This document shows positions 1-64,000 of a stretch of 64,000 nucleotides of DNA, piece after piece. Made by a program: the position numbers and the translations under genes. Origin of the DNA: Klebsormidium nitens (Eukaryota; Plantae; Klebsormidiophyceae); contig DF237115.1 in NCBI GenBank assembly GCA_000708835.1, positions 62,001 to 126,000 of the forward strand, given 5' to 3'. Each line of letters begins with the position of its first letter. The stretch's first letter is position 1. The notes below the pieces were generated by a model. That model was not told the DNA's origin. It searched no databases and was given only the letters and a program-made list of their open reading frames with translations.

Positions 1-274
1 TTCTTAAGCAGAACAGTAGATGTACAATTCAGCGGTAATGACGGCTTACTTGAACATGCCAGCATGCTGCAAGTTGCGTGAGCCCAATGTTCTCCTCGGT
101 CTTCGCTGCGCCAGAACCTAAGAGAGCCCCATGCCATTCCAAGCAGCTCAAGAAATAATGCTGAAGGCCACACCGGCCGGAAGACTGTTGTTTGACCTGA
201 TAGGACATGCTAAGTCGTGCATGTACTGCAATCTTCTTACAGACCTAGAAAATGAGTCTTGATCGTGCTAAGGC

Positions 275-470
275 CCAGGGCAGTCAGGGTTGCCGCCAAG
301 AATGCAACAATGTAGGGTCACTGCCTCCCAGAATCAACTCTTGCATCACCGCAGTATTTTGCACTGCAACTCCTCGATGAATGGAACTCCAACCGTCTCA
401 AGGGCAGTCAGGATATCCGCTGATAATCTAACAGTGTAGGGTCACTACTTCCCGGAGTCAGCCACATTCT
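275..470. repeat. Degenerate direct duplication (~60 bp core)
   Basis: gggcagtcagggttgccgc...tgtagggtcactgcctcccagaatca (from ~278) versus gggcagtcaggatatccgc...tgtagggtcactacttcccggagtca (from ~402). Confidence 0.7.
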
Positions 471-513
471 TTTGCACGTCAGCTGTTGCAACATTGCCTG
501 GTCTTCTCTTCAG

Positions 514-3500
514 GTGACAACCTGTGGACCATCACTGATAGAGGCGCCAACTTGGACTGCCAGGGTGGCAACGCCCCTGGAGGTGGGTCATCTTAACGCT
601 GGAGAGGGCCTTTTTCTTGTGTCTGAGCTCAAACCTGTTCTTGTGTTCTGCCTGAGAAGAGGGCCCTGTGGCAAGCCACAGCTCAATCGCCCAACTCTGA
701 AGTAACCATGCTCTGAGCAGTTTGCACTTCATGCGTCTGGCGCTTTTGGGCACCACAGTGCCGACCGTCTTTGAGCCAACCAGAACAGCGTTTCTGCTGT
801 CGTCAAATTGTACATCTGGTGGAGTCTGAGTCGGCTGCTTCTGATCTGCTGCCTTGGCGCACGCACCTGTTCCTTTGAAGTAGTTTCCTATGTTGAGTCA
901 GGTCATGGCTCAGGGGCGGGTTAGGTTGGTTTGGGGGTTTAGGGCATGGAGCATTTAACCTTGGGTTTGAAGGTTTTCGTATGTTTGAGCGCAGGGATAT
1001 GTTTCTAACTCAACATAGGCCTAACTCAAGGTAAATGTAGGCGTGACTTTCTAGATGGAAGTGCTGGCTTGCCTCCTTTCAGAGTTTACCTGGATCTGAT
1101 CCAAAAGCCAGTCACCTGGCATGCCCTGCTTTGAGGAGCATCTTTGCTGGCGGGCGTAGAAAGCTGCCCCAACGGAGTCCACCAACTTTTGTTGCTATAC
1201 CTAGTTGAGACTAATCTCCCTTGTTTTCACAGGTGCTGCTGGCACCACCCTGTCCGCCGCGTGCCAAGCCACCAACACGGCGTGCACGGGGCCTGGCAAG
1301 GTGTTCCCGCTGCCCGGCTTTGCGCCCACCATTCAGCGGTGGAAGCTGCCCGATGTAAGTGTGCCGCGGTCGCGTAAAACCTGTTCCTTCTTGGCTCTCA
1401 AGCCACGGCATTGCACACATTTCACTCTTCTGTACGTGTCTGGTCTTTGGGACATATTTGCTCTTCAACTGAAAGTATTTTGATAACCAGGTCTTGTGGG
1501 GAACAGGGGAGAAACGCGAAGAACATGGGGTCACGTTTAGTGTTTCCATGAGAGTGGATTGCAGCGAGAGAATGTTTGCTGCGACCTCTTGCTGCTAGAA
1601 GGATTGAAAACGCGCAGGCACTGGATGCGGGCTGATTAGCAGCTCCTTAGCAGAACAGAAGGCAGCCTCTTGATGGGACTACATTATTGCCGGTTGCATG
1701 CGCTCAATAGTTATGCAGTCAGATATAAGCCCTAGCTGAGCTATGTTTTCAGTGGTTGCCATTTCCTTCCTCTAGAAAAGGAAAAAGCATGGTCCCCAGA
1801 TTGCTTTTCCAAGCATGGCTGAAGTCCCTGGACAGCTTGTCTTTCCTTTTTGGAATTTTCTTTCGACCCATTCCAACAATTGAGAAACTCAAGAAAGATA
1901 AGCATAATATCAAGATCTTACTGATTCAAGAAACACCACTCCAAACAGTACCTGTTCCGCACCCCTTACCCCCCCAACCGGCACCCTCCAACCCCCCGCA
2001 CCAGTACTCATCTCGTTGTGATCTTTGCTCGATGTTATCTTCCGTTGAGTTCGACTCACATACTTCCTCCTCAGCAGATCTGCGCCCTAGGCACACAAGA
2101 AGAAATCATTAGAAAAGAAAAGAAAAGGAAGACGAGCAAAAATGGAAGAAAGAAAAAATACGGAGAAGCACGTGTGCTTCCTGCGCAGGTGTTCACTGCC
2201 GCCTCCCCTGTCCCCGTCGAGACCATCACTCTGAAGAAGCTCAACGGTCAGACAATCAACGGGTTCCCCAATTTCGACAACCAGGACAACATCACCAGCA
2301 ACCCGAACCGCGTCCTCCTCACTGGAGAGGGTGGGTACGGCCCCGACTTCCAGAAGGTCGGCCCCGATCCGTTTGGACTGGACACCGAGTCCATCGTTGT
2401 GGTAAGTGTATTTTTCGAGAACACTTGTGAGGAGCGCAAGTTTAGATAGGAACGAACTTAACACTAGAATCTTCAACCTGGAAAAGTTGCCCGCTTTAAG
2501 CCCAAGCGCACCCACAGTCCCCATACCAACCCCGCCCATCACAGGATGTCGTATCATAGTTTGCGCTCATATGAACTAGGTCTGGTGTATATTCAGGAGA
2601 ACCTGACCGGTGTTCACTGCTGTCTTCACTAGCCCGGCTTGACAGCTGTCAACTCGAGCTGAGCTTGGCTTGACACCTGTCAAAATGGGGCTAGCAAACT
2701 TCGAGATCTGCTGTTTGCGTGGTGCAGAATTGCAAGCTTGGAGTAGAAAAGCTAGGTCGAGTTTATTTTGAATCTTTTCCCTGCACCATATCTTCTCATG
2801 CGTCTGGCACCAGACGCGCCCAGCACTAGCAACCCCGCTCCTCACTGCTTCATCGTCCGATTACAGACGTCCGCCAATGCGGACGGCACCGGCGCCACGT
2901 TCTGGGTGTCCGAGGAGTACGGTCCCAGCATCGCCCAGGTGGCGTCCGACGGCAGGATCCTGGGCCGCCACGTGCCAGCTGGCGTTGTGTTCGACGCCTA
3001 CAACGCACGCGCTGCGCCGATCCTCGCTGCCAACCCTACCAATGGGTACGTACCAGACACGCCTTTTCTTCTTGCTCATTCTTCTTGTCTGCATTATGTT
3101 GTTTTCAGGGGACAAGCTTTACTTGCTCAGTTGCGAGCTTGGCGCTGAGAAGTCGGCTACTTCCTGCATTCTCGTGGTTAGCCTTTGGGAGCCCGTGAGT
3201 CCTACAGGAAAGTCGTCAGCATATTGCACAAGATTCAGCCTTCGAAAAAGGACTGCCAACTGGGGTGTGGTTGGCAGGGGATGCACTGAGCATGGACACA
3301 TCGAACAGAAGCGCCGACGACCTTGATTCGTTGTTGTTTGTCGTCGTACTTCCAGACACGAAGGCTCATCCTCTCTGATATCGTCACAAAGCAAAGACGG
3401 ATGCAACACTCTATTCAGTCTCTGGTGTCTGATCAGAGCCTGTCTTTCGAGTCTGACAGAGGAGTTTCAGCACGAACTGAAAACCACCTCTTCCCCTGAA

Positions 3501-6500
3501 GTAGTGACTAACCGACGTCGAACCTGCTTTGCAGATACCCCATCTACCCCACCTTCCCTTCGATCCTGGTTAAGCGCGAGCTTAACCGCGGGTTCGAGAA
3601 CCTGGCCTACTTCGGCAAGTACCTGTACGCGATTCTGCAGGTTGGCAGCAAACCCAATCAGTCCGTTTCGCATGATTGGTTCTGGTTGTTTTCTTTTCTC
3701 GTACACTCGAGCCACAGCATGTGAGCCCTTTATCTGCGACCCTCTCAAGCTGTTCTGCAATTCTGAGAGAATTGGTTGTTTCCCGTCACAAAGAAGCACG
3801 TGCAGATTAGCGTACTTTTTGCCAGTGCTTTCTGGTCTAGCTTGGCCATCTGTTCCGGTTGCAATCAAGTGGAGATGGCAAAGAGTGGGAATTGCAACAC
3901 GATGCTGTATTCTTCTTTGTATCTTTCCCTGATTCGAAAAAGGGAGAGCCGAGTTGCAGGCTCGAAAGGATAGTTAAGAACCAAGCAGAGCCTATCATTG
4001 CAATTCAGTAAAATCGCCACATGCTGTCTCCTCCTCTGTAACCTCTCCCTTAGTTTGGAAATGGAAGAGCCGATTTACCAGCTGAACAGAAGTAACGAAT
4101 CAAGCTGATTCCAATTCTGCGTCTCATCTGAGTCTCTTTCTCGGTCCGAACTTGACTCTGAATCTTTCCTCTCATTCGACAGAGTCCCATGGCCAACCCC
4201 ACGGTCGCGATTGGCAGGCAGTCACTGATTGCACGCCTGTTCAAGCTGGAGCTTGACGCGTCTGCACCCGGTGAGGCCCAGGTTGTGCCTATAAGTTTCA
4301 TTTTGTGACAAAGTGACTGTGATAATTTCTTTTCTTTCTGTGGCCTCGTGTCTTCCTAGAAGGCTGCGTTTGCAGAGCATCCAGTGCGAGCAGGCACCTC
4401 AGTCGAAGGACTTCACCTAATAGCTCAAGTATCGGAGGAAGGGCAAAAGTAGGAAAAACTGATTTGAAGTGGCACCGAGTCCCCAAGAACGTTATGAACC
4501 TCCTCAATCGCGAAGGGCTTGCCATTACGGAGAGGATCCTTTTCGACTGAGTCGTCGACGAACTTTTCGTCTTAAAAATGTGGCTAAGCTGGCCTGGCTA
4601 GCCTGCCCGCAAAGCGACGCTTGGGATTTACCCTTTCAAGGAATTTTTGGCGACTCTCTCAGTGTACGAAGGTGCACGGCAGGCTTCTGATCTGAGTAGT
4701 ACATCGTCAGTGCCAATCAAGGTCGTTTGCCGATTCGATATCCCGCCTGCCGACTCTCCTGGTCCGTAATTTCCGCTGCCTTCCGGCGGGTTCCGCTCGG
4801 ACGACGGACACTTGTTTCCCCCGGATTCTGCTCTCACACTGACTTTAGCCGAATTGCGCTTGCACACTGACTTCTGGCGATCCGCTCGCACACCGACTTC
4901 CGACAGATTCCGCTCACACGCTGCCTTCCTCCGCATTCCGCGCGAGTGCCCGCCAGATTCCGCTCGAATTCCCGCCAGATTCCGCTCGCACACTGACTCC
5001 GGCCGGATTCCGCTCGCACGCTGACTTCCGCCGGATTCCGCTCGCGCAGGCGGCGTGAAGCTCATCGGCGAGTACATCTACTTCCTGGAGAAGGTCGGCA
5101 CGTTCCCGCAGGACGCGGGCGCCAGCCAGAGCGCCATCAAGCTGGGCGAGGCGACCGCGATCGCGGAGGACGTCATGCTGGTCGACGAGCACGTCACCCT
5201 GCAGTCCAAGCTCTTCAGGGTAGGTCTTCTCCCATTTTTTCGACAAAGAATATCGGAGTAAGAAAATTGGGCTGAACCGAGTGCGCAGACCAGAGCTTTT
5301 CAGGGTGGGTCGACGCGCCTCCAAAGAAGCGACAGAATTCTCTGCATCGTTCACAGGAAATTGCGATCTGGACTTCTAATCTGCTCATCGGTAAAATTTA
5401 GCAATGAGAGGAGGTTTAAAAATTGCGGCTGTCGCTCCGTTTGCCGGACCCCTCTTAACACTCTTCTGCTTCGGTCGTGACTTGCTTAGCCAGAGCGCCC
5501 TCGTTTGGTCCTTGAGTTCGTGTAGATTGCAGGAAGGTGGCAAATCATACACGTGGTCGAGTGGGGGATCGTTTCAGTCCAAAAAACGGATCTGAATGCA
5601 GTTACAGTCAACCATTTACCATTCTAGCATTCAATTCAATGACTTCGCGGGCCAGAGGGCAAAGACGAGTTTGTCCTTGTCCACGAACGCTTGGCTTCTT
5701 GCTTCCTACGCGGTTTCGACGTCAAGCGCTCTCGCAGGGCCGTGGGCACACGCGTCAAAAGCGAAGATGTTTCAGTCGTAGCACAGGAGGTCACCCGCTT
5801 TTCTTCCCCAGAGAAACGCATCGGGACTCGAAGCTTTGCGAATTGTTGTCTGAATAGAACGTGTTGTGTTGCAGATCGACCTCACTGGCGCAACCAACAG
5901 TCTGGGCTCCAAGTGGGACCATATTTTGCAGTCCCCCACCCTCGATGAGTCTTCAAAGCCAGATGCCCTTAAACCCCCGATTCAAAACCCTGAACAGTAA
6001 CCAAATGTACTCGTCGTGCAGATTGACGTTACTGGCGCCACCAACATTCTGGGCTCCAAGTGGGACGACGTACTGCAGTCCCCCACCCTCGACAAGTCTC
6101 TAAATCCAGAAACCCTTACCCCCCCGATTTAGAACCCTTCGTAATGAATTAAACTCTAGGTCGTAATGAAGTAAAGTCAAATCGTAACCAAACATATTCG
6201 TCGGCAGATTGACCTCACTGGCGCGACCAACATTCTGGGCTCCAAGTGGGACGACGTTCTGCAGTCCCCCACCCTCGAGCAGCTGGAGCCCGCCAGCTCT
6301 GCCACCCCCGGCTCCAATCTTGCGGCCAACGGTACGTACCTCTTGCCTTCTTGGGTAATGATCTTGCAGGTCCTACGGCCAACGGTACATCCCGCTTTCC
6401 TGCTTGGGTAGTGACCGATAAGCTCATGCGATCAACCAAACTTTTTCCTCCTCTGGTAGTGATCGGGAAGACCTGTACTACAGCCAAAGACTGCCAGAAC

Positions 6501-8996
6501 GAATCTAAGGAGGACCTAGACTCCCGGCCAAACTTCGCGAGCCCCTTGGGCTAAAACCACGGGGGATCGACGGTCCGATGAAAAAAACAGACAATTTGGA
6601 ACCGTCGATTCGAAGGGTTATATTTCAGAGGGTCCCTTAAAAGCTGGCCCGGAATCCGGATCCTCCTTCCATCCGACTTTTGCAAGTACGTTCTTCTTCC
6701 ATCCGTTCTGGTCAGCTCTGTCTTTCTCAACCCTCTAAGGCTCCCCCTCGACAGTTCTTGCGGTCAGACGTGCTGCTCGGCCCATGCAAAAACGATGAGT
6801 CTCTGTGCGCTGCCGCTTTTTGTGGGTACCCATGGAGACCGGTTCCCACGTCGACGCTTGCGGTTCCTTCTGGAGGTCATACGTCACGGAGCGCTGGGCG
6901 CTTTTTCATGGTCGGTTTGCGGGCTCGTTAGAAGTTGATGATATGTCCAACGGCCAAAACTAAGCAGAGCGCAAGCGCGTAACATGATTACAGCCCGGGT
7001 ATTGGTCGAAGAGCCAGACTCAAGTCTGGTTACAAGGAACTACTATTACCCAATCCCTATGTGTGCGCGAAGCACTCATTTAGCTGACACGTGGCGCCCC
7101 GTGCAGGCATCGTCCCCGTGCAGAAGGTCCTGGCCTTCGACTCCTTCGCGGACGACCCGCCCTCGTCAGGATCAAAATTCCACTGTGCACGTGGCACTCA
7201 ATCTGACTGACACGTGGCGCCCCGTGCAGGCATCGTCCCCGTGAAGAAGGTCCTGGCCTTCGACTCACTCACCGACGACCCGCCCTCATCAGAATTTAAT
7301 CTTCTTGTACACGTGGCACTCAATTTGACTGAGACGTGGCGCCCCGTGCAGGCATCGTCCCCGTGAAGAAGGTCCTGGCGTTCGACTCCTTCACCGACGA
7401 CCCGCCGTCGTCCGGCCAGCCCCAACTCCCGGTTAAGATCGAGGCGACCGGAATCGTCGGTAACCCGTTCGACGCCGCTAACCCCGCCCAGCTCATCCTC
7501 ATCAACGACAACGATTTCGGCATCGCCGGGGACTTGACCCGGTTTACTCTTTTCAACGTCGCCGCGTCGACTTACCAGACGGTTTCCGACGCTCCCGCGC
7601 CCGCCCCGGCTTCGACGAATGCTACCGCTACCCCGACCCCCACACCGACTGCGACCCCGCTTAACTGCATCTCGAGCTTCGCCGCGGGGAGCACTTGCGA
7701 CCCCTTTGGGGCCACCCCTAACCAGGTGAGTGTGACGCTGACGCGTTCGCTCTGACGAAAGGGGACGTCAGAACAAGAAACGCGACGTAAGTGTGACTCG
7801 GAGACTTGAACACCTGTGCAGTGATCGGGCCGATTTGTTCTGCGTGTCTGTCTTTTCCGTCGACGTCGTTCCTCTCGAGCGAACGCTTTCGAGTTTTCGT
7901 CTTTTCTTCGGTCGTCGTCTCTCCGAAGCGAACCTTCTGCACGGTCACTAAACGATCGGTCCTGCCACTGTCGAGAGGCACCAACCTGCTAGTGCTTCAC
8001 CCTCTCTGTTTTTTTCCGTACATCGCACAGGTCTGCCACGCACAAGTTTGCACTAGCAGTCAATCGGTCTCCTAGACATCGACCTGACCGTCACCCTCGA
8101 CTCATCCCCTATCGCTGCCGCCTTCACAACGCTGCTTTAACATTGGTTTCTACACTATTCCCTTCTCTCTCTTTTCTTTTCAAAGCCGGCTCTTCCTACT
8201 CTAATCCCTCATCCGATCGTCCTCCTCTAATCCTTCCTCTCATCTCTCCTTCCGCCAGTGCTTCAACAACGCCGGTTCCTCCTACACCTGCTGCGCCGGC
8301 AGCTGCGGTTCCCCCCCCGGCGCCGTGGCCTACTGCACGGGGCAAGTCCCCGGGACCACCCCCGTCTGCGGCTCCACCCCTGCTCCGACCCCTGCCGGTA
8401 CCCCCGCCGGTACACCCGCCGGTACCCCTGCTGGTACCCCTGCCGGTACCCCTGCTGGTACCCCTGCTGGTACCCCTGCCGGTACACCCGCCGGTACCCC
8501 TGCTGGTACGCCTGCCGGTACCCCTGCCGCGACCACCGGCGCCCCGGGCCCGACCGCTTTTCCGGTTGGCGGCACGTGCGACGCCGGCAGCAGCCTGCCT
8601 AACCAGGTGGGCGATCGTTTGCTCGGGTGTGCGTTGGTTGATAAAGAACGGTTCCGCAGTCTGTTCTTTCGTTCCGTTTGCCTCTGCTTAGCGAGCGAAG
8701 TGCGCCTCCTTGCCTCTCAAGCTCGCTGGTTGAGTTTGAGTGGGTTGTTCTGCCCCGATCATAGAGTTACCGGTACTGATGAAACGACTCCTTCGATGTT
8801 TAGCTGGTGAGCACCAGAAGTCGTGTTCCCTTAGGTTGAGTGCAGCCGTCTCCTCCTTTTTGCCGCTGGAGGCCCTTCCATTTAAACCGAGTCTGTGCTT
8901 TACTTTCCGCAGTGCTTCAACGCCGACGGATCCAAGTACCTTTGCTGCCCTGCCGCGTGCGGAAGCCCCCCTGCCGCCCTGCCTTTCTGCGCTTAG
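514..8996 (+). CDS. Secreted phytase-like esterase (PF13449-type), paralog A, with C-terminal Pro/Thr linkers and two Cys-rich modules; first (signal-peptide) exon not found, probably upstream of the window
   Basis: Phase-consistent GT-AG exons: 514-592, 1233-1354, 2189-2401, 2867-3045, 3535-3640, 4183-4270, 5050-5219, 6208-6331, 7352-7725, 8259-8606, 8913-8996 (TAG). Family motifs LWTITDRGAN, DTESIV, FWVSEEYGPSI, RELNRGFENLA, ILQSPM and INDNDFG. Colinear exon by exon with paralog B. Confidence 0.85.
4785..5049 (+). repeat. Intronic ~27-28 bp minisatellite built from the branch-point/acceptor segment
   Basis: About ten degenerate units of (c)cggattccgctcgcacactgactt; the last unit ends in cgcag, the acceptor of exon 5050. 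Confidence 0.85.
5860..6207 (+). repeat. Two truncated copies (acceptor plus ~70 nt) of exon 6208, upstream of the intact exon
   Basis: cag|ATCGACCTCACTGGCGCAACC at 5875 and cag|ATTGACGTTACTGGCGCCACC at 6022 versus the intact cag|ATTGACCTCACTGGCGCGACC at 6208; both copies run into stop codons. Confidence 0.9.
7080..7351 (+). repeat. Two truncated copies of the start of exon 7352 (period 122-123 bp)
   Basis: gtggcgccccgtgcag|GCATCGTCCCCGTG occurs with exon-start positions 7107, 7230 and 7352. Confidence 0.9.
8388..8531 (+). repeat. Coding 12-bp minisatellite, (TPAG)11-TPAA linker
   Basis: acc cc(t/c) gc(c/t) ggt units read directly from the sequence. Confidence 0.95.
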
Positions 8997-11900
8997 GTGT
9001 TCGGGCCGAGGGTTTTGGGCCAATCGCGCCGAGACTTCCTATAGTAGGTAATATTCGAGTTGGTGATATTTTAGTTCGCGTGGTCACACTCCGAGTCCCA
9101 CGATCCCACTGTCAAGAGTCGTCTAAGCGAGGACATTCAGATGAGCTGGCAATAATGAGTGCGCGAACCGCGCGGTGGCATTTCGAGCTCCCCTGTCAGG
9201 AGTCCTTAGCGAAGAGAATAGTAATCGGAGTTGCTGTGACCGTAGAAGGGCTTCGTGGCGAGTTTCTCGAGTTGTCGTATTTATGTCAGCGTTGCCTCCG
9301 ATGAAAGTTGAGGAGAGAGCAGCCAAACGGTTTTGTTCCTTGAGTCAATTTTGAGAGTAGTGTCAGGGATCTTGAGTTGTCAATGAGCTCTTTAAATGCG
9401 TGGGTACGTTGATGACTGAACACCTGATTATGGAGTCAATGAACGCTACGTTTGAGTTATATTATTCAATTTTACACAAAACATTCATACTTATATCCAT
9501 TCAGGATTGGAACGGACCGTGTTCAATAACGCGGTCGCTTCTTTTCTTCGACAAGTTCCACAGAATGCTTCTTGCTCAAACCCGATTGTGGCGCGCAGTC
9601 TTATTGAATTGAACCCATGCTTGTGTGTACTACTTGCGATATTCAGATCTTAAAGCTTTCACCTTCGTACTTTCCAGTGACTAAAATAGAGCATTTTCGG
9701 AAGCTCGTGCAAACCCGGGTATTGTACAAGTATGGCCCCGCAGATAGTTACTATGTTGTGATCGGCCTGCTGCAGAAGAGTTTACCTTGACTATATAGAC
9801 CCGACAGTCAATCCAGAATGGAAAAAAGGGCCGCCGGGCTGCAATTGCTGTATGCCAATGATGCTTGTAATTGGTGATCGAAGTAAATTAGCAGTACGGC
9901 AAGCAAAGTACGACTACAATCCACAGATCTGGGTAGTTCCAGAGGCCGAGCCCCCTGGAAACTAGAAGGCTGATTCAGGAATAAAAGATGAGGCATGGTT
10001 CTGGTCTCAAATGAAGAGCTCGGTAGAGGACTAGCTACGAAGGTTCATGAATCATTCCTATATTTGAACAGAGCAGAGCAAAGAACAAAATGACAGGCCG
10101 TTTCCGTTTGTTACTCTGAGTGCCGATTAAGTGGCTGCCGGAGCATGATAAAGCCGCGATCATCCTGATCAATCTATTGATGTATACGTCACTTGCGCCC
10201 GGGTGGTGCACTTAGGGGATGAGCTCAGGTAACTGATGCCTTTGCAAGCCATGACGGTTGCAACTGTTGGAAAACGTGCAGCACTAGCTGGCCACTAGCT
10301 GATCATGATGCACGCCGGCCGTTGACAAATTAGCTCGATCCTTAGTCGAGTTTCGATCCGACGACCCCGGCCGGCCATGAGGCGCGGCCGCGCGGGGGCG
10401 GGGGGCGGCCGCCTGGACCGCGCGGCCGGAAACCGACGGAATGATCATGCAAGCGGAATCAGATCGACAGCCTACATAGTATGCCCGAGCCGCGAATCCC
10501 CAATATTAATACAAATGATTGAGACGGAATCTTTTTGGAATCCTTTACCGAAGAGCCTAGCTGCAGCCTGCATATGTGCAAGTCCGCCTGTGTTTGTGTG
10601 CATCAGCTGTAAATTCCTCCTAGAATTCCGCCCCGGCTTCTTGAATCTTGGTATACAGTCTCAGTCTTGGGTGAGATCCAATGGCAATACCATTTAAGTG
10701 ACCTTCTGACCAGTCTATCCAGTTGGGGACCAGTTGGTAGGCAGGACAAGGTAGGTAGGTTTGTATCGGGCCCTGGAGCCCAGTGCTGTGAAGGAGCTCT
10801 GATGTACCCATGTCGAATCAAGTTCCCATGCAGCACAGTTGTTCCGCGTGTCCGCTCACAAAACGCGAAGAGGGCAATAACCGCACGGCCTCTTGTTTTC
10901 TGCTCTACAAGGCGTCAGTGTTGAAAGGTGAGCGCACGCTCTCCTTCTCTCGAGTTGTGGCAGCTTTGCTTTGTTTTCCTGCTATGTTGGAGAACTAGAA
11001 AGTTGTCCTGGCTCTGGCTTTCAATCCTGCCTGGCCATCCACCCTTGATGAAAATCCGAAGATGGAGCATATAAGTGGCTTCCACGGGTCTGGAGGCACT
11101 CACTGACTGCACTCTACATTTGACTTTCTATGCTGTGCACTTTGTCTAGCTCTATGATCCAAAACCTTTGACTTGTAATAGTAAAAGCAGTATCCTCAGA
11201 AAGCTCCCAGAGCTCAATAATACGAGCTCAGAGTACTCTGCTGTTTTCTGCTTCATGTTCTATGATCTTGTCTTCAGTAAGATCTTTCAAGGCATGCTTA
11301 CTAGCACCACGTTACTCTTGTCTGCGGCGATGCAATGCACACCAACACTCGACATGAAGTAAGAGCAATGCTGTCTCCGGTTGGCCTTTGTGAGCTTTCA
11401 ATAGTAGGTTGCTGGCACCTCATTGCAAAGACTGTCAGGTCCTTGGAGGGGAGGGAAAGACAACTTGTTATCCTTATTTGAACTTCTTGCAGCATTTTGG
11501 GATATCAAGTCTGAAAACCGCATGCTGTATGAAAGATGCAGGAGGCGCCACATACTGTCAGCATATAACAGCATCTCAAGTGGACAATTCTGCATACCTC
11601 CAGACTTTCTTCTCAGTACCTTCATGACTGGGGTCCTTTCAGCAACTTTTGACTGGAATTCAGAAACAACACAAATTCTAGCTTTCATCTTGTGGTTCAG
11701 TAAGACAGACCTGGCGCCGCAAGGCCCCAACTTTGTTTATCACAAGACTATACCACTGACAGGCCGACCAGTCACAGGACTGTCCCATCTGCATGCCCTC
11801 AACATTGTGCGATGAGTCAAATCGGGAGTCTTCTTGTGCCTGAAGGACATTGTGCACACACACACGAGCCCGGTATAAATGGGTCGGCAACGCCAACAGT

Positions 11901-12177
11901 CCGAAGATATAAGAGTCCGGTCTCGGTCAGTGGCAGTCAGGCTGCGCTAAGCCGCCCTTTGAGACTCTGCCTTCTCAACAGAAACTGAATGCCACCACTC
12001 TCAACTCAGACAGCCAAGCTGAATCGCCTTGCGTCGCCTTTGCCCTGCAGATTTACTAAGCCTGGTTCCCTTAGGTTCTCACATTCTCCCACCATTGCCC
12101 ACCATTGCTCAAGCCCCTAGCTCAGGGAGAAGTCAAAAAGCTCAGCAGCAGCTCTTCTCTGTCCTGCAGGATTTTCA

Positions 12178-15100
12178 ATGGCGGTCTCTAGGGCCCTCGT
12201 GTCCGTTCTTCTCCTGGCCAGTTGCGCCCTTGCCGCCGCCGCTCCCGCCTCAGTCATCTCTCAGAAGACCTATTTCCAGCTTATCAAGAGGGTGTTCTTT
12301 GGAAACACGACATCCGGCCCTTGCTCAGTGAACGGCTCCAACTACCTTGACATTGACCTTGGCCCTGGCAGCGGGGCATTTGTCATCGGTGAGCGCCGAT
12401 AACTTTTGAGATGGCAGGCAATATTGGGTGTGTCTACTCTCCATGAACAAGCAAAAGCTTTTTGTAAGATTCAGTCCTGTCTCTTGAGAAGCGTTTGGTC
12501 TCCATCCTCACTGTTACTTTTCAAAGGGAGGAACGTTCCAAGCATCGTTGTTGGTATTTCGAAGCTGGCCGGTCTCGAAGTGCAAGGGTCTTCTGAAAAT
12601 GTGTTAAAACGGTTTGGAAAACAGCGGGGTCGTTGGGCCTACTCTCAACATATGAGATAGCATTCTATTCAGAAGAATGAGAATTGCCACCGTATGAGGA
12701 CCAACCACATGTTTTGACCCTTCCTGGGGCCAGATATTAGCAGAACACTCGCTTGGCCGAGATAGGCTTGCTTTCGCAACAAATGCTCATCGCTCAGAGT
12801 ATCCCTGCTTAGTCCTCTTGTATCCACGTTCGAGTTGAGGAACTTGTGAACGACCACGGTTTAGTTTTCAACACCTGTCAAGGTGGCCAGCTAAAATCTT
12901 AGTATCCCTGTTGCAGGAGATAACCTGTGGACAATCACCGACCGCGGTGCCAACGTGGATTGCCAGGGTGGCAATGCCCCAGGAGGTGCGGCCGGGACCA
13001 CACTATCCAAAGCTTGCCAGGCCACAGGATGCCCCAAAGGGGGAACCAAAGTCTACCCCATCCCCGACTTCTCACCCACGATCCAGCGCAAGAAGCTGCC
13101 AGATGTAAGTTTGGGGTCCTATAAGGTCATCCAAAAGCCCTGGAGAAGAGAGGCCGAAGGGGTGGTCAGATCAATTAGCCGGCATTGTTTTTGTTGCAAT
13201 CAGCGACTACCGACCTTGAACTGATATTGGCTGGGGTTTTGGTCGTGTCTATAAACTTACCTTAGCTTCGTTTCCTGGATTCGAAATCCTTTAAGTGCCA
13301 ACCCCACGAGCAAAGATTGATGGTGCAAAGACAGAATCGAACCACGTTCATCCCATTGAAGGGATCTGATTCTGCTCGCTTACCTTCTTCACGTCTCTTT
13401 TCTTTGCCCCGGTCTTCCAGGGAACCCCATCATTCGACGACGACCTAAGCAGCAAACAGACTGACTTTTTGCTGCGAAAGAGGTTGAACACCGCTCCTCT
13501 TTCCCCTTCTCCTAGAAAGAAATGTAGAGGTCATAGGGTGAAGTCCTGCTTATTCCCTTCTTCCTTGTCCCCTTAGGTCTTCACCGGACCCCATCACTTA
13601 TCAAGGATCCAAACAACGAGAGACGTCAGACCAAGCTGGGCACTGAGGTCATTGCAACGCTCGTCTTCCCCGGACCCCTACAAACAACCGAAGAGATCCT
13701 CGATGATCTCCCGCTTATACCCCTCTCCCTTTTTCCTCCAGGTCTTCACCGGAACCCCGACTCCAGTCGAGACCATCATCATGAAGAAGGGCAACGGGCA
13801 GGGAATCTCGGGTCTACCCAACTTCCGCCAGGCCGACAATAGTTCGGGGAGCATCTACTCGAGCCTTCTCACGGGAGAAGACGGCTACGGCCCCGACTTT
13901 GCGCTGCTGGCCCCTAACCCCTTTGGGCAGGACACAGAGGGGATCGTTGTGGTGAGAATCGCAACCCACGCTTCTCTCCCTTCTCTGCGTCAAAATCTGT
14001 TAAAATCTCAGCTTTTCCGGCTTGTTTCCGCTGATAATCTGCCTGGGATTCTGATCTTGTTTATGTCGGCATCGAGTCCATAGTAAGATTCTTACCAATG
14101 GTCGGTCACAAGTGAAGGAATGATTCCTGTACGATGACAATGATTCTCCTTGTAAACCTTTTCTGCTGACTCCTACTCCTCTCTCGAGACCCTTCTTCAA
14201 TGTGTCCGCCTTTCCGAACCTTCTCTCCGGACTCTGGTTATAACTTTTGACGCAGATAGAAACGACCTATGGTGGAGAGAATTTTGAGACTGCTGCTAGC
14301 TGATGCGGTAAACGCTCCCCCGACCGATTGCTGCGTTTGAGAAGGCTGCTCTCACCAGTGCTCATCTTACTTTGCCAAACGTTGGCCAGCCCAAATTCCG
14401 CTGGTGCTGCCAGGAAGTGATCTCCTCACAAAGCACTCATCTCTTTGTTTCGCAGACGTCAGCCAATGCTGACGGCACCGGCGCAACCTTCTGGATTTCG
14501 GAAGAGTACGGCCCTAGCGTCTCCAAGGTCGGCTCTGATGGCACCGTGCTCGCGCGCCACGTGCCAGCGGGTGTCGTGTACGAAACCTTCGTCGCCCGGG
14601 CTAACCCGATTCTGGCGGTCGACCCAACCAACGGGTAAGTTTTGTTTTGGTTTCTGTGACCGGCTCTCAGGTGGTCTAGATTGGGTGGTTGCTAATGGTC
14701 TTGCTCACGGCTAGCAAAGGACGCTGCAAAGTGAATGAAACTTTCGTTGCCCGCGCTAAGTCGATTCTGGCGGTCGATCCCACCAACGGGTAAGTTCTGG
14801 TTCGGTTTCGCTAACCCGTTTAAGTCGGGTGGCTGGTGTCGTTCTTGCTGACGTCCTGTGGTGACCACAAGGTAGACCTCGTTAGATCGCACGCGACTTA
14901 TTTTGGCAAATATCCAGCTCGGTGAAGAGAAGCTGATCAAGAAAGTTACTTATGTTAGCATCGGGCTTTTTGGACTTGATTGCCGATCGTTGCGGAGTTG
15001 CTGAGAGTGGGTTACCTGCTCTTTCGCGAAGCTCCCTGCCATCGATGAACTGCTCTCTTAGACAAGCGATCGGAAAAGGAACCTTGCTTGAGCGACGTGT

Positions 15101-18100
15101 TACGTTCGTCTCAAGGAATTTTACGGACTCTCTTCGTACAGGTACCCAATCTATCCCACTTTCCCGTCTATCCTGGTCAAGCGCGAGCTGAACCGTGGGT
15201 TTGAGAACCTGGCCTACTTCGGAAAGTACTTGTACGCCATTCTGCAGGTCAGACACTTTATCGCGTTGCTCAGCTTGTACGGCTTTCGTGCTTCTTTGCA
15301 GTGGAGGAGCGAAAGCGCTCTCCTTTTCTCTCCTTCTGTCCCTTTGCAGCTTCGAGTTTTCACCTTATTCGTATCCAGATTTGCCCCGCTTCTGCAGCTA
15401 AAGATTCTGCGAAGGCTTTTTGACAATTTCCTGATTTGGGTCCTTGAGCTCAAAGCTGTGCGGTTCTGCTTCAGTACAGACGTGCTCTTTAAAAGAGAAG
15501 CTGCGAACTGAGAATCGGCTAGACACTCCCGTTCCATTTTAGGCTTCCGTTTTCCTTTCGTCTTCTTAAGCGCTCTCTTCGAATATCAAAAGCGCTTTTG
15601 AAGGCCATGAGCCTTTCTTTTACTATTCAAATTAACAGGGGATTTGAACTCAGTTCAAGTGAACGGTGGTCGTCACAGTATCTTAGATGCTGTACAGTCG
15701 TTGGATGCTGAGCCGTTTCTGATTTGTCCAGCTGGGCTCCCGGCCCCTAACTTTTAACATCCACATTCGGGCTATTGCACCTAGTGCTTTACCTTGATTC
15801 TTTCCACCCTTATGGAGCATCTTCTGAAAGCTGGATTGCACGCCTTCTTTTATAACCCATCCGCTTTTGCTGGCCGGGCTTAGCCTTCCGTATGCTGGTC
15901 AGTCCGTATTACTGTTAAATTTATTCTCTTTAGGAGTCTTTTTTCCTGACTTTACCCCCCGGGTTTACTTTTACTTTCACTTTTACTACTGCTCTTCAGC
16001 TTTTACTTGCGTAGAAGGGTCATTCGAAAAGACAAGTGGACACAGCTTTTTTAATCCTCTTTTCATACAGAGCCCCATGGCCAACCCCGGCGAGACCATC
16101 CAGGCGATCTCGAGAGTCATCCGCCTCTTCAAGCTGGAACTCAATGACGCCTTCCCAGGTAAGTGACACGTGTCACTCATGACGTCACCGTTGTGGACGT
16201 CATCGCCCTCTTCGCAATAAAAGTGTTTGTATATTGACCCTGCCCAGTAATGCTTTCGGTATGGTATCTGCGCAGCGATTTTCGAGTGCATCGTAAATTT
16301 GTGCCTAAAGAATCATCAGCTCCGGATGATAAGATGCACGTTCAGAGAGCTTGCTTTCCTGGACGCTTGGTAAATCTCACATACTCATGAAACTTTGGAC
16401 AGAACACTGTGTGTTGGGGTCCTGACTGTGACGCGCGAGGAGAGCTCAAGAAGTGAAGCTATCAGTAAGCTCCACCTGACATCAGAAACTCAACCTTGAA
16501 AACTACCTGCCGCGTACCCTAACTCCCAAATGCAACCCCACCCCTCCTAGTGCGAGGATACCTTGTTAGTCTCTTTGCTTACATTATCTTTCTTGAGTTA
16601 AGTCAGTGTAGAGACGGCCCAAACGAAAACGAAAAAGAAAGGAAAAGTTGAGATGTTGTGTGCTCTTTCCCGCAGGCGGTGCCCAGGTGGTGGGGGAATA
16701 CGTGTATTTCGCAGAGGACTTCTTGACGTTCCCCCAAGACCAGCCCAAGGCGGACCAGTCCAACATCAAGCTGGGGGACGCGGTCGCGATCGCGGAGGAC
16801 GTCATCCTCGTGGACGAACACGTCACCCTCCAGATCAAGCTCTTCAGGGTGAGCCGTTCGATAGACACGCGTCTCTGATCTAGATGTATGTGCTTGGTGG
16901 TCAGGGTAGTTGATGCAACGCTTGCGGATCGAATTTATTTATTCGAGTAAGTATCCATTGTGACGATTACGGGGACTCGTTCCGCATACTTTCTTGCGCA
17001 GGTGCTGAGCCGTAGTGCTCTCTTATCAGGAACTCCTGATACCAAAAGTGCACCTGTGGGGTAAACCGTAGGGCTCTTGATTCTTCAGGAATCTTCAGCC
17101 CGCCTAAAGAAATTTATCCGCTGACCATGTTTACAATTTTGTTTAGATTGAGCTGGCTGGTGACCAACTTCTTGGGATCCAAGTGGGACGACGTTTTGCA
17201 GTCCCCCACCCTCAAGGAACCGAGTCGTCAAACTCAGAAAGTCTTTACCCCCCATATTCAAAACCCTAGATTGTGTGTAAATAAACCCTTCGTGCAGATT
17301 GAGCTGGCTGGTGCGACCAACATTCTGGGCTCCAAGTGGGACGACGTTCTGCAGTCCCCCACCCCTCGAGCAGCTCAACGTGGCCGGTTCTGCTGGCAGC
17401 AGCGAGACCCTCGCATCCCAAGGTCGGTCCTCGCTCCTTCGTAGCGTTCGTCTTTGTTTGACACTGAGCACGTAGAAAACCCGTTGAGGCGTTCTGACCA
17501 ATTGCAGTTTCCTTGTCGATTATGGAAGCCCGGAACGAGTTGTTTGTGCGCCAGATTTTCTGACCAGTTCGTATTCTCGTTCCTTCCGCAACTTCCCGAG
17601 CTGCCTTTTGCCAAATCTCCACGAATCTGCTTCAGGGGTTGGGTACCCAGTTCGACATTATTTCGTCAAAACGGAGACAATTACAATCGTTTTATTGAAG
17701 GTCTCCGACACGTTGAAACTTTTGATTGACAAAGAAATGCCATTACGCCTGATCGTATGTCCGACTCGGCGACGTCATCGAAGACCGTAGCATCGTTCTG
17801 GGATTTTGTAAAAGGTGCGCACAAAAGATCTAAGTATTAGTAGAAAAGCATCGTTGACTCATAGACAAGAGTGGCGAATTTAATTACGGCAGCCGCTTCT
17901 TCGCCCACACATGGCCCCCGTCAAGAAGAGGAAGAGCTTCTGCAGACCGGCCCTTCTGTATTGCAAAACCGTAGAGAAGCTTGAGACCGGGCAAGCCGAA
18001 AGTAACGAGTAGACAATGAAGAAGGATGCGACCGACCGTGTGTTAGACTCGGGTTTTGCAGCCGTCACCAATCCTGTCTACTGTACCGACCAGGGACAAT

Positions 18101-20029
18101 ATAAACGTGGGAGAAGACTTGAAAGAAGGAAAGGAACAAACAACTTTGCGATCGGTAGTCCGACCCTGTTACAAACCACCCAGGGTCTTCGAGACTCTCT
18201 TTGTCAAGGACACTCTGCGTGAAGAGGGAAAAGATAGATTTGGGGCCAGTCAACAAGGGTACACACTTACCGGTTGATTCTTCCCCAGGCATCACCCCCG
18301 TGAAGAAGACCCTGGCCTTCGACTCCCTCACCGACCTCCCCGCGGGGGGGCCCCAGCTCCCGTCCAAGGTCGAGTCGCTTGCCATTTACGGGGATCCCTC
18401 CAGCACCGCCAACCCAGCGCGAATCATCCTCGACAATGATAACGATTTCGGCATCTCTGGTGCGACGACTTTCTTCACCGAAATCGCGGTCGATCCGACA
18501 GCGGTCTTTGGATTGGCTGCCACGCCACCTGCTCCCGCCCCGGCTAACTCGACCGCGACACCGACCCCGACTTCGACTTCGCTGAACTGCATCCAGAGCT
18601 TCCCGGCGGGGGGGACCTGTGACTACACCTCTGCTACCCCCAATCAGGTGACTTTTGTCCCCCTTTACAGTAACGGCATTCCAGAACGTGTCCTGGACTG
18701 CCGGAGACTTCCTGAGAGTCCTTCCTGCCTGCGTTGTGATTGCACGAAGCAGTTGATTCATAAACAGTGACCCGTGGCAACTCGATGCTTCGAGTGGCCG
18801 CATCCCTCCCTCCCAAATCGACCGCTGCGCTGCTTCCGCCATCCTGCCCAAATGCGCTCGCCTCATGATTTAGAACAGCACACGAGATCGCAACAAGACT
18901 ACCGATCTGATTCTGCGCGACTAAGCCTCATGGATTGCTTGCTCGTTGTTGTTCGGGTCTTCAAAAGTATTTTAGAATTGGTCACCGTTGCTGCGAAGTC
19001 ATTGAAAAGGCCTTCGACTCTTTCTCTGTCGCTTTTCTCCCCCTTCCCAGTGCTTCAACGGCAACGGTTCCTCCTACACCTGCTGCGCCGGCGCCTGCGG
19101 TGGGGCCGGCTCCCCCCCGGGCGCCGTGGCCTACTGCTCGGGGCAAGTCCCCGGGACTACCCCCGTCTGCGGCTCCACCCCCGCCCCGACCCCTGCCGGT
19201 ACCCCTGCCGGTACCCCCGCCGCTACCCCCGCCGGTACCCCTGCAGGTTCCCCCGCCGGTACCCCTGCCGGTACCCCCGCCAGTACCCCTGCCGCGATCA
19301 CCGGTGCCCCGGGCCCGACTGCCTTCCCGGTTGGCGGCACGTGCAACGCCGGCAGCAGCCTGCCGAACCAAGGTACGTGTAACGTGACTGAGGCTCGAAT
19401 CTGCCACGTGGCAGCTGGTTCAAATCGCTGAAGCTGGTCAACACCCCGGGCTCGAGCGGTCGTCTTTTTCCTTTTGATGCTCAAAAATGCTCTCGACCCA
19501 CGTGCCGCATCACGAGCCCCTGGAAAATGAGTCGATCGGGCTCTTGGTAGCAGCCTGCCTAACCAGGTGGGTTATCCGAGTCGTTGGTTGAGCACCCTTG
19601 TTGACCAATGGGTCAACAAAGAGAACGATTGGGCGATCTGTTCTTCAATTCCGTTCCGCCTGCTCTGCGGGAAGGAAGGAGTGCGCCTCCTTACCCCTTA
19701 CAGCTGCTAGTTGAAGTTGTCATTAATGACTGGTTGTGCCCCGAAGAATTGCCACTGGTGATGAGACGACCTTTTGGATGTTTAGCTCGTGAACAGCACC
19801 GGACGTCGTTTCCCCTCCAAACGTGCACTCGTCTCCTCCTATTCTAGAAGCTAGTTGTATCGTTGAAAATCTTCTAATATGATCCTTTTATTCCAAGCCT
19901 CTTAAACAAGTCTTTTAGTCTGAGTTTACCCTTTCTTTTCCTCAGTGCTTCAACGCTGACGGATCCAAGTACACTTGCTGCCCTGGCGCGTGCGGCACTC
20001 CCCCTGCTGCCCTGCCTTTCTGCGCTTAG
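12178..20029 (+). CDS. Secreted phytase-like esterase (PF13449-type), paralog B, with signal peptide and Cys-module tail; last splice junction ambiguous
   Basis: Signal peptide MAVSRALVSVLLLASCALA. Exons 12178-12388, 12917-13104, 13742-13951, 14456-14634, 15142-15247, 16071-16158, 16676-16848, 17298-17422, 18289-18647, 19051-(19340 or 19372), 19946-20029. Same motifs as paralog A (TDRGAN, SEEYGPS, NRGFENLA, DNDNDFG). The last intron and 3' UTR are also homologous to paralog A. Confidence 0.85.
13550..13593 (+). repeat. Short echo of the acceptor and start of exon 13742
   Basis: ccttag|gtcttcaccggacccc at 13577 versus ctccag|gtcttcaccggaacccc at 13742. Confidence 0.65.
14737..14810 (+). repeat. 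Donor-side echo of the end of exon 14456-14634
   Basis: gaaactttcgttgcccgcgctaagtcgattctggcggtcgatcccaccaacgg|gtaagt repeats the exon end and its donor 155 bp downstream. Confidence 0.9.
17135..17297 (+). repeat. Frameshifted echo of the start of exon 17298
   Basis: tttag|attgagctggctggtgaccaac... at 17147 carries a 2-bp deletion relative to the real exon; the following spacer is homologous to the spacer in paralog A. Confidence 0.9.
19189..19296 (+). repeat. Coding 12-bp repeat, nine TPAG-type units
   Basis: TPAG TPAG TPAA TPAG TPAG SPAG TPAG TPAS TPAA. Confidence 0.95.
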
Positions 20030-20040
20030 AAGACCATGCG

Positions 20041-20190
20041 GGGCCGCAATTTTTGGAACGGACCGCGGGGGCATCCCTCTAGTAGGCATCATTGAGTTTC
20101 TTGCGCTAAAAAGGCCATTCGAGGCCGCGTTTTTGGGACGGACCGCGGGGGAGCTTCTTCCCGTAGGCATTATTGAATTGGCAACAACGG
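20041..20190. repeat. Degenerate direct duplication in the 3' UTR of paralog B
   Basis: ggccgcaatttttggaacggaccgcggggg...gtaggcatcattgagtt versus ggccgcgtttttgggacggaccgcggggg...gtaggcattattgaatt. Confidence 0.8.
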
Positions 20191-22263
20191 ATCCATGCAT
20201 CGCGCGTTGTGGCACTCCGAGCACCACTGAACGAGAGCTTTCAGCGAAGGCATTTTCTTGAGTGGGATAACGAGTCCCAGAGCGTGTTGAGCATCACTGT
20301 CGAGAGTAATTAGTGAGGACACCAGTAGGGACAGCCGCGGTCGAGGGCTTTTTGGCGGGAGCCTTGTGTTGTCGTATTTATGTCAGCAGTGCCTAAATTG
20401 AGGGTTGAAACAAGAGCAGCCGAAACGGGTGTCGTTCTTTGAGTCAGTATCGTGAGAGCCCTGAGAAAGGGAGGCCGAGCGGTCCACGAGTTGTCGACTA
20501 CGCGGGCACGTTGATGATCAAGAGATTAAGAGTCAGGAAACGCTACGTCTCAGCTATAGAACATCTGATTGTCGACACAGAGTATGCAGTTTATCCAATG
20601 AGCTTCCAGTTGGACCGGACTAAATAAACGCCCCTCACTTTCCCTCCATCAATTGTTGACGATCAAATCCCATGCCTGATTAGATTGTCCAGCTGCAGGC
20701 ACGATCACTGATAGCTTAGAGGATCCCAGTTAGAATCACTCGCTGTCGTTATGGAGGTACAGGATCAAAAACTTCCAGAAGCTGCGTTGAAAGCCCACGT
20801 GCAATCTGGACTAGAGTGCACTAGAAACCGCACATGCATTCAAGTTGTGCTCTTCAATACCACCACATTAATGTATAGGCCTGCATTATTATCGTCCTTT
20901 GAGAATATGTGCATCATGCAACCAGCATGTATGTTAATGTTGTACCGATATATGTTTTTACAGTCTGGCAGTAATAGTTCAATACCGCTTTGAACACGTA
21001 CCGTGGCAACATATTCCCTAATCTCTGTACTTCTTCTCCACGTTTAGTGTACGCTTTAGTGTACGCTTTTCTTCTCTAGCTTTAATGTCCTTCCCTTCAC
21101 TAAGTCAGCTTCGCGTTTTTTTGTGTCACGGTACCCTCGAAGCTGGCAAGATTGGTTCTTTCGTCAGTGCGGCGAGACTTGGCATGACAGGTGACAGTCT
21201 GTTATGTGGGATCCTAGCTGCACTGGGGCCGTCAATATACAATTATATGTCAGGCGTCCGATCCGTGACACTGACTACAGCAGCGCGCTGAGCAGTGGGC
21301 ACAGCTGCTTAATCGTACTTTGGCGCTTGCATCGACGGACGCGTCGGAAAGTACAGCAAAGTACAATTATCAGCAATTTCCCTCACCGCGTATGAGCCGC
21401 ATGTCTTACGGGAATCCCATCCACTGTGGACACTTCAAGCAGCATTTCGATATGAGAGAGTTTGACACTTCGAGCTTGCTTGCTCCTTCATATTCGTGAT
21501 ATCGATCATGCAACCAGTCGATATTCTACTAATTACTGTTTATAGTTTGATCTACTTTACACATGATGCTCAGAGGTGTGACGAGCACACCCGGGCTGCC
21601 AATTCGGGATGGCTATCTTAGATTTGTGTTGGTCTTGACGGCCTAATGTATCTCAGGCTCAGCCTCTCATAGTATCAACGAGTAAACGAGCGTGATGACC
21701 TGACGGACTGACGCGTCACCCGGCAACGAAGCGAGCATCGTCCGTACCGCACCTTCAGTCAAACCTGGCAGTGCCGGTCCCTGTCGGAAACCCAGATTCC
21801 AAGTCAACTGTTAAGCCTGGCCCTGGTGACAGCGTGACAGGTGTCCCCTCCAGAGGGTCTTGGGAGTCGGAAGGCGTCACCGGCCGGTAATCGCGAGCCA
21901 AATGGGCCGAGGTGGACCGTGGCGTCCAAAAGCACGACCCCCGGGCCCCCGTTCGAAACCTCTGCGACGAGCTCAAAAGTCAACTCAGGTTCGCCGATAT
22001 CGGTACTGCAGTAAGTACCGTGGTGCGCTGGACTCCATTTAATGTCGACCGGCTCCTGCGAAACCGGCGTGGTGCCAGGTGGCACGCGCCTCATGGTTCT
22101 GACCAATCAGTAGCTCTAGTCTGCGCAGCTGCATTCTGTGATTGGAAGAGCCTGAGACACATGATTGAATACCCATGTCGAGACCAGACTGTCCCTCTGC
22201 ATCGCCGGTACTCCCCCCACTGTCAGACACATTGTGCTTGCTAGTGTCGCTAGCTGCTGGCAG

Positions 22264-22520
22264 TTTATGCACGCAGTCTGACTTGTAAGTTGCCGGCAAG
22301 TTGCCCGCGAGAACCGAAGCCAACATGATCTGTTGATCCCTCGACTAGCTCAGTTGCTGAAGCGAAGGGATGTCCAGTACAGGGTTTATGCCACACGCAG
22401 TCTCTGACATGCAGGTTGCCGGCAAGCTCCGGAGGCAAGCTGCCAGTGCGGAAAACGGACCGCCAATCTCTGTTGATCCCTCGACTAGCTCAATTGTGAA
22501 AGAGAAGGGATGTCTCAGAC
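22264..22520. repeat. Degenerate tandem duplication just upstream of the two-TM gene
   Basis: gtttatgc..acgcagtct..gttgccggcaag and tctgttgatccctcgactagctca each occur twice. Confidence 0.8.
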
Positions 22521-22621
22521 AATACTCAGCCTGTCTATTTATACTCGCCAACATTCCCGTCTTTCTTGGTTGAGCTGCTCCGCACGCTGAGAGCCCATCA
22601 AACTAGAACGTCACTTTAACA

Positions 22622-23878
22622 ATGGCATTCCCTTGGAACGTTGTTCCCGTGAAGCCCCAAAGGGTAGCCTGGGCTTACTTCACGCTCCTGTTTGTGGGCT
22701 TCCTTGTCTACAGCAGCTTCCTTTCCTACAAGGCTTACGCTCTCAGCCAAACGCCGGTCGTGGCCATTCGCTACGACCGCGTTTCCCCGCTGCAGCTTCC
22801 TTACGTCGCGATGTGCTTCAATGACCTGGACAACTCCCAGGTGGGATTCACAGTCACCTCCCCAAACCCAAAGCCAAACGTGAATCCTTCAAGTCCGGAC
22901 CAGAAATATGAGGACAGCCCGGTGCGGTGCATTGTTACTGGGGGGAGCCCGGTTGACCCGGCGCGCTTTGAGGCGCTCAACGGGACGCGGAAACTGCCGA
23001 GGCAAAGTCGCATCAAGCAGCAGCTAGACACCAGCACCTCGTGTCAGCCGCCGGGGGGCATTGGGCTCGAAAGGAGGAACCCAATAAACATCACCTATGC
23101 GGAGAAACCCTCCTGCGAGATTGAGACCTTTCAGTTCACAAACCGGGGGGGATCGTGCGCGGACTGCTTTGGCTTCCCGCTCTCCGACTACCAGATCGAG
23201 CCCAATGGGAGCGCGTCTATCTACCTCAAGCTCGTGGCGACCTGTGAGAAGGGCCCTAATGACAGAGACCCGTGCAGCTTTCCGGTTGGGGTGTACCTCA
23301 TCGAGCCGGAAGACGTTCCGCTGGCGCGGAGCAACCGCTTCGATGAGGTCATCAGCCGGACGACCAGCATTGCGGCCGCGCTGAAAACCAGCTACCGGGT
23401 CGTCCTCAAGAACCGGGTCACGTTCCAATACACAGCGCTCGGCAGTAGGCGCAGCTCCCAGTTTCGGGAGCCCGCCGTTCGGGAGATCGCGGTCGAAGAC
23501 GACAACGCGACTGTGACGTACACGGACCCTAAGATCCAATACGTGGCCCTGGAGATTCTCCCCGACGGCTATGGGGTTGAGATCATAGAGCAAGTTAACC
23601 CCTGGCTGGCGCTTCCTTCCAGCATTGGCGGCGCTTGGAATCTAGTCACCCTCGCTTTTGGCCTCCTTTTCGTGTCCGCAATTCCGCAGTCAGGGGCTCC
23701 CAGTCTCACCTGGGTCAACCGGGAGTGGTTCGCTCGGGAAGTGTGGGGCCCCGTAAAGGAAACGCTGCAACAGTGCGTGTCTTGCTGTAGCGGACTCCGC
23801 AGGCGGGTGGTCCGCCCGAAGAAGCATCAGCTGACACTTGTCGCAACTGGAGAGAAGCACGACGAACCCATCTTGTAA
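22622..23878 (+). CDS. Intronless 418-aa two-TM membrane protein with a large Cys-rich loop; PAC/TMEM206 / DEG-ENaC-fold channel-like
   Basis: Long uninterrupted ORF with GC-rich codons. TM1 is about WAYFTLLFVGFLVYSSFLSY and TM2 about WLALPSSIGGAWNLVTLAFGLLFVSAI. The motifs TPVVAIRYDRVSPLQLPYVAMC and EIIEQVNPW resemble PAC as recalled. The ORF is high confidence; the family call is moderate. Confidence 0.6.
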   Translation: MAFPWNVVPVKPQRVAWAYFTLLFVGFLVYSSFLSYKAYALSQTPVVAIRYDRVSPLQLPYVAMCFNDLDNSQVGFTVTSPNPKPNVNPSSPDQKYEDSPVRCIVTGGSPVDPARFEALNGTRKLPRQSRIKQQLDTSTSCQPPGGIGLERRNPINITYAEKPSCEIETFQFTNRGGSCADCFGFPLSDYQIEPNGSASIYLKLVATCEKGPNDRDPCSFPVGVYLIEPEDVPLARSNRFDEVISRTTSIAAALKTSYRVVLKNRVTFQYTALGSRRSSQFREPAVREIAVEDDNATVTYTDPKIQYVALEILPDGYGVEIIEQVNPWLALPSSIGGAWNLVTLAFGLLFVSAIPQSGAPSLTWVNREWFAREVWGPVKETLQQCVSCCSGLRRRVVRPKKHQLTLVATGEKHDEPIL

Positions 23879-26500
23879 GATGCGCCGCTGGAGAGAGCCT
23901 GAAGGTGAGCGAAAGCCTTCGTAAAGGTGCGGGAATATGAAACTCGAAAAGCTGACGTCGACTTCTCGACGTTTTCAAAAAGAAGGGTTTAATGCTTGAT
24001 CACTGACTGTTCGCGAATAATCAGGCACAGGTGTTGACGCTGCTATACAGTCGTGCGGTGAAAAAGTTTTGAATTGATGGGAAGGGAGAGACACATCACT
24101 TCCCTGCTAGTAACGTTTGTTGCAGGGCCTGTTAAGATTGAGTGCTTCTAATTCAAAGCATAACCTTTCAATGAAAGCAGACTAATCTGCCAAGGCTACT
24201 TTGACATGTTGCATGCTTCTGCTTTGGAGGTGGTGGATGCAGTCTCGTTTTTTCCGTTGAGGTATTTCGACAGCTCTGTGGGCTTGCGAGACGGAACGCG
24301 TGTGATCTGTATGATCTGTTTAAATCGACTGCGGGATTTGAAAGATGACTCGGTGGCCTGAGTTTTAGGTGTGAACGAACAGTAAGATCTTTGAAAGCCA
24401 AACCATGTGCAAAATCTGATGCTGATTGAAAACCCGACTTGATGTTGGTGACGTCCGTTGCGGCATCGAATCCAATTGGTCGTCTTTCGGATGATGTCTT
24501 GTGTGTGTGCTGAATCGACTGGCAGGCCTGTCGAGATTGTGCAGTATAACATCAATCAAGTATTAAAGCCCACTAAGCACGAACTTGTCTGTTTTGCAAG
24601 ACATTCGCACAGTGACGGATAAACGTGTTCTGAGTGAGCAGTTCTGAATCTGAGTCGGCCCTTCTTGTGCAGGAGGTTTGGTGTGTGATTGAAAGGTCAC
24701 TTTGCAGATTGAGACGTACAATAAGCACAACGACGGCCGCCCGCATAAACCTTTACTGGAGAAACCAGATATATGGCGCGCATTCGCGCATTCTTGCTGA
24801 CAGGATAGATTGATTGCATCGAAAGGTCAGGAACGGGGTCGCATTTAATGCTTGCGGAGGGGCGATCCAATCATTAAAGTACCGTCGCAAACAAGGCTAT
24901 ATAGTGTATATTAAAATCATTCCACTGTACTGAAGCTTTATCGATTCTGATGATCAGGACGTTAAGTTAGACGTTGAATTGGAGATCTTGGATCTCACTA
25001 GGTTTTCCAGAGCATCATTTGTGGGCTAGTTGATTTGTAGGCGTTTGATTTGAAATTTTAATTTGTTGAAAGCCAGATGCACCTAGCATTACGACTCAGA
25101 AACCACTGTGTGGCAAGCTTTTCAAGGATAACAAGAACCCGGACGTCTGTCCAAGGCTCTTCTCAACTGGCTTCGGTGCAACAAACGACATCGGACAGGG
25201 CGCGGCATGCGCACATGCAAGAGCTTGACGCGACAGCCGTATTACTGCATTGCCTGGTTGAGAGTCAAATGGTTCTGAAAGCCATGCCATGTACGTGCGC
25301 CACTACGTTTTGACGTCGGATACTGGCACGCTGATCTTAAGCATATCAAAGGAGAACGTTTCGGCAATTGGCATTTCGCTCTAACCTCTTAGCTAACGAC
25401 CCACTTTACTAACCAGCTAGCTCCTCAAACTGCATGATTCGCCCGGGCTCTGCATGGAGTCGCTCTTTAATACAGTTTGATCTTACACATGTCGTCCAAT
25501 GCCACTGCATTTCAAAGCTACGTTTTAAGTTCACCACTGCAGCTGGGGCCACTAGGCAGGGCTGGCGGCCGCGCGCAGAAGCGGGGGTTCGCAACCCTTG
25601 AATTTTATTTCATGCCGCTTTGGTCCGGGCCTGAGATTGAACGTGGGTACCGTTTGCATGCCCGCCCCAATGATGGTTGCAACAACAAACGCCGCCTTAT
25701 ATGGCGATCCTCTGGCATGGGGGTCGGATGAAGATTTACGGCCAGCTCTTAGGAGGCTACAAGGCCCTGGCCCCCCCTCCTTAATTGCTTGGCCTATACT
25801 CAATACATGCACGTCAAAGATACACTAAGCGCTAGTATCCAACCAATGTCACGACTCATATGATCGATCGATCGAGCATAGTGCACATGTACCATGCATG
25901 TCGACCTGAAGTGCAGATGATTCAATGAGAGCCCGACTCGATGTAAAGGCTCGGGCCGCGCCGTAGCTGCAGATTGGATAATATGGACCTCATGAATGAT
26001 ATAATTTTACAATAAGTACACATACAAGGATCCAAAGTTAGTGCAGCTGCTCAATTGCAAGCCAGAACTCCAATCGTGCACACTGAAAGAGACTCGGATG
26101 GCTTTCAGACATTTGTGACTATACCGCCCAAGGTTCTCGGGTTTTGGCTGTTGCCAACCAGCAATTACCTGCCCGGAATACATGAAAACGAAAAGCTCAG
26201 TCTCCTTGTGGCGCAGGCCCGTTCAAATTGCGGGCCGTCAGGCCATAAGGTCCGCGTCGGAAAAGACGAGCAGGATGCCTCTAATTCCCCTGCCAAGTAC
26301 GGTATATTGCTTCAAGTCTGGAACCCTTTGCTTACCTCAACTCCGAGCCAGTTTCAGATTTGACAAAGATAAGGTCCTAGGTAGCAGATTTAATTTGACC
26401 AACGTGAGCCACAAACATATTCCAAGTTCTCAACAAAGAGTATCTTTGTTGTGCAAGGCTAGCAAAAACAAGTCACCAGAACAATCCAAGTAGAGTACAC

Positions 26501-29500
26501 TCAGTGAAGTCTCAACGGGGGGTGGTCTTCCGTCGGATCCTTCGGAGGCTTCGGCATCCAACCGGGCTTCTCGTCCCAGTACATGTCGTAATAAATATGA
26601 CCCGGGTGCGCGTGTATACAGCACCAGATGCCAACGTATTGCTTGACCCGGGCTCTGAACCTGTCGCCCAATACCTGTGCGACACGTGGAGACGACGGGT
26701 CAAGCTCTGTTTGGCGCCTTTGGAACGGGAATTGCAGGAATAGAAGCACCCAATTCGTAATGATACTTTAGCTCCAACATTTGCGACCTTGCATCTGCGA
26801 CATGCACGATAGCAGTAATGACTCAATCTCAAGTTGAGAAGCACTTCAGAAACTCGGCGGCGCCGTAGGGACACAATCACGAAGGCACTGCAATTGCAGA
26901 CTCAATTGCGGCAGCACGTTCGTTGGTTTCAAGCCTTTCGGTATATCCAGGGGAAATGGCGACGAAAGCGTGCGCAAATCTCAAAGCCACTTGAACACTG
27001 AAGGATCACAGTTCTGCCGGGATCAACCAGGACTGTATTTCTTCAAGCCAAGAATGATGAATAGAACTCTCGTTCAATCTCAGTCAAGGTTTGCAGTCGT
27101 TCAACGGAGTCAACCTCACCTTATCCTCGAAGCCTCCAAAGGCCCCATCCATAGTGCTGAAGCTCAACAGCTTCGTGTCGCTATACGGCTCGAGAAGAGC
27201 CTTTACCTGCAAAGGGTTGAGTGCGTGTCAGAACTCCATCAGGAATAAGATAAGTGGGCATAGCGGCTGCCTTGGCTGGCGTGTGACAATTCGCACTCTC
27301 GTAGGTTCACTTTCACGGGTTCGTTTTCTCGTGGGTTCACATCTCGTGGGGTTCAACTCTCGTGGATCCAATAGCTCACGGATGCAGCACGGCCAACTCT
27401 TTGAGGGTTTTTTGCCCATTCCAATAGCAGTTCCGGCTCCTGAGCCCGGCTCAAACGGTTGGCCATTTTTGGCCAATTGCGTGTAAGATGAGCACACAGC
27501 ACTTTCTGCCAAAAGCAGGTATGACGACGTCACGACGAACGAGAAAGAATGTGCAAACCGTCAGCATAAATCCTCTCAGAGACACGGGCCTGGAGGTGGA
27601 GACGTCCGGCAAGCTCGACCTGGGTGGTATCACAAGTGTCCGCATAATGTGCGCGACTCCGTACCATGCATTTTGGGAGATCAGCTTGAGAAGCGGGTAA
27701 AAAGAGATATATAGATGATCTAAATCTGTCTTATGGAGATAGTCTCTTAGCATGACAACGGTCCACTCGACGAGATTAGCGGGGACATAGGTCCGAGCGA
27801 AGCGTGTCCTCCGGTCATCAAGAAAGCAGAAAAACGTTTAAAAAGAATAACATGGAGCATCGGCCTCGTTGGTTTCCGTACCTGACTGTCGGAAGGATCC
27901 CTCTCCAGGACGACCCACGTGGGCTTCTCCAGGCCCTGCTTGACCTCCGTTGTCGTGCACGCGGCGTCCCCGTCTTTGCAGACAAAGACGTCGACCTTGG
28001 ACTCCAAAATCTGTGGCGTTAAAAGGAGGCGCGTCAGATTCGCTAGCTCTTGAAAGGTGAGGCCGTGAGCATTGCAACTTGGCACGTGTCTGCACGTAGT
28101 AAACGTTTCCTTGCAGCAACATATCAAAAGCACCACGGCACCGACAAAGAAGCTAGTTGGAGCAGCCTTCTACCGAGTGCATACGCCACGGTGCCGCAAA
28201 AGAAATCAGAAATGCTTGCCACAAAGCGAAGCCCAAATACCCTGTAACAGGCGACAGCTCCATTGATGCACTGGGCCGAAGGTCGCCACAAAGCCGAGCC
28301 GGTTGTGGCGCGCGCTCCGATTCCACATTGAAATCGTGACAACTGCCTATCCATGATCCCGAGACATTTGTGCGGCCAGTATTGCGACGCGCAAGCCAGA
28401 GCAAATTGCCACACTCCGAACCTTGGTCCTCTTGTGCGGGGCCTAGATCTTCTCGAAGATACAGTCTCACGCTTCAATGCCTTCCTCTCTGAGCGATACC
28501 CATGCTCTGATGAGCCTCATGGTGATTCAAACTTGCTTCGGAAGAGGAAAGGATTGAAGCATTGTAAATATACCTCTGCCGGAAGCCGCGGGTTGTCAAG
28601 GAGAGAGTACTCTCGGAACGGTATGTCTTCGCCAAATTGCTCCCGGGGCAGGCCGTCGACCATCTTGTTAATCTGCACGGGTTTTAAGAATACTCGATCT
28701 TGGCAACTGGTTAAGGCTCGGAACCAGCTTGAGTAAGAACGGGTAAAGAGAACATGAACTTGTTCATTTACCTTGTTTTACAACTGAATACCGTTGGATA
28801 AATTGAGAAATTGGAATAGAAGTATCGATCTTGTGAACTTGCACGGATTATGAAAAGAGGACCTCGATGCTTGGCAACAAGTGAGGGTAGGCACGGGTAT
28901 TTTAGAGCATTGCAAGTTGCTAAACGCACATCGGCCATCACGACTTGCAACACTTGCGCCTTTTTGTCTTTTCTTTCCCGTTTCGAACTTGGCGTGAATC
29001 TAAGAAAAGCTACAAGACATCGTGCACAGGCCGGAACGGAGCGGCAGTACTGGCGACTCTGAGCCCGCACAAACCGCTGAAACGCAGAAAACGCAATTCG
29101 CAACCTCTCCCAAACCGTCGAATACTATGTAGCTTTTTATCCCCAGCCAATACGATCTCTGGTGATGATCGAGCCACGCTGAACTTTTTCTCTCGTGAAA
29201 GTGAACTCACTTCTAACACATGGTCTGCTGGGCACAGGAACGGCTGCGGCGTCGCGGTTCCGTCCAGGATTCCGTTGTGGGGGTACCACAGGCGGTCGAA
29301 GCGGCACCACAGCTCCGGCAGTACCTGGGCGGAATAAGAACGGAAGCGGAATCCGTTTAGCATCTTGGTAAGGACCCCAAGGGCTTCGCTCTCTTGTCCA
29401 AGGAGGGCTAGGATAAGAAGACAGACGGGCCCAACCCAACTGCGCGTCATACAAACGTCAGATTGCCTCCCTTGAATGTCAAATTGCCTCTCTTGACGGG

Positions 29501-32500
29501 TCCCCGTGTGAGCGAGATTGGAAACTGCTCTCTTCTGATGGCGATGCACAAGGGAAGCGAAAGCGTGCCGTCGAAGTGCGAGCTTGAGGTCTTTCAATCT
29601 CAGCAAGAACCGGTAACTCCGAGAGAGCACGGAATGGAAAAAGAGAAAGGGAATCCTCTGAGATGGGCTCTGAATATTGGCTTAACTTTCAGCAACAAGA
29701 ATGCGCTTACTGATTGGAGAACCCGTCAACGCAAGCGACCAGTATCCAGTGCCTCGCAAACGAGAATGGAAGAGGAACAAAGTTGGAATACTGCAAAGCA
29801 CAGGCGAGTAACTGGACGTGGTCTAGGAATGCGGTTTACTAACCAGCGTGCGATTAAGGGTCTGGGCGAGTGCGAATGCGTTTCGCAGCTGCAGCAGCTG
29901 GTAGTTGACGAGGGCGAAGTGCGTCTCGACGGTGTGCTCGCCGCCCGACAGCAGCTCTGTCGGGATGTCGAAGCGGTACGCGAGGAGACCACCTGGAAAT
30001 AAAAATTTGTGTCAAGAGGAGTACGTGCTGAACCTGTCAAATGGGATTGCCACTACGTGATAACTTTCGCCAACTACAGCAGCTCTGTCAGGATGTCGAA
30101 GCGGTACGCGAGGAGACCACCTGGAATGGAGACGTAGTGTCAAGAAAAATACGTGCTTCGCCTGCCACAAAACTTGACACCGACGAAGTTTCGAAGTGCT
30201 TGCTGCCCGAGAGCAGCTCTGTCGGGATGTCAAAGCGGTACGCAAGGAGACCACCTGGATTGAAGAAGTTGTGTCAAGAGGAAGAGGGTGTTAAACCTGC
30301 CAACAAAGTTGATATCGAAGAGGTTTTGAAGTGCTCGCCCCCCGATAGCAGCTCTGTCGGGATGTCAAAGCGGTACGCGGGGAGACCACCTGGAATTGAA
30401 AAAGTTGTGTCAAGAGAAAGAGGGTGTTAAACCTGCCAACAAGGTTGACACCGAAGAGGTTTTGAAGTGCTCGCCACCCGACAGCAGCTCTGTCGGGATA
30501 TCGAAGCAGTACGCAAGGAGACCACCTGAACGGGAGAACGTAGTGTCAAAGAGGAGACGGTGATCGACCTGCCATGAAAATTTTACACAAAGAGGTCTTG
30601 AAGTGCTTGCCACCCGACGGCGGCTCTGTCGGGATGTCGAAGCGGTATGCAAGGAGACCACCTGATACGAAAAACCTAATGACAAAACAAGTACGTTCTT
30701 GACTTGCCAATACTGTTTGACACCCAACTAGTTACGAAGTCCACGGCGTACGTCACCAGCTTCGTTGAGATGTCAAGGAGGAAGATCACTCTCCGTACCA
30801 GATTCAATGATGGTGCGAAGGCCGTCTCGTCACTAGTAGTTTGAACGTCCTCCCCTTCTTCAGGGAAAACGCTACGAAGGCTGTCGCTTACGTGACTTGA
30901 TGTGCGCAAGTGCGTAGCATCAAAATACGGACAACCGAACCCCGACAACAATTCTGAATGCACCGCTCCTCAACGTACCTTCCGGGTCGTAATACTCCGG
31001 CTCGTCGTGAAACACCTTCGCCTCGCGCAGGCGGTGCCGCTTCCCGTCGGTCCCGCCGTATTGGAAGGTCGTATGGATCGCAAACGGCGCCAGCTTCGTC
31101 GTCTTATAGATCTTCTGCACGAAATACGTGTGCCCACTGCAAAACAGGCTGACCGGTAATATGCCCAGCTTCAGTGTTCCGTCGTACGCGTAAACGAGGC
31201 CGTTCTCGTCTTCTGTGGCGGGGCCGAACTGACGTCGCATGATGTCATTGAACGCGTTCTGGTCCCAGACGAGGTCGTCTTTGGTCGCCACGTCAAGCCA
31301 CTCGCGAGCGAAGGCCCTCGCGGCGGCAGTCGGGCGGTAATGGATGATACCGATGTTGTATGCGCCGCCAGCTATAGAATGGATTTCAGATTCAGTAGAA
31401 AGTAGACGGAAGTACTGTTAACAATTTACTGGTTGGTTGAGCCTTGCGGCACTAAAAGAAGGTTGAACTAACCAGCAGCTGTGTTGGCAGTATCAGCGGA
31501 TCTCTTTGCAGCGACCGTTCATGCAGGTTTCGTGCTGCTACGTCATGGTGGAAAAGGCCCGGTTTTGCGGCTTCGCTCCCAAGCGGTTTCGCTTTGATAG
31601 CTTTCCCAACTACGAAAGCCTTCCCCTTATAGCAAACGGTCGACACTGGAACTTACGCAACAGTTGACTCACTGACGAAGACCACGGCTGACGCAAGCAA
31701 TCCCGCAAACGCAAATTTTTCCTCGGAAAGCGTATAACAACAGCGCAGGCGCGCGCACCTTCCTGCCACCTCTCCAGCGACTCGTCGTCCACCGTGTGCG
31801 CCAGGTGGTCGCTCGACGTCAGCACGTCCGCCTGGGGGTACCTGCTGACGTACTCCAGGGGATCTCTCAGGAACACCATGTCGGTGTCGCACATGAGGAG
31901 CTCTACTCCAAACCCTAGGAGCGCGTCAACTAGATAGAGACGCTCGCGGCCCATCTTGTGGAAGACGGGGCTGCCCCAGCCCGCGTCGCCGGGGCTCATC
32001 TCGCTCTTCATGTCGAAGACGGGGATGCCCGCGACGAACAAGGCCTCAAGAATCTCCTCGTCCATCGCACCTGGAGGCGGTTCGAAATTCAGTCTTTGGA
32101 CGCTCGAAGTAATTAGGATTACCTGATCACAAAGTCAAAAGGCTCTTTTTGTCGATTACGAAGGGGACGCCCGCGAAGAACAGGGCCTTCAGAATCTCCT
32201 CGTCCATGGCACCTGACAGCGAAGTAAATATTCGTCAATGTCTTGTTGAAATTTGGGCGCTTGTTCGAATCGAGGGACAAACACGGGCGCCGCCATTGCC
32301 CGTCTCGCTCCTCATGTGAAACACGGGGACGCCCGCGAAGAACAGGGCCTCCAAGATCTCCTCGTCCATCGCACCTGCGGGACAAGATTCAGAGTCTTGC
32401 GTCTTCCGTATGAAAGGTTGAAGATAGAAGCAAAGCTGGAGCTCTTTCCCTTCGTCTCGGTCTTCGGATCGAAGACTGGGACACCGGCAAAGAACAGGGC

Positions 32501-35458
32501 CTCCAAGATCTCCATCGCACCTGGGAGCGCAGACAACTCTCGTTAACGTTTAGTAATTCATCAAATGACTTGGGCGCTTGTTGATAAACAGGAAAAGCAC
32601 TCGGGCGCCGCCATTGCTCGTCTCGCTCCTCATGTGAAAGACGGGGAAGCCGGCACAGAACAGGGCCTCCAGACTGTCCTCGTCCATTGCGCCTGAAGAG
32701 AGGGAAGAGAATCTAAGCTTCCAATTCCATGAAGTTTCGAAATGGCAGGGCCCCGGAAGAGTCAACAGTGGGCGATATGGCTCATGTCGTCGCATGTTGG
32801 ACACCGTGACGTCTGCAAAGAGCAGGGCCTCCAGAATTTCCTCGTCCATTGCACCTGGGAAAGGAAAGAATCCCCATTTACGTCTTTACGGCACGTATAG
32901 AATTTGGATCTGCAAATCCTCAGACTAGCAGGGTTTCGGAAGGGTCGACGGTTCAGAAGTACAAGCTCATTTCGAACACCGGGATGCCGACGAAGAACAG
33001 GGCCCTGCCAAACTTGCTCGTCCATCGCACCTGGGTTCTTACTTCTGTTCATTCTTACTTCGAAGTCAAGACGGAAAATGCAGGTGCTGCGAGCTTCAAG
33101 GTACCGGTTTCCAGCCACTCAGACCAGAAAGATAAATGCAATCTCAGCATCATCTCGAGCAGCGGAAGCAGAAGTCTCCTCAAGAGGGCGTCCTTTTGAG
33201 AGCCAGCAGACGCAAGGTTCAAAATGCTATATCCTGATTATGAAATGCTACAATCCTAGAGGTTTGAACAAGTGGCTATTCTCACCAACGAGGATGTTGG
33301 TGACTCCCAGGTCCGTCAGGTGCCGCACCCAGTTGGTGGTAAAGTCCAGAAACGCAAAATTGGCGAACGTGACCACGATCGTGTTGTCCACGGCGCGGTG
33401 CTCCACCATTTCCTTGCGCAGTGTAAATTCCTCCCGGGGGGGCATGCCCACCCCAGCCGGGGGCGCCTCCCAGATCTCTCGCATCATTGCCTCGACCAGA
33501 GGCCAGCTCTTGACCGTCGATTGGGCATCGGATGGTAATGAGTCGTTCGTGAGAGTGAGAGTGCTGTTCGAAAGCTCAGCTGACACGTTTAGAGAGGGAA
33601 TAGAGCTGTTTGGGAGGATCGAGAAGCTATCATCAAGAGACTCGGAGCCGTTGAGAAGAGATGCGGTGCTGTTAAGAAGAGCTGCGGTGCTGTTGAACAG
33701 AGCCGCAGAGCGGTTGAAACGAGCCTCGGAGCTATTTTGGAGGAGGGTCGACCCGCTGTTCTCAAGAGACATCGCCCCATTTTGAAGCAGAGTCCCCTGA
33801 CTAGCCACAGACTCCTCGTCCGCCTGAACGGCCTCGCCCTCCCTGTTCTCTTCTAAACCGGCTTTCGTGTCCGTGCCCGCTTCCCATAAGCCCCCCGGAT
33901 CTCGCACCCTCGCACCCTCTCCTCCCACGAGCTCGTTTTCTTCCTCCACGACCTCCCTCGGTTTCGGTTTCTCCCCCGCTCCCGCCAAAGCTCCCCCCAT
34001 GCCACCCGCCCCGCTCACAGCCTCGTCGTCGGCGCCACCGCTAGCCAAGTCAGCGTTTACTGCCAGGAACGTCTTCACCCCCTCTTTCGTGACTCCGTCA
34101 GCAATCTCCTCAAGGGACGCCTCACCATCTTTAGACTCCTCAACAACTCCAGGCCCTGTGTCAAGCTCTACTCTTCTTTGGCCGTCCAGATCGTCCCTAG
34201 TTTTCCTCTCGCCAAGCGTGACGCCTCCCCCGCTGCTCAACCTTTCTTTTCCTCCGTCCTCTTCTTCGTTTCCTATCAAGTTCTGTAGCCAAGAATCTTC
34301 CCCCTCATCCCCCCCTCCCAGACCGCTTCTCTCACCGCCCCCTTCGAAACCGCTTTTCTCAACATTCCCCCTCCCAGCTTCGCCACCTACCGTCCTCCCC
34401 CCGTCTACTTCCTCAAACTCCTCTCCCCGTTCCTCATCCAACTCATCCACCTGCTCGGCGCCTTTCTTTGTCTCCTCGTCCGAGCTCTCAACATCCGCTA
34501 TCGTTGTCCGTTTCCCATCGTACTTCGTTTGCATCTGTGAATTTTTGCCTAGGTATGGCCCAACTATGCCCCGCCACGCCCCTCGCCGGGTCAGCCTGCC
34601 AAATAGATTTCCGCCTCCTCCCTCGGCCCCCTCTTCTTTGTCTTTTATGTACTGTGTTAGGGGGTCCCGAGTGGTCACCTGAAATGGTCAAAGAGCTGAT
34701 GAAAGCCCTGTTGACAACTATGATGATAATAAGGCACCGCTTTTGAGATGATACAACGAGAGACCTTATCCTTGAAAAGCACAAGAGGGCCGTTTTTGAC
34801 AGTCTCACCACCTGTTGACCTTGCCTTAGCCACCAAAATCCAGGACAATATGCCAAGAAGGCTACAGCCAGCAGTAATTCTTGCACACTTGTATTCATAC
34901 GTGCACTGTGTCGCACCAGATGCTCCTATGGTGCACCGACAACTCTGTTTTGCAGCCTCGAATAAGGCCCCAATATTCAGAGGAAGATTGGGGCTACTAA
35001 ACCTCTGAAGCGCATCCTCAGACTGTATCAGATAACAGACGAGACAGGGCAGCAAGTCACAAACATTTGGAACAAACACCCAAGCGGAATGACTCCCCCA
35101 TCATGTGCAATGACAGGAGCCTGACACTACATACCGCCAAACCTCTCTGTGCTGTCACAGGGAATCATCTCACCTTCTTAGGTTGTTGCCCTGTCTGACC
35201 TCGGCCAATCTTAATTGCACCCAAAGCACCCTGGTCATCAAATGCAGCTTTGCTTTCCTGCTTCGCTCTCTGCTCTTGCTTGGCCAGTTCCTCACTCCCA
35301 ATCTTCTCTAAAACGTCCAGACGCAACCCATTCTCATCTGTTGCTAAAGGCAGCTCAACGCCCTGCCTCTCAAGTGTATGTCCGCCAACTGCACCACCAA
35401 AGAAGTAAAGCAGCGTCAGAAGTGGCATCATATATAACCAGGGACGCATTTGAGGCAT
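26501..35458 (-). CDS. XEG113: XEG113-like extensin beta-arabinosyltransferase (GT77, nucleotide-diphospho-sugar transferase) with a greatly extended stem
   Basis: Exons (minus) 35458?-35174, 34678-33286, 32070-31759, 31371-30979, 29992-29844, 29324-29211, 28672-28574, 28010-27882, 27206-27120, 26674-26501, all phase-consistent. Motifs GAMDEEILEAL, GWGSPVFHKMGRE, LLMCDTDMV (DxD), WDQNAFN, FCSGHTYFVQ, HTTFQY and the C-terminal GHIYYDMYWDEKPGW...EDHPPL match Arabidopsis XEG113 as recalled. The start codon is uncertain. Confidence 0.9.
30030..30670 (-). repeat. Five tandem echoes of the acceptor and start of XEG113 exon 29992 (period 128-136 bp)
   Basis: cag|GTGGTCTCC...TACCGCTTCGACATCCCGACAGAGC-like copies start at 30120, 30254, 30389, 30525 and 30661. 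Confidence 0.92.
32140..33040 (-). repeat. Six tandem echoes of the acceptor and start of XEG113 exon 32070 (period ~142-176 bp)
   Basis: cag|GTGCGATGGACGAG-like copies start at 32212, 32374, 32520, 32692, 32854 and 33030. Confidence 0.92.
33533..33742 (-). repeat. Coding heptad repeat of N-glycosylation sequons in the XEG113 stem
   Basis: LQNSSEA RFNRSAA LFNSTAA LLNSTAS LLNGSES LDDSFSI LPNSSIP SLNVSAE LSNSTLT LTNDSLP: nine N-x-S/T sequons in ten heptads. Confidence 0.85.
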
Positions 35459-36064
35459 GTGATTCTTCTCCTTTGGGGGTGCGACATCGCATGAGCTTAC
35501 GCAGGTCAAGCTAAGCATATTGGATCCCTGCAGGCAACATTCAAGAAGTGAACCAATTGATCATGGAACAGAACGGCAAGAGTGATCCCCTCGGCTTTTC
35601 TGGTGAGTCTAGCTCTTGAAGCAGTACAAAATCCTTCGGTGGTTCCTTGCAAGCTTAGAAAGTGCCTGATTGTTCTAGTCTGAAGAGCGTCTTTCAAACA
35701 TCCACCCGTGCTAGATGACATTGACCTACTTAATATTTCTTTAGAGAAGCACTTGAAGAATGCAATTTGTCATGGCTCCTCGCAATTGGGTTGAGCGCAC
35801 ACAAGTGTGCGCTGCCGGGGCAGTGCCACATCGATCAACACCTGCCTATCCAACGACCATTCTGAGCTCTGACTGACTGATGCACTCGGAGGTGAGCTGT
35901 GCGAACACAGTGAAAAGATCTGTACCAAGTCATTCTTCTTCTTTCTTGCTTGAAGGCTTGTCACCAGCAGATAAGGCTGTACACAAAGCTATGTGTATGC
36001 ATAGTTTCCCATTGTGTTTGCGAAAAGAGGACGCAGGCGCCTACAGACCAATAACAATTCTCAC

Positions 36065-36203
36065 CTCGATGGTACAGAAGTTCCTTTGCATCGTGTAACC
36101 TTGCCTCGATCTCCCAGGCCACTGGCCGCAGCACATACCCCGTGCCTACAAGCGCGCTCATCACAAGGATTGTCCGGATTAGGGGCCTTGCAAGTGGTGC
36201 CAT
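36065..36203 (-). CDS. Candidate first exon encoding a hydrophobic anchor (alternative XEG113 start, or a separate small gene)
   Basis: MAPLARPLIRTILVMSALVGTGYVLRPVAWEIEARLHDAKELLYHR followed by a G|gtgaga donor; the downstream exon path could not be resolved. Confidence 0.35.
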
Positions 36204-36702
36204 GCTTCAAAGCGCTCCCTCTGCGACGCCTATGCGCTGGTTGATGGAAGGGCACTCATAGAATTGGCTCATTTTTCGGCCTTCGGTGGCTCAACGAAGG
36301 ACCAGGCGCCGAAATGCAAGACAGGGCAGCTCATTGAAGTCTTACAGTAGCTGCCTCCATGATAAATGACTGCACCAGCTTGCTTGATTGGGCCTCAAGC
36401 TCGCGACGCCTTTGTTACTCAGAATGTGCTTCTTCTCAGACTCGGACTTCTGAATCTGACAGTGAATGCGTCAACTGGAAGTTAGAGGCCGAGACATGAG
36501 CTGCATAATGGGTCGAGCAGTTACAGTGGTCCATCTAAAAGGTTCCGAGTCCTTGCAGCGCCGAGCAGCGCAGCGCGGACTTCTAAGCTTCCCTCCGTCG
36601 GCCACCGATAGATCCCTATAACGCCTTCTTCCCCCTCGTCCTCTTTCCCTCTGCACGCTCTCAGGATAAGCCAGGTAGGGGCGGCGCGCAGAGCCGGGCA
36701 CC

Positions 36703-39326
36703 ATGTCGGGCGTCTCCCAGGACCTGCTGTGGCTCTTGGTCAAGAAGCAGAACAGGTTTCTGTACAAGCAAGGGGGGGGCACCACCCGCCAGGTGCAGTT
36801 TACCTCAGAGCCTAACAACCTGATGAACAAGAACACATTCAAGTACTCGGGGCTGGCCAACCCCAAGTCGGTGGGCATTCAGGAGGAGGGGGACCACGTG
36901 GTTGTGCGTACGACGAACCCCAAGAAGGCTGGGCAGCCTGCCAAGGTGAGGCGCCGCGGTTAGGTTTTGGAAAACTCAGCTTAGAGTTGCTTGAGTAAAT
37001 TTGAGTCACTTCGATATGCTCAGGCTAAAATCATTTGCGCAGAGAGTGGAAGAGATGGTTTCAGGGAGCCAAAGGCGGTGATATGAGCAACTTATCGGGT
37101 CACAGTGCTGGTGGTAATGGTTTAAGTGGGTGGGGCGGATAATCGAAAGCTGGCCAACCCGCATCATGGCCGTGCAAAGTACCATTACCATGTGCAGCTC
37201 CAACACTCTCTCTGGCTGAAGCTGGCTCTGGCAGGAGCTGTCTCATTTGCGGAATTGGACTACAAGGTCACTTGTATCCCAGCCTACAGTTGCAGACCTG
37301 GCAAGTGTTGATGCTTCATGAGAAAGCACCTGTCTGCTTTATCAATCTGAAGGAAGCGTCGCCAATTGGCCGATTGCTGGAGTTTTTTCCATTTCACGGT
37401 GCATGGTCAACGCCCGAGCAGTTACGGCCGCTCCAGGATTATGTTGAAAGTTTTACATCCAGCTGTTGGCTTTGAAGTCCTCTTGCTGGATTCTACCCCG
37501 TGCATTAGCCGTCAGCTTTATCAAGCCAGATTGGTTGATCTTCTTCTGGTGATAATCTTCTTCTGGTGATAATGTGAAGAAGGAAGGAAAGTGGTTGATT
37601 ACTTGCAGATCATACCGGTTGATTGGAGAAAACATGCGGCTCTTGCTCCTTCCGTATCTTGTTCCTGAGCTCTCAAGTTCTTGAAGGTTTTCAAGTTTCG
37701 ACCTGCTTCGAGTGTCCGGTTTGACGTGACTGGAGGGTCTTTAACATACTGCAGCTTCAGCGACCGTGTAGCTTTGATACCGTTTGTCATGCCGCATAAG
37801 CCTATAGACTTTCTTTGCTTTTGTGATCCACTGAACATTTACCTCCCACCCAATCTTTCTGCTATCAGGAGCCACCCTCCGTTGCATACTGTGCTTGGAT
37901 ATACTTCTATCTGCATCATGGTGTTGGCTTTGCCCCTCTTGTGAACCTGTGGGACTTTTGGCTTTTTCTTGATCCCTGCTGGTCGTCAGGGATTGGACAG
38001 CGACTTACCGGGTCTGCTCTAGAAATTGACCGTTACATTGGACAGGGGGAACGAATCTCCGTCGTTGAGCAGCTGTGTGCAACTCATGAGGCTCTGCTCT
38101 TGCGTCAGCTCCTCTTTCAAGGTTTCGTCAATGATCGAGTTTGGTGGTACTTATCCTTGTTTGTCAGCTTTTTATTGTTAAATCAAAGAGCCTATAGTGA
38201 TTATTGGCATTTTTGGTAGAGTGCCACTGGCCCTACTTGTTTAGACTCTTTTACAGAAGTGCTCCAGCAGGCAAGCGTCCTCACAGAACATGGTTATCAA
38301 ATCATCGAAGGGTCTCTCGTTTTCGCAAGTGTCGTCGGATGGCAATCCTTTTTTCGTGCTCATTTAACCAGCCATGAACAGCCTTGATCTGTTGGCCTCT
38401 TGACAGCATCACTGTTCTTAACAAGTCTTGGGAGCGTATGTCACCCTAGTCGCCAAGCTCAGTATCATCCTTTCGATGTTGATATTTACTGTTAATGTGC
38501 GGGCCTTGCCGGATGGAACTGTCACACTAATCAATGGAATCAGGCCCACAGCCAATTCTGGCACCCCTCCGTTTTCAAAGTCTATTCTTCGACTGATGCA
38601 GGCGGTGCAGTCCTTTGACTTCAAACTTTACAGCTTTTGCACCCGTTGGCTTTGTTCGTTCAGAAGCAATACGAGTGCTCGTCGTACGTCTCGATCACAC
38701 TGAACTCTTTTTAGTGGTACGAGTTGATTCTTTATTGTTGTCTGCCGCTGCATCAGCTTCGCCTGGGGTTCGTTTTCATTCCCTTTTGCTTGGCAGGAAG
38801 GTAGATCTCAATCAAGGAGCGCAGGCGTGTTAGCCAAACGGGATTGACCCAGATGCTGATGTGCTCAAACGGAGTTCTGAAGGAACGTCATGCATATCAG
38901 CGCTTGCCAAACGCTATATCATGATCTAGCCTTGCCGCTGTGCAGTGGTGTTGACAGTCTCTTTCGGCACAATAACCTGACTTTTATCCCGATTCTTAAG
39001 CAGCCCTTGAGTCCAGCCTCGTTTAGTTCGTCACAGTCGTTTGTCATTTTCACTTCTACTTCGGATTTTCCTTCCGGTTACTCGTGGTCCTAACGGTTCT
39101 TCCATCCGGATCCGTGCAGCATGTCTCGTCTAACGTCCACAAGAAGGACAACCGGAGGGTAGCCAAGGCCGTGCACGCCACCGTCGTGGGCAGCGGGTTC
39201 CGGCCAGATCTCGAGAAGGCGGCCAAGTCTCGTGTTAGCCACATCCACAAGGCTCTGCGGGTAAAGAAGGCCGACGGCAAGAAGCCCCGGGCGGACAAGA
39301 AGAAGCGCGCTCTGACCACGTCGTAG
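36703..39326 (+). CDS. RPL28: 60S ribosomal protein L28 (eL28)
   Basis: Exons 36703-36945 and 39120-39326 joined in phase 0 give 149 aa. Motifs DLLWLLVKKQNRFL, FTSEPNNLMNKNTFKYSGLAN and FRPDLEKAA, with a basic C-terminus. Confidence 0.93.
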
Positions 39327-40480
39327 ATCCGGACCCCTTCAGTATGCTTTCTTGTTGATTTTGCGAGGTTCGTTGTTACAACGTTTTTGCGGCAACCATG
39401 CAAATGTGCATATGTGCGCATGGATATGTCTGATGGCACGATCTGGATTTGCATGCGGTGCGCTAGAGTCCACATCGTACTGCGGTCGAACTCATGGATG
39501 CACTCAAGCAGTTCTGACTAGCGACCATGTGCATGCGATGTCAAACAATGATCGGGTGACGTAAAAGTCGATTGCAAACAATACGATCATGAAACAAGCC
39601 GGTCTGCTTTATGACTGTAGAGTGGATAGTCAGTGGCGGCCAGCGGCCATGTTAGACGGGCAGGCAAGCAGCGATCCGAAATGATTGTAATCAAACGCTG
39701 TCATTTAGCACGGGCCTGTTATGGCACGCCGCCGCATGACAAAAGCCGTCGGGGTATCCAATGGTTTCAAGATCAAAGGTATGCAGGCTGGCATAGTAGA
39801 CTCTGCATGGGCCGCCGCCGCGACCTGGCACTCGCGCGGGCAGGTGTGCCGGACGTGCGCTGACCTTCCGGTCAGCACTGGATACGCCTGGCAGGCGCGT
39901 ACAACAAGTTATGCCGGCTATATGCGGTTAGTAACATAGCTCGAGTTACCTTGCTTTCGCAGCTAGCGCGCATATGGCAGTTCTGCCTTAACCCTCGGGT
40001 TATATCAGTCAGGATATCCCTATGAATTGGAGCGAAGAGATTTGCGAATGTATACATCGGCGCAGGGGCAACAAATCATGTCCACTGGTGGTTCGAGCCC
40101 GACAGTGACTGACTTCAAGTTGTACATGGTGATCTCCATATGATCATAGCCTTATACCATGATTCAACTTTGTATAGTTTTCAAAGAAAACATGAGCCTC
40201 TCGCATGCCGGTACATGTTCATCCGGCTAGGGCCTGCATGCTGTATATATATACGACAAACAACACCCTCAACTATCGAAGTAAGCGTCTATGATAAGAT
40301 TATATACCGTCTTCTGTCAGCATGACAACATAGTCTGTTTTGAAAAGCGCACGGGATTTTGTGTTTCATAGTCCTCAGCTTACTAGCCTAGCTTACCCTT
40401 CGATCTCCTGGGGGTCTCAGGCAATGTAGCTACTTACAATCGGTCGATCAGCCTTTTCCTTTGGCAGGCGATTACCTTAT

Positions 40481-42087
40481 CTAACGTGTGATACCTAATT
40501 TGAAAGTGTAATTCGTAACAGCGAAATCATCCGGCCAACCCTGAAAACCTTTGCGACACCCCTTCCGTATGCCCACCCCATTCAGAGCGCTCTCGACCTC
40601 GATTCCGCGTTGTCGGATCATCGCATCCCGAGCATGGTGTAAAAGGTCACTCCTCAGATTCAGCGCATCTAGCCTCTGAAGCTGCTCCAGTGTCACTTGT
40701 GCATTCTGTTCGTCGTTGAGATAGCGTGCCATAGTTGCTTCCGAGTTGCTTGGAAGAGTGCGCCGAGTCTCCACAGAGTATCCGAAGGATATCCCAGAAT
40801 GGGACTTTACGTTTCCGCTGTTGCAGTCCCTATTTCTAAGTGCGTTTCGACTTCTTGCACTAAGGACTCCACTCGGACCTCTAGCTCCACGCACGAGTCA
40901 TCAGCTCGAGGCTCCTCCTCATACTCCTCCGTAAAGCTCTGAAGGTCCTGCGACTCGTTCCATTCCATCGCTAGAGCTCGGACATCCTGAGCCTCTAATG
41001 AGGGCGCAACTTCCGCGCCGCTCGGCGGCCCTGCCTCGAGCACTCTTACTGCGCTTTGGAAATGCTCGGCCCTAAGACCCATTTCTGCAACTCTAGTCGC
41101 CAAGCGCTTGAGCTTTCCGGACACAGTCCACGGATCGAACCTCTTCACCAAGTCAACTCCCAAAATTTTCCTCTCCGGGGCAAAGGCTATCGCTATCACG
41201 CGGCTAAGTCCACACGTCTTTAAAGTGCGCCCCTCCCCCAGAGGCTGGAACGCGCTTCAGCGGCGCAGGCATTTTCGGCCAGCATTTATACGTCCCCAAG
41301 AGATACAGATGCCCACTTGCGCAAACTATTCCTATGGTCTTAAACCCGGTGTCGCCATCAGGCGCGTTATCCCTCCGAGTTCGATCACATTGGTCGAGAG
41401 ACCGAACGACGCAGCGCCACAGTAGTTGCACGGCTTTTCATAGCTCTCTTCCCTTATCCTCTGCTGCTCCTCTGCAGACGCCCACAAGAATGCGGCCGCC
41501 CCGGACCGCTCCGCGATTAGCGACTCGGGAAAGTTCCGTACGAGACCGCGTGAAAAGCACTCGCCTGGGGGTCCCGCAGATTGTGCAGCGTCTTGTGGTC
41601 GCAGAAGTCTGCAACGAAGATGACCTCCTGCTCAAGCTCAGCTTTCATCGCCTGGGGTTTGGTTCACAGCAGGACCCATCTGAAACGCGCTCTGTTCGGT
41701 TTGTATGTGGCCCAGCATGCTTCACCAGCCCCAGCTGTTTTTCGCGCCCGGAACTCTGATCCAACTAACATCCGCCGCCTCGGTGCAAATTCTCAGCAGC
41801 TTGAACAACATGGGCCAACCCCCTGGGGGAGCGCTCGATGCGCTGAACCCCATTGCTCTGCACAGTGAGGGCGCCATGTCCTCACAAAAGTGCCTGAGCC
41901 CGCGCTCGTACAATAGCTTCCGCCAGGTTCTGCATACGCTAGGGAGGGCGGCCAAGTGCATTGGGCTGGGCCCCACTTTGAGGAAGACGGCACACAGCAG
42001 GTCTGGCTCCAGCGCGCCGATCGGAAAAGGGGCCGCGCTCGGCAGGGCAGCAGACAGCGCGGCATCCATAAGCGGCAGACGGGACAT
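40481..42087 (-). pseudogene. Decayed EID1-like (EDL) F-box gene
   Basis: F-box LEPDLLCAVFLKV...LPSVCRTWRKL and FCEDMAP...GGWPMLFKLLRIC are followed by an in-frame TGA at 41722-41724. Family-like motifs continue across shifted frames: VIFVADFCDH (41595-41624), FSRGLVRNF (~41530-41556), CNYC (41419-41430) and VCASGHLYL (~41300). A further frame-broken acidic extension runs to ~40481. Confidence 0.6.
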
Positions 42088-43717
42088 CTTCTTGTGTTGC
42101 TCTGGATCAGGCTCGCATATGCTAGCTGCAGAATCTTAATCGCGCTCACATCTGCGAATCTGCGGAGGGCTCATAGCCTCCCAGGAAAGTGGACTGAGGG
42201 CTAGGACTCGAGCGCAATTGGTGAACAGCTTTCAACTTCAAGTTGGAGGGAGCAACCTAAGAAAAGCACTCGTGAAGCTGGGCAGTTTCTTTCCCACGCC
42301 TGGTTCTTACTGACCATTGTGTTTGAAGGGATCCCTCGCAAGGTTGCGCCCGGGGCCACCAACCCCGAGCAATCATGAGAAGAAATCAAGCTGGGTACGT
42401 CAAGTCCCGGCCTCCAAATTTGGCCGCCACTTCTTCCCGGCAACTTCCTGCTCCAATCTCCTGACGTCAACTCCCGCCACGACGGACGCAATCATTGGTT
42501 TGAGGCTCCTTTTACGGGAAGAAACCAATGCCTGCAGCCTTGCCATTAATGGCAATGCACAGACGCGCATTCCAATGGTATCTAGTTGGTCCTCAAAAGG
42601 GGCGCTGCATTGTCATTTGCCTCAAAGGTTTTATGCGCTCACATCATCCGTAAACTTTCAGGCAGGCTGCACCTTTCCAAATCAGCACGCTGTCAAGGGC
42701 AGAGCGGGCGTGGAGTACCGCTTAGAAGACCAGCCTGCATTCAAGGTGAGGCGTCCAAAAACTCCAGCTTATCAATATGTGAGGGCCAATTGCTGCGGCA
42801 CTGCGAAGCTGTAGTTGACCTTCCTAGCAAAAGGTAGACCAGAAAATTGCAGACTGGTTTTGTTTGTTGATTGAGCAGGCTTGTGACTCCATCGAAATCG
42901 AACTTGTTGCCTGCTGCCACTGGGGTTTGAGTCATCTCGATTCCTGCCCTTTCTTTAAACAGGGCAAAAATATCTGGGAAGACCTGTGCTTGACATTCCA
43001 GAGGCAATCAATGCAACGACGTCTCTTGACGCCATTTCAGCAGTTCAGAAAAGAGAGACTTTTCCTTTACTTTCAGCTATAACAGGCTTGAAAACGAATT
43101 TGGACTTGCGTTGATGATGGTTCTGCTGGTTGAGTCCTGATACTAACCCTTTTCCTACAACCTAATCTTCCTGAGGTATAATTGGAATGGACCTTATGCC
43201 ACTCCAAAGACCTCCTAACAATGCCACAACTTGGAATGCCATTGGAGGATTTCTTAATGGCATAAGTAGGCTTTGCGTTATATCTCATGTTTTAGCGTCA
43301 GTTGCGACATCCTCGAGCGAAGGCGCCAGCATTGCAACCTTGGAGCTCCGCCATTGACCTCACCACTAGGCTCCTGGCGACAATGTGAACATTTAGGCAT
43401 ATTTCCTATGTCAACCACTTAACCATAAAAAAGCGTGCAGAGCCCCTTCTTACCACACATACTTTTGAGTGGTGAACTCAGTCAATTCGAGTGAGTCCCA
43501 TTGTCAAAATCAGGGAATTGAATCACCATCATTGACAGCAATTGACCACCGCTGTCAGACTTCAAGCTTATCAAGTCCGTCCCCACAACACAATGCACAA
43601 TCCGAAAAGCAAAATTGTGCACTCACTTTCTCAGCTGAAATCTACAACTTTACAACTGAACAGTTTCCTCCCCTCTGTACAGGTGCCTTTTCCCAGACTC
43701 CTCTCCAATCAGACACC

Positions 43718-44497
43718 ATGCCTGGCCGCATGCGCCAACCCGGGGAGTTCTGCTGGGTAAACATGCTGACCCCCGACCCCCCCAAAGCGCGCGCCTTCTT
43801 CTCCGACCTGCTCGGGTGGACCTACGACGAGTTGCCTCACAGCATGGGGCACATCATTGTAGCGGGGGGGCAGAAGATCGGGGGCCTCTTTGACAGCGCC
43901 CCGGGCCCGAACAACCCGTCCGGGTCCTCGCCGCAGATCGGTGTCATGGTGAGGGCCGTGAGCACCGATGACGTCAGCAAGCGCGTCGCCGAGCTCGGCG
44001 GGACGGTGTCGAAGCCGCCGTTCGACGTGATGGAGAACGGGCGGATGTCGTGCTGCGTCGACCCGACCGGGGGGCGGTTCGACCTGTGGCAGCCCAAGAA
44101 GCAGCCGCTCGACGAGGTCGACGGCACGGCGCACGGCGCCGCGAGCTGGTTCGAGCTGCTCACGGATGACGTCGGCAAGGCGGTCGGCTTCTACACGGCG
44201 CTGTTCGGGTGGAGCGCGGAGGCGAAGTCGATGCCGGGGGGGTTCGAGTACACCATCTGTAAGTTGGGGGGGGAACAGGTGGCGGGGGTCATGCCGATCC
44301 TGCAGCACATGCAGGGTGTGAAGCCGCACTGGGCGGTGTATTTCGCGGTGACGGACGTGTTTGCGGCAGAGAAGAAGGCGGTGGAGCTGGGGGGAAAAGT
44401 AATGATGCCTGTTATGGAGGTCGAGGGGGTGGGCCACATGGGGGGAATCGAGTCGCCGCAGGGGGTCATGTTCTATATTATCCAGTATGCCAGCTAG
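43718..44497 (+). CDS. Two-domain VOC/glyoxalase-bleomycin-resistance family protein (CFP32/Rv0577-like), intronless CDS
   Basis: Paired repeats FCWVNMLTPDPPKARAFFSDLLGW and ASWFELLTDDVGKAVGFYTALFGW, plus GGTVSKPPFDV, DPTGGRFDLWQ and PHWAVYFAV. ATG at 43718 gives 259 aa. Confidence 0.9.
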   Translation: MPGRMRQPGEFCWVNMLTPDPPKARAFFSDLLGWTYDELPHSMGHIIVAGGQKIGGLFDSAPGPNNPSGSSPQIGVMVRAVSTDDVSKRVAELGGTVSKPPFDVMENGRMSCCVDPTGGRFDLWQPKKQPLDEVDGTAHGAASWFELLTDDVGKAVGFYTALFGWSAEAKSMPGGFEYTICKLGGEQVAGVMPILQHMQGVKPHWAVYFAVTDVFAAEKKAVELGGKVMMPVMEVEGVGHMGGIESPQGVMFYIIQYAS

Positions 44498-46010
44498 GAG
44501 ATTAAGCTTTACTTGTGTACCGTTGATTTCGGAGAGTGTATTTTGGAGGTTGGTGATTTGGTACTCGAGCTTTTGCTTTTGGTACTGGAGAGTGATGTGA
44601 GTGGGACTGGGGCTGCGGACTGCTTAGAGCGTTGTGTGGTTTGTTGGCCGAAGAGGTCATATCGTTTCTATAGGCCTACGTAGGATTGATACTGCATATA
44701 CTGTAAACTCGTTCACGCTTGAGCCGACCACTGAACGTGTATATTTACGTGTTTTGACTGTGAGACTCTAATAATCCGGGAACGCATCGTTTTCTCCAAA
44801 GTTGGCTCACAGTCAATCGTAGCTCACAGGAGTAGCTCATGCAGTGTGCCATGTTTGGCGGTGCCATGACTTTCGAGTTTCCCCATCAATGATGCAGCGC
44901 AAGTGCTCAAATGTTATCAGAATACACTAAAAGCGTAACGTGATCTTCTACGAGCTACTGAGTCGATGCGCAGACGACCATGCCGAATGATTCTCTGCGC
45001 AATCATTAAGTACATGCAGCGCGCGTCCAGCCTGAGAATTATACGGTCACTAACATGCCAACAATTATGTACTAACTTACTAAGCTATATCATGTGTGGT
45101 CATGGCTTGATCGCCTGTGATTCTAGCTAGCGCTCTGGCAACGTCGCCCGCGTGCTCCAGGCGCTCCCATGCATGATATCTCACTCATGGCCGCACTGTC
45201 AGCGTGGGACCTACATGCCTAGCTATAGCTTAACTGGCACAGCGTCCCTTATGGCGCACTTTAATCATTGGTGTCCACTGTGCACGTATGCGAACCAGCT
45301 GGACCTAGATTTACGAGTCAATCATCCATGAACAGATGCATCTCCCAGTAACCATATAACTCGAGTGAGTAACTACACTCATGCACAAAGTTCGGGGCAG
45401 GGTGAAACTCATGCACCAGTACTCATATGTATTCTGTGCAATGATGGACAGTCAACGGAAAGCTGTGAAAGAATGTGCTTAATCGTACATAGTTACAAGC
45501 TTGAAGTGCAATAGGTGTGCAACAGCGAACACTATAAGCGGGAGTTAGCAGTGTCTCATTATGGCATCGAGCACAAACGTCGAACAAATGTGGTAATGCA
45601 TGCCGCCATGGCTGCTGGAATCGGACTCAATAGGCTTGGTAGTGACAACACGAGGATAATCTGAAGAAAGAGCTCAAATCCGAAAGTGTCAAAAGCAATA
45701 AACTTGTCGTCTGCTTTGGCACTAATCACAAAGTCCTAATCTTAGGCCCGCGAGCCCTGACCAAGATACAACATCGTGATGCACCAAATCAAATGTCTGA
45801 TTTTCAACTCAACGGTGCTTGCTCAACGAGGTAAATTACACTCTGATGGAGAAAGACATCGGGCGGACGTCTTTTTGGGCGCTTTCAAGTTAACGTCTTA
45901 GCTAATGATTGGGTCGCCTACAATTCGTCACTGCCAGTGCTCACCAAAACAGGCCGTGTCTAACAAGATTAGCGTCGCGCTTGCGTAAAAAAGACTGGGT
46001 GAATGGAACC

Positions 46011-46225
46011 GTCACGGGTTGATTTGTTTTGTTGGTCAATAAGTTATGGCAGTGTACAAGGCAAAAGACTCCTATGCACAGAACGGTGTCGGCCCCGGGT
46101 TGTTGGGGCATTGCTCGGTCACGGGTTGATTTGTTGTGTTGTTAAATAACGTATGCCAGTGTACGGGGCAAAGAGATTATTAAGCGCAAAACGGTGTCGG
46201 CCCCGGGTTGTTGGGGCACTGCCCG
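46011..46225 (-). repeat. 107-bp tandem duplication of the terminal exon end, stop codon and 3' UTR
   Basis: Units 46011-46117 and 46118-46225; the echo encodes ...PNNPGPTPFCA*. Confidence 0.85.
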
Positions 46226-49200
46226 GGGCAACAAATGGACGCAGTGCCGGGGGCGTTGAAGCACTGCACAGGAGAAAGCCGTCGAAAAGCGTCACAACAG
46301 TTCTTTAAATGGATGACAACGCCTACGGATCCTCTCGGTGACCCACAAGAAGAAGACGTGCAAGATTCTGAAACACCTGAAAGAATCTTGTACGACTGGT
46401 CTCGAGCTCGCAGCAAAAGTAGCAGATTCTTTCATTCTGAAGCCTCAGACGGAGCAACGGCGACTGTCAAACAACGGATCGGTGATCAAAGTATTGGTAA
46501 GGACTCCCCGCATACCTGAGTGACTTTCCTTCTGTATCCTCAATCGTTTTCAACCCCAAAGAACTACCATTTCCAAGCAAAACCCTTGTGCAATGCAAGA
46601 GGAACAAGATTGCAATGGTGGCCAGACCGAAGTGCAGGGCGAACTTGCAGCGAGGCCTATAAACTCAGAATCCAGCTCACAACAACGAACACAAAAGTAT
46701 TCCGTTTGTTACAAAGAACATCGGTCTTGGGCATTCTTACCTGGTTTGGCAGGTTCGAGGTCGGGTTGCACGGAGGGCTTCCCCCGGTCGTAGAACCAGA
46801 GGCACTGGTGGGAGAGGGATTGCCCGGAGATCCGGTGGCCGGGGAAGGTCCACCGCAGACGGCGCTGGCTCCGGGGTTTCCGGGGCATTGCCCCGGGCAG
46901 CAGATGGACTGTGAACCGGCCGCGTTGAAGCACTGCGGAAACGCAGAAAGTGGGCAGTCAAGGATCCTACGCTTTTGGGGAGTGAGAATGAACTTGTATC
47001 AGCGTACATGGATGACGGAAGTTATACTTGGAACGAGTTTCTTGGGCATTGTCCCGCGCAGCAAATGGACTGGGAACCAGCCGCGTTGAAGCACTGCGGA
47101 AAACGGAGACAACAAGTGGTCAAGAATCGTTTTCTGCTCGAATATGTGACGGAATCTCTACAAGACGTATCAGCGTACATGGATGACGGAAACTGGGCAA
47201 TCGGATTGAATCTCGAGGGCACTGTCCGGGCAGCAGATGGACTGTGAACCAAACGCGTTAAAGCACTGCAAAAGGTTTACAGCGAGTGGGCGAAGTTGAG
47301 TATCTGTAAAGTTCTATTGCCTATAAGGCCATGCCCGGAGGACGGGTGAGGTCGGCTTGGTGGTTAGGCGGGTTCGGGTGCGGAGTGGTTTATAATGTTG
47401 ATTGGAGGTTTTTGTTACGTTGTTGTTTTGGTACTGCCTTCAAGTTTTAGATCGTCATAAGGTTCGAACTTTACGGTTATGAGGAAGCGAGTTGTCGAAA
47501 TTTGAGCACATAGTGTACACATGCGATGTCCTTCACTGTAAAAGAGAAAAAGCAATCGTGCAACGGCCATCAAAGCTGTGCTTAGGAAGGAATAAGACGG
47601 CAATCAAATGTGCAATCAGAACATGGCAAAGCGTTAAAAGACTTTCGGCAAGGAGAAGACTAAGCCCTCTTATGTTGATCAGTCAAGCGGTGGACTCCCG
47701 ACGTTGCACCTGGTTCGGCAGGTTGGACATTGGATCGCACGGAGGGCTTCCCCCGGTCGTAGAACCAGAGGCACTGGTGGGAGAGGGATTGCCCGGAGAT
47801 CCGGTGGCCGGGGAAGGACCACCGCAGACAGCGGTGGCTCCGGGGTTTCCGGGGCATTGCCCCGGGCAGCAAATGGACTGAGAACCGGCCGCGTTGAAGC
47901 ACTGCAGAGAACGGAGACAACGAGTGGTCAAGAATCGTTCCTGGCTGGGAAATGTGACCGAACCTGTGCAAGACGTATCAGCGTACATGGATGACGGAAA
48001 ATGGGCAGTCGAAATTTCCGTGGGCATTGTCCCGGGCAGCAGATGGACTGAGAACCGGTCGCGTTGAAGCACTGCGAAAGTGTGAGAGCGAATAGGCGAA
48101 ATATAGTACCTATAAGGTCCTGATATGGATAAGGCCATCCCCGGAGGACGGGTGAGGCTGGCTCGGTACGGTTAGGTGAGTTCGGGTGCGGAGAGGTTCA
48201 TTATGTTGCCTAGATTTTTGTTAGGCTGTTGCACCGGATACTTCCTTCAAGCTTTAGATCCTCATAAGTGTCAAACGTCCCGGTTATGAGGAAGCGAGGT
48301 GTCGACAGTTGACCCCATAGTATACACATGCGATGTCTCTTCGCTGTAAGAGAAGCAAACTTGCCGCGGCCATCGAAGCTCTGCTTAAAAAGGAACACGA
48401 GGGCAAATCTGCAATTGAACTCTGGCTAGTCGGAGAACAACTTTCGGCAAGGTGAAATGAAGCCCTTTTTTTATGTTGATCAGTCAAGCGGTGAGCTCCC
48501 ATTCTTTTACCTGGTTCGGCAGGTTGGAGGTCGGGTCGCACGGGGGGCTTCCCCCGGTGGTGGAACCAGAGGCACTGGTGGGAGAGGGATTGCCCGGGGA
48601 TCCGGTGGCCGGGGAAAGCCCACCGCAAACAGCGGTGGCTCCGGGGTTTCCGGGGCACTGTCCCGGGCAGCAAATGGACTGTGAACCGGCCGCATTGAAG
48701 CACTGCGGAAACAGAGAACGTGGGGTCAAGAACTGTTCATTTTTGGCAAGCGCCCTATGCAAGCGTGTCAGCAAACATGGATGACGGGCACTCAAAATGA
48801 GTTGCGAATGTGGTAAATGCTTATGCGCAAATCAGCTACGTTTCACTGGGGGAACTTGGAAGTAAGCATCGGGATAGTGAGATGAAACAACAGAGACACT
48901 TTGGGCCATTCTCAGGGTGCGGTGGAGCCCTTTTTCGGACCACGGCTGAAAGCAAAGGATACTGCGCGTTTCTATACGTTTACTTGACCAAAAAGTCGAG
49001 CCGCTCCTCGTTTGCATTGGCGAGCTTACTGCACTTCGAATCAAAGACGTGCGCACACCGTTTCAAATGGACCTAGCAGCAACAGATTCGGTCAATACAT
49101 GGCGCTCCGTGCTGCGGACGCTGAGCCCACGGATCCTTACCTTTACAAGGCGGCAAGCGAAGCATTCGCCTGCCTGATCCGACTCGCTGCTCGTCGAATG

Positions 49201-49620
49201 CCGAGCCACACGTCTCACTTTTGAAGGGTTTTGCCGTTTGTGTGCGAGCAGGAACGTTATTTCGAAAATGCGTTACGGAAGGTGCTCACTTGGTTGGGCG
49301 CGGCTGACGTCAGGTCGCACTGCGCGCACGTTGGCACAGGTGGCAAAGAATCTGGACGCCTGATCCGACGCACTGCACTAGAATCCGTCGACTGCCAACT
49401 TCCATCTTTGAATGTTTGTGCCTTTCTGTGCAAGCAGCGGCGTCTTTCATAAAAGATACATGAAGAAGGTGCTTACCTGGTTAGGCGTGGCTGACGTCGG
49501 GTCGCACTGCGCGAACGTCGGGGCAGGCGCGAGTGTGGGGCCGCACACCGGGTTGGGCCCGGGGTTCTGAGGGCACTGCCCGGGGCAGCACAGGGACGCT
49601 GTCCCGGGCGCGTTGAAGCA
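46180..49620 (-). CDS. Array of phase-0 Cys-module exons with no evident start of its own; probable long 3' isoform of the NAGPA-like gene
   Basis: Exons 49620-49477 (48 aa), 48702-48511, 47901-47710 and 46932-46741 (64 aa each, near-identical), and terminal 46263-46180 (CFNAPGTASICCPGQCPNNPGPTPFCA*). All begin cag|TGC TT and the internal ones end AAC CAG|gt. Confidence 0.75.
46741..48702 (-). repeat. Recent tandem triplication of a module exon with its flanking intron (spacing 801 and 969 bp)
   Basis: Three 192-nt exons are nearly identical, and intron segments ~47280-47700 and ~48080-48500 align (e.g. aaggccat-cccggaggacgggtgagg). Truncated half-module echoes start at 48071, 47265 and 47093. 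Confidence 0.9.
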
Positions 49621-50490
49621 CTGCAAAGCTCGGGAAAGGCGTCGGGCTGCTGATCACCGGCATGAAGAATTGACATTCCAAAGATATTCCAAAATGATGT
49701 CGCTGAAACGTTATCCGTGTTCTTGAAAGGATGAGCAGCAAGTGCTGGATTTGGGACTCGCAGCCCTGTTCTTGTTCCTGAGTCTACTTTCCTGGACCAG
49801 GTGAGCAGACCTAAGGCACCTTAGTGAGCTTGCGTCGTTTGAAGGTTTTTGCGATCGGACAAAGTTGGACGCCTTAGCCGGTTTGACTTGAGCAGAATTT
49901 CAGCAATCGAGCTGTCCCACGATTGAACAACCTGGTCATCGGAAGGCCCAGATTCCAAGCAGATGCATAGGAAGACTCGAAGAAATGCAGGCAATCTACG
50001 GGTGAAGCAGGCCCGGTTGCATGCAGTTTGGTGACGGTGACTATCAAACGAGGATCGTACATGGGTCTATGGCGTGCTGTGACAGTCTCTTCTTCGCTCC
50101 GTACGGTTCATGCATAACTTAGACACGGTTCTTGCATAACTTAGACAACGGGAGGCTGCTTAATGTGGGCGGTCCGAAGCTGCTCTAATCTACCGTTTAC
50201 ACGAGAGGTTAGCTTATCTCAAAACAAGAGCTACCGAATTGCGCGGTCATCAACCGTTCTATTCACACTCAAACTACTGCCTTTGCCGGTCCTTTCTTGG
50301 ATCCAAACGGACCTGAAACTCCAAGCCACGGTTAACTTTTCGTGCTGCCCAGTCCTGTACAGTCCTGCTCGCACCCCCATACACACTATACATCTTTAAA
50401 AAGGCTGTAAATCGATCCAAACGGACTTCGTGGGGGTCCTAAGCCGGCTAACTATCAAAATCGTGACCTCGAGCAACAGCAGCCAGGGGA

Positions 50491-53400
50491 TCAGCACTGG
50501 GGGTTGGCCCCCGGGGTCTGGGGGCACAGCCCAGGGCAGCACAGAGACGCAGTACCCGCAGCGTTAAAGCACTGCACGACGACAGGACACTGTCACTCGT
50601 CTTTTGATCTGCTTGCTTTTCCTTGACGGACTGCGTTTTTGAACGATATGCCTCATTGACACAACTTCCGTACCTCGTCTAAAACACAGTCCTCAAGACG
50701 GTTGACACAACTTCCGTCCGTATTTCAAATACAGTCCTCCAAACGGTTGGGCTGTCAGTGCGGTAAACGCGACTGAATTCGCAACCAGATAGAGATACTC
50801 TCAGTATAATCGACGGCCTGGAAACCTTACGCACCTGGTTGGGATTGCCAGAAGTGGGGTCGCAAGGCGGGGGCGTTCCTGCGGCGACTCCGGGCGCTGA
50901 CGTCTTCGCAGGAGCGGTCGCCGTAGTTCCCGAAGGCACCGGACCAGCGGTGGTCGGGGCGACGGTCGGGGCGGCGACCACTGGGCCGGTCGGGGCCCCG
51001 GTGGTAGAGCCGGGAGTGGTAACGGTAGTGGGGCTGGAAGCGGAGACGGTATTGGGGCTTGGAGTGGTCGGGGGGACAGCCGGGCCGCACACGGCGAGGG
51101 GCCCGGGCCTCAAGGGGCAGGCCCCGGGGCAGCAGATGGACAGTGTGCCAGCGGCATTGAAGCACTGCGGGACAAAGGAAGGGTTTGCGAAACGGGTTAG
51201 GGAGACTCGGCGAGCCTGTTGAGAGCGTTGGGTGATAGACTGGAAAAGGAAGCGAGGGCATATAAAAGCGTGAGTCAAGGAGAGAAGAAAGCGGGCGGAG
51301 GAATGGTATGGTATGAAAGTGGTAAGAGACGAGGAAAGACGGCATCAAGGAAGGGGGTACGAGAACCGATAAAAACAACCAGAAGAGCCACAAATTTTCT
51401 CTCTGCGTCGGCCATGTGAGTTGAGCGTTGGAGATGAACTGTAGGCAGAGGCTTACGGTTCCCAAAGAAGAACACAAGGCATACAAGCGCGCTGACGTCT
51501 TGCTATAAGAAAGGGCTGATATTTGCCGCGAGGGGTGTGGAGCTAGGGCCAGAAAGACACGACCAACTCGAAGGTTGAGGTGGAGCATGCACACGATACA
51601 GAAAGCGTCTCGGCATTTTTCCGCCCAATAATCTTGAGCGCCTCCGTCGAAACGTTCGGTGGGTCACTGACTGCCTTTTCATAATCTGCAACTTTAAGTA
51701 GAATCCCAAATCAAAGGAGCTGACCCCAAATCTCGACCAACAACAAACCTCTGATCACGCAATAAGGGGATGCACTTAGCTAGCTCCAAGAAAAGGTCGG
51801 CAGCCTCTTCGTTACAAGTTTTGGCGCGAGTTATCGAGCGCGGTTGAGGAAGTCAACCGACCTGGTTAGGATTCTGCGAGGTCGGGTCGCAGGGCTGCGA
51901 AGGGGCGATCTTGAAGCGGTCCTTGAAGCAGACGATCGACGTGACGGCGCGCTCCTGGCGGAAGCTGAACGTCTGGCCGTTCACAGTCGCGTTAAGACTG
52001 CAAACCGCAAAGACCAGGATTTATGCTTTTGGATATTTAGGACTGAGGTTTCTAGAAACCACAGTGGGAGAAAGCCATCGCCTTTCAAAGCTACTCAGTT
52101 TGTGAAGACCTGATGGCCTGCTTCTTGCGGAGCAAGGATTGCGTTGAGTCTGAAACGCCTGGCCGTTGACGGCGTGGTGAGACTGCAAAAGCGCAGTGGC
52201 GAAACCTTAGGCTTGCAGAATTGAGGATTGGGCACTTTAAAATAGGCTGTTGAGATTCTACTCCAGCGAAGGCACCTCTAGTGGAAGCCCTGATGGCGGA
52301 AGCCCTAATGGCCTGCTTCGGAAGGAAAGCGAACGCTTGGCCATTCAAGGTTGCGTTGAGATTGCGACCCACAGGGTCCAGACCTACAGACTTCCAGTAG
52401 GAGTTTAAATTGAAAGCTTTCTGGTTCTCAGACCTTGAAGGTCCCTCCTTGACGAAGACCTGATGGCGTGCTTCTGTCAAAAATGAAAACGCCGAGCCCA
52501 AGGAAGTTTTTCGGGGTTTGTACAGCAACTCCAAACTCAGGTGTAACATTCCCGGGGCGGCAAATAAAAGATTGCGCCTGCAAATAGTAAGTGTCCTGAC
52601 TCCCAGCTTCTACAAAGTTTTGGGGCTCAGATTACGAAAGCGATATCACAATCGTTTCCTTTGCAAGGACGACTCAACCGTTAACGTGCTGTTACAAAGG
52701 CGAAGCTTGGGCAGCTAACGGAATCAAGGGCTCTAAAGCTTACTTTGAACTCTTCTCAACGTCCTGAGAGAAAGCAAGTTTGAGCGGCTAGGCCAACAAG
52801 CACGTTTGGAGCGAAGGAAGGAAAAGCACTTCAATTTGAAAGGCAAGCGCAAGTGGTTCTCACATGTCTGACGGGTAGCTCGACAAAATTCCGTCGGTGA
52901 CAAAGGCGCTGCTACCGCCCCCGTCCAGGTTGATTGCGTTCACGGCGCCATACGAGATGAGCAGGTCCGCGACGTCGTATAGGCTCGCGCCGCGCACGTT
53001 TGACTGGCCGTCCAGCTGGAGCAGGAGGATCTCGCCCGCGGCGTTGTGCCCGATAGCCGTGCGGGCTGACACAATGCTGGCAAAGTCCTGGGAAAAGGAG
53101 GATGGTGTCAAAGCTGGCCCACCGGAGTGAGCACAGTGGGTAGTCGTTGGAGTTGAGCTCCGGTGCCAATCTGTGGCGGTTAAAAAGGACGAAGATAGAA
53201 ACACAATGCTGGCAAAGACCTGGGAAAAGGAGGATGGTGTCAAACCTGGCCAACCGGAAGGGTGAACACTGAGGGTGAACATTGGAGCCGAGTGAGAGCT
53301 CTGAGCTGAGCTCCGCTACGATACCTGTGGCCGTAAAAAAGGACGAAGACAAGAACACCATGCTGGCAAAGACCTAGGAAAGAGGACCGTGTCAAAGCTG

Positions 53401-56400
53401 GCTCGTTGGTAATGGGGAGACTGGCGTATGCATGTCAGCTGAGCGAGCTATGTACAGTGCTTCAGTACAATTGTTGAGCCATCCGGTGGGTAAACACAAC
53501 CGATCGGAGGACTGAGGACGACTTCAGACCCTTCAAAGCCGTGCCCGGAGGTCAAGCTCCACGGCAGAGCTGCACGGACGAGCAAATTGGTCTGGCCGCA
53601 AATACAAAGTAAAGGGGCAAGCCGGGAAAGTGGCTCTGCGGATGCTAGATATGTCGCCAGGCTGGTATCCTTGAGCTGACGCGCATTGGGCAACCTTGAT
53701 TTCTGAGAGGGTGGTCCTTTGGAGCTTGGCCAGGCTGTATGGTTATGCTGACGCCATTAGGAAACGCTTGAGGGCCAAGCGGGTGATCCTTCGGAGCTGA
53801 GTGAATGGCAAGACTTCGTGAAGGTGGAGGCTGTAATGGGTTAAGATAAGCAAAGAGCATCGAGCGTCGAATAGGAAGGGGGAATACAACCTTGTAGCAG
53901 CAGCTTCATGTTTCTCTTATTCCTATTACCGCAAAGGGGCTTGAATCTTGAGAATCTTCGCGTGCTCACCCACAAGAATTCTCGTTTCATTGCAAACAAG
54001 AACTTCATTTCATTGTTTCCAAACTTGCATAGGAAAGGCTCGAGCGCGTCCCCACCTGGATCGTTCCGGTAGTCTGGGTACTGGGGTCCTCATAAGGCAG
54101 ATCCTGCTGAACGTTGTTCTGCCCGCCCTTCACGAGCCACACCACTCCGCTCGTCAGCTGGTCGAACGGCACCTTCCCGGCTGCTCTGCCTTGCGCTTCC
54201 AGAGCCGACACGTAGCCTGCAGCGAAAAGCAGACTATTTAAAGAAGTCTGACACCTTGCGCTTCTGGAGCCGACACGTATCCAGCACTGATTAGCTGACT
54301 GTAAATGTGAGTATGACACCTTGCGCTTCTGAAACCACAACGTAACCCGCAATGAAAAGCAGACTCTTCAAAGAGCGTCTGATATCTTGCGCATTTGGAG
54401 CCGACCCGTAAGCAGCATGTGGCAACCTTTCAACGACTCCGGAAGACTGAAACGGTTTATCCAAGGCGTAAACCGGGCCCTCTCCAAGCCGACAGGTAAA
54501 GCATAAGTACAAAAGCTGTCAAAAAAATTCGAAAGCCTGAAGTCAATGGAGGTTGTGAACAAAAAACAGATCTGGACAATCTTGCGCGAAGCTTTCAACA
54601 AAATCGATCTGAGTGTCCTGAGGACAGACATGCAAATCTCATGCGGCTTCAGAAAAGACATGAGTTGATGAAGGGTCACAGAAACTGATGACTAGGTCCA
54701 AGACGTTCCAATGAAGTACAAGGGATTAAAAGGAGCAGGAGGGCTTTGTCAAGGATTTCCCTGACTTGGACCCGCAACGAGAAGGGCTGAAGACAATTGT
54801 GCTCGAGACTTCCTGATTAAGCTCTTGAACAGAACAAGTCAGTTTGTCCAGAACTACTCAAAGATATGCGCAGGACTAAAGAAGCTACACATATGCTGTT
54901 CACAGGATCGGAGGTCATGAGACGTCGTGAGCAGGTTCATGTTATGGACTTGCCCAAACACTGCCCTTAAGTTTGACTTGCTTCTATCCATCCTTCAATG
55001 CACAAAAGTTTCGACTCTTGAGTTCCGACCCCTGGGATCAGGGCAACAAACCGACTTAAAAGATGTGGCGTGCACATAGGCAGCCAAAAGCTGGACAGGT
55101 TCAAAACGGCACCTACATGGACTCAATTCCCTGTTATTATCAAAGGGCCAGAACCTGAAGAGGACTGAAACGTCTTTCGTCTCCTCAATTGGAAACCTTG
55201 AAGAGGTTGTTGGTGGACTTTGACAGTGGAACTCCAGATGAATGGACTCGATTTCAATAATCAAATGGAGACGCCTTTCTTTTACACTAATTTGACATGC
55301 CAAGCAAGCGGAGCGATGGAACACGGAAACGAGGACGAGACGTGAAAAGAAGTAGACGGGCGAATGTACCCTAGGAAAGGGAAAGATTCGGTTCTTACCT
55401 ATCACGAAGTTGCCATTCCGGAGACCGAAGTTGACGTTCTGGGTACCTGGAGCCTGGATGACGACTCCGTTGCTCACCTACAAGTCAGATAAAAGAGCTT
55501 TTTTGAACCTATTGACCACTTTTGGGACACGTTGGAAGAGGAATGCCAGATAGTTACGAAGCACAAGCCTGGTTCATTAGACTTCTTTGCATGCATGCAC
55601 GAACAAGTTGGAAGGGGGCTGAAGCGGGTTGTTTTAACACCTACTTTGACTACCAGGACGGTAGACCCAAGGACCAGGGCAACTTGGAGACCTATCGAAA
55701 GCAATAGAGCGACAGGGAGCACAAAAGGGGCAAAGAGGGACGAGAGAGAAACGGACCCTGTAAAGAAGCGTGCAAGTAGACCTGGGTCTGTCAAACGATG
55801 ACTGTCCGCCTGATAGACTCAAGATTGGCGCGCTCGCACTCTCGTTATAAAGTCAGTTCTTTTATCGGGTTGATCAGGATACCCCTGTGAACCCATCCTC
55901 TCACCAGGTTACCCAGGCAGCCCCCAGTGGTCACGTTGAACAGGGCGCCGTTTGCTGCCACGTGGCAGTTTCCGGCAGCTGCAGTCGTGGAAGTGAGGCT
56001 CCGTCCGCCGGTGGTCACACCATTGCTGGTGCTCACACAACCTGCACCATATAAAAAATGGGTTACGTAACAGAGATAGTAAATTGCACGGTCAAAACAG
56101 TCTCAAAGAAATCAATTATCCTCTGGGCCTGCTTGAAAGCTCTTTTCCCATCTACGTAGGGAGGACGTCCCCTTCAAGAGGCTTTCCAGCGACTGAAAGG
56201 TGGCTGGAAGTCGCTACTACATTGCAAGCATGGCCTTTTCGAGTGAGCAGCAAGAGCGGAGCCTCCCTAAGCTCTTGCCTGGGGGATCTCTCACGTGACG
56301 CCAGCTATAAGAGGCTCTGTTATTTAAAAGATACAAATCGCACTCATCTTCCATGAATGAAGTCTGAAACAGAATCACAATCTCGCAACTGCGCTACAGA

Positions 56401-57995
56401 CAGATTCTTCGAGTTCCGACAATCCGTTTTGTGTCAGGAGGCGTAAAGGCACAACAGAGATGAATCACGAGTGCACAAATATAGGATACCTGACATGCCG
56501 CATCCCACGTGCCCTGACTCTGGAAAGCTTCTATTGGAATCTGTCCCACCACCTTTTAATAGATGCTGAAATATGAATGACAAAACTCTGAATGCTCCCA
56601 TTCCAATGCTTCAATTCCACCTGATAGCCTGCTTTGCCTGCTAACCAGCAGCTCAACAAGCCTTTGAACAGGCGCATATGACCAAGTCTTCCCATCTCAT
56701 TCGCTGAATCCCTGGAAACGAGAACAACGAGAGCATCAAACATGGACTCACCGGCAGCAGGGGGGAGGACAACAAACTGGCCTATGGGGTTGTGCAGGAT
56801 GCTCAAGTGTCCCGTTTGAACTGTCCCGTTTGGGCCATTGTTCTCAATCAGGTAAGTCGTGATGTTGGCTGCGCCGTCGTTGTTTGTGCTATTGAATGCG
56901 GGGTACTCGACCTAGAAGGCCAGTCAGTAAAGCTTCAGTCTTGCTGAACAAGTCTCTGAGCGATGCATATTTGGACTTACAAAAGCTTTCTGAAGTGTCA
57001 ATGAGTGATGAAATGTGATAGGAACTTTCCAATTGAAGACGGCAAATGATAGTATGTCGAAAGGCCAGATATGGTTGGGGCAATGCACCACAAGAGAAGC
57101 AATTTGAGAGAGAGAAAGTCATGGTTAGAAAAGAAAGTTCTCTGTTTGACGTTAAGTACTGTTGTTCCAAGTCGGGGGACTCGATGTAAAGAATGGTCGT
57201 CATTTAACCAAGAACATCCTCCATGTCAGCTGGACTCAACCTGCTGGAAACATGAGAAGGATTCATATAGAAGAATAGAATGGCTCGTCTCAGCCAGATC
57301 TCGAGCCTTGCTTCTTGTGATATGTCTTCGTAAAACTTGAGAATCGGGGCCTCTATTTTCACATAACTATCAAGTCCCGCTACAACTCGCCAAAAACTGT
57401 CACCACTTTATGGTGCTCTAAATTAACTATCCTGAGTGGATTCAAGACTTCAGCTTGGTTGAATGAGGTATGAAAAGCATTATGCAAATGTTTCATGTCA
57501 GTGGTTTCTACACTCAGGCATTAAGAGTTAGATACTGGCCACTGTCCAATCCTCAGATGTTATTTCATGCCTGAGCGGACGCCCAGGGAATGGAAGAAGG
57601 ATGTACTCTGATGCATCAAGCCTATCGAAGTTTCATATGACAAGCTATGATGGACACTCTGTGCAGAAGCTTGTCCCCAGATCTTGGTGTGACGAAGAAT
57701 GCTGTCCATTTGGTGGTGCCATCAGTGCACACTCCTAGATAAGGTCAAACCGCTCGAGAATCATCGAATTTTGCAGGCAGGACACAATCTCATCGATATG
57801 TCACAACATTGTAGTGTTGCACTACAAAGGAAAAACTTTTCTCCCAGAATCAGACTTTCAAGCTGGACGAAACCGATTGGATGCATCTCTCACCTGTGGG
57901 AGGTTAGTGGTGATGTTCTGCCCGAATGCTGCATGCACCGCCAGGCTCACGACAGCGAGCAGCAGTGCATTCCTTGACATAGCAGAGGGCGCCAT
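50491..57995 (-). CDS. Secreted NAGPA-like phosphodiester glycosidase (PF09992/DUF2233-type) with two Cys-rich modules
   Basis: Signal peptide MAPSAMSRNALLLAVVSLAVHAAFG. Exons 57995-57894, [one or two small exons between ~57734 and ~57535 unresolved], 56910-56752, 56041-55905, 55477-55399, 54216-54056, 53087-52864, 51997-51862, 51164-50835, 50571-50491 (TGA). Motifs AANGALF, CLGNLVS, QLTSGVVWLV, SARTAIG, LLQLDG, NAINLDGGGS and RAVTSIVC match NAGPA as recalled. Confidence 0.82.
52130..52370 (-). repeat. Two echoes of the start of NAGPA-like exon 51997
   Basis: ttttgcag|TCTCACCACGCCGTCAACGGCCAGGCGTTT (~52183) and cgcaa|TCTCAACGCAACCTTGAATGGCCAAGCG (~52364, acceptor mutated) versus the real tgcag|TCTTAACGCGACTGTGAACGGCCAGACG. 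Confidence 0.75.
53190..53390 (-). repeat. Two echoes of the start of NAGPA-like exon 53087
   Basis: cccag|GTCTTTGCCAGCATTGTG (53219) and cctag|GTCTTTGCCAGCATGGTG (53373) versus the real cccag|GACTTTGCCAGCATTGTG. Confidence 0.88.
54250..54420 (-). repeat. Three echoes of the start of NAGPA-like exon 54216 (period ~63-65 bp)
   Basis: Copies of TACGTGTCGGCTC.GAAGCGCAAGG with degraded acceptors. Confidence 0.8.
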
Positions 57996-58966
57996 TCTGG
58001 ATAAAAGCTGCCAATGCCAGCTCTGAGCAGACTGCAGCTTGCAAAAGAAAACGCAGAAGCTAGCCGAATCTGACAAACAAAGAGGTAGCAGCTGCAAAGG
58101 CGTCCTTTTGCTGGCACCCTTTTGATTTAACTTCAATGATGGCTTTGCTGCCAGGTGCCCATGGCACGTTCTCTTCATTGACTCATGAGTCATGTCAGTC
58201 ACTCCCTCGATTTCCTCCTGGCAGATTCGATCTTGAACTAGCGTGGGAACTGTCTTTGAGGACTCGATGTGTTGCTTTGATCATCTACGGCCGCGATTGT
58301 AAGATGAACTAAACCCGTCCAAATGGCAGATTTCGTGCCGTTGGATAGGATGGGATGCCGAATTGGCCCACTGAGTCCAGACAATCGACGGCTCAGGCAG
58401 TATGGCAGCTTAGCGCGCGCGGCCGCGCGGTTGAAGGCGTACGGTAGTATCATAAACATAGGTACAAACATCGCATGCCAATGGCAATGGAGAACCCTAT
58501 GGCCGCACTGGCTATGGCGTGCGAAAAGACCCTGAGACCATCGTGATATAGAACGCCCCACGACCCGGCGACCTTCCGAGTCTGCCGTCCATTGCTGCAC
58601 GTCGCAGAACGCTAGAAACGCTAATTAACATGTACCTGAGTTACAATTGCTGTTCATCATGCTTGCGTCAAATGGGTCCTTCACTCATTCCTCCGGCTCA
58701 CCAAAAGACCAAACATAAACGAAACTCTTCCCCAAGCTTTGAAGCATTGGGCAGGTGAATATTATAACGGTCTGACGTTTTGCATTACATCAGTTTGTTC
58801 GTACTCGAGAAGCCAGAATATAGCGGCTTTACTGCGACATTCGATCGGGCCCGTCTAGCTGCGTTGCGCCGCCCAACTGCCCAAGGATTGAGATCCAACT
58901 TTTTAGATTAACGGGGGGTCGAGCCCCGGGCTATATGCAGAGGCTGCACCATCGACTTAGAGTTGC

Positions 58967-58996
58967 GGATATACTTGCAGCGCGGCCGGTATATAC
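58967..58996. promoter_or_regulatory. Pair of P1BS-like motifs (GNATATNC) about 1 kb upstream of the NAGPA-like ATG
   Basis: GGATATAC at 58967-58974 and GTATATAC at 58989-58996. The motif is short, so chance occurrence is possible. Confidence 0.3.
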
Positions 58997-59906
58997 ACCG
59001 ACTGATAAGGCACAGTTCTTATATCCATGGCCCAAAGTTTCACGGGATTTATCTGATTACTTATGTGCCATGACCGTATATATACGCAAGGCTTGTATAC
59101 AAGCCTATAGCTAGCCTACAGGAAAAGAAACCAACAACTGACAACTTGTATGAATACACGACCTTGCATCATGATGTATGAATTATTCCACGACTCAACG
59201 AAAGCCATCTTACTGCCAATAGTAACACCTAGAACGATCACAAGCAAGAGACGTGTGTACCAACGTAGGCCGTGTATGCTTGTACCAACCTAACACAACA
59301 ATGTCCGACTGGAAGGGATTGTAGTCCCGATCGCGTCAAACGCGCACCTTCAATACAGGGAAATGTCCAATCTTCTGGCCCTCAAGTATGCCTACAATGT
59401 ATCAAGTGTCCGTACAAAGGAAGTTTGGCAATGGTTGCTGCTAAGATCGACTGATCCCTAGGTACTTACGAATGACTGTCCCGAGCGCAACAGTCTCCAA
59501 GGTTATCCAACGCGAACCGTTCAATTAGATCAGCAGTGGCGATGGATCAACATAAGCCCGGCCACCTCCAAACCGGGTTAAAACTCCTCCGTATTTGCTG
59601 GCTATAGTTCTCGTCTAGATTCAAGACCTATTTACCACTTAGAGCCGGCGGCGCCGTGGAAAACGTTTAGTACCATCATGGTTAGCCCCTCTTTATTGCC
59701 TATGTTTGAAGTCAATTTCTCGTCAAATGAGCAAATGCAATGATTAGCCATGCTAGCTACGGCTAGACCGATAATCGTAACCCACCCTCCATAGCACTTG
59801 AGCTTTGTTACGTTCAGCGCCCTACGCAAGTCAAGAATGCATCGCAAGTCGAGGTTTGAGCGCGACCCTTTCCAACCGGCCCGCCGGAGCAATGGAAGAG
59901 GCCTTG

Positions 59907-62900
59907 TCAGCCGAGGGGTTCTCTCCGCAAGCGCTTCATTTCGGCGGATAACATGCCCATGGAGACCCGCGCAGGGCTCAGCGAGGGCCCCCCGCCCTCC
60001 ACACGCAGCGTCCCGTTCAAGTAGGCCAACTCGCGCAGTTGAGCTTTCTTGACTTGGTCGTTGCTCTCGTCCTGCACAAACGCAGAGGTTGTTTGAGGAT
60101 GATTGCTTGACCTCCGGAATGATAAGTAGACACTATCGGTTTGTCAAAAGCATCGAAACCAGGGCAGGCCTGATCGATCTTCGGTGAACGTCGCAGTAAT
60201 AGCCAACATGAAATTTCCAGTTGAGAGAGGACACAGTACGATGCAGACATTACTGACGGCTCGACAAGTTCGTAAACGAGCTTCAGTCCGCACTCAAGAA
60301 GGAACAACTATTCAGCCCTCAAATGCTGGAACATTTACCACTGGCTTTGTTGAGTACGTGAAAGCAGAGATTCGCACGTGGCGCGACATGCTGACTGACT
60401 CCGAACCGAAACCCCAAGCAGTTATACTGAGATATGCCGCGAGGTATCCGCCGTCCCAGATTGACCCCCTTGATGGGTTCGCAGGCAATCTTCCTTCAAG
60501 GATCAACGCAACATACTGAAACAAAAGCCTGAAACTCACGACTGGCTTGATGAGTTCGTGAATGATCTCTACGGCCTGGCTCAGTTGTGCGTCCACGATG
60601 CCTAGCGGCATCTCAGCCTCGATGTGCACATGCAGCGGCTCCTTCAGGTGCTCGAACCCCGGCTTGTCCCGCATCTTCTCCTCCTGCGAAACCGGTGAGA
60701 CCGCGGTAAGATTAGGGGCTCAGATTTTCCTCCAGGCCTGACAGTGTTTAAGCGCAATCTGCGGCCGACCACGACCAGGGAACTTTTACTGTGACGCCTT
60801 AACGACTGAGTCTGGAGTTACAGCGGCCTTGAGGTGCTCGAAACCGGGCTTGTCCCGCATCTTACCCTCCTGCAAGATCAGGAAGGCCGCCGTAACGCTA
60901 GGAGCTGAAATCCGCCAGACGCTACAGCGTTCTGGCCGACCAAGACGTAAAATTCAGGACAGAATAGGTCGAGACTTCGGTTGTGGCCTGAGCTAGTCCC
61001 GCATCTTCTCCTCCGAAAACAAGAACAACATCGTCGGAGGAAATCGGGAACAGCATCGTAACATTAGGTCCCTCAACCGTCACAGCATCATATCCACGCA
61101 GCGGACGACCAAGGTATCCGGACCAATGATTCGTAACGCTTTCACGTAGCCCCACTTTCGGCGTTACAGCGTTCATAGCTGTATTGTCGAGCGGCAAGAA
61201 AAGCCGAAGGCAAGAGGACTCAATAACATTACTTTCCCGGCTTGTCCCGCTAAGTCTTCCACACGATCATTACATTTGCTTTGCGCTAAGGTCTAACGTT
61301 CTCCAGAGAATACGGCGTCCACCAGAATCCCACCAGAGGAACTCTTCGGGGTTTCATGCCCACGCAAAACTTCCAAGACCCTTGGTCGAAACTGGGCTGT
61401 CCGTCTCCCGTCCGGCACGAAAAAGATAAGGCTTTCTGAGGCTCACTCTAGCTCGTCTTTCCGATGCTGCAGTTCCTGATTACCCGTCAGCGCAGATTTT
61501 CCCACGGTCAGGAACAAAGACGCTGGTACTGTGGCCTCCGTAATCGGAACAGCCTATTACCAAGAAATGTTTAACAAAAGGCACTGTAACTCCAGCTCGC
61601 ATCTGGGCGCTCCGTGACTAACGTCCCGAGCCAGCCCAGAAAGACCTCGCCCAACCGGTGAACCGTTGAATCCGGTGAAGCGGTGAACCGGTGAACCATT
61701 GAATCCGGAAAACCCCTTTTGCACGGTAAGTTTGCTCGGGCCGGAGATCAAAAAAGTGGTGTCCGCGGAATATTGGCTCTTACATAGCTCCGTAAGGTCC
61801 TGGATTCGGTCCCTCTTACCTTTACTTGGTCCTTTATTGAGCCGCGCCCTCGTATCAGCACCTTGCAGCCGGTCCCCGCTTCTATCCGTTTCAACGAGTT
61901 GCCCCGCGGCCCCAGTATTCGCCCCACGAAGTTGTACTGCGGGGAAAAAGCGACACGTGTCAGGTCCGTAAAACAAAATTTGAACCTTCCTGGACTGTCT
62001 CGCAACCCAACTATCAGATGTCGGCCGAACAAAATCTTTTCCCTTATGTTTCTTCCAAAAATGAAAACATCGTGATGGGCTACTTGCCAAGCGAGACTTT
62101 TGACCTCCCGCCACCGTCTCACGGATCAAGGTTTTTGTGGCAAGGTCCGGTGCCTTCCAATCAATGAAAATTAAAGACGTCTTCACCAGACCGTACCTTC
62201 CTTCCGATGCAAACTGCTGACCAACCCCTCTCTGCCCTCGAGGGCAGAAACTTGTTTTCGACAGATGTCAATCAAGCAAAGGGCCTTTCTCGACCGCTTC
62301 AAGACGCACATTTACCAAAGCAGACCCGTCTTTCAATTCTCAAAAGGCATAGGTCACCTCCGCAGCTTTTCACTCGACCGCCACGGTTTCAGCCTTTCTC
62401 AAGGCATAATCTCCACAAAACGTCGGTTACTTCTCAGTACGTCTCTCCTCACCCGAATACATGGCTGCCAGATTGCAAGCCTTTCTCGACTATTGCAGCT
62501 AAAAGGAGGGTTCACTCTTGAGGTAAGACCTCTTGGAGTAAGACCTCACGTTCGATTACCTAAGGGTTCGTGCCAAAGCAGACTTGTATCCCGGACTGAG
62601 AAGCGGATGAACCCGCTCCTGAAGCACAACCTTACATTCGGATATTTGTCGACCGGAACTTCGACCTTCCTCGACCGTTTCACGACGGGCCCTTGGGCGA
62701 GCGAACCCTGAGAGGCGCTCCAGCCCATTCCGCTTGCGCCGCTAGGAGACGGGGCGCTCTGGTGCGGATAACCCTGCATATTGTTTTTCAATTCAAAAAG
62801 ATGCCCCATATGCCTGACAGGAACGAATCAAAGCAACGGTTACATACTCTGCGATTCGGATCACTTTTAGAAAATGATCAAATTGTCTCAAAAATGCAAA

Positions 62901-63850
62901 GCCGATGGCCAATCAATCAGAAAAGCCAGCGGAGACCCGAGTCTGGCCAGGCAGTGAGACACAATTTTGGGAGGTGGACCGTCTAAGAAGGCAGAAGACT
63001 TTGACGTGTGGTTCTCGACTTTAGAGGGAGCTAAGGAATGGGTCCTGGTGTTCTATGGAAGAAAAGCACCCGTTCAGGCCAACTTTGCATTCTACCATTT
63101 TCGCAGAAGATTCGCAGCATCGTCAGAGGCCCGAACAGAGTGTTCTGAGGACGCCTGATTGGCTTGTAACCGGCTGCCCGCTCAAAGGAAGACGGCTCTT
63201 AAGACAAAGTCGACAGCTTTGAGGTGTACGATGAAGCTGTCACCAGAAATTGACAGGTGTCCAAAGCTCCTCACCTCTGGCGACATTGCGGGCCAGTTAG
63301 TTGGGGAGTCAGGGGTGCGAGGGGTTCCGGGGGAGGGGTATGCGGCACCAAAAGACGACTGACGACTAAGGACGCTATCTAGGGTCAGGGAGTCGGTGTC
63401 AAACAAGGAGGCGCTCTCAGCTACTCGGGCGATTTCTGCGCACAAGAAAAGTCATGCGATTTGGGTCAGGAGAAGACATTGGGAAAGGGATCTGGACGCA
63501 ATCCTGGGGCTAACTGCGCACAAAAACCAAAGGGGATCTCAGGCCTTAGGCTCTGAAACAAGCGTGAAGACGCAGAGTCGAGCAGAGAGCCACTGGGAGT
63601 TGGAAATAAGCAGCAGTCTTCCAGGCAGAGTTTTTAAAAGCATCTGGGCACCCAGCCATGGCGAAGCAGATTTAGAGTTGGAATTTATTTCGCTCATCCC
63701 CTGTGTCCATTTCAGAGTACTCGTTGTCCAGAGTGGGCGCGGAGGGAATCAACAATATGCTTACCTTGCTGCAACAGCCTACTGCAGTTTGGTAGCACCT
63801 CTACAAAGGGCGCCAACTTCTGCCGTTCAAGAAGCAAAATAGCAAGGTAC
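59907..63850 (-). CDS. KH-domain STAR/QUA RNA-binding protein (plant SPIN1/QKI-like); 5' end outside the window
   Basis: Exons 63850-63765, 63435-63275, 62773-62636, 61936-61820, 60683-60540, 60071-59907. Motifs [71 protein letters not shown] and KKAQLRELA. Confidence 0.9.
60820..61260 (-). repeat. Three progressively decayed echoes of the start of KH exon 60683
   Basis: tgcag|GAGGGTAAGATGCGGGACAAGCCCGG (60869), ttcg-GAGGAGAAGATGCGGGAC (61013) and gcgggacaagccggg (~61235-61250). Confidence 0.8.
61653..61708. repeat. Short 8-9 bp tandem repeat (aaccggtg) in a KH intron
   Basis: Seven degenerate units with a higher-order ~33-bp duplication. Confidence 0.75.
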
Positions 63851-64000
63851 CTGGACGTGAAAAGAAACACATTCAGGGGACGTTTCAAGTTGGCAACCTT
63901 GTAGACAAGGGATGTAGACAGATTCCTTGTTGAAGCGTTCAATAGGAGTTACAAGACCAGAGGCAAGTGCCCTGCAAACAAACATGAGACACTAGTGGTG

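What the first reader, a model, noticed from the sequence alone, without database searches (positions are those of the whole stretch)
7660..51997. Unrecognised six-cysteine module shared by two unrelated secreted enzyme families
Seen in sequence: a ~36-aa motif C-x9-C-x9-CC-x3-C-x9-C with an invariant PNQ|CFN core occurs about ten times. It appears twice at the C-terminus of each phytase-like paralog (e.g. CDAGSSLPNQ|CFNADGSKYLCCPAACGSPPAALPFC), twice after the NAGPA-like domain (CDPTSQNPNQ|CFNAAGTLSICCPGACPLRPGPLAVC) and four more times in the 46-49.6 kb array. Every copy is split by a phase-0 intron at the same Q|C position. The terminal exons of the phytase-like genes and of the array are both 84 nt and end in PFCA*. 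Established: small disulfide-rich domains on Pro/Thr linkers are the classic layout of carbohydrate-binding modules, and the spacing differs from hevein (C-x8-C-x4-CC-x5-C) and WAP. Inference: this is a new exon-shuffled wall- or matrix-anchoring module grafted onto secreted hydrolases.
Basis: partly seen in the sequence, partly recalled or inferred. Interest (0 to 1): 0.92.

Follow-up and report, generated by a model that had tools for sequence, protein, structure and literature searches.

The report
Klebsormidium-only six-cysteine add-on module
A small, previously undescribed three-disulfide protein module, so far found only in the terrestrial green alga Klebsormidium, is attached by proline/threonine linkers to many unrelated secreted enzymes and most likely holds them in the cell wall, though what it binds has not been tested.

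Summary
The window is Klebsormidium nitens scaffold DF237115.1. It carries 11 spliceable copies of a ~36-aa module, C-x9-C-x9-CC-x3-C-x9-C with a PNQ|CFN core: 2+2 on two phytase-like paralogs and 2 or 6 on a NAGPA-like gene. Three decayed relics also exist. Dinucleotide shuffles give 0 second halves against 12 observed.

RNA contigs confirm eight PNQ|CFN GT-AG junctions. They also show that the 46-49.6 kb "array" is not a separate gene. It is an alternative 3' tail of the NAGPA-like gene, giving 2 or 6 modules. Array exons have dN/dS of about 0.06-0.13.

The module matches no Pfam family or solved-structure sequence. AlphaFold2 folds it confidently (pLDDT 90.8, a beta-hairpin core). Foldseek and VIA-align find no structural relative except other K. 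nitens proteins.

A profile search of 1.84 billion representative proteins gave 21 hits. All named ones are Klebsormidium. Partner domains include an NPP phosphodiesterase, PhoD, alpha-carbonic anhydrase, dirigent, LDLa repeats and GH16.

The Q|C intron is shared by four genes but is absent or placed elsewhere in other family members.

Verdict: a real, new, lineage-restricted accessory module of secreted proteins. A CBM-like wall-retention role is plausible but untested. The scan also noted the alternative tail on this same window (s1-285481).

The parts
7696..8336 (+). Phytase-like gene A, module 1. First half 7696-7725, 533-nt phase-0 intron, second half 8259-8336. An extra flanking Cys pair lies at about 7663 and about 8370.
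   Evidence: RNA joint 7725>8259 in run X8
8577..8996 (+). Phytase-like gene A, module 2. First half 8577-8606, 306-nt intron, 84-nt terminal exon 8913-8996 ending in PFCA and TAG.
   Evidence: RNA joint 8606>8913
2864..7725 (+). Phytase-like gene A, catalytic-domain exons: about 2213-2403, about 2864-3048, 3534-3640, 4183-4270, 5050-5219, 6208-6331 and 7352-7725. The 5' end lies before or near the window start.
   Evidence: RNA joints; open spliced frame; exon 2852-3049 hits PF13449 at E 2.3e-4; blocks conserved with the paralog
12178..20029 (+). Phytase-like paralog B. The signal-peptide exon starts at 12178. Module 1 is 18618-18647 plus 19051-19137, with a 3-aa insertion. Module 2 is 19342-19371 plus 19946-20023, with the stop at 20027-20029. 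The module 2 donor is non-canonical at Q|C.
   Evidence: no RNA test done
50491..57995 (-). NAGPA-like gene, short isoform (annotated 469 aa). Signal peptide at 57995. NAGPA domain exon at 52860-53282. Module 1 is 51891-51862 plus 51164-51087. Module 2 is 50864-50835 plus 50571-50494. Stop TGA at 50493-50491.
   Evidence: RNA joints 51862>51164 and 50835>50571
46180..49620 (-). Alternative long 3' tail of the NAGPA-like gene, annotated separately as KFL_001660180 (P0001). Exons are 49620-49477, 48702-48511, 47901-47710, 46932-46741 and 46263-46180. They complete module 2 differently and add four more modules, giving six in all.
   Evidence: RNA joints 50835>49620, 49477>48702, 47710>46932 and 46741>46263 in 3-4 runs; phases; dN/dS 0.06-0.13; tandem exon-plus-intron duplication at 82% over 917 nt
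47037..49340 (-). Decayed partial module copies inside the array introns. Second-half relics lie at 48079-48015, 47269-47217 and 47109-47037. A first-half duplicate lies in 49340-49172.
   Evidence: RNA depth is low there

Best explanation
This is a new, lineage-restricted protein domain family. It is a 33-39 residue (36 in nearly all window copies), six-cysteine (presumably three-disulfide) mini-domain built round a beta-hairpin. The consensus is C-[DN]-P-x-S-x2-P-N-Q-C-[FY]-N-x2-G-x4-C-C-x3-C-x9-C. It is attached through Pro/Thr/Ser-rich linkers, which are probably O-glycosylated, to the C-terminus (occasionally the N-terminus) of many unrelated secreted Klebsormidium proteins. In this window it follows two phytase-like paralogs (two modules each) and one NAGPA-like phosphodiester glycosidase. 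That gene's transcripts end either in a 2-module tail or, through an alternative acceptor 950 nt further on, in a 6-module tail. The most likely function (inferred, not shown) is a non-catalytic binding and retention module, analogous to a carbohydrate-binding module. It would tether exo-enzymes to the cell wall or extracellular matrix, with avidity set by copy number. Copy number grew by tandem duplication of symmetric phase-0 exon-plus-intron units. The module reached new genes as genomic DNA, carrying its internal Q|C intron.
For: Shown. The module is real and non-random. The halves are joined in RNA, and the alternative 2- and 6-module tails share exon 51164-50835. Purifying selection acts on the duplicated exons: dS 0.19-0.31 against dN 0.018-0.025. 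Both modules are kept in an ortholog at 66% identity. AlphaFold2 gives a confident compact fold, pLDDT 90.8. No Pfam or PDB family matches. Signal peptides are present. Linkers are 81-93% P/T/S/A/G. The module is promiscuous. Partner domains are NAGPA, Phytase-like, NPP PF01663 and nine LDLa repeats, PhoD, alpha-carbonic anhydrase PF00194 and dirigent PF03018, and GH16 PF00722 next to two N-terminal modules on an environmental contig. It is usually at the extreme C-terminus, ending 0-2 residues after the last Cys. The family is restricted to Klebsormidium nitens, K. subtile and unnamed contigs: 21 hits among 1.84e9 representatives. The same intron occurs in four unrelated genes. Inferred: the binding role. 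It rests on the architectural analogy with CBM1 and hevein-type modules, and on an invariant aromatic after Cys2 plus a frequent second aromatic two residues before the CC pair, which fall on the two hairpin strands.
Against: No binding data of any kind exist. Most partner domains are not carbohydrate-active enzymes. The second aromatic is missing in the NAGPA-type copies (SQSICC, TASLCC), so a CBM1-like aromatic platform is not conserved. Structure searches are weak for 41-residue models, so the lack of a match does not prove a new fold (note). The taxonomic restriction is bounded by the sensitivity of a 32-column profile built from one genome.
Confidence: 0.5

Rival explanations
1. The module is a very divergent member of an already known disulfide-rich family, such as the hevein/CBM18-like chitin binders including PF11410 antifungal peptides, granulin half-modules, or inhibitor-cystine-knot peptides. 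On this view it is not a new family.
For: The cysteine order C-C-CC-C-C is that of the hevein core and of many knottins (established knowledge). Two of 26 members give a sub-threshold PF11410 hit, best 18.2 bits at E 0.0024 against a 22-bit cut-off. Granulin appears as a weak neighbour in three searches: cosine 0.63, TM 0.42, and AFDB rank 14 at E 9.
Against: Loop lengths differ: 9/9/0/3/9 against hevein's 8/4/0/5/6. The predicted hairpin lies between Cys2 and the CC pair, not after the CC pair as in hevein (hevein topology is from memory). The A2 profile finds no PDB chain below E 0.1, and no hevein, antifungal-peptide, granulin or knottin chain is among its six matches at E<=10. Foldseek pdb, Swiss-Prot and VIA-wide give nothing with TM>=0.5 or Z>=2. 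All atlas feature scores are below 0.9.
Confidence: 0.15
2. The module is a structural or cross-linking knob rather than a glycan binder. It would be a stable, protease-resistant cap that spaces, oligomerises or links secreted proteins into the hydroxyproline-rich glycoprotein network of the wall.
For: The partner proteins are heterogeneous and include phosphoesterases, carbonic anhydrase, dirigent and LDLa repeats. Surface residues other than Cys, Gly, Asn and one aromatic are poorly conserved. Linkers are HRGP-like. One member has five cysteines, leaving a free thiol (P0017).
Against: Nothing distinguishes this from the binding model with the present data. Multiplying to six copies by alternative splicing fits avidity better than capping.
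Confidence: 0.2
3. The multi-module tails are precursors of released bioactive mini-proteins, such as antimicrobial or protease-inhibitor peptides. This would parallel granulins or plant hevein-like peptide polyproteins.
For: The nearest language-model neighbours are hirudin, conotoxin-like peptides, spider toxins, granulin, hevein and cyclotides, all below the 0.9 reliability line. The six-module tail looks like a polyprotein.
Against: The linkers carry no dibasic or other obvious processing sites and are Pro/Thr/Ser/Gly/Ala only. Most proteins carry just one or two modules behind a large enzyme.
Confidence: 0.1
4. The repeats are non-functional duplication debris or annotation artefacts.
For: Three decayed partial copies sit in the array introns. 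The public annotation splits the locus into two genes, one with an implausible N-terminus.
Against: Spliced RNA is seen in four runs from four studies. dN/dS is 0.06-0.13. Orthologous modules are conserved in other Klebsormidium species.
Confidence: 0.02

Closest known systems
CBM1 (fungal cellulose-binding domain, Pfam PF00734)
   Same: It is about 36 residues, disulfide-stabilised and has a small beta structure. It sits at the extreme N- or C-terminus of secreted enzymes behind O-glycosylated Pro/Thr/Ser linkers, and it is promiscuous across enzyme families.
   Different: CBM1 has four cysteines and a QCGG...YSQC signature with three aromatics in a flat face. This module has six cysteines in C-C-CC-C-C order and a PNQCFN core, with only one invariant aromatic. 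There was no Pfam hit.
Hevein domain / CBM18 and hevein-like antifungal peptides (PF00187, PF11410)
   Same: They share the C-C-CC-C-C cysteine order in the core, a Gly-rich turn, a small size and use as an accessory module of secreted plant proteins. PF11410 gives the only sequence hint, and it is sub-threshold.
   Different: Hevein has eight cysteines, different loop lengths and the CCS-x2-G-x-CG aromatic sugar-binding motif. The hairpin position differs in the model. There is no profile hit to PDB hevein or EAFP chains.
Plant granulin domain at the C-terminus of RD21-type cysteine proteases (PF00396)
   Same: It is a cysteine-rich stack of beta-hairpins placed after a proline-rich linker at the C-terminus of a secreted or vacuolar hydrolase. 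It is a weak neighbour by structure and by language-model features.
   Different: Granulin has 12 cysteines with four CC pairs. TM is only 0.42 and there is no Pfam hit.
Inhibitor cystine knot (knottin) mini-proteins
   Same: They have six cysteines in C-C-CC-C-C order and a comparable size.
   Different: Loops 1 and 2 are nine residues each, longer than is typical. The connectivity is unknown. The predicted hairpin lies between Cys2 and Cys3-4 rather than between Cys5 and Cys6. Here the unit is a module of large enzymes, not a free peptide.

Membership tests
CBM1 (PF00734) | Match to the family profile, with four conserved cysteines and the QCGG / Y-x2-QC signature | tested here: not met
   hmmscan against Pfam at E<=10 gives no CBM_1 hit for 4 window modules or for 26 family members. 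The module has six cysteines and a different signature.
Hevein / CBM18 (PF00187) and PF11410 | Profile match above the gathering score, with eight (or ten) cysteines and the CCS-x2-G-x-CG motif | tested here: not met
   There is no PF00187 hit. PF11410 matches only 2 of 26 members, best 18.2 bits against a 22-bit cut-off. The A2 profile finds no hevein or EAFP chain in the PDB.
Knottin / inhibitor cystine knot | Disulfide connectivity I-IV, II-V, III-VI with the third bond threading the ring | not testable with these tools
   The cysteine order is compatible.
Granulin (PF00396) | Twelve cysteines with four CC pairs, plus a profile match | tested here: not met
   There is no Pfam hit. The best structural TM is 0.42.
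Carbohydrate-binding module (CAZy sense) | Discretely folded, contiguous, non-catalytic sequence | tested here: met
   The AlphaFold2 model has pLDDT 90.8 over 41 residues. The module is flanked by low-complexity linkers.
Carbohydrate-binding module (CAZy sense) | Found within carbohydrate-active enzymes | tested here: inconclusive
   Partner domains include a NAGPA phosphodiester glycosidase and a GH16 on contig L005. Most partner domains are phosphoesterases or other secreted proteins.
Carbohydrate-binding module (CAZy sense) | Demonstrated carbohydrate-binding activity | not testable with these tools
   This needs binding assays.

The most novel reading that the evidence does not exclude
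The module is a Klebsormidium innovation that retains phosphate-scavenging exo-enzymes in the wall of a soil-crust alga. Phytase-like, NAGPA phosphodiester glycosidase, NPP and PhoD enzymes make up five of the roughly a dozen partner proteins whose domains could be named. On this reading its valency (2 versus 6 copies) is regulated by alternative 3' splicing of half-module exons. That would be a new fold with a new ligand, linked to life on land.
Probability: 0.15. Interest if true: 0.65.

Novelty: new member of a known kind. Interest (0 to 1): 0.42.

Why it matters
Klebsormidium is a key model for how streptophyte algae adapted to land, and its secretome and wall biology are poorly annotated. 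A confidently folding, unannotated module that recurs on at least a dozen secreted proteins would give a new Pfam/CAZy-type family. It would also correct a public gene model, because KFL_001660180 is a tail of its neighbour. It offers a simple handle (module-GFP) to ask how this alga keeps exo-enzymes, notably phosphoesterases, at its surface. The switch between 2 and 6 modules by alternative splicing is a tidy natural test of avidity. The impact is limited by the narrow taxonomic range and by the absence of any functional data.

Tried and rejected
- Pfam on typed modules, on 26 family members and on whole partner proteins found no family for the module.
- A PDB sequence profile search gave only chance hits above E 0.1: ICAM-3, Smoothened and IgM.
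- Foldseek against pdb and afdb_swissprot, VIA-align wide and ESM-atlas structure search gave nothing with TM>=0.5 or Z>=2. AFDB clusters returned only K. nitens proteins.
- Language-model look-alikes were generic disulfide-rich peptides, all below 0.9.
- The search for homologous proteins with a 110-aa exon found nothing because of its length window. With the P0003 tail it found 5 proteins. With the P0018 modules it found only itself.
- The search for related loci on viral contigs and on prokaryotic genomes found no relatives.
- An exact degenerate DNA pattern for CFNA-G-CCPG-C in JGI metagenome contigs gave 0 matches.
- Literature searches for a described Klebsormidium cysteine-rich module or CBM found nothing relevant.
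- Rejected: the array as an independent gene.
- Rejected: the Q|C intron as universal in the family.
- Rejected: P0008, a bacterial repeat protein, as a family member.
- Not done: the spliced window proteins could not be submitted as references. Family-wide work therefore used database proteins P0001-P0027 and single exons.


Full report
**Source and genes**

The reverse complement of locus L001 (NCBI GCA_000708835.1, DF237115.1) is identical to window 36180-60393. The window is therefore Klebsormidium nitens DF237115.1:62001-126000. GC content is 52%.

**Check of the observation**

Six-frame regex scans find ten first halves, C[DN]xxSxxPNQ, plus one relic copy. In 100 dinucleotide-preserving shuffles the same patterns occur 0.24 and 0.0 times on average, against 11 and 12 observed.

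Spliced together, the halves give 11 modules of 36 residues (39 in one copy) with the spacing C-x9-C-x9-CC-x3-C-x9-C.

Logan contigs of four RNA runs from four studies carry GT-AG joints exactly at the Q|C boundary for eight junctions. These are 7725>8259 and 8606>8913 in phytase-like gene A. In the minus-strand gene they are 51862>51164, 50835>50571, 50835>49620, 49477>48702, 47710>46932 and 46741>46263.

All internal module exons are multiples of three and phase 0-0. The three terminal exons are 84 nt and end in PFCA plus a stop.

Three points could not be confirmed.
- Junction 48511>47901 was not resolved, because it lies between near-identical exons.
- The last module of paralog B lacks a canonical donor at Q|C. 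The sequence reads CAA|GGTACG, so the GT is one base late. A duplicated exon end with CAG|GT lies 195 nt downstream, at 19546-19566.

**Gene structure**

That gene is KFL_001660180 (P0001, 294 aa), and its N-terminus is translated from the neighbour's 3' region.

The RNA contigs instead show two alternative continuations from the same exon, 51164-50835. One goes to the 78-nt terminal exon at 50571 (short tail, 2 modules, stop after ANPQC). The other goes to 49620 and on through the array (long tail, 6 modules). Both occur in all four runs, with contig depths that vary between runs. The 25-nt shared sides are what a k=31 unitig graph gives at such a branch.

The gene starts at 57995 with a classical signal peptide and carries a NAGPA domain (PF09992, E 1e-19).

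Phytase-like gene A was reconstructed from RNA joints into an open frame. One exon hits PF13449 'Phytase-like' at E 2.3e-4, below threshold on its own. Its paralog B starts with a signal peptide at 12178.

Within the array, units of exon plus intron were duplicated in tandem (82% identity over 917 nt). Exons are far better kept than introns: 92-94% against about 51-63% identity. dS is 0.19-0.31 and dN is 0.018-0.025, which indicates purifying selection.

**Family, range and partner domains**

A 32-column profile of the second halves (A1) was searched against 1.84 billion representative proteins. It gave only 21 hits at E<=0.001. One, P0008, is an unrelated bacterial repeat protein.

All named hits are K. 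nitens proteins. One further member is from K. subtile. The rest come from unnamed JGI, Logan and ENA contigs, some clearly orthologous to the window genes.

Partner domains with support:

| Partner domain | Protein or locus | Evidence |
|---|---|---|
| NPP phosphodiesterase, PF01663 | P0013 | |
| Nine LDLa repeats | P0017 | |
| Alpha-carbonic anhydrase, PF00194 | P0027 | |
| Dirigent, PF03018 | P0026 | |
| 'Alkaline phosphatase D' | A0A1Y1HZF2, module at 657-697 | |
| GH16, PF00722 | ORF following two N-terminal modules on contig L005 | |

Several partner proteins have no known domain (P0003, P0020 and the 1501-aa P0010). Weak, sub-threshold hints to PLA2G12 and PAN were also seen.

The module is nearly always at the extreme C-terminus, ending 0-2 residues after the last cysteine. 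An ortholog pair at 66% identity keeps both modules intact.

No relatives were found in viral contigs, in prokaryotic genomes or, for an exact degenerate pattern, in JGI metagenome contigs.

**Intron positions**

I mapped 16 further modules onto their genes (27 with the window's 11).
- The Q|C phase-0 intron is present in both modules of P0003 and in module 1 of P0025.
- An intron just before Cys5 is shared by P0020 module 1 and P0025 module 2.
- P0013 has an intron after CYSA.
- Ten modules have no intron: three in P0010, two in P0016, one in P0017, two in P0018, P0020 module 2 and P0025 module 3.

The split is therefore not a property of the family. It marks a set of copies in four unrelated genes, which fits spread as intron-containing genomic DNA. 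Within the window, modules group by gene and by position: A1 with B1, A2 with B2, and the NAGPA copies together. Identity between the two gene families is 58-73% at the nucleotide level. The phytase-like and NAGPA acquisitions are therefore old, not a recent local transfer.

**Is it a known domain?**

- Pfam gives nothing for four typed window modules at E<=10. For 26 family members the only match is a sub-threshold PF11410 (antifungal peptide) hit in 2 of them, best 18.2 bits against a 22-bit cut-off.
- A profile of the full module (A2, 26 sequences) finds no PDB chain below E 0.1.
- AlphaFold2 on A2 gives a confident model: mean pLDDT 90.8, with 34 of 41 residues at 90 or above. It has one beta-hairpin, with strands at the PNQC-F segment and at the x-x-CC segment.
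- Foldseek against the PDB and Swiss-Prot models, VIA-align against 48,161 chains, and the ESM-atlas structure search all give nothing with TM>=0.5 or Z>=2.
- AFDB clusters return only other K. nitens proteins, at TM 0.81-0.93.
- Language-model neighbours are generic disulfide-rich peptides (hirudin, conotoxin-like, granulin, hevein, cyclotide), all below the reliability line.
- Two literature searches found no description of the module.

These structure searches have little power for a 41-residue model. I therefore claim a new sequence family, not a proven new fold.

**Mechanism**

Shown:
- The module folds independently in prediction and is under selection.
- It sits on secreted proteins behind linkers that are 81-93% Pro/Thr/Ser/Ala/Gly.
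- It has been combined with many unrelated catalytic domains.
- Its copy number in one gene is switched between two and six by alternative splicing.

Inferred:
- It is a non-catalytic binding or retention module in the manner of CBM1 or hevein-type modules.
- Multivalency raises avidity for the wall or matrix.

The invariant aromatic after Cys2, and a frequent second aromatic before the CC pair, would lie on the two hairpin strands. The second aromatic is absent from the NAGPA-type copies, so the ligand-binding surface is not obvious.

The over-representation of phosphoesterases (phytase-like x2, NAGPA, NPP, PhoD) is suggestive of wall retention of phosphate-scavenging enzymes. It rests on a small, non-exhaustive sample.

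**Verdict**

It is a new member of the known kind 'small disulfide-rich accessory modules of secreted enzymes', restricted so far to Klebsormidium. Interest is moderate. The same window's alternative-tail reading was noted before by this scan (s1-285481) and is borne out by the RNA data here.

Noticed in passing
window 19342-19567 (+): In paralog B the exon end ...GSSLPNQ is duplicated 195 nt downstream, at 19546-19566. The upstream copy reads CAA|GGTACGT, so its GT is one base out of phase. The downstream copy keeps CAG|GTGGGT but lies behind an in-frame stop. Three outcomes are possible: the last module of B is broken, a 35-nt micro-exon (19532-19566) restores the frame and lengthens loop 1 by 12 residues, or the inserted segment is removed as a separate intron. 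The duplicated flanks resemble a target-site duplication.
   Followed up: partly
window 5870-6423 and 7061-7412 (+): Introns of phytase-like gene A hold near-copies of the adjoining exon junctions. There are two upstream copies of exon 6208-6331 (5870-5991 and 6017-6138), two upstream copies of the acceptor and start of exon 7352 (7061-7167 and 7184-7290), and a downstream echo of the 6331 donor (6371-6423). Paralog B has the same blocks. The scan has noted similar 'junction echoes' in other windows of this genome.
   Followed up: partly
window ~7663 and ~8370 (+); same in paralog B: Module 1 of both phytase-like paralogs is bracketed by an extra cysteine on each side (LNC-x9-C...module...C-x10-C). 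This suggests a fourth disulfide clamping its termini. The related-species fragment P0005 keeps the downstream one.
   Followed up: no
window 46180-50393 (-), public gene KFL_001660180 / GAQ83883.1: The annotated 294-aa 'hypothetical protein' has no signal peptide, and its N-terminus is read from the 3' region of the neighbouring NAGPA-like gene. RNA joints indicate it is that gene's alternative tail, so the public model should be merged.
   Followed up: yes
window 3400-9350 (+): Phytase-like gene A is covered by spliced contigs at depth of about 100-130 in run X8 (2015 study). It has no contigs in X1 or X4 and only a trace in X11, whereas the NAGPA-like gene is present in all four runs. Expression may be condition-specific, but contig depth is a poor measure.
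   Followed up: no
P0017 (K. nitens KFL_000370120), residues 664-703: A protein with nine LDL-receptor class A repeats ends in a single module. Its first cysteine is replaced by proline, which leaves five cysteines.
   Followed up: no
window 47872 (-strand exon 47901-47710): Contigs of X1 and X8 read G where the genome has A. This most likely reflects contigs of the near-identical exon 48702-48511 laid on this copy rather than editing.
   Followed up: no

What the first reader, a model, noticed from the sequence alone, without database searches (positions are those of the whole stretch)
22622..23878. Candidate PAC/TMEM206-like (DEG/ENaC-fold) ion channel in a plant-lineage genome
Seen: two TMs with short cytosolic ends flank a ~290-aa Cys-rich loop, and the gene is intronless among intron-rich neighbours. 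Recalled comparison, not computed: post-TM1 PVVAIRYDRVSPLQLPYVAMC versus human PAC PVMSVSYKEVDRYDAPGIALY; pre-TM2 QYVALEILPDGYGVEIIEQVNPWLAL versus FFVVFEWKDPFIQKVQDIVTANPWNTI; SQFRE versus VEFRQ. The SIGG before TM2 also recalls the DEG/ENaC pre-TM2 GG. Established: PAC and ENaC/ASIC are trimeric two-TM channels best known from animals. Inference: an acid- or stress-gated channel retained or acquired in a streptophyte alga.
Basis: inference. Interest (0 to 1): 0.8.

Follow-up and report, generated by a model that had tools for sequence, protein, structure and literature searches.

The report
Algal two-helix PAC-like membrane protein
An expressed gene of the alga Klebsormidium nitens encodes a glycoprotein with two membrane helices whose predicted shape most resembles the animal acid-activated chloride channel PAC and the related ENaC/ASIC sodium channels, an architecture not reported from the plant lineage; the resemblance rests on low-confidence models and is not proven.

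Summary
The ORF at 22622-23878 (+), 418 aa, is real. It is Klebsormidium nitens KFL_001660135. RNA-like contigs from four studies cover it without a splice; the only intron (23903-24670) lies in the 3'UTR. The small intron in the public model is not seen in those contigs.

The protein has two hydrophobic helices, about aa 15-41 and 331-353. The 290-aa loop between them holds all 8 loop cysteines and all 4 N-glycosylation sequons.

An exhaustive sequence search found only a small Klebsormidium-type family: four K. nitens paralogues plus two environmental sequences. No member reaches any Pfam threshold. PF00858 (ASC, DEG/ENaC) recurs below threshold, always on TM1 plus the post-TM1 strand.

An AlphaFold model built on 7 sequences is poor (pLDDT 43). 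Even so, the top 20 of 350,542 PDB chains in Foldseek are all PAC/TMEM206 (E down to 4e-5). A single-sequence control model gives no PAC hit. An independent ESM model has PAC and pickpocket among its neighbours. A paralogue's ESM model instead lists ERGIC3/Erv-type proteins.

Verdict: a probable PAC/DEG-ENaC-fold protein, not a sequence member of either family. Channel activity and acid gating are untested, and PAC's His sensor is absent. First-stage readers flagged similar candidates on other pieces of this genome.

The parts
22262..22621 (+). 5' UTR. Contig starts scatter over 22262-22308. It contains an internal duplication (22277-22374 and 22403-22514) in which each copy carries an upstream ATG.
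   Evidence: RNA-like contigs begin at 22262, 22283, 22292 and 22308 in four studies, and depth is 0 at 21585-22175. Repeats. Upstream ORF 22370-22573.
22622..23878 (+). Uninterrupted coding sequence of 418 aa plus TAA stop. It is K. nitens KFL_001660135 with a corrected C-terminus.
   Evidence: The start is supported by invariant M1, P4 and V7 across paralogues.
22664..22744 (+). TM1 (aa 15-41).
   Evidence: Hydropathy; model helix 11-43 with pLDDT 71-84; 43% mean pairwise identity in the family.
22754..22822 (+). Post-TM1 conserved block (aa 45-67) with invariant P45, D52, P60 and C65. This is the stretch that resembles PAC 99-119 and the ASC profile.
22745..23611 (+). Extracytosolic loop (aa 42-330), predicted to be mostly beta. 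It holds 8 Cys, 4 N-glycosylation sequons and no His.
   Evidence: The distal part is only 23% identical among paralogues.
23573..23680 (+). Pre-TM2 block and TM2 (aa 318-353) with invariant G318, V319, P327, L329, L331, G337, W339 and F346. This is the most conserved part of the family.
   Evidence: TM2 54% mean pairwise identity; model helix 330-352.
23681..23875 (+). Cytosolic C-tail (aa 354-418). It has a predicted helix 367-390, a Cys cluster (C385, C388, C389) and a basic stretch.
   Evidence: The CC motif aligns with P0002 and P0004, which supports the unspliced reading frame.
23903..24670 (+). The only intron (768 nt, GT..AG). It lies in the 3'UTR, 25 nt after the stop.
   Evidence: The joint 23902->24671 is seen in contigs of all four runs. 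Low-depth unspliced contigs also cover 23876-24700.
24671..25150 (+). Second exon, 3'UTR only.
   Evidence: Contigs end at 25128-25179.

Best explanation
The gene encodes a type of two-pass membrane glycoprotein. The 14-aa N-terminus and 65-aa C-terminus are cytosolic, and a ~290-aa disulfide-bonded, glycosylated, mostly beta ectodomain sits outside. It belongs to a small family found in Klebsormidium-type algae whose coding sequences are intronless. Its most likely fold is the beta-domain-between-two-helices architecture shared by PAC/TMEM206 and DEG/ENaC/ASIC channels.

By analogy, three subunits would assemble around a central axis. TM2, the most conserved segment and rich in small residues, would line a pore. 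The conserved strands directly after TM1 and before TM2 would couple ectodomain movement to the gate.

Shown here: the ORF, its expression, its exon structure, the topology features and the conservation pattern. Inferred: the fold (from low-confidence models), trimer formation, channel activity and ion selectivity. The stimulus is unknown. A PAC-type histidine proton sensor is absent from this paralogue.
For: Foldseek with the 7-sequence AlphaFold model: ranks 1-20 of 350,542 PDB chains are all PAC/ASOR/TMEM206 from human, Xenopus, pufferfish and cow. E-values run from 4e-5 to 7e-3, probabilities from 0.75 to 1.0, and alignments span about 360 columns. The next hits have E of 0.038 or more.

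Control: the single-sequence model has the same two helices but no structured loop. It gives no PAC hit, and its best E is 0.054. Two-helix topology alone therefore does not produce the result.

The model has 12 strands between the helices. That matches the 12-stranded core described for PAC and ASIC/ENaC (PMC7904269).

The independent ESM Atlas model of P0001 has the PAC cluster (TM 0.45/0.49, 243 aligned) and a pickpocket ASC cluster (TM 0.50/0.39, 275 aligned) among its nearest neighbours. PAC is also among the top 30 by language-model features for two paralogues.

Pfam ASC is the only recurring Pfam family at E up to 10. It appears in five lineages, always on TM1 plus post-TM1 (profile positions 17-86), with a best score of E 0.001 and 18.7 bits.

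PAC 99-119 matches best exactly at the post-TM1 position (p 0.003). PAC P99 and P114 fall on the family's invariant P45 and P60.

TM2 is the most conserved region: 54% identity against 23% in the distal ectodomain. The gene is expressed in four studies.

Against: There is no Pfam TMEM206 hit and no PDB sequence or profile hit to PAC or ASIC in register. ASC stays below its gathering score and covers only about 60 residues that include a hydrophobic helix.

The paralogue P0004's ESM model lists ERGIC3/Erv-type proteins rather than PAC. The post-TM1 match to PAC is weak in the paralogues, and the pre-TM2 match is not significant.

Signature functional residues of PAC (His98, the TM2 lysine) and of DEG/ENaC (the pre-TM1 HG motif, the TM2 GAS belt) are absent.
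Confidence: 0.5

Rival explanations
1. It is a lineage-specific two-pass glycoprotein with a beta-rich ectodomain of some other or novel fold, and it is not a channel. It could be, for example, a cell-surface or cell-wall sensor or an adhesion protein. On this reading the PAC hits arise from poor models that share only gross topology.
For: Model confidence is low. Foldseek TM-scores are 0.27/0.37. The Atlas search with the AlphaFold model finds nothing. The wide VIA search is not discriminating. No sequence-level link reaches any family threshold. After PAC, the next Foldseek and VIA hits are Ig/FnIII/pilin-type beta sandwiches.
Against: The specificity of the Foldseek result (20 of 20 top hits are PAC) together with the negative control. 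An independent predictor also lists PAC and pickpocket. ASC hits recur in register. TM2 is the most conserved segment, which is unusual for a mere anchor.
Confidence: 0.3
2. It is an ERGIC3/Erv41/Erv46-like protein: two membrane helices with a luminal beta sandwich, cycling between ER and Golgi as a cargo or retrieval receptor.
For: The ESM model of paralogue P0004 has two ERGIC_N + COPIIcoated_ERV clusters among its structural neighbours (TM 0.41/0.41 and 0.38/0.40). The topology is the same. From my own knowledge, that family also has a small-residue GG motif in its last helix and hydrophobic C-terminal export signals. This protein ends in Ile-Leu.
Against: No ERGIC_N or COPIIcoated_ERV hit appears at E up to 10 in any member or in N-/C-terminal pieces. 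No such cluster is listed for P0001. No Erv-type chain is in the top 50 of Foldseek or VIA. TM-scores are below 0.45.
Confidence: 0.12
3. It is a P2X-like ATP-gated trimeric channel.
Against: Those alignments cover only 63-70 residues, which is just the helices. There is no Pfam P2X hit and no P2X chain in the Foldseek top 50.
Confidence: 0.02

Closest known systems
PAC / TMEM206 / ASOR proton-activated chloride channel (Pfam PF15122; PDB 7jna, 7sqg, 7ji3)
   Same: Two membrane helices flank a compact, mostly beta ectodomain of similar size (loop about 290 aa against about 200-240). It is the best structural match in Foldseek and VIA. Both have a post-TM1 strand with two prolines 15 residues apart, and an N-P-W motif just before TM2.
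   Different: No detectable sequence-family membership. The N-terminus is 14 aa, whereas PAC's first matched residue in VIA is about 61-65. The position of His98 is Thr44, and the ectodomain has no His. There is no basic residue in TM2. The ectodomain has 8 Cys. This protein belongs to a multi-paralogue family, whereas TMEM206 is described as a single gene restricted to vertebrates plus a hemichordate (PMC6663466).
DEG/ENaC/ASIC channels (Pfam PF00858 ASC)
   Same: This is the only Pfam family hit, sub-threshold, covering TM1 plus the post-TM1 strand in a constant register in five lineages. The motif L-P-Y-V-A-x-C resembles the family's F-P-x-V-T-x-C-N motif, which I recall from my own knowledge. 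ASIC1a, ASIC2a, PDPNaC1 and BRTNaC1 align over 200-215 residues. The beta core is shared with PAC (PMC7904269).
   Different: Below the gathering score (18.7 against 23.6 bits at best). The ectodomain is much smaller and has no predicted helical thumb or finger. There is no pre-TM1 His-Gly motif and no TM2 G-A-S motif. No ASIC appears in the Foldseek top 50.
ERGIC3 / Erv41 / Erv46 (Pfam PF13850 + PF07970)
   Same: Two terminal membrane helices and a beta-sandwich loop. These proteins are structural neighbours of paralogue P0004's ESM model.
   Different: No Pfam signal, not listed for this protein's own model, and absent from the PDB structural hit lists.
Uncharacterised two-helix protein clusters of Mucoromycota fungi and ciliates (ESM Atlas clusters; some carry Pfam PF27811 Y80K_N)
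   Same: These are the nearest clusters both by language-model features (0.93-0.96) and by structure (TM 0.58/0.50 and 0.54/0.50) for two divergent paralogues.
   Different: The exhaustive phmmer search did not detect them at E up to 0.001. No sequences were available to align. Their function is unknown.

Membership tests
PAC/TMEM206 (PF15122) | Sequence-profile membership (Pfam PF15122 or similarity to solved PAC chains) | tested here: not met
   No PF15122 hit at E up to 10 in any of 7 members or their pieces. No PAC chain was found by phmmer or profile search of the PDB.
PAC/TMEM206 (PF15122) | Two TM helices flanking an extracytosolic beta-rich domain, both termini cytosolic | tested here: met
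   There are two hydrophobic segments. All 4 sequons and all 8 loop Cys lie between them, and both tails are net positive. The model has 12 strands between helices 11-43 and 330-352. Orientation is inferred, not measured.
PAC/TMEM206 (PF15122) | PAC-type three-dimensional fold of the subunit | tested here: inconclusive
PAC/TMEM206 (PF15122) | Histidine proton sensor at the TM1-beta1 junction (human His98; its role is from my own knowledge of the PAC structure papers) | tested here: not met
   The residue before Pro45, which aligns with PAC Pro99, is Thr44. There is no His anywhere in aa 42-330. Paralogues P0008 and P0004 do have His at that position.
PAC/TMEM206 (PF15122) | Basic residue in TM2 that sets anion selectivity (human Lys319; from my own knowledge) | tested here: not met
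   TM2 (aa 331-353) has no Lys or Arg. The first basic residue after it is Arg365. The alignment to PAC TM2 was not computed residue by residue.
PAC/TMEM206 (PF15122) | Homotrimer conducting acid-activated chloride current | not testable with these tools
   No multimer modelling or electrophysiology is available here.
DEG/ENaC/ASIC (PF00858) | Pfam ASC gathering score (23.6 bits) over the full domain | tested here: not met
   Best scores are 11-18.7 bits. Only protein residues about 10-77 match, against profile positions 17-86 of 455.
DEG/ENaC/ASIC (PF00858) | Conserved post-TM1 F-P-x-V-T-x-C-N motif (from my own knowledge) | tested here: inconclusive
   The family has L/M-P-Y/D-V/I-A/Q-x-C with invariant P60 and C65, covered by the ASC sub-threshold match. 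The Asn is not conserved.
DEG/ENaC/ASIC (PF00858) | Pre-TM1 His-Gly motif and TM2 G/S-x-S (GAS) selectivity motif (from my own knowledge) | tested here: not met
   The N-tail is 14 aa and has no His. TM2 reads S-I-G-G-A-W ... F-G-L-L-F-V-S without G-A-S.
ERGIC3/Erv41/Erv46 (PF13850, PF07970) | Pfam ERGIC_N and COPIIcoated_ERV domains | tested here: not met
   No hit at E up to 10 in any member or piece.
ERGIC3/Erv41/Erv46 (PF13850, PF07970) | Erv41-type luminal beta-sandwich fold | tested here: inconclusive
   Seen only for paralogue P0004's ESM model, TM 0.38-0.41. Not among the top 50 of Foldseek or VIA for this protein.
P2X receptors | Pfam P2X domain and P2X ectodomain fold | tested here: not met
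   No Pfam hit. VIA alignments to P2X3 and P2X7 cover only the helices, 63-70 residues.

The most novel reading that the evidence does not exclude
The Klebsormidium family, together with the uncharacterised two-helix protein clusters of Mucoromycota fungi and ciliates that are its nearest neighbours, is an ancient and widespread eukaryotic branch of one PAC-DEG/ENaC superfamily of trimeric channels. If so, PAC and DEG/ENaC would be homologous rather than convergent, and a streptophyte alga at the base of the land-plant lineage would have a stimulus-gated trimeric channel of a type thought to be missing from plants.
Probability: 0.3. Interest if true: 0.8.

Novelty: new variant of a known kind. 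Interest (0 to 1): 0.6.

Why it matters
TMEM206/PAC is described as having no homologues outside vertebrates and a hemichordate (PMC6663466). DEG/ENaC channels are reported outside animals only in a few heterokonts and a filasterean relative (PMC10507113), and not in land plants (PMC12806904). The PAC-ENaC resemblance is currently called structural convergence (PMC7904269).

A family in a streptophyte alga with the same architecture, carrying faint sequence echoes of both families (ASC-like after TM1, the PAC-like proline pair and N-P-W), would bear directly on whether the two families share an ancestor. It would also add a new channel class to the plant lineage.

The hypothesis is easy to test. 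The coding sequence is intronless, the gene is expressed, and the protein is only 418 aa. In addition, three of the four public K. nitens gene models for this family appear to be mis-spliced by the predictor and should be corrected.

Tried and rejected
- Single-sequence AlphaFold gave a useless model (pLDDT 38.6). It was kept only as a negative control.
- The word-index protein search with the protein and with the family profile found nothing outside the family.
- The exhaustive phmmer search gave only 4 relatives plus one low-complexity hit, P0005.
- The viral contig scan was blank, so there is no sign of giant-virus origin at close range.
- PDB sequence and profile searches were blank or out of register, using the whole protein, the whole-family profile, and the N- and C-terminal block profiles. 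A delta-ENaC hit at E 0.096 falls in its ectodomain, not at TM2. Other hits were a poxvirus semaphorin and PsbX.
- The Atlas shape search with the AlphaFold model gave only TM 0.18-0.28 noise.
- The wide VIA search was swamped by helical hairpins.
- Pfam on the C-terminal pieces gave nothing.
- The P2X reading was rejected.
- Profile-profile comparison with PAC, ASC and ERGIC families could not be run, because no tool gave me full sequences of those families and I did not type them from memory.

Full report
**1. What is at the coordinates**

The ORF listing gives an ATG-started ORF at 22622-23878 (+) of 418 aa. It is the only ATG-started ORF of 200 aa or more in the 64-kb window. It matches Klebsormidium nitens hypothetical protein KFL_001660135 (P0001, 406 aa). 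The two are identical for aa 1-382 and then differ, because the public model removes a small intron (about 23775-23857) and reads on into a second exon.

**2. Expression and exon structure**

Twenty public runs from six studies hold the stretch. I laid contigs from four of those studies on 20600-26500. In all four, one contig runs without a gap from 22262-22308 to 23902-23905. A GT..AG joint links 23902 to 24671 (768 nt skipped), and the contigs continue to about 25130-25180.

Depth is zero at 21585-22175 and 25328-25918. The runs therefore behave as RNA, although their records do not say so. No contig shows the annotated small intron. Contigs drop rare variants, so a minor isoform cannot be excluded.

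The stop codon (TAA, 23876-23878) lies 25 nt before the splice donor. So the coding sequence is intronless and the only intron is in the 3'UTR. The unspliced C-terminus is also supported by conservation. Its Cys-Cys motif and basic stretch align with the paralogues P0002 and P0004.

**3. Protein features**

Two hydrophobic segments (aa 15-34 and 335-359 by hydropathy; model helices 11-43 and 330-352) enclose a loop of about 290 aa. That loop holds 8 Cys and all four N-x-S/T sequons. The N-tail (14 aa, net +2) and C-tail (65 aa, net +4) are basic. By the positive-inside rule, this indicates that both termini are cytosolic and the loop is extracytosolic and glycosylated. The loop contains no histidine.

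**4. Relatives**

An exhaustive phmmer scan of 1.84 billion representatives found only four real relatives. A further word search added two. Three are K. nitens paralogues: KFL_001690010 (P0003, with P0006 as a fuller version), KFL_000240410 (P0004) and KFL_001460170 (P0007). The other two are P0002, an 87%-identical orthologue of P0007 from a Logan assembly, and P0008 from two JGI metagenome contigs.

P0002 and P0008 are single uninterrupted ORFs in their contigs. Compared with these, the public models P0007 (missing about 110 aa) and P0003 (TM2 disrupted) look mis-spliced.

Invariant positions cluster right after TM1 (P45, D52, P60, C65) and around TM2 (G318, V319, P327, L329, L331, G337, W339, F346). 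Mean pairwise identity by region:

| Region | Mean pairwise identity |
|---|---|
| TM2 | 54% |
| TM1 | 43% |
| Post-TM1 | 39% |
| Pre-TM2 | 33% |
| Distal ectodomain | 23% |
| C-tail | 21% |

This pattern suggests that the helices do more than anchor the protein.

**5. Sequence-level tests against known families**

No Pfam family reaches its threshold. The only recurring hit is PF00858 (ASC, the DEG/ENaC family). It always falls on TM1 plus the following strand (protein residues about 10-77, profile positions 17-86), as follows:

| Query | E-value |
|---|---|
| Window protein, whole | 0.21 |
| Window protein, N-terminal piece | 0.022 |
| P0008 | 0.024 |
| P0007 | 0.89 |
| P0006, N-terminal piece | 0.051 |
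| P0004, whole | 0.0092 |
| P0004, N-terminal piece | 0.001 (18.7 bits; cut-off 23.6) |

PF15122 (TMEM206), ERGIC_N, COPIIcoated_ERV and P2X never appear. Two other one-off sub-threshold hits (PsbX, Herpes_BDLF2) look like chance.

PDB sequence and profile searches gave nothing in register.

An ungapped BLOSUM62 scan shows that PAC 99-119 matches best exactly at aa 45 of this protein (score 32, next best 12, shuffle p 0.003). The match is weak in the paralogues. The pre-TM2 fragment is not significant on its own. PAC Pro99 and Pro114 fall on the family's invariant Pro45 and Pro60.

**6. Structure-level tests**

The single-sequence AlphaFold model was poor (pLDDT 38.6). With the 7-sequence alignment, mean pLDDT was 43.1. 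The helices were confident, the loop was not, and the model has 12 strands between the helices.

Foldseek against 350,542 PDB chains put PAC/ASOR/TMEM206 structures at ranks 1-20. E-values were 4e-5 to 7e-3, probabilities 0.75-1.0 and alignments about 360 columns, but TM was only 0.27/0.37. The next hits were Ig/FnIII-type domains at E of 0.038 or more, and no ASIC or P2X was in the top 50.

As a control, the single-sequence model has the same helices but no structured loop. It gave no PAC hit, and its best E was 0.054.

Independently, the ESM Atlas's own model of P0001 (pTM 0.47) has these as structural neighbours:
- Mucoromycota hypothetical proteins (TM 0.58/0.50)
- the PAC cluster (TM 0.45/0.49, 243 aligned)
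- a pickpocket ASC cluster (TM 0.50/0.39, 275 aligned)

For the divergent paralogue P0004, the neighbours are the same fungal and ciliate clusters plus two ERGIC3/Erv-type clusters (TM about 0.4). PAC appears for P0004 only in the feature search (0.86).

**7. Reading**

The most likely explanation, at about 50%, is a subunit with the PAC/DEG-ENaC architecture. [quoted passage not shown]

By analogy, the protein would form a trimer whose pore is lined by the highly conserved TM2. The conserved post-TM1 and pre-TM2 strands would couple the ectodomain to the gate. Trimerisation, conduction, selectivity and stimulus are all inferred.

Acid gating by the PAC mechanism is not supported for this protein. 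Thr44 stands where PAC has His98, and the ectodomain lacks His. Two paralogues do have His at that position. The signature residues of DEG/ENaC (the HG motif and the GAS belt, both from my own knowledge) are also absent.

It is therefore not a member of either family by any tested criterion. It is at best a remote relative or an analogue. The rivals are a non-channel glycoprotein of another fold (about 30%), an ERGIC3/Erv-like cargo receptor (about 12%) and a P2X-like channel (about 2%).

**8. Novelty**

Ullrich et al. state that TMEM206 has no homologues outside vertebrates and a hemichordate (PMC6663466). Elkhatib et al. find Deg/ENaC outside animals only in heterokonts and Tunicaraptor (PMC10507113). 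A survey based on the ASC profile reports none in land plants (PMC12806904).

My searches of the paper library for TMEM206 or ENaC together with Klebsormidium found no paper describing such a family. First-stage readers of this scan flagged similar candidates on two other pieces of this genome. These are probably the paralogues, and the notes are unchecked.

I rate it a new variant of a known kind with interest 0.6. The idea is specific and readily testable, but the evidence is limited by shallow alignments.

Noticed in passing
window 23775-23857; also proteins P0007 and P0003: The public K. nitens gene models of this family look mis-spliced. KFL_001660135 removes a small intron that no RNA-like contig shows. 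KFL_001460170 (P0007, 355 aa) lacks about 110 aa that are present in its uninterrupted orthologue P0002. KFL_001690010 (P0003, 337 aa) loses TM2 relative to P0006.
   Followed up: partly
window 22277-22374 and 22403-22514: The 5'UTR contains an internal duplication: 24-nt and 46-nt blocks at 88-89% identity, spaced 126-140 nt apart. Each copy carries an upstream ATG in the same GGGATGTC context. The first upstream ATG opens a 67-aa upstream ORF (22370-22573). This may be translational control.
   Followed up: partly
window 23876-24700: Low-depth contigs (6-41x, against 55-740x for the exons) run unspliced through the 3'UTR intron in two runs. This is retained intron or pre-mRNA. One run shows a 1-nt insertion after 24247.
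   Followed up: no
window 43469-44497 (+): An uninterrupted 342-aa ORF with Glyoxalase/VOC-superfamily domains (PF00903 E 1e-15, plus Ble-like_N and Glyoxalase_6). It is a second apparently intronless gene in the window.
   Followed up: partly
window 33248-34678 (-): The longest ORF of the window (476 aa, GTG start) has no Pfam match. ORFs on the opposite strand overlap it (32904-33785 and 33867-34682). It may be a high-GC artefact or an unannotated gene.
   Followed up: partly
aa 385-389 of the protein (window 23774-23788): A Cys cluster (C-x-x-C-C) follows TM2, next to a basic stretch, and is conserved as C-C in P0002 and P0004. It is a candidate palmitoylation site (inference only).
   Followed up: no
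ESM Atlas clusters: Large uncharacterised clusters of Mucoromycota 'transmembrane proteins' are the nearest neighbours of two divergent paralogues. Some are fused to Kelch/galactose-oxidase domains in about 1000-aa proteins. Ciliate clusters carrying Pfam PF27811 (Y80K_N) are also near. No sequences could be retrieved for testing.
   Followed up: no

Follow-up and report, generated by a model that had tools for sequence, protein, structure and literature searches.

Half-module exons behind a NAGPA-like gene of Klebsormidium nitens and a possible second 3' tail of six-cysteine modules

The window analysed here is a 64,000-nucleotide stretch of Klebsormidium nitens contig DF237115.1, and the exons discussed lie on its minus strand. 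GenBank models two genes at the locus: one for a NAGPA protein of 469 aa with two copies of a six-cysteine module, and KFL_001660180, which encodes 294 aa and covers an array of further module exons. The principal features are as follows.

50491..57995, minus strand: NAGPA-like gene P0017 (469 aa), from an ATG at 57995 to a TGA ending at 50491; signal peptide, PF09992 and two six-cysteine modules
51862..51997, minus strand: last exon of the catalytic part, closing with N-half 1 (CDPTSQNPNQ before gt)
50835..51164, minus strand: tail exon, phase 0/0, 110 aa; C-half 1, a 73-aa Pro/Thr linker and N-half 2
50491..50571, minus strand: stop exon, a C-half (26 aa) followed by TGA; annotated last coding exon of P0017
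50313..50393, minus strand: annotated first exon of KFL_001660180 (27 aa, MYSVYGG...); GC 0.52 and GC3 0.52, resembling flanking non-coding DNA
49477..49620, minus strand: array exon 1, 48 aa in phase 0/0; an orphan C-half, then a short linker and an N-half
48511..48702, minus strand: array exon A, phase 0/0, 64 aa; splice sites and frame intact
47710..47901, minus strand: array exon B, phase 0/0, 64 aa; splice sites and frame intact
46741..46932, minus strand: array exon C, phase 0/0, 64 aa; splice sites and frame intact
46180..46263, minus strand: terminal exon, a C-half (27 aa) followed by TAA; ends in ...FCA, as in the plus-strand paralogues

The catalytic part of P0017 was identified as a NAGPA / phosphodiester glycosidase domain by a Pfam match to PF09992 at residues 112-311 (95.8 bits against a gathering cutoff of 25; E 4.5e-27), and the exon-6 ORF by itself scores 71.8 bits. 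PF09992 is the sole Pfam family found in P0017, EGF-like families giving no match. When exon 6 was used to search metagenomes, 80 loci were recovered with best identities of 36-52% across the full protein length; the module is missing from all of them, and an orthologous locus was not found among them. One of these 80 loci, matched as NAGPA-like and not regarded as human DNA, sits in a contig of a human-gut metagenome assembly. A literature search did not turn up the locus tags in any paper and gave no useful lead on splicing in K. nitens or on NAGPA.

The module is a 36-residue unit, C-x9-C-x9-CC-x3-C-x9-C, joined to its neighbours by Pro/Thr-rich linkers and interrupted by a phase-0 intron between NQ and CF. 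Its cysteine spacing is 9, 9, 0, 3-5, 9 in 25 of 27 matched copies; five copies (P0005, P0007, P0010:33-72, P0013 and P0015) have a first gap of 7, 8 or 11. All six cysteines are invariant in an alignment of 24 copies. A single Phe is the only conserved aromatic residue of the module. The order C-C-CC-C-C within about 30-40 residues is of the knottin type. A confident AF2 model (pLDDT 94) contains one beta hairpin, and no structural match was found with Foldseek against the PDB, with VIA-align in wide mode, or in the Atlas by shape; an Atlas search by features was also blank. Similarly, Pfam searches with exons and whole module proteins returned no family at E up to 1, save one sub-threshold chance match, and a profile search of the PDB with the module returned nothing at E up to 10. 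The module is a candidate cell-wall or glycan anchor on a secreted enzyme.

The exon coordinates, AG acceptors, GT donors, phases and stop codons given in the initial annotation all proved correct on re-examination. Six exons (51997-51862, 51164-50835, 49620-49477, 48702-48511, 47901-47710 and 46932-46741) end at a phase-0 border with the opening 11 residues of a module, and the remaining 26 residues come from the exon that follows. Each internal tail exon starts with the 26-aa C-half of one module, runs through a Pro/Thr/Ser/Gly linker and closes on the 11-aa N-half of the next (NQ before gt). Since all of these exons (330, 144, 192, 192 and 192 nt) are in phase 0/0 with lengths divisible by 3, alternative joins would stay in frame, as had been proposed. 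The description of a stop exon in the NAGPA-like gene with five more exons behind it was likewise borne out, with TGA in 50571-50491 and TAA in 46263-46180. Splicing is indeed needed to assemble the modules of this tail and those of the two plus-strand paralogues in the window, but the broader statement does not hold for the family as a whole, in which other genes encode whole modules within one exon or ORF. Two modules are the usual tail size in the paralogues.

The start of the array is anomalous. Exon 49620 does open with an orphan C-half, and the interval 49621-50834 was confirmed to contain neither an ATG-initiated signal-like exon nor an N-half; the reading frame is closed by a stop 12 codons upstream of the 49620 acceptor, with no ATG in between. 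Taken at face value, the database models describe two separate genes, NAGPA ending at 50491 and KFL_001660180 running from an ATG at 50393 with the orphan C-half as its first module sequence. The models P0017 and P0001 are present in GenBank, UniProt and EukProt, and a phase-0 GT donor is available at 50313. However, the two coding sequences are on the same strand with the KFL_001660180 start only 97 nt downstream of the NAGPA stop, and its first exon is non-coding-like in composition (GC3 0.52, against 0.66-0.89 in real exons). That exon encodes no hydrophobic signal or signal peptide, despite leading into a disulfide-rich protein with Pro/Thr linkers; each of the complete module proteins P0006, P0010, P0011 and P0017 has a signal peptide at its start. 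Additionally, the incomplete first module leaves the product with an odd number of cysteines (29). The spacing, the composition, the missing signal peptide and the half module that comes next make the annotated start look artificial, and by these features the first exon is probably a gene-prediction artefact. Two separate genes are therefore an unlikely arrangement.

Partial copies of exon borders, which the initial annotation did not include, lie in and next to the array; the separate gene model for the array was likewise absent from it.

49278..49340, minus strand: intronic copy of the end of exon 49620 with its donor; N-half copy at 49319-49290, CAA before gt; family D7, 86% identity
48018..48071, minus strand: truncated decoy; intact acceptor with ~54 nt of exon head, continuing into intron sequence
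47040..47265, minus strand: two truncated decoy copies of acceptor plus exon head, starting at 47265 (1-nt deletion) and 47093
45998..46118, minus strand: tandem copy of the end of the terminal exon and its 3' flank; families D6 and D8

In alignment, the decoys share the acceptor and the first ~54 nt and then switch to an intron segment ~100 nt upstream of the parent acceptor. The splice-junction copies lie head-to-tail next to their parent junctions, at spacings of 170, 172 and 187 nt. The donor copy at 49319-49290 cannot be used in phase 0 from any acceptor seen, and the truncated copies carry a frameshift and replacements, unlike the five full array exons. The copies at 48071, 47265, 47093 and 49319 resemble the splice-junction tandem copies of K. 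nitens introns in that each consists of an acceptor or donor plus an exon edge at 160-190 nt from its parent; in contrast, the larger repeat units of the array, 801 and 969 nt long, hold complete exons still under coding constraint.

The abundance of acceptor-plus-exon-head copies in the introns of this genome bears on the stop exon itself. If it were an old, unused copy of the 49620 acceptor and exon head, mispredicted as a terminal exon, the gene would encode six modules constitutively. The nearest relative of the stop exon is indeed the C-half of 49620, and it terminates exactly at Cys6, whereas other terminal exons run one residue further. In comparison to that paralogue, though, the stop exon has a pN/pS of 0.20 at a pS of about 0.5 (26 codons, hence small numbers), all cysteines are retained and there is no frameshift, unlike what is expected of a neutral copy of such age; moreover, the distance to the parent is 951 nt here, against 100-190 nt for known junction copies. 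The stop exon is thus not a freely decaying copy, within the limits of these small numbers, and its kept cysteines and low ratio suggest that it is translated as well. A constitutive six-module gene is accordingly improbable. A recently truncated internal exon was also considered as the origin of the stop exon and rejected, as the sequence beyond the TGA contains no trace of a linker, an N-half or a donor. A comparison of the 3' flanks of the exons that end in TGA and in TAA showed no similarity.

The array exons bear a clear signature of coding constraint. Exons A, B and C vary at 21 alignment columns, of which 17 are third codon positions (P about 1e-5), and pN/pS is 0.03-0.08, with co-duplicated introns that are just 81% identical. 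A Logan contig from another species contains a counterpart of one of these exons, with identical length and boundaries (pS 0.50, pN 0.12), between flanks that cannot be aligned. The third-position bias and this conserved counterpart indicate translation of the array, either now or until recently, and the purifying selection could predate a recent loss of use. An array left over unused from a 3'-end duplication, and part of no productive mRNA today, is the least likely alternative: an orphan half module is expected where a duplication breaks inside an intron, decoy and truncated exons are interspersed with the full ones and no database protein or transcript-derived fragment joins the array to NAGPA, but the relic would have to retain a strong third-position bias, five exons with intact splice sites and frames, and an exon type conserved across species.

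The best reading, to which a probability of roughly 45% is given, is a single transcription unit with two alternative 3' tails, in which joining 50835 to 49620 skips the stop exon. It is preferred because the array, translated today or until recently, lacks its own start, signal peptide and N-half. The gene encodes, behind a signal peptide, a phosphodiester glycosidase domain followed by a tail of six-cysteine modules, and the donor at 50835 would be the branch point. Splicing of 50835 to 50571 would yield the annotated two-module protein, closing at the stop exon; splicing of 50835 to 49620 would bypass it, add five exons and yield a six-module protein. Coding constraint, the lack of an own start and the non-coding-like annotated start favour reliance of the array on the 50835 donor, as judged from the genomic sequence. 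The intron created by skipping would be 1214 nt long, inside the size range of the gene's other introns. On this reading the array grew as tail exons and the introns attached to them were duplicated in tandem, through the same local process that made the splice-junction copies in introns of the K. nitens genome. The 50835-to-49620 junction, the use of both tails and the anchoring of the secreted enzyme to the wall or to glycans by its modules are all predicted.

On the other side, the only public gene models divide the locus in two, and intact decoy acceptors in the array introns could disturb splicing. No six-module protein was found among 5.8 billion database sequences, and the P0017 tail, used as a query for a six-module isoform or orthologue, returned just P0017, P0001 and P0008. 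The spliced sequences used were the database proteins P0001 and P0017; a word search with the 51164 exon inside its 199-aa ORF gave no match, and the databases held no protein fragments from transcript assemblies for the NAGPA gene or KFL_001660180. Free cassette skipping that tunes valency, and functionally meaningful chimeric modules, are speculation from phase compatibility alone. It is doubtful that this streptophyte alga sets the module number of a secreted glycosidase at the RNA level, where omission of the stop exon, or of any combination of the phase-0 half-module exons in the array, would give two to six intact modules, each put together across a splice junction, with exon-plus-intron duplication supplying new valency states.

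If the long isoform exists, the K. nitens reference annotation splits one gene in two and KFL_001660180 is no gene of its own. The locus would then be a clean natural example of exon duplication lengthening a modular protein via an intron inside the module. Until transcripts are seen, it holds no major surprise for splicing or plant biology.

Several known systems share parts of this organisation. Animal NAGPA (uncovering enzyme) is a membrane protein with EGF-like repeats, and P0017 resembles it in its signal peptide, PF09992 catalytic domain and cysteine-rich C-terminal region; however, P0017 has no EGF-like match and its tail consists of a lineage-specific module (membrane helices are outside what Pfam tests). 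Small cysteine-rich binding modules on Pro/Thr linkers occur at enzyme C-termini, for instance fungal CBM1 and hevein/CBM18, and knottin-type peptides show the C-C-CC-C-C pattern. The K. nitens module is similar in its length of about 36 residues, its six cysteines in that order and its repetition on Pro/Thr/Ser linkers behind a secreted enzyme, but it has no Pfam, PDB-sequence or fold match. As with alternative last exons of eukaryotic genes, a stop-bearing exon is followed by in-frame exons of compatible phase, and skipping it would lengthen the protein; here, known from genomic sequence, the extension would be four more copies of the same module rather than a different domain such as a membrane anchor. 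Finally, FGFR2 IIIb/IIIc uses alternative exons for the second half of Ig domain III, and the Dscam1 exon 4 and 6 clusters encode halves of Ig2 and Ig3; in both, the choice is mutually exclusive and alters binding specificity. The shared feature is that exon borders fall within a domain, so that splice choice sets a composite domain. In the K. nitens tail, by contrast, a chimeric module would hardly differ because the N-halves are nearly identical, and the variable would be copy number.

The exons of the NAGPA-like gene (50491-57995) and of the array, the five exons 3' of its stop exon, were read on the minus strand, with frames, acceptors and donors tested by script, and all of the exon coordinates in the initial annotation were borne out. 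They are listed here with the partial exon copies and paralogous genes in the window.

51997-51862, minus strand: last exon of the catalytic part; ends CDPTSQNPNQ, then gt
51164-50835, minus strand: tail exon, 110 aa, phase 0 at both ends
50571-50491, minus strand: stop exon, C-half then TGA (sequence reading, script)
49620-49477, minus strand: array exon, 48 aa, phase 0 at both ends
48702-48511 (A), 47901-47710 (B) and 46932-46741 (C), minus strand: array exons, 64 aa each, phase 0 at both ends
46263-46180, minus strand: terminal exon, C-half then TAA (sequence reading, script)
48071, 47265 and 47093, minus strand: truncated exon copies (n = 3), each an intact acceptor plus the first ~54 nt of exon
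49319-49290, minus strand: copy of exon end and donor
46118-45998, minus strand: copy of terminal exon end and 3' flank
7090-8990 and 18290-20026, plus strand: paralogous genes with the same tail design

Exons 51164-50835, 49620-49477, A, B and C start with CFNA..G....CC directly after cag and end with C-x7-PNQ, then gt. A complete module is C-x9-C-x9-CC-x3-C-x9-C, 36 residues, with the intron between NQ and CF separating its N-half from its C-half. By this anatomy, joining 50835 to 49620 would yield six modules, the same count as initially proposed.

In the reference annotation, the array is a separate gene and not part of the NAGPA gene (window 60393-36180 is 100% identical to DF237115.1). 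The NAGPA model (P0017, 469 aa) starts at ATG 57995 and ends with the TGA at 50491; it combines a signal-peptide-like N-terminus with the glycosidase domain PF09992 (residues 112-311, E = 4.5e-27) and a pair of modules. The array's annotated protein is GAQ83883.1 (KFL_001660180; P0001, 294 aa), with an ATG at 50393 and a donor at 50313, after which its exons coincide with the five of the array. The first exon of this model looks like a gene predictor's rescue, because it lies on the strand of the NAGPA gene and starts 97 nt past that gene's stop, has no hydrophobic signal (the complete module proteins P0006, P0010, P0011, and P0017 all begin with one), has GC and GC3 of 0.52 each (0.47-0.53 in surrounding non-coding DNA; GC3 0.66-0.89 in bona fide exons), and leaves the annotated protein to begin with an orphan C-half. 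Separately, two divergent annotated genes at 18689-18746 of matched contig L001 (~window 41705-41648) have coding starts 57 nt apart, and may mark another doubtful model boundary.

Our preferred, still tentative reading is a single gene with two alternative tails, of two modules or six (probability about 0.45). There is an in-frame stop 12 codons upstream of 49620 with no ATG in between, and none of the 12 ATG-started ORFs in 49621-50490 carries a signal-like core and an N-half, in line with the earlier claim that no ATG or signal exon ending in NQ/gt lies in 49624-50490. N-halves, scanned window-wide, were found solely at known exon ends and in the 49319 copy. The nearest phase-0 donor supplying signal peptide, enzyme, and N-half is 50835; an intron from there to 49620 would be 1214 nt, in the range of the NAGPA gene's introns (roughly 260-1200 nt). 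Two genes, as in the annotation, are unlikely: the KFL_001660180 model speaks for them, and the character of its first exon against them. Neither a six-module form nor any fragment of P0017 or P0001 derived from transcripts turned up in the protein databases, which is uninformative for either side.

To a similarly low degree, the six-module gene could be constitutive and the stop exon an unused copy. The closest relative of the stop exon is indeed the C-half of exon 49620 (pS 0.51, pN 0.10), with all cysteines and the FN..G motif retained. Changes assigned by hand to the stop exon's own lineage (~5 synonymous, 3 replacement) are suggestive, not strong, evidence that it is under constraint. A recently broken internal exon is ruled out, since no remnant of linker, N-half or donor was found past the TGA. 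Moreover, both plus-strand paralogues share the design of a two-module tail closing in a short terminal C-half exon: an N-half, then gt; an exon of C-half, long (TPAG)n linker, and N-half; and a terminal exon ending FCA-stop. The last exon of their upstream enzyme part had no match in Pfam. In the second paralogue (19360-19570, plus strand), the N-half ends AAC CAA, then ggtacg, with no phase-0 GT present, and an intronic copy ~195 nt downstream retains AAC CAG, then gtgggt; either the working donor is shifted or the tail is broken.

The single gene with two tails also has to be weighed against decay of the array. Units A and B arose by tandem duplication of exon plus intron, and their introns share 81% identity across ~600 nt. 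Of the 21 variable columns in exons A, B, and C, 17 are third codon positions (P about 1e-5), with pS 0.14-0.25 and pN 0.007-0.02. In L002, a Logan contig of a different species (run SRR14092359), there is an exon that is also 192 nt with identical cag/gt borders; compared with A, B, and C it has pS 0.50 and pN 0.12, and the alignment is confined to the exon, with nothing beyond alignable. In the truncated copies at 48071, 47265, and 47093 the 3' splice region is duplicated in tandem, in units of ~170 nt: after ~54 nt of exon, the sequence switches to the intron segment normally ~100 nt upstream of the acceptor, and one copy has a 1-nt deletion. From the third-position bias, the low pN, and the conserved L002 exon, the full array exons have evolved as translated sequence, unlike their truncated neighbours. 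That the array, lying among such copies, is an unused relic is the least probable alternative, the constraint on its exons standing against it. Decaying copies of acceptor plus exon head, 1-3 per intron, also precede NAGPA exons 7, 6, and 5 (52150-52400, 53100-53400, and 54230-54360, minus strand), and at 7090-7350 (plus strand) acceptor plus exon head (GIVPV.KKVLAFDS...) occurs in three tandem copies ~120 nt apart, the full exon continuing from the last only.

A profile of the window's exons gave only 15 matches at E up to 1e-3 among 1.84 billion representative proteins, the named ones all from K. nitens and the remainder JGI or Logan sequences; for searches, spliced sequences were limited to two database entries, P0001 and P0017. 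The matches include two modules with a 300-aa domain without assigned family (P0006), three modules (P0008), a signal peptide with three modules (P0010), and two N-terminal modules (P0011). In P0008 and P0010 the module is split before Cys5 or encoded whole, with no NQ/CF intron; in KFL_004060070 and KFL_000630265 (K. nitens DF237355.1 and DF237012.1) the module intron lies before Cys5, and a single exon encodes the entire last module. Two long, eukaryote-like JGI metagenome contigs (samples 3300060285 and 3300060284; 147 kb and 40 kb) have a pair of modules in one uninterrupted ORF, and thus the module occurs beyond the reference strain, there without an internal intron. The initial proposal that modules exist only after splicing therefore holds for the tail subfamily described here and fails for the family as a whole, since the NQ/CF intron is not universal.

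The module had no match in Pfam, PDB sequences or folds, and AlphaFold2 on 24 aligned modules gave a confident small hairpin (pLDDT 94). We take its cysteine pattern to be reminiscent of knottins, and its position on Pro/Thr linkers presumably recalls small carbohydrate-binding modules; it may act as an anchor to the wall or to glycans. Each of the ingredients, namely alternative terminal exons, duplication of exons in tandem, and exons that encode half a domain, is already known, and their combination at the NAGPA locus would be neat, if unproven. What is solidly new here is a probable mis-split gene model, KFL_001660180, and an undescribed lineage-specific cysteine module.
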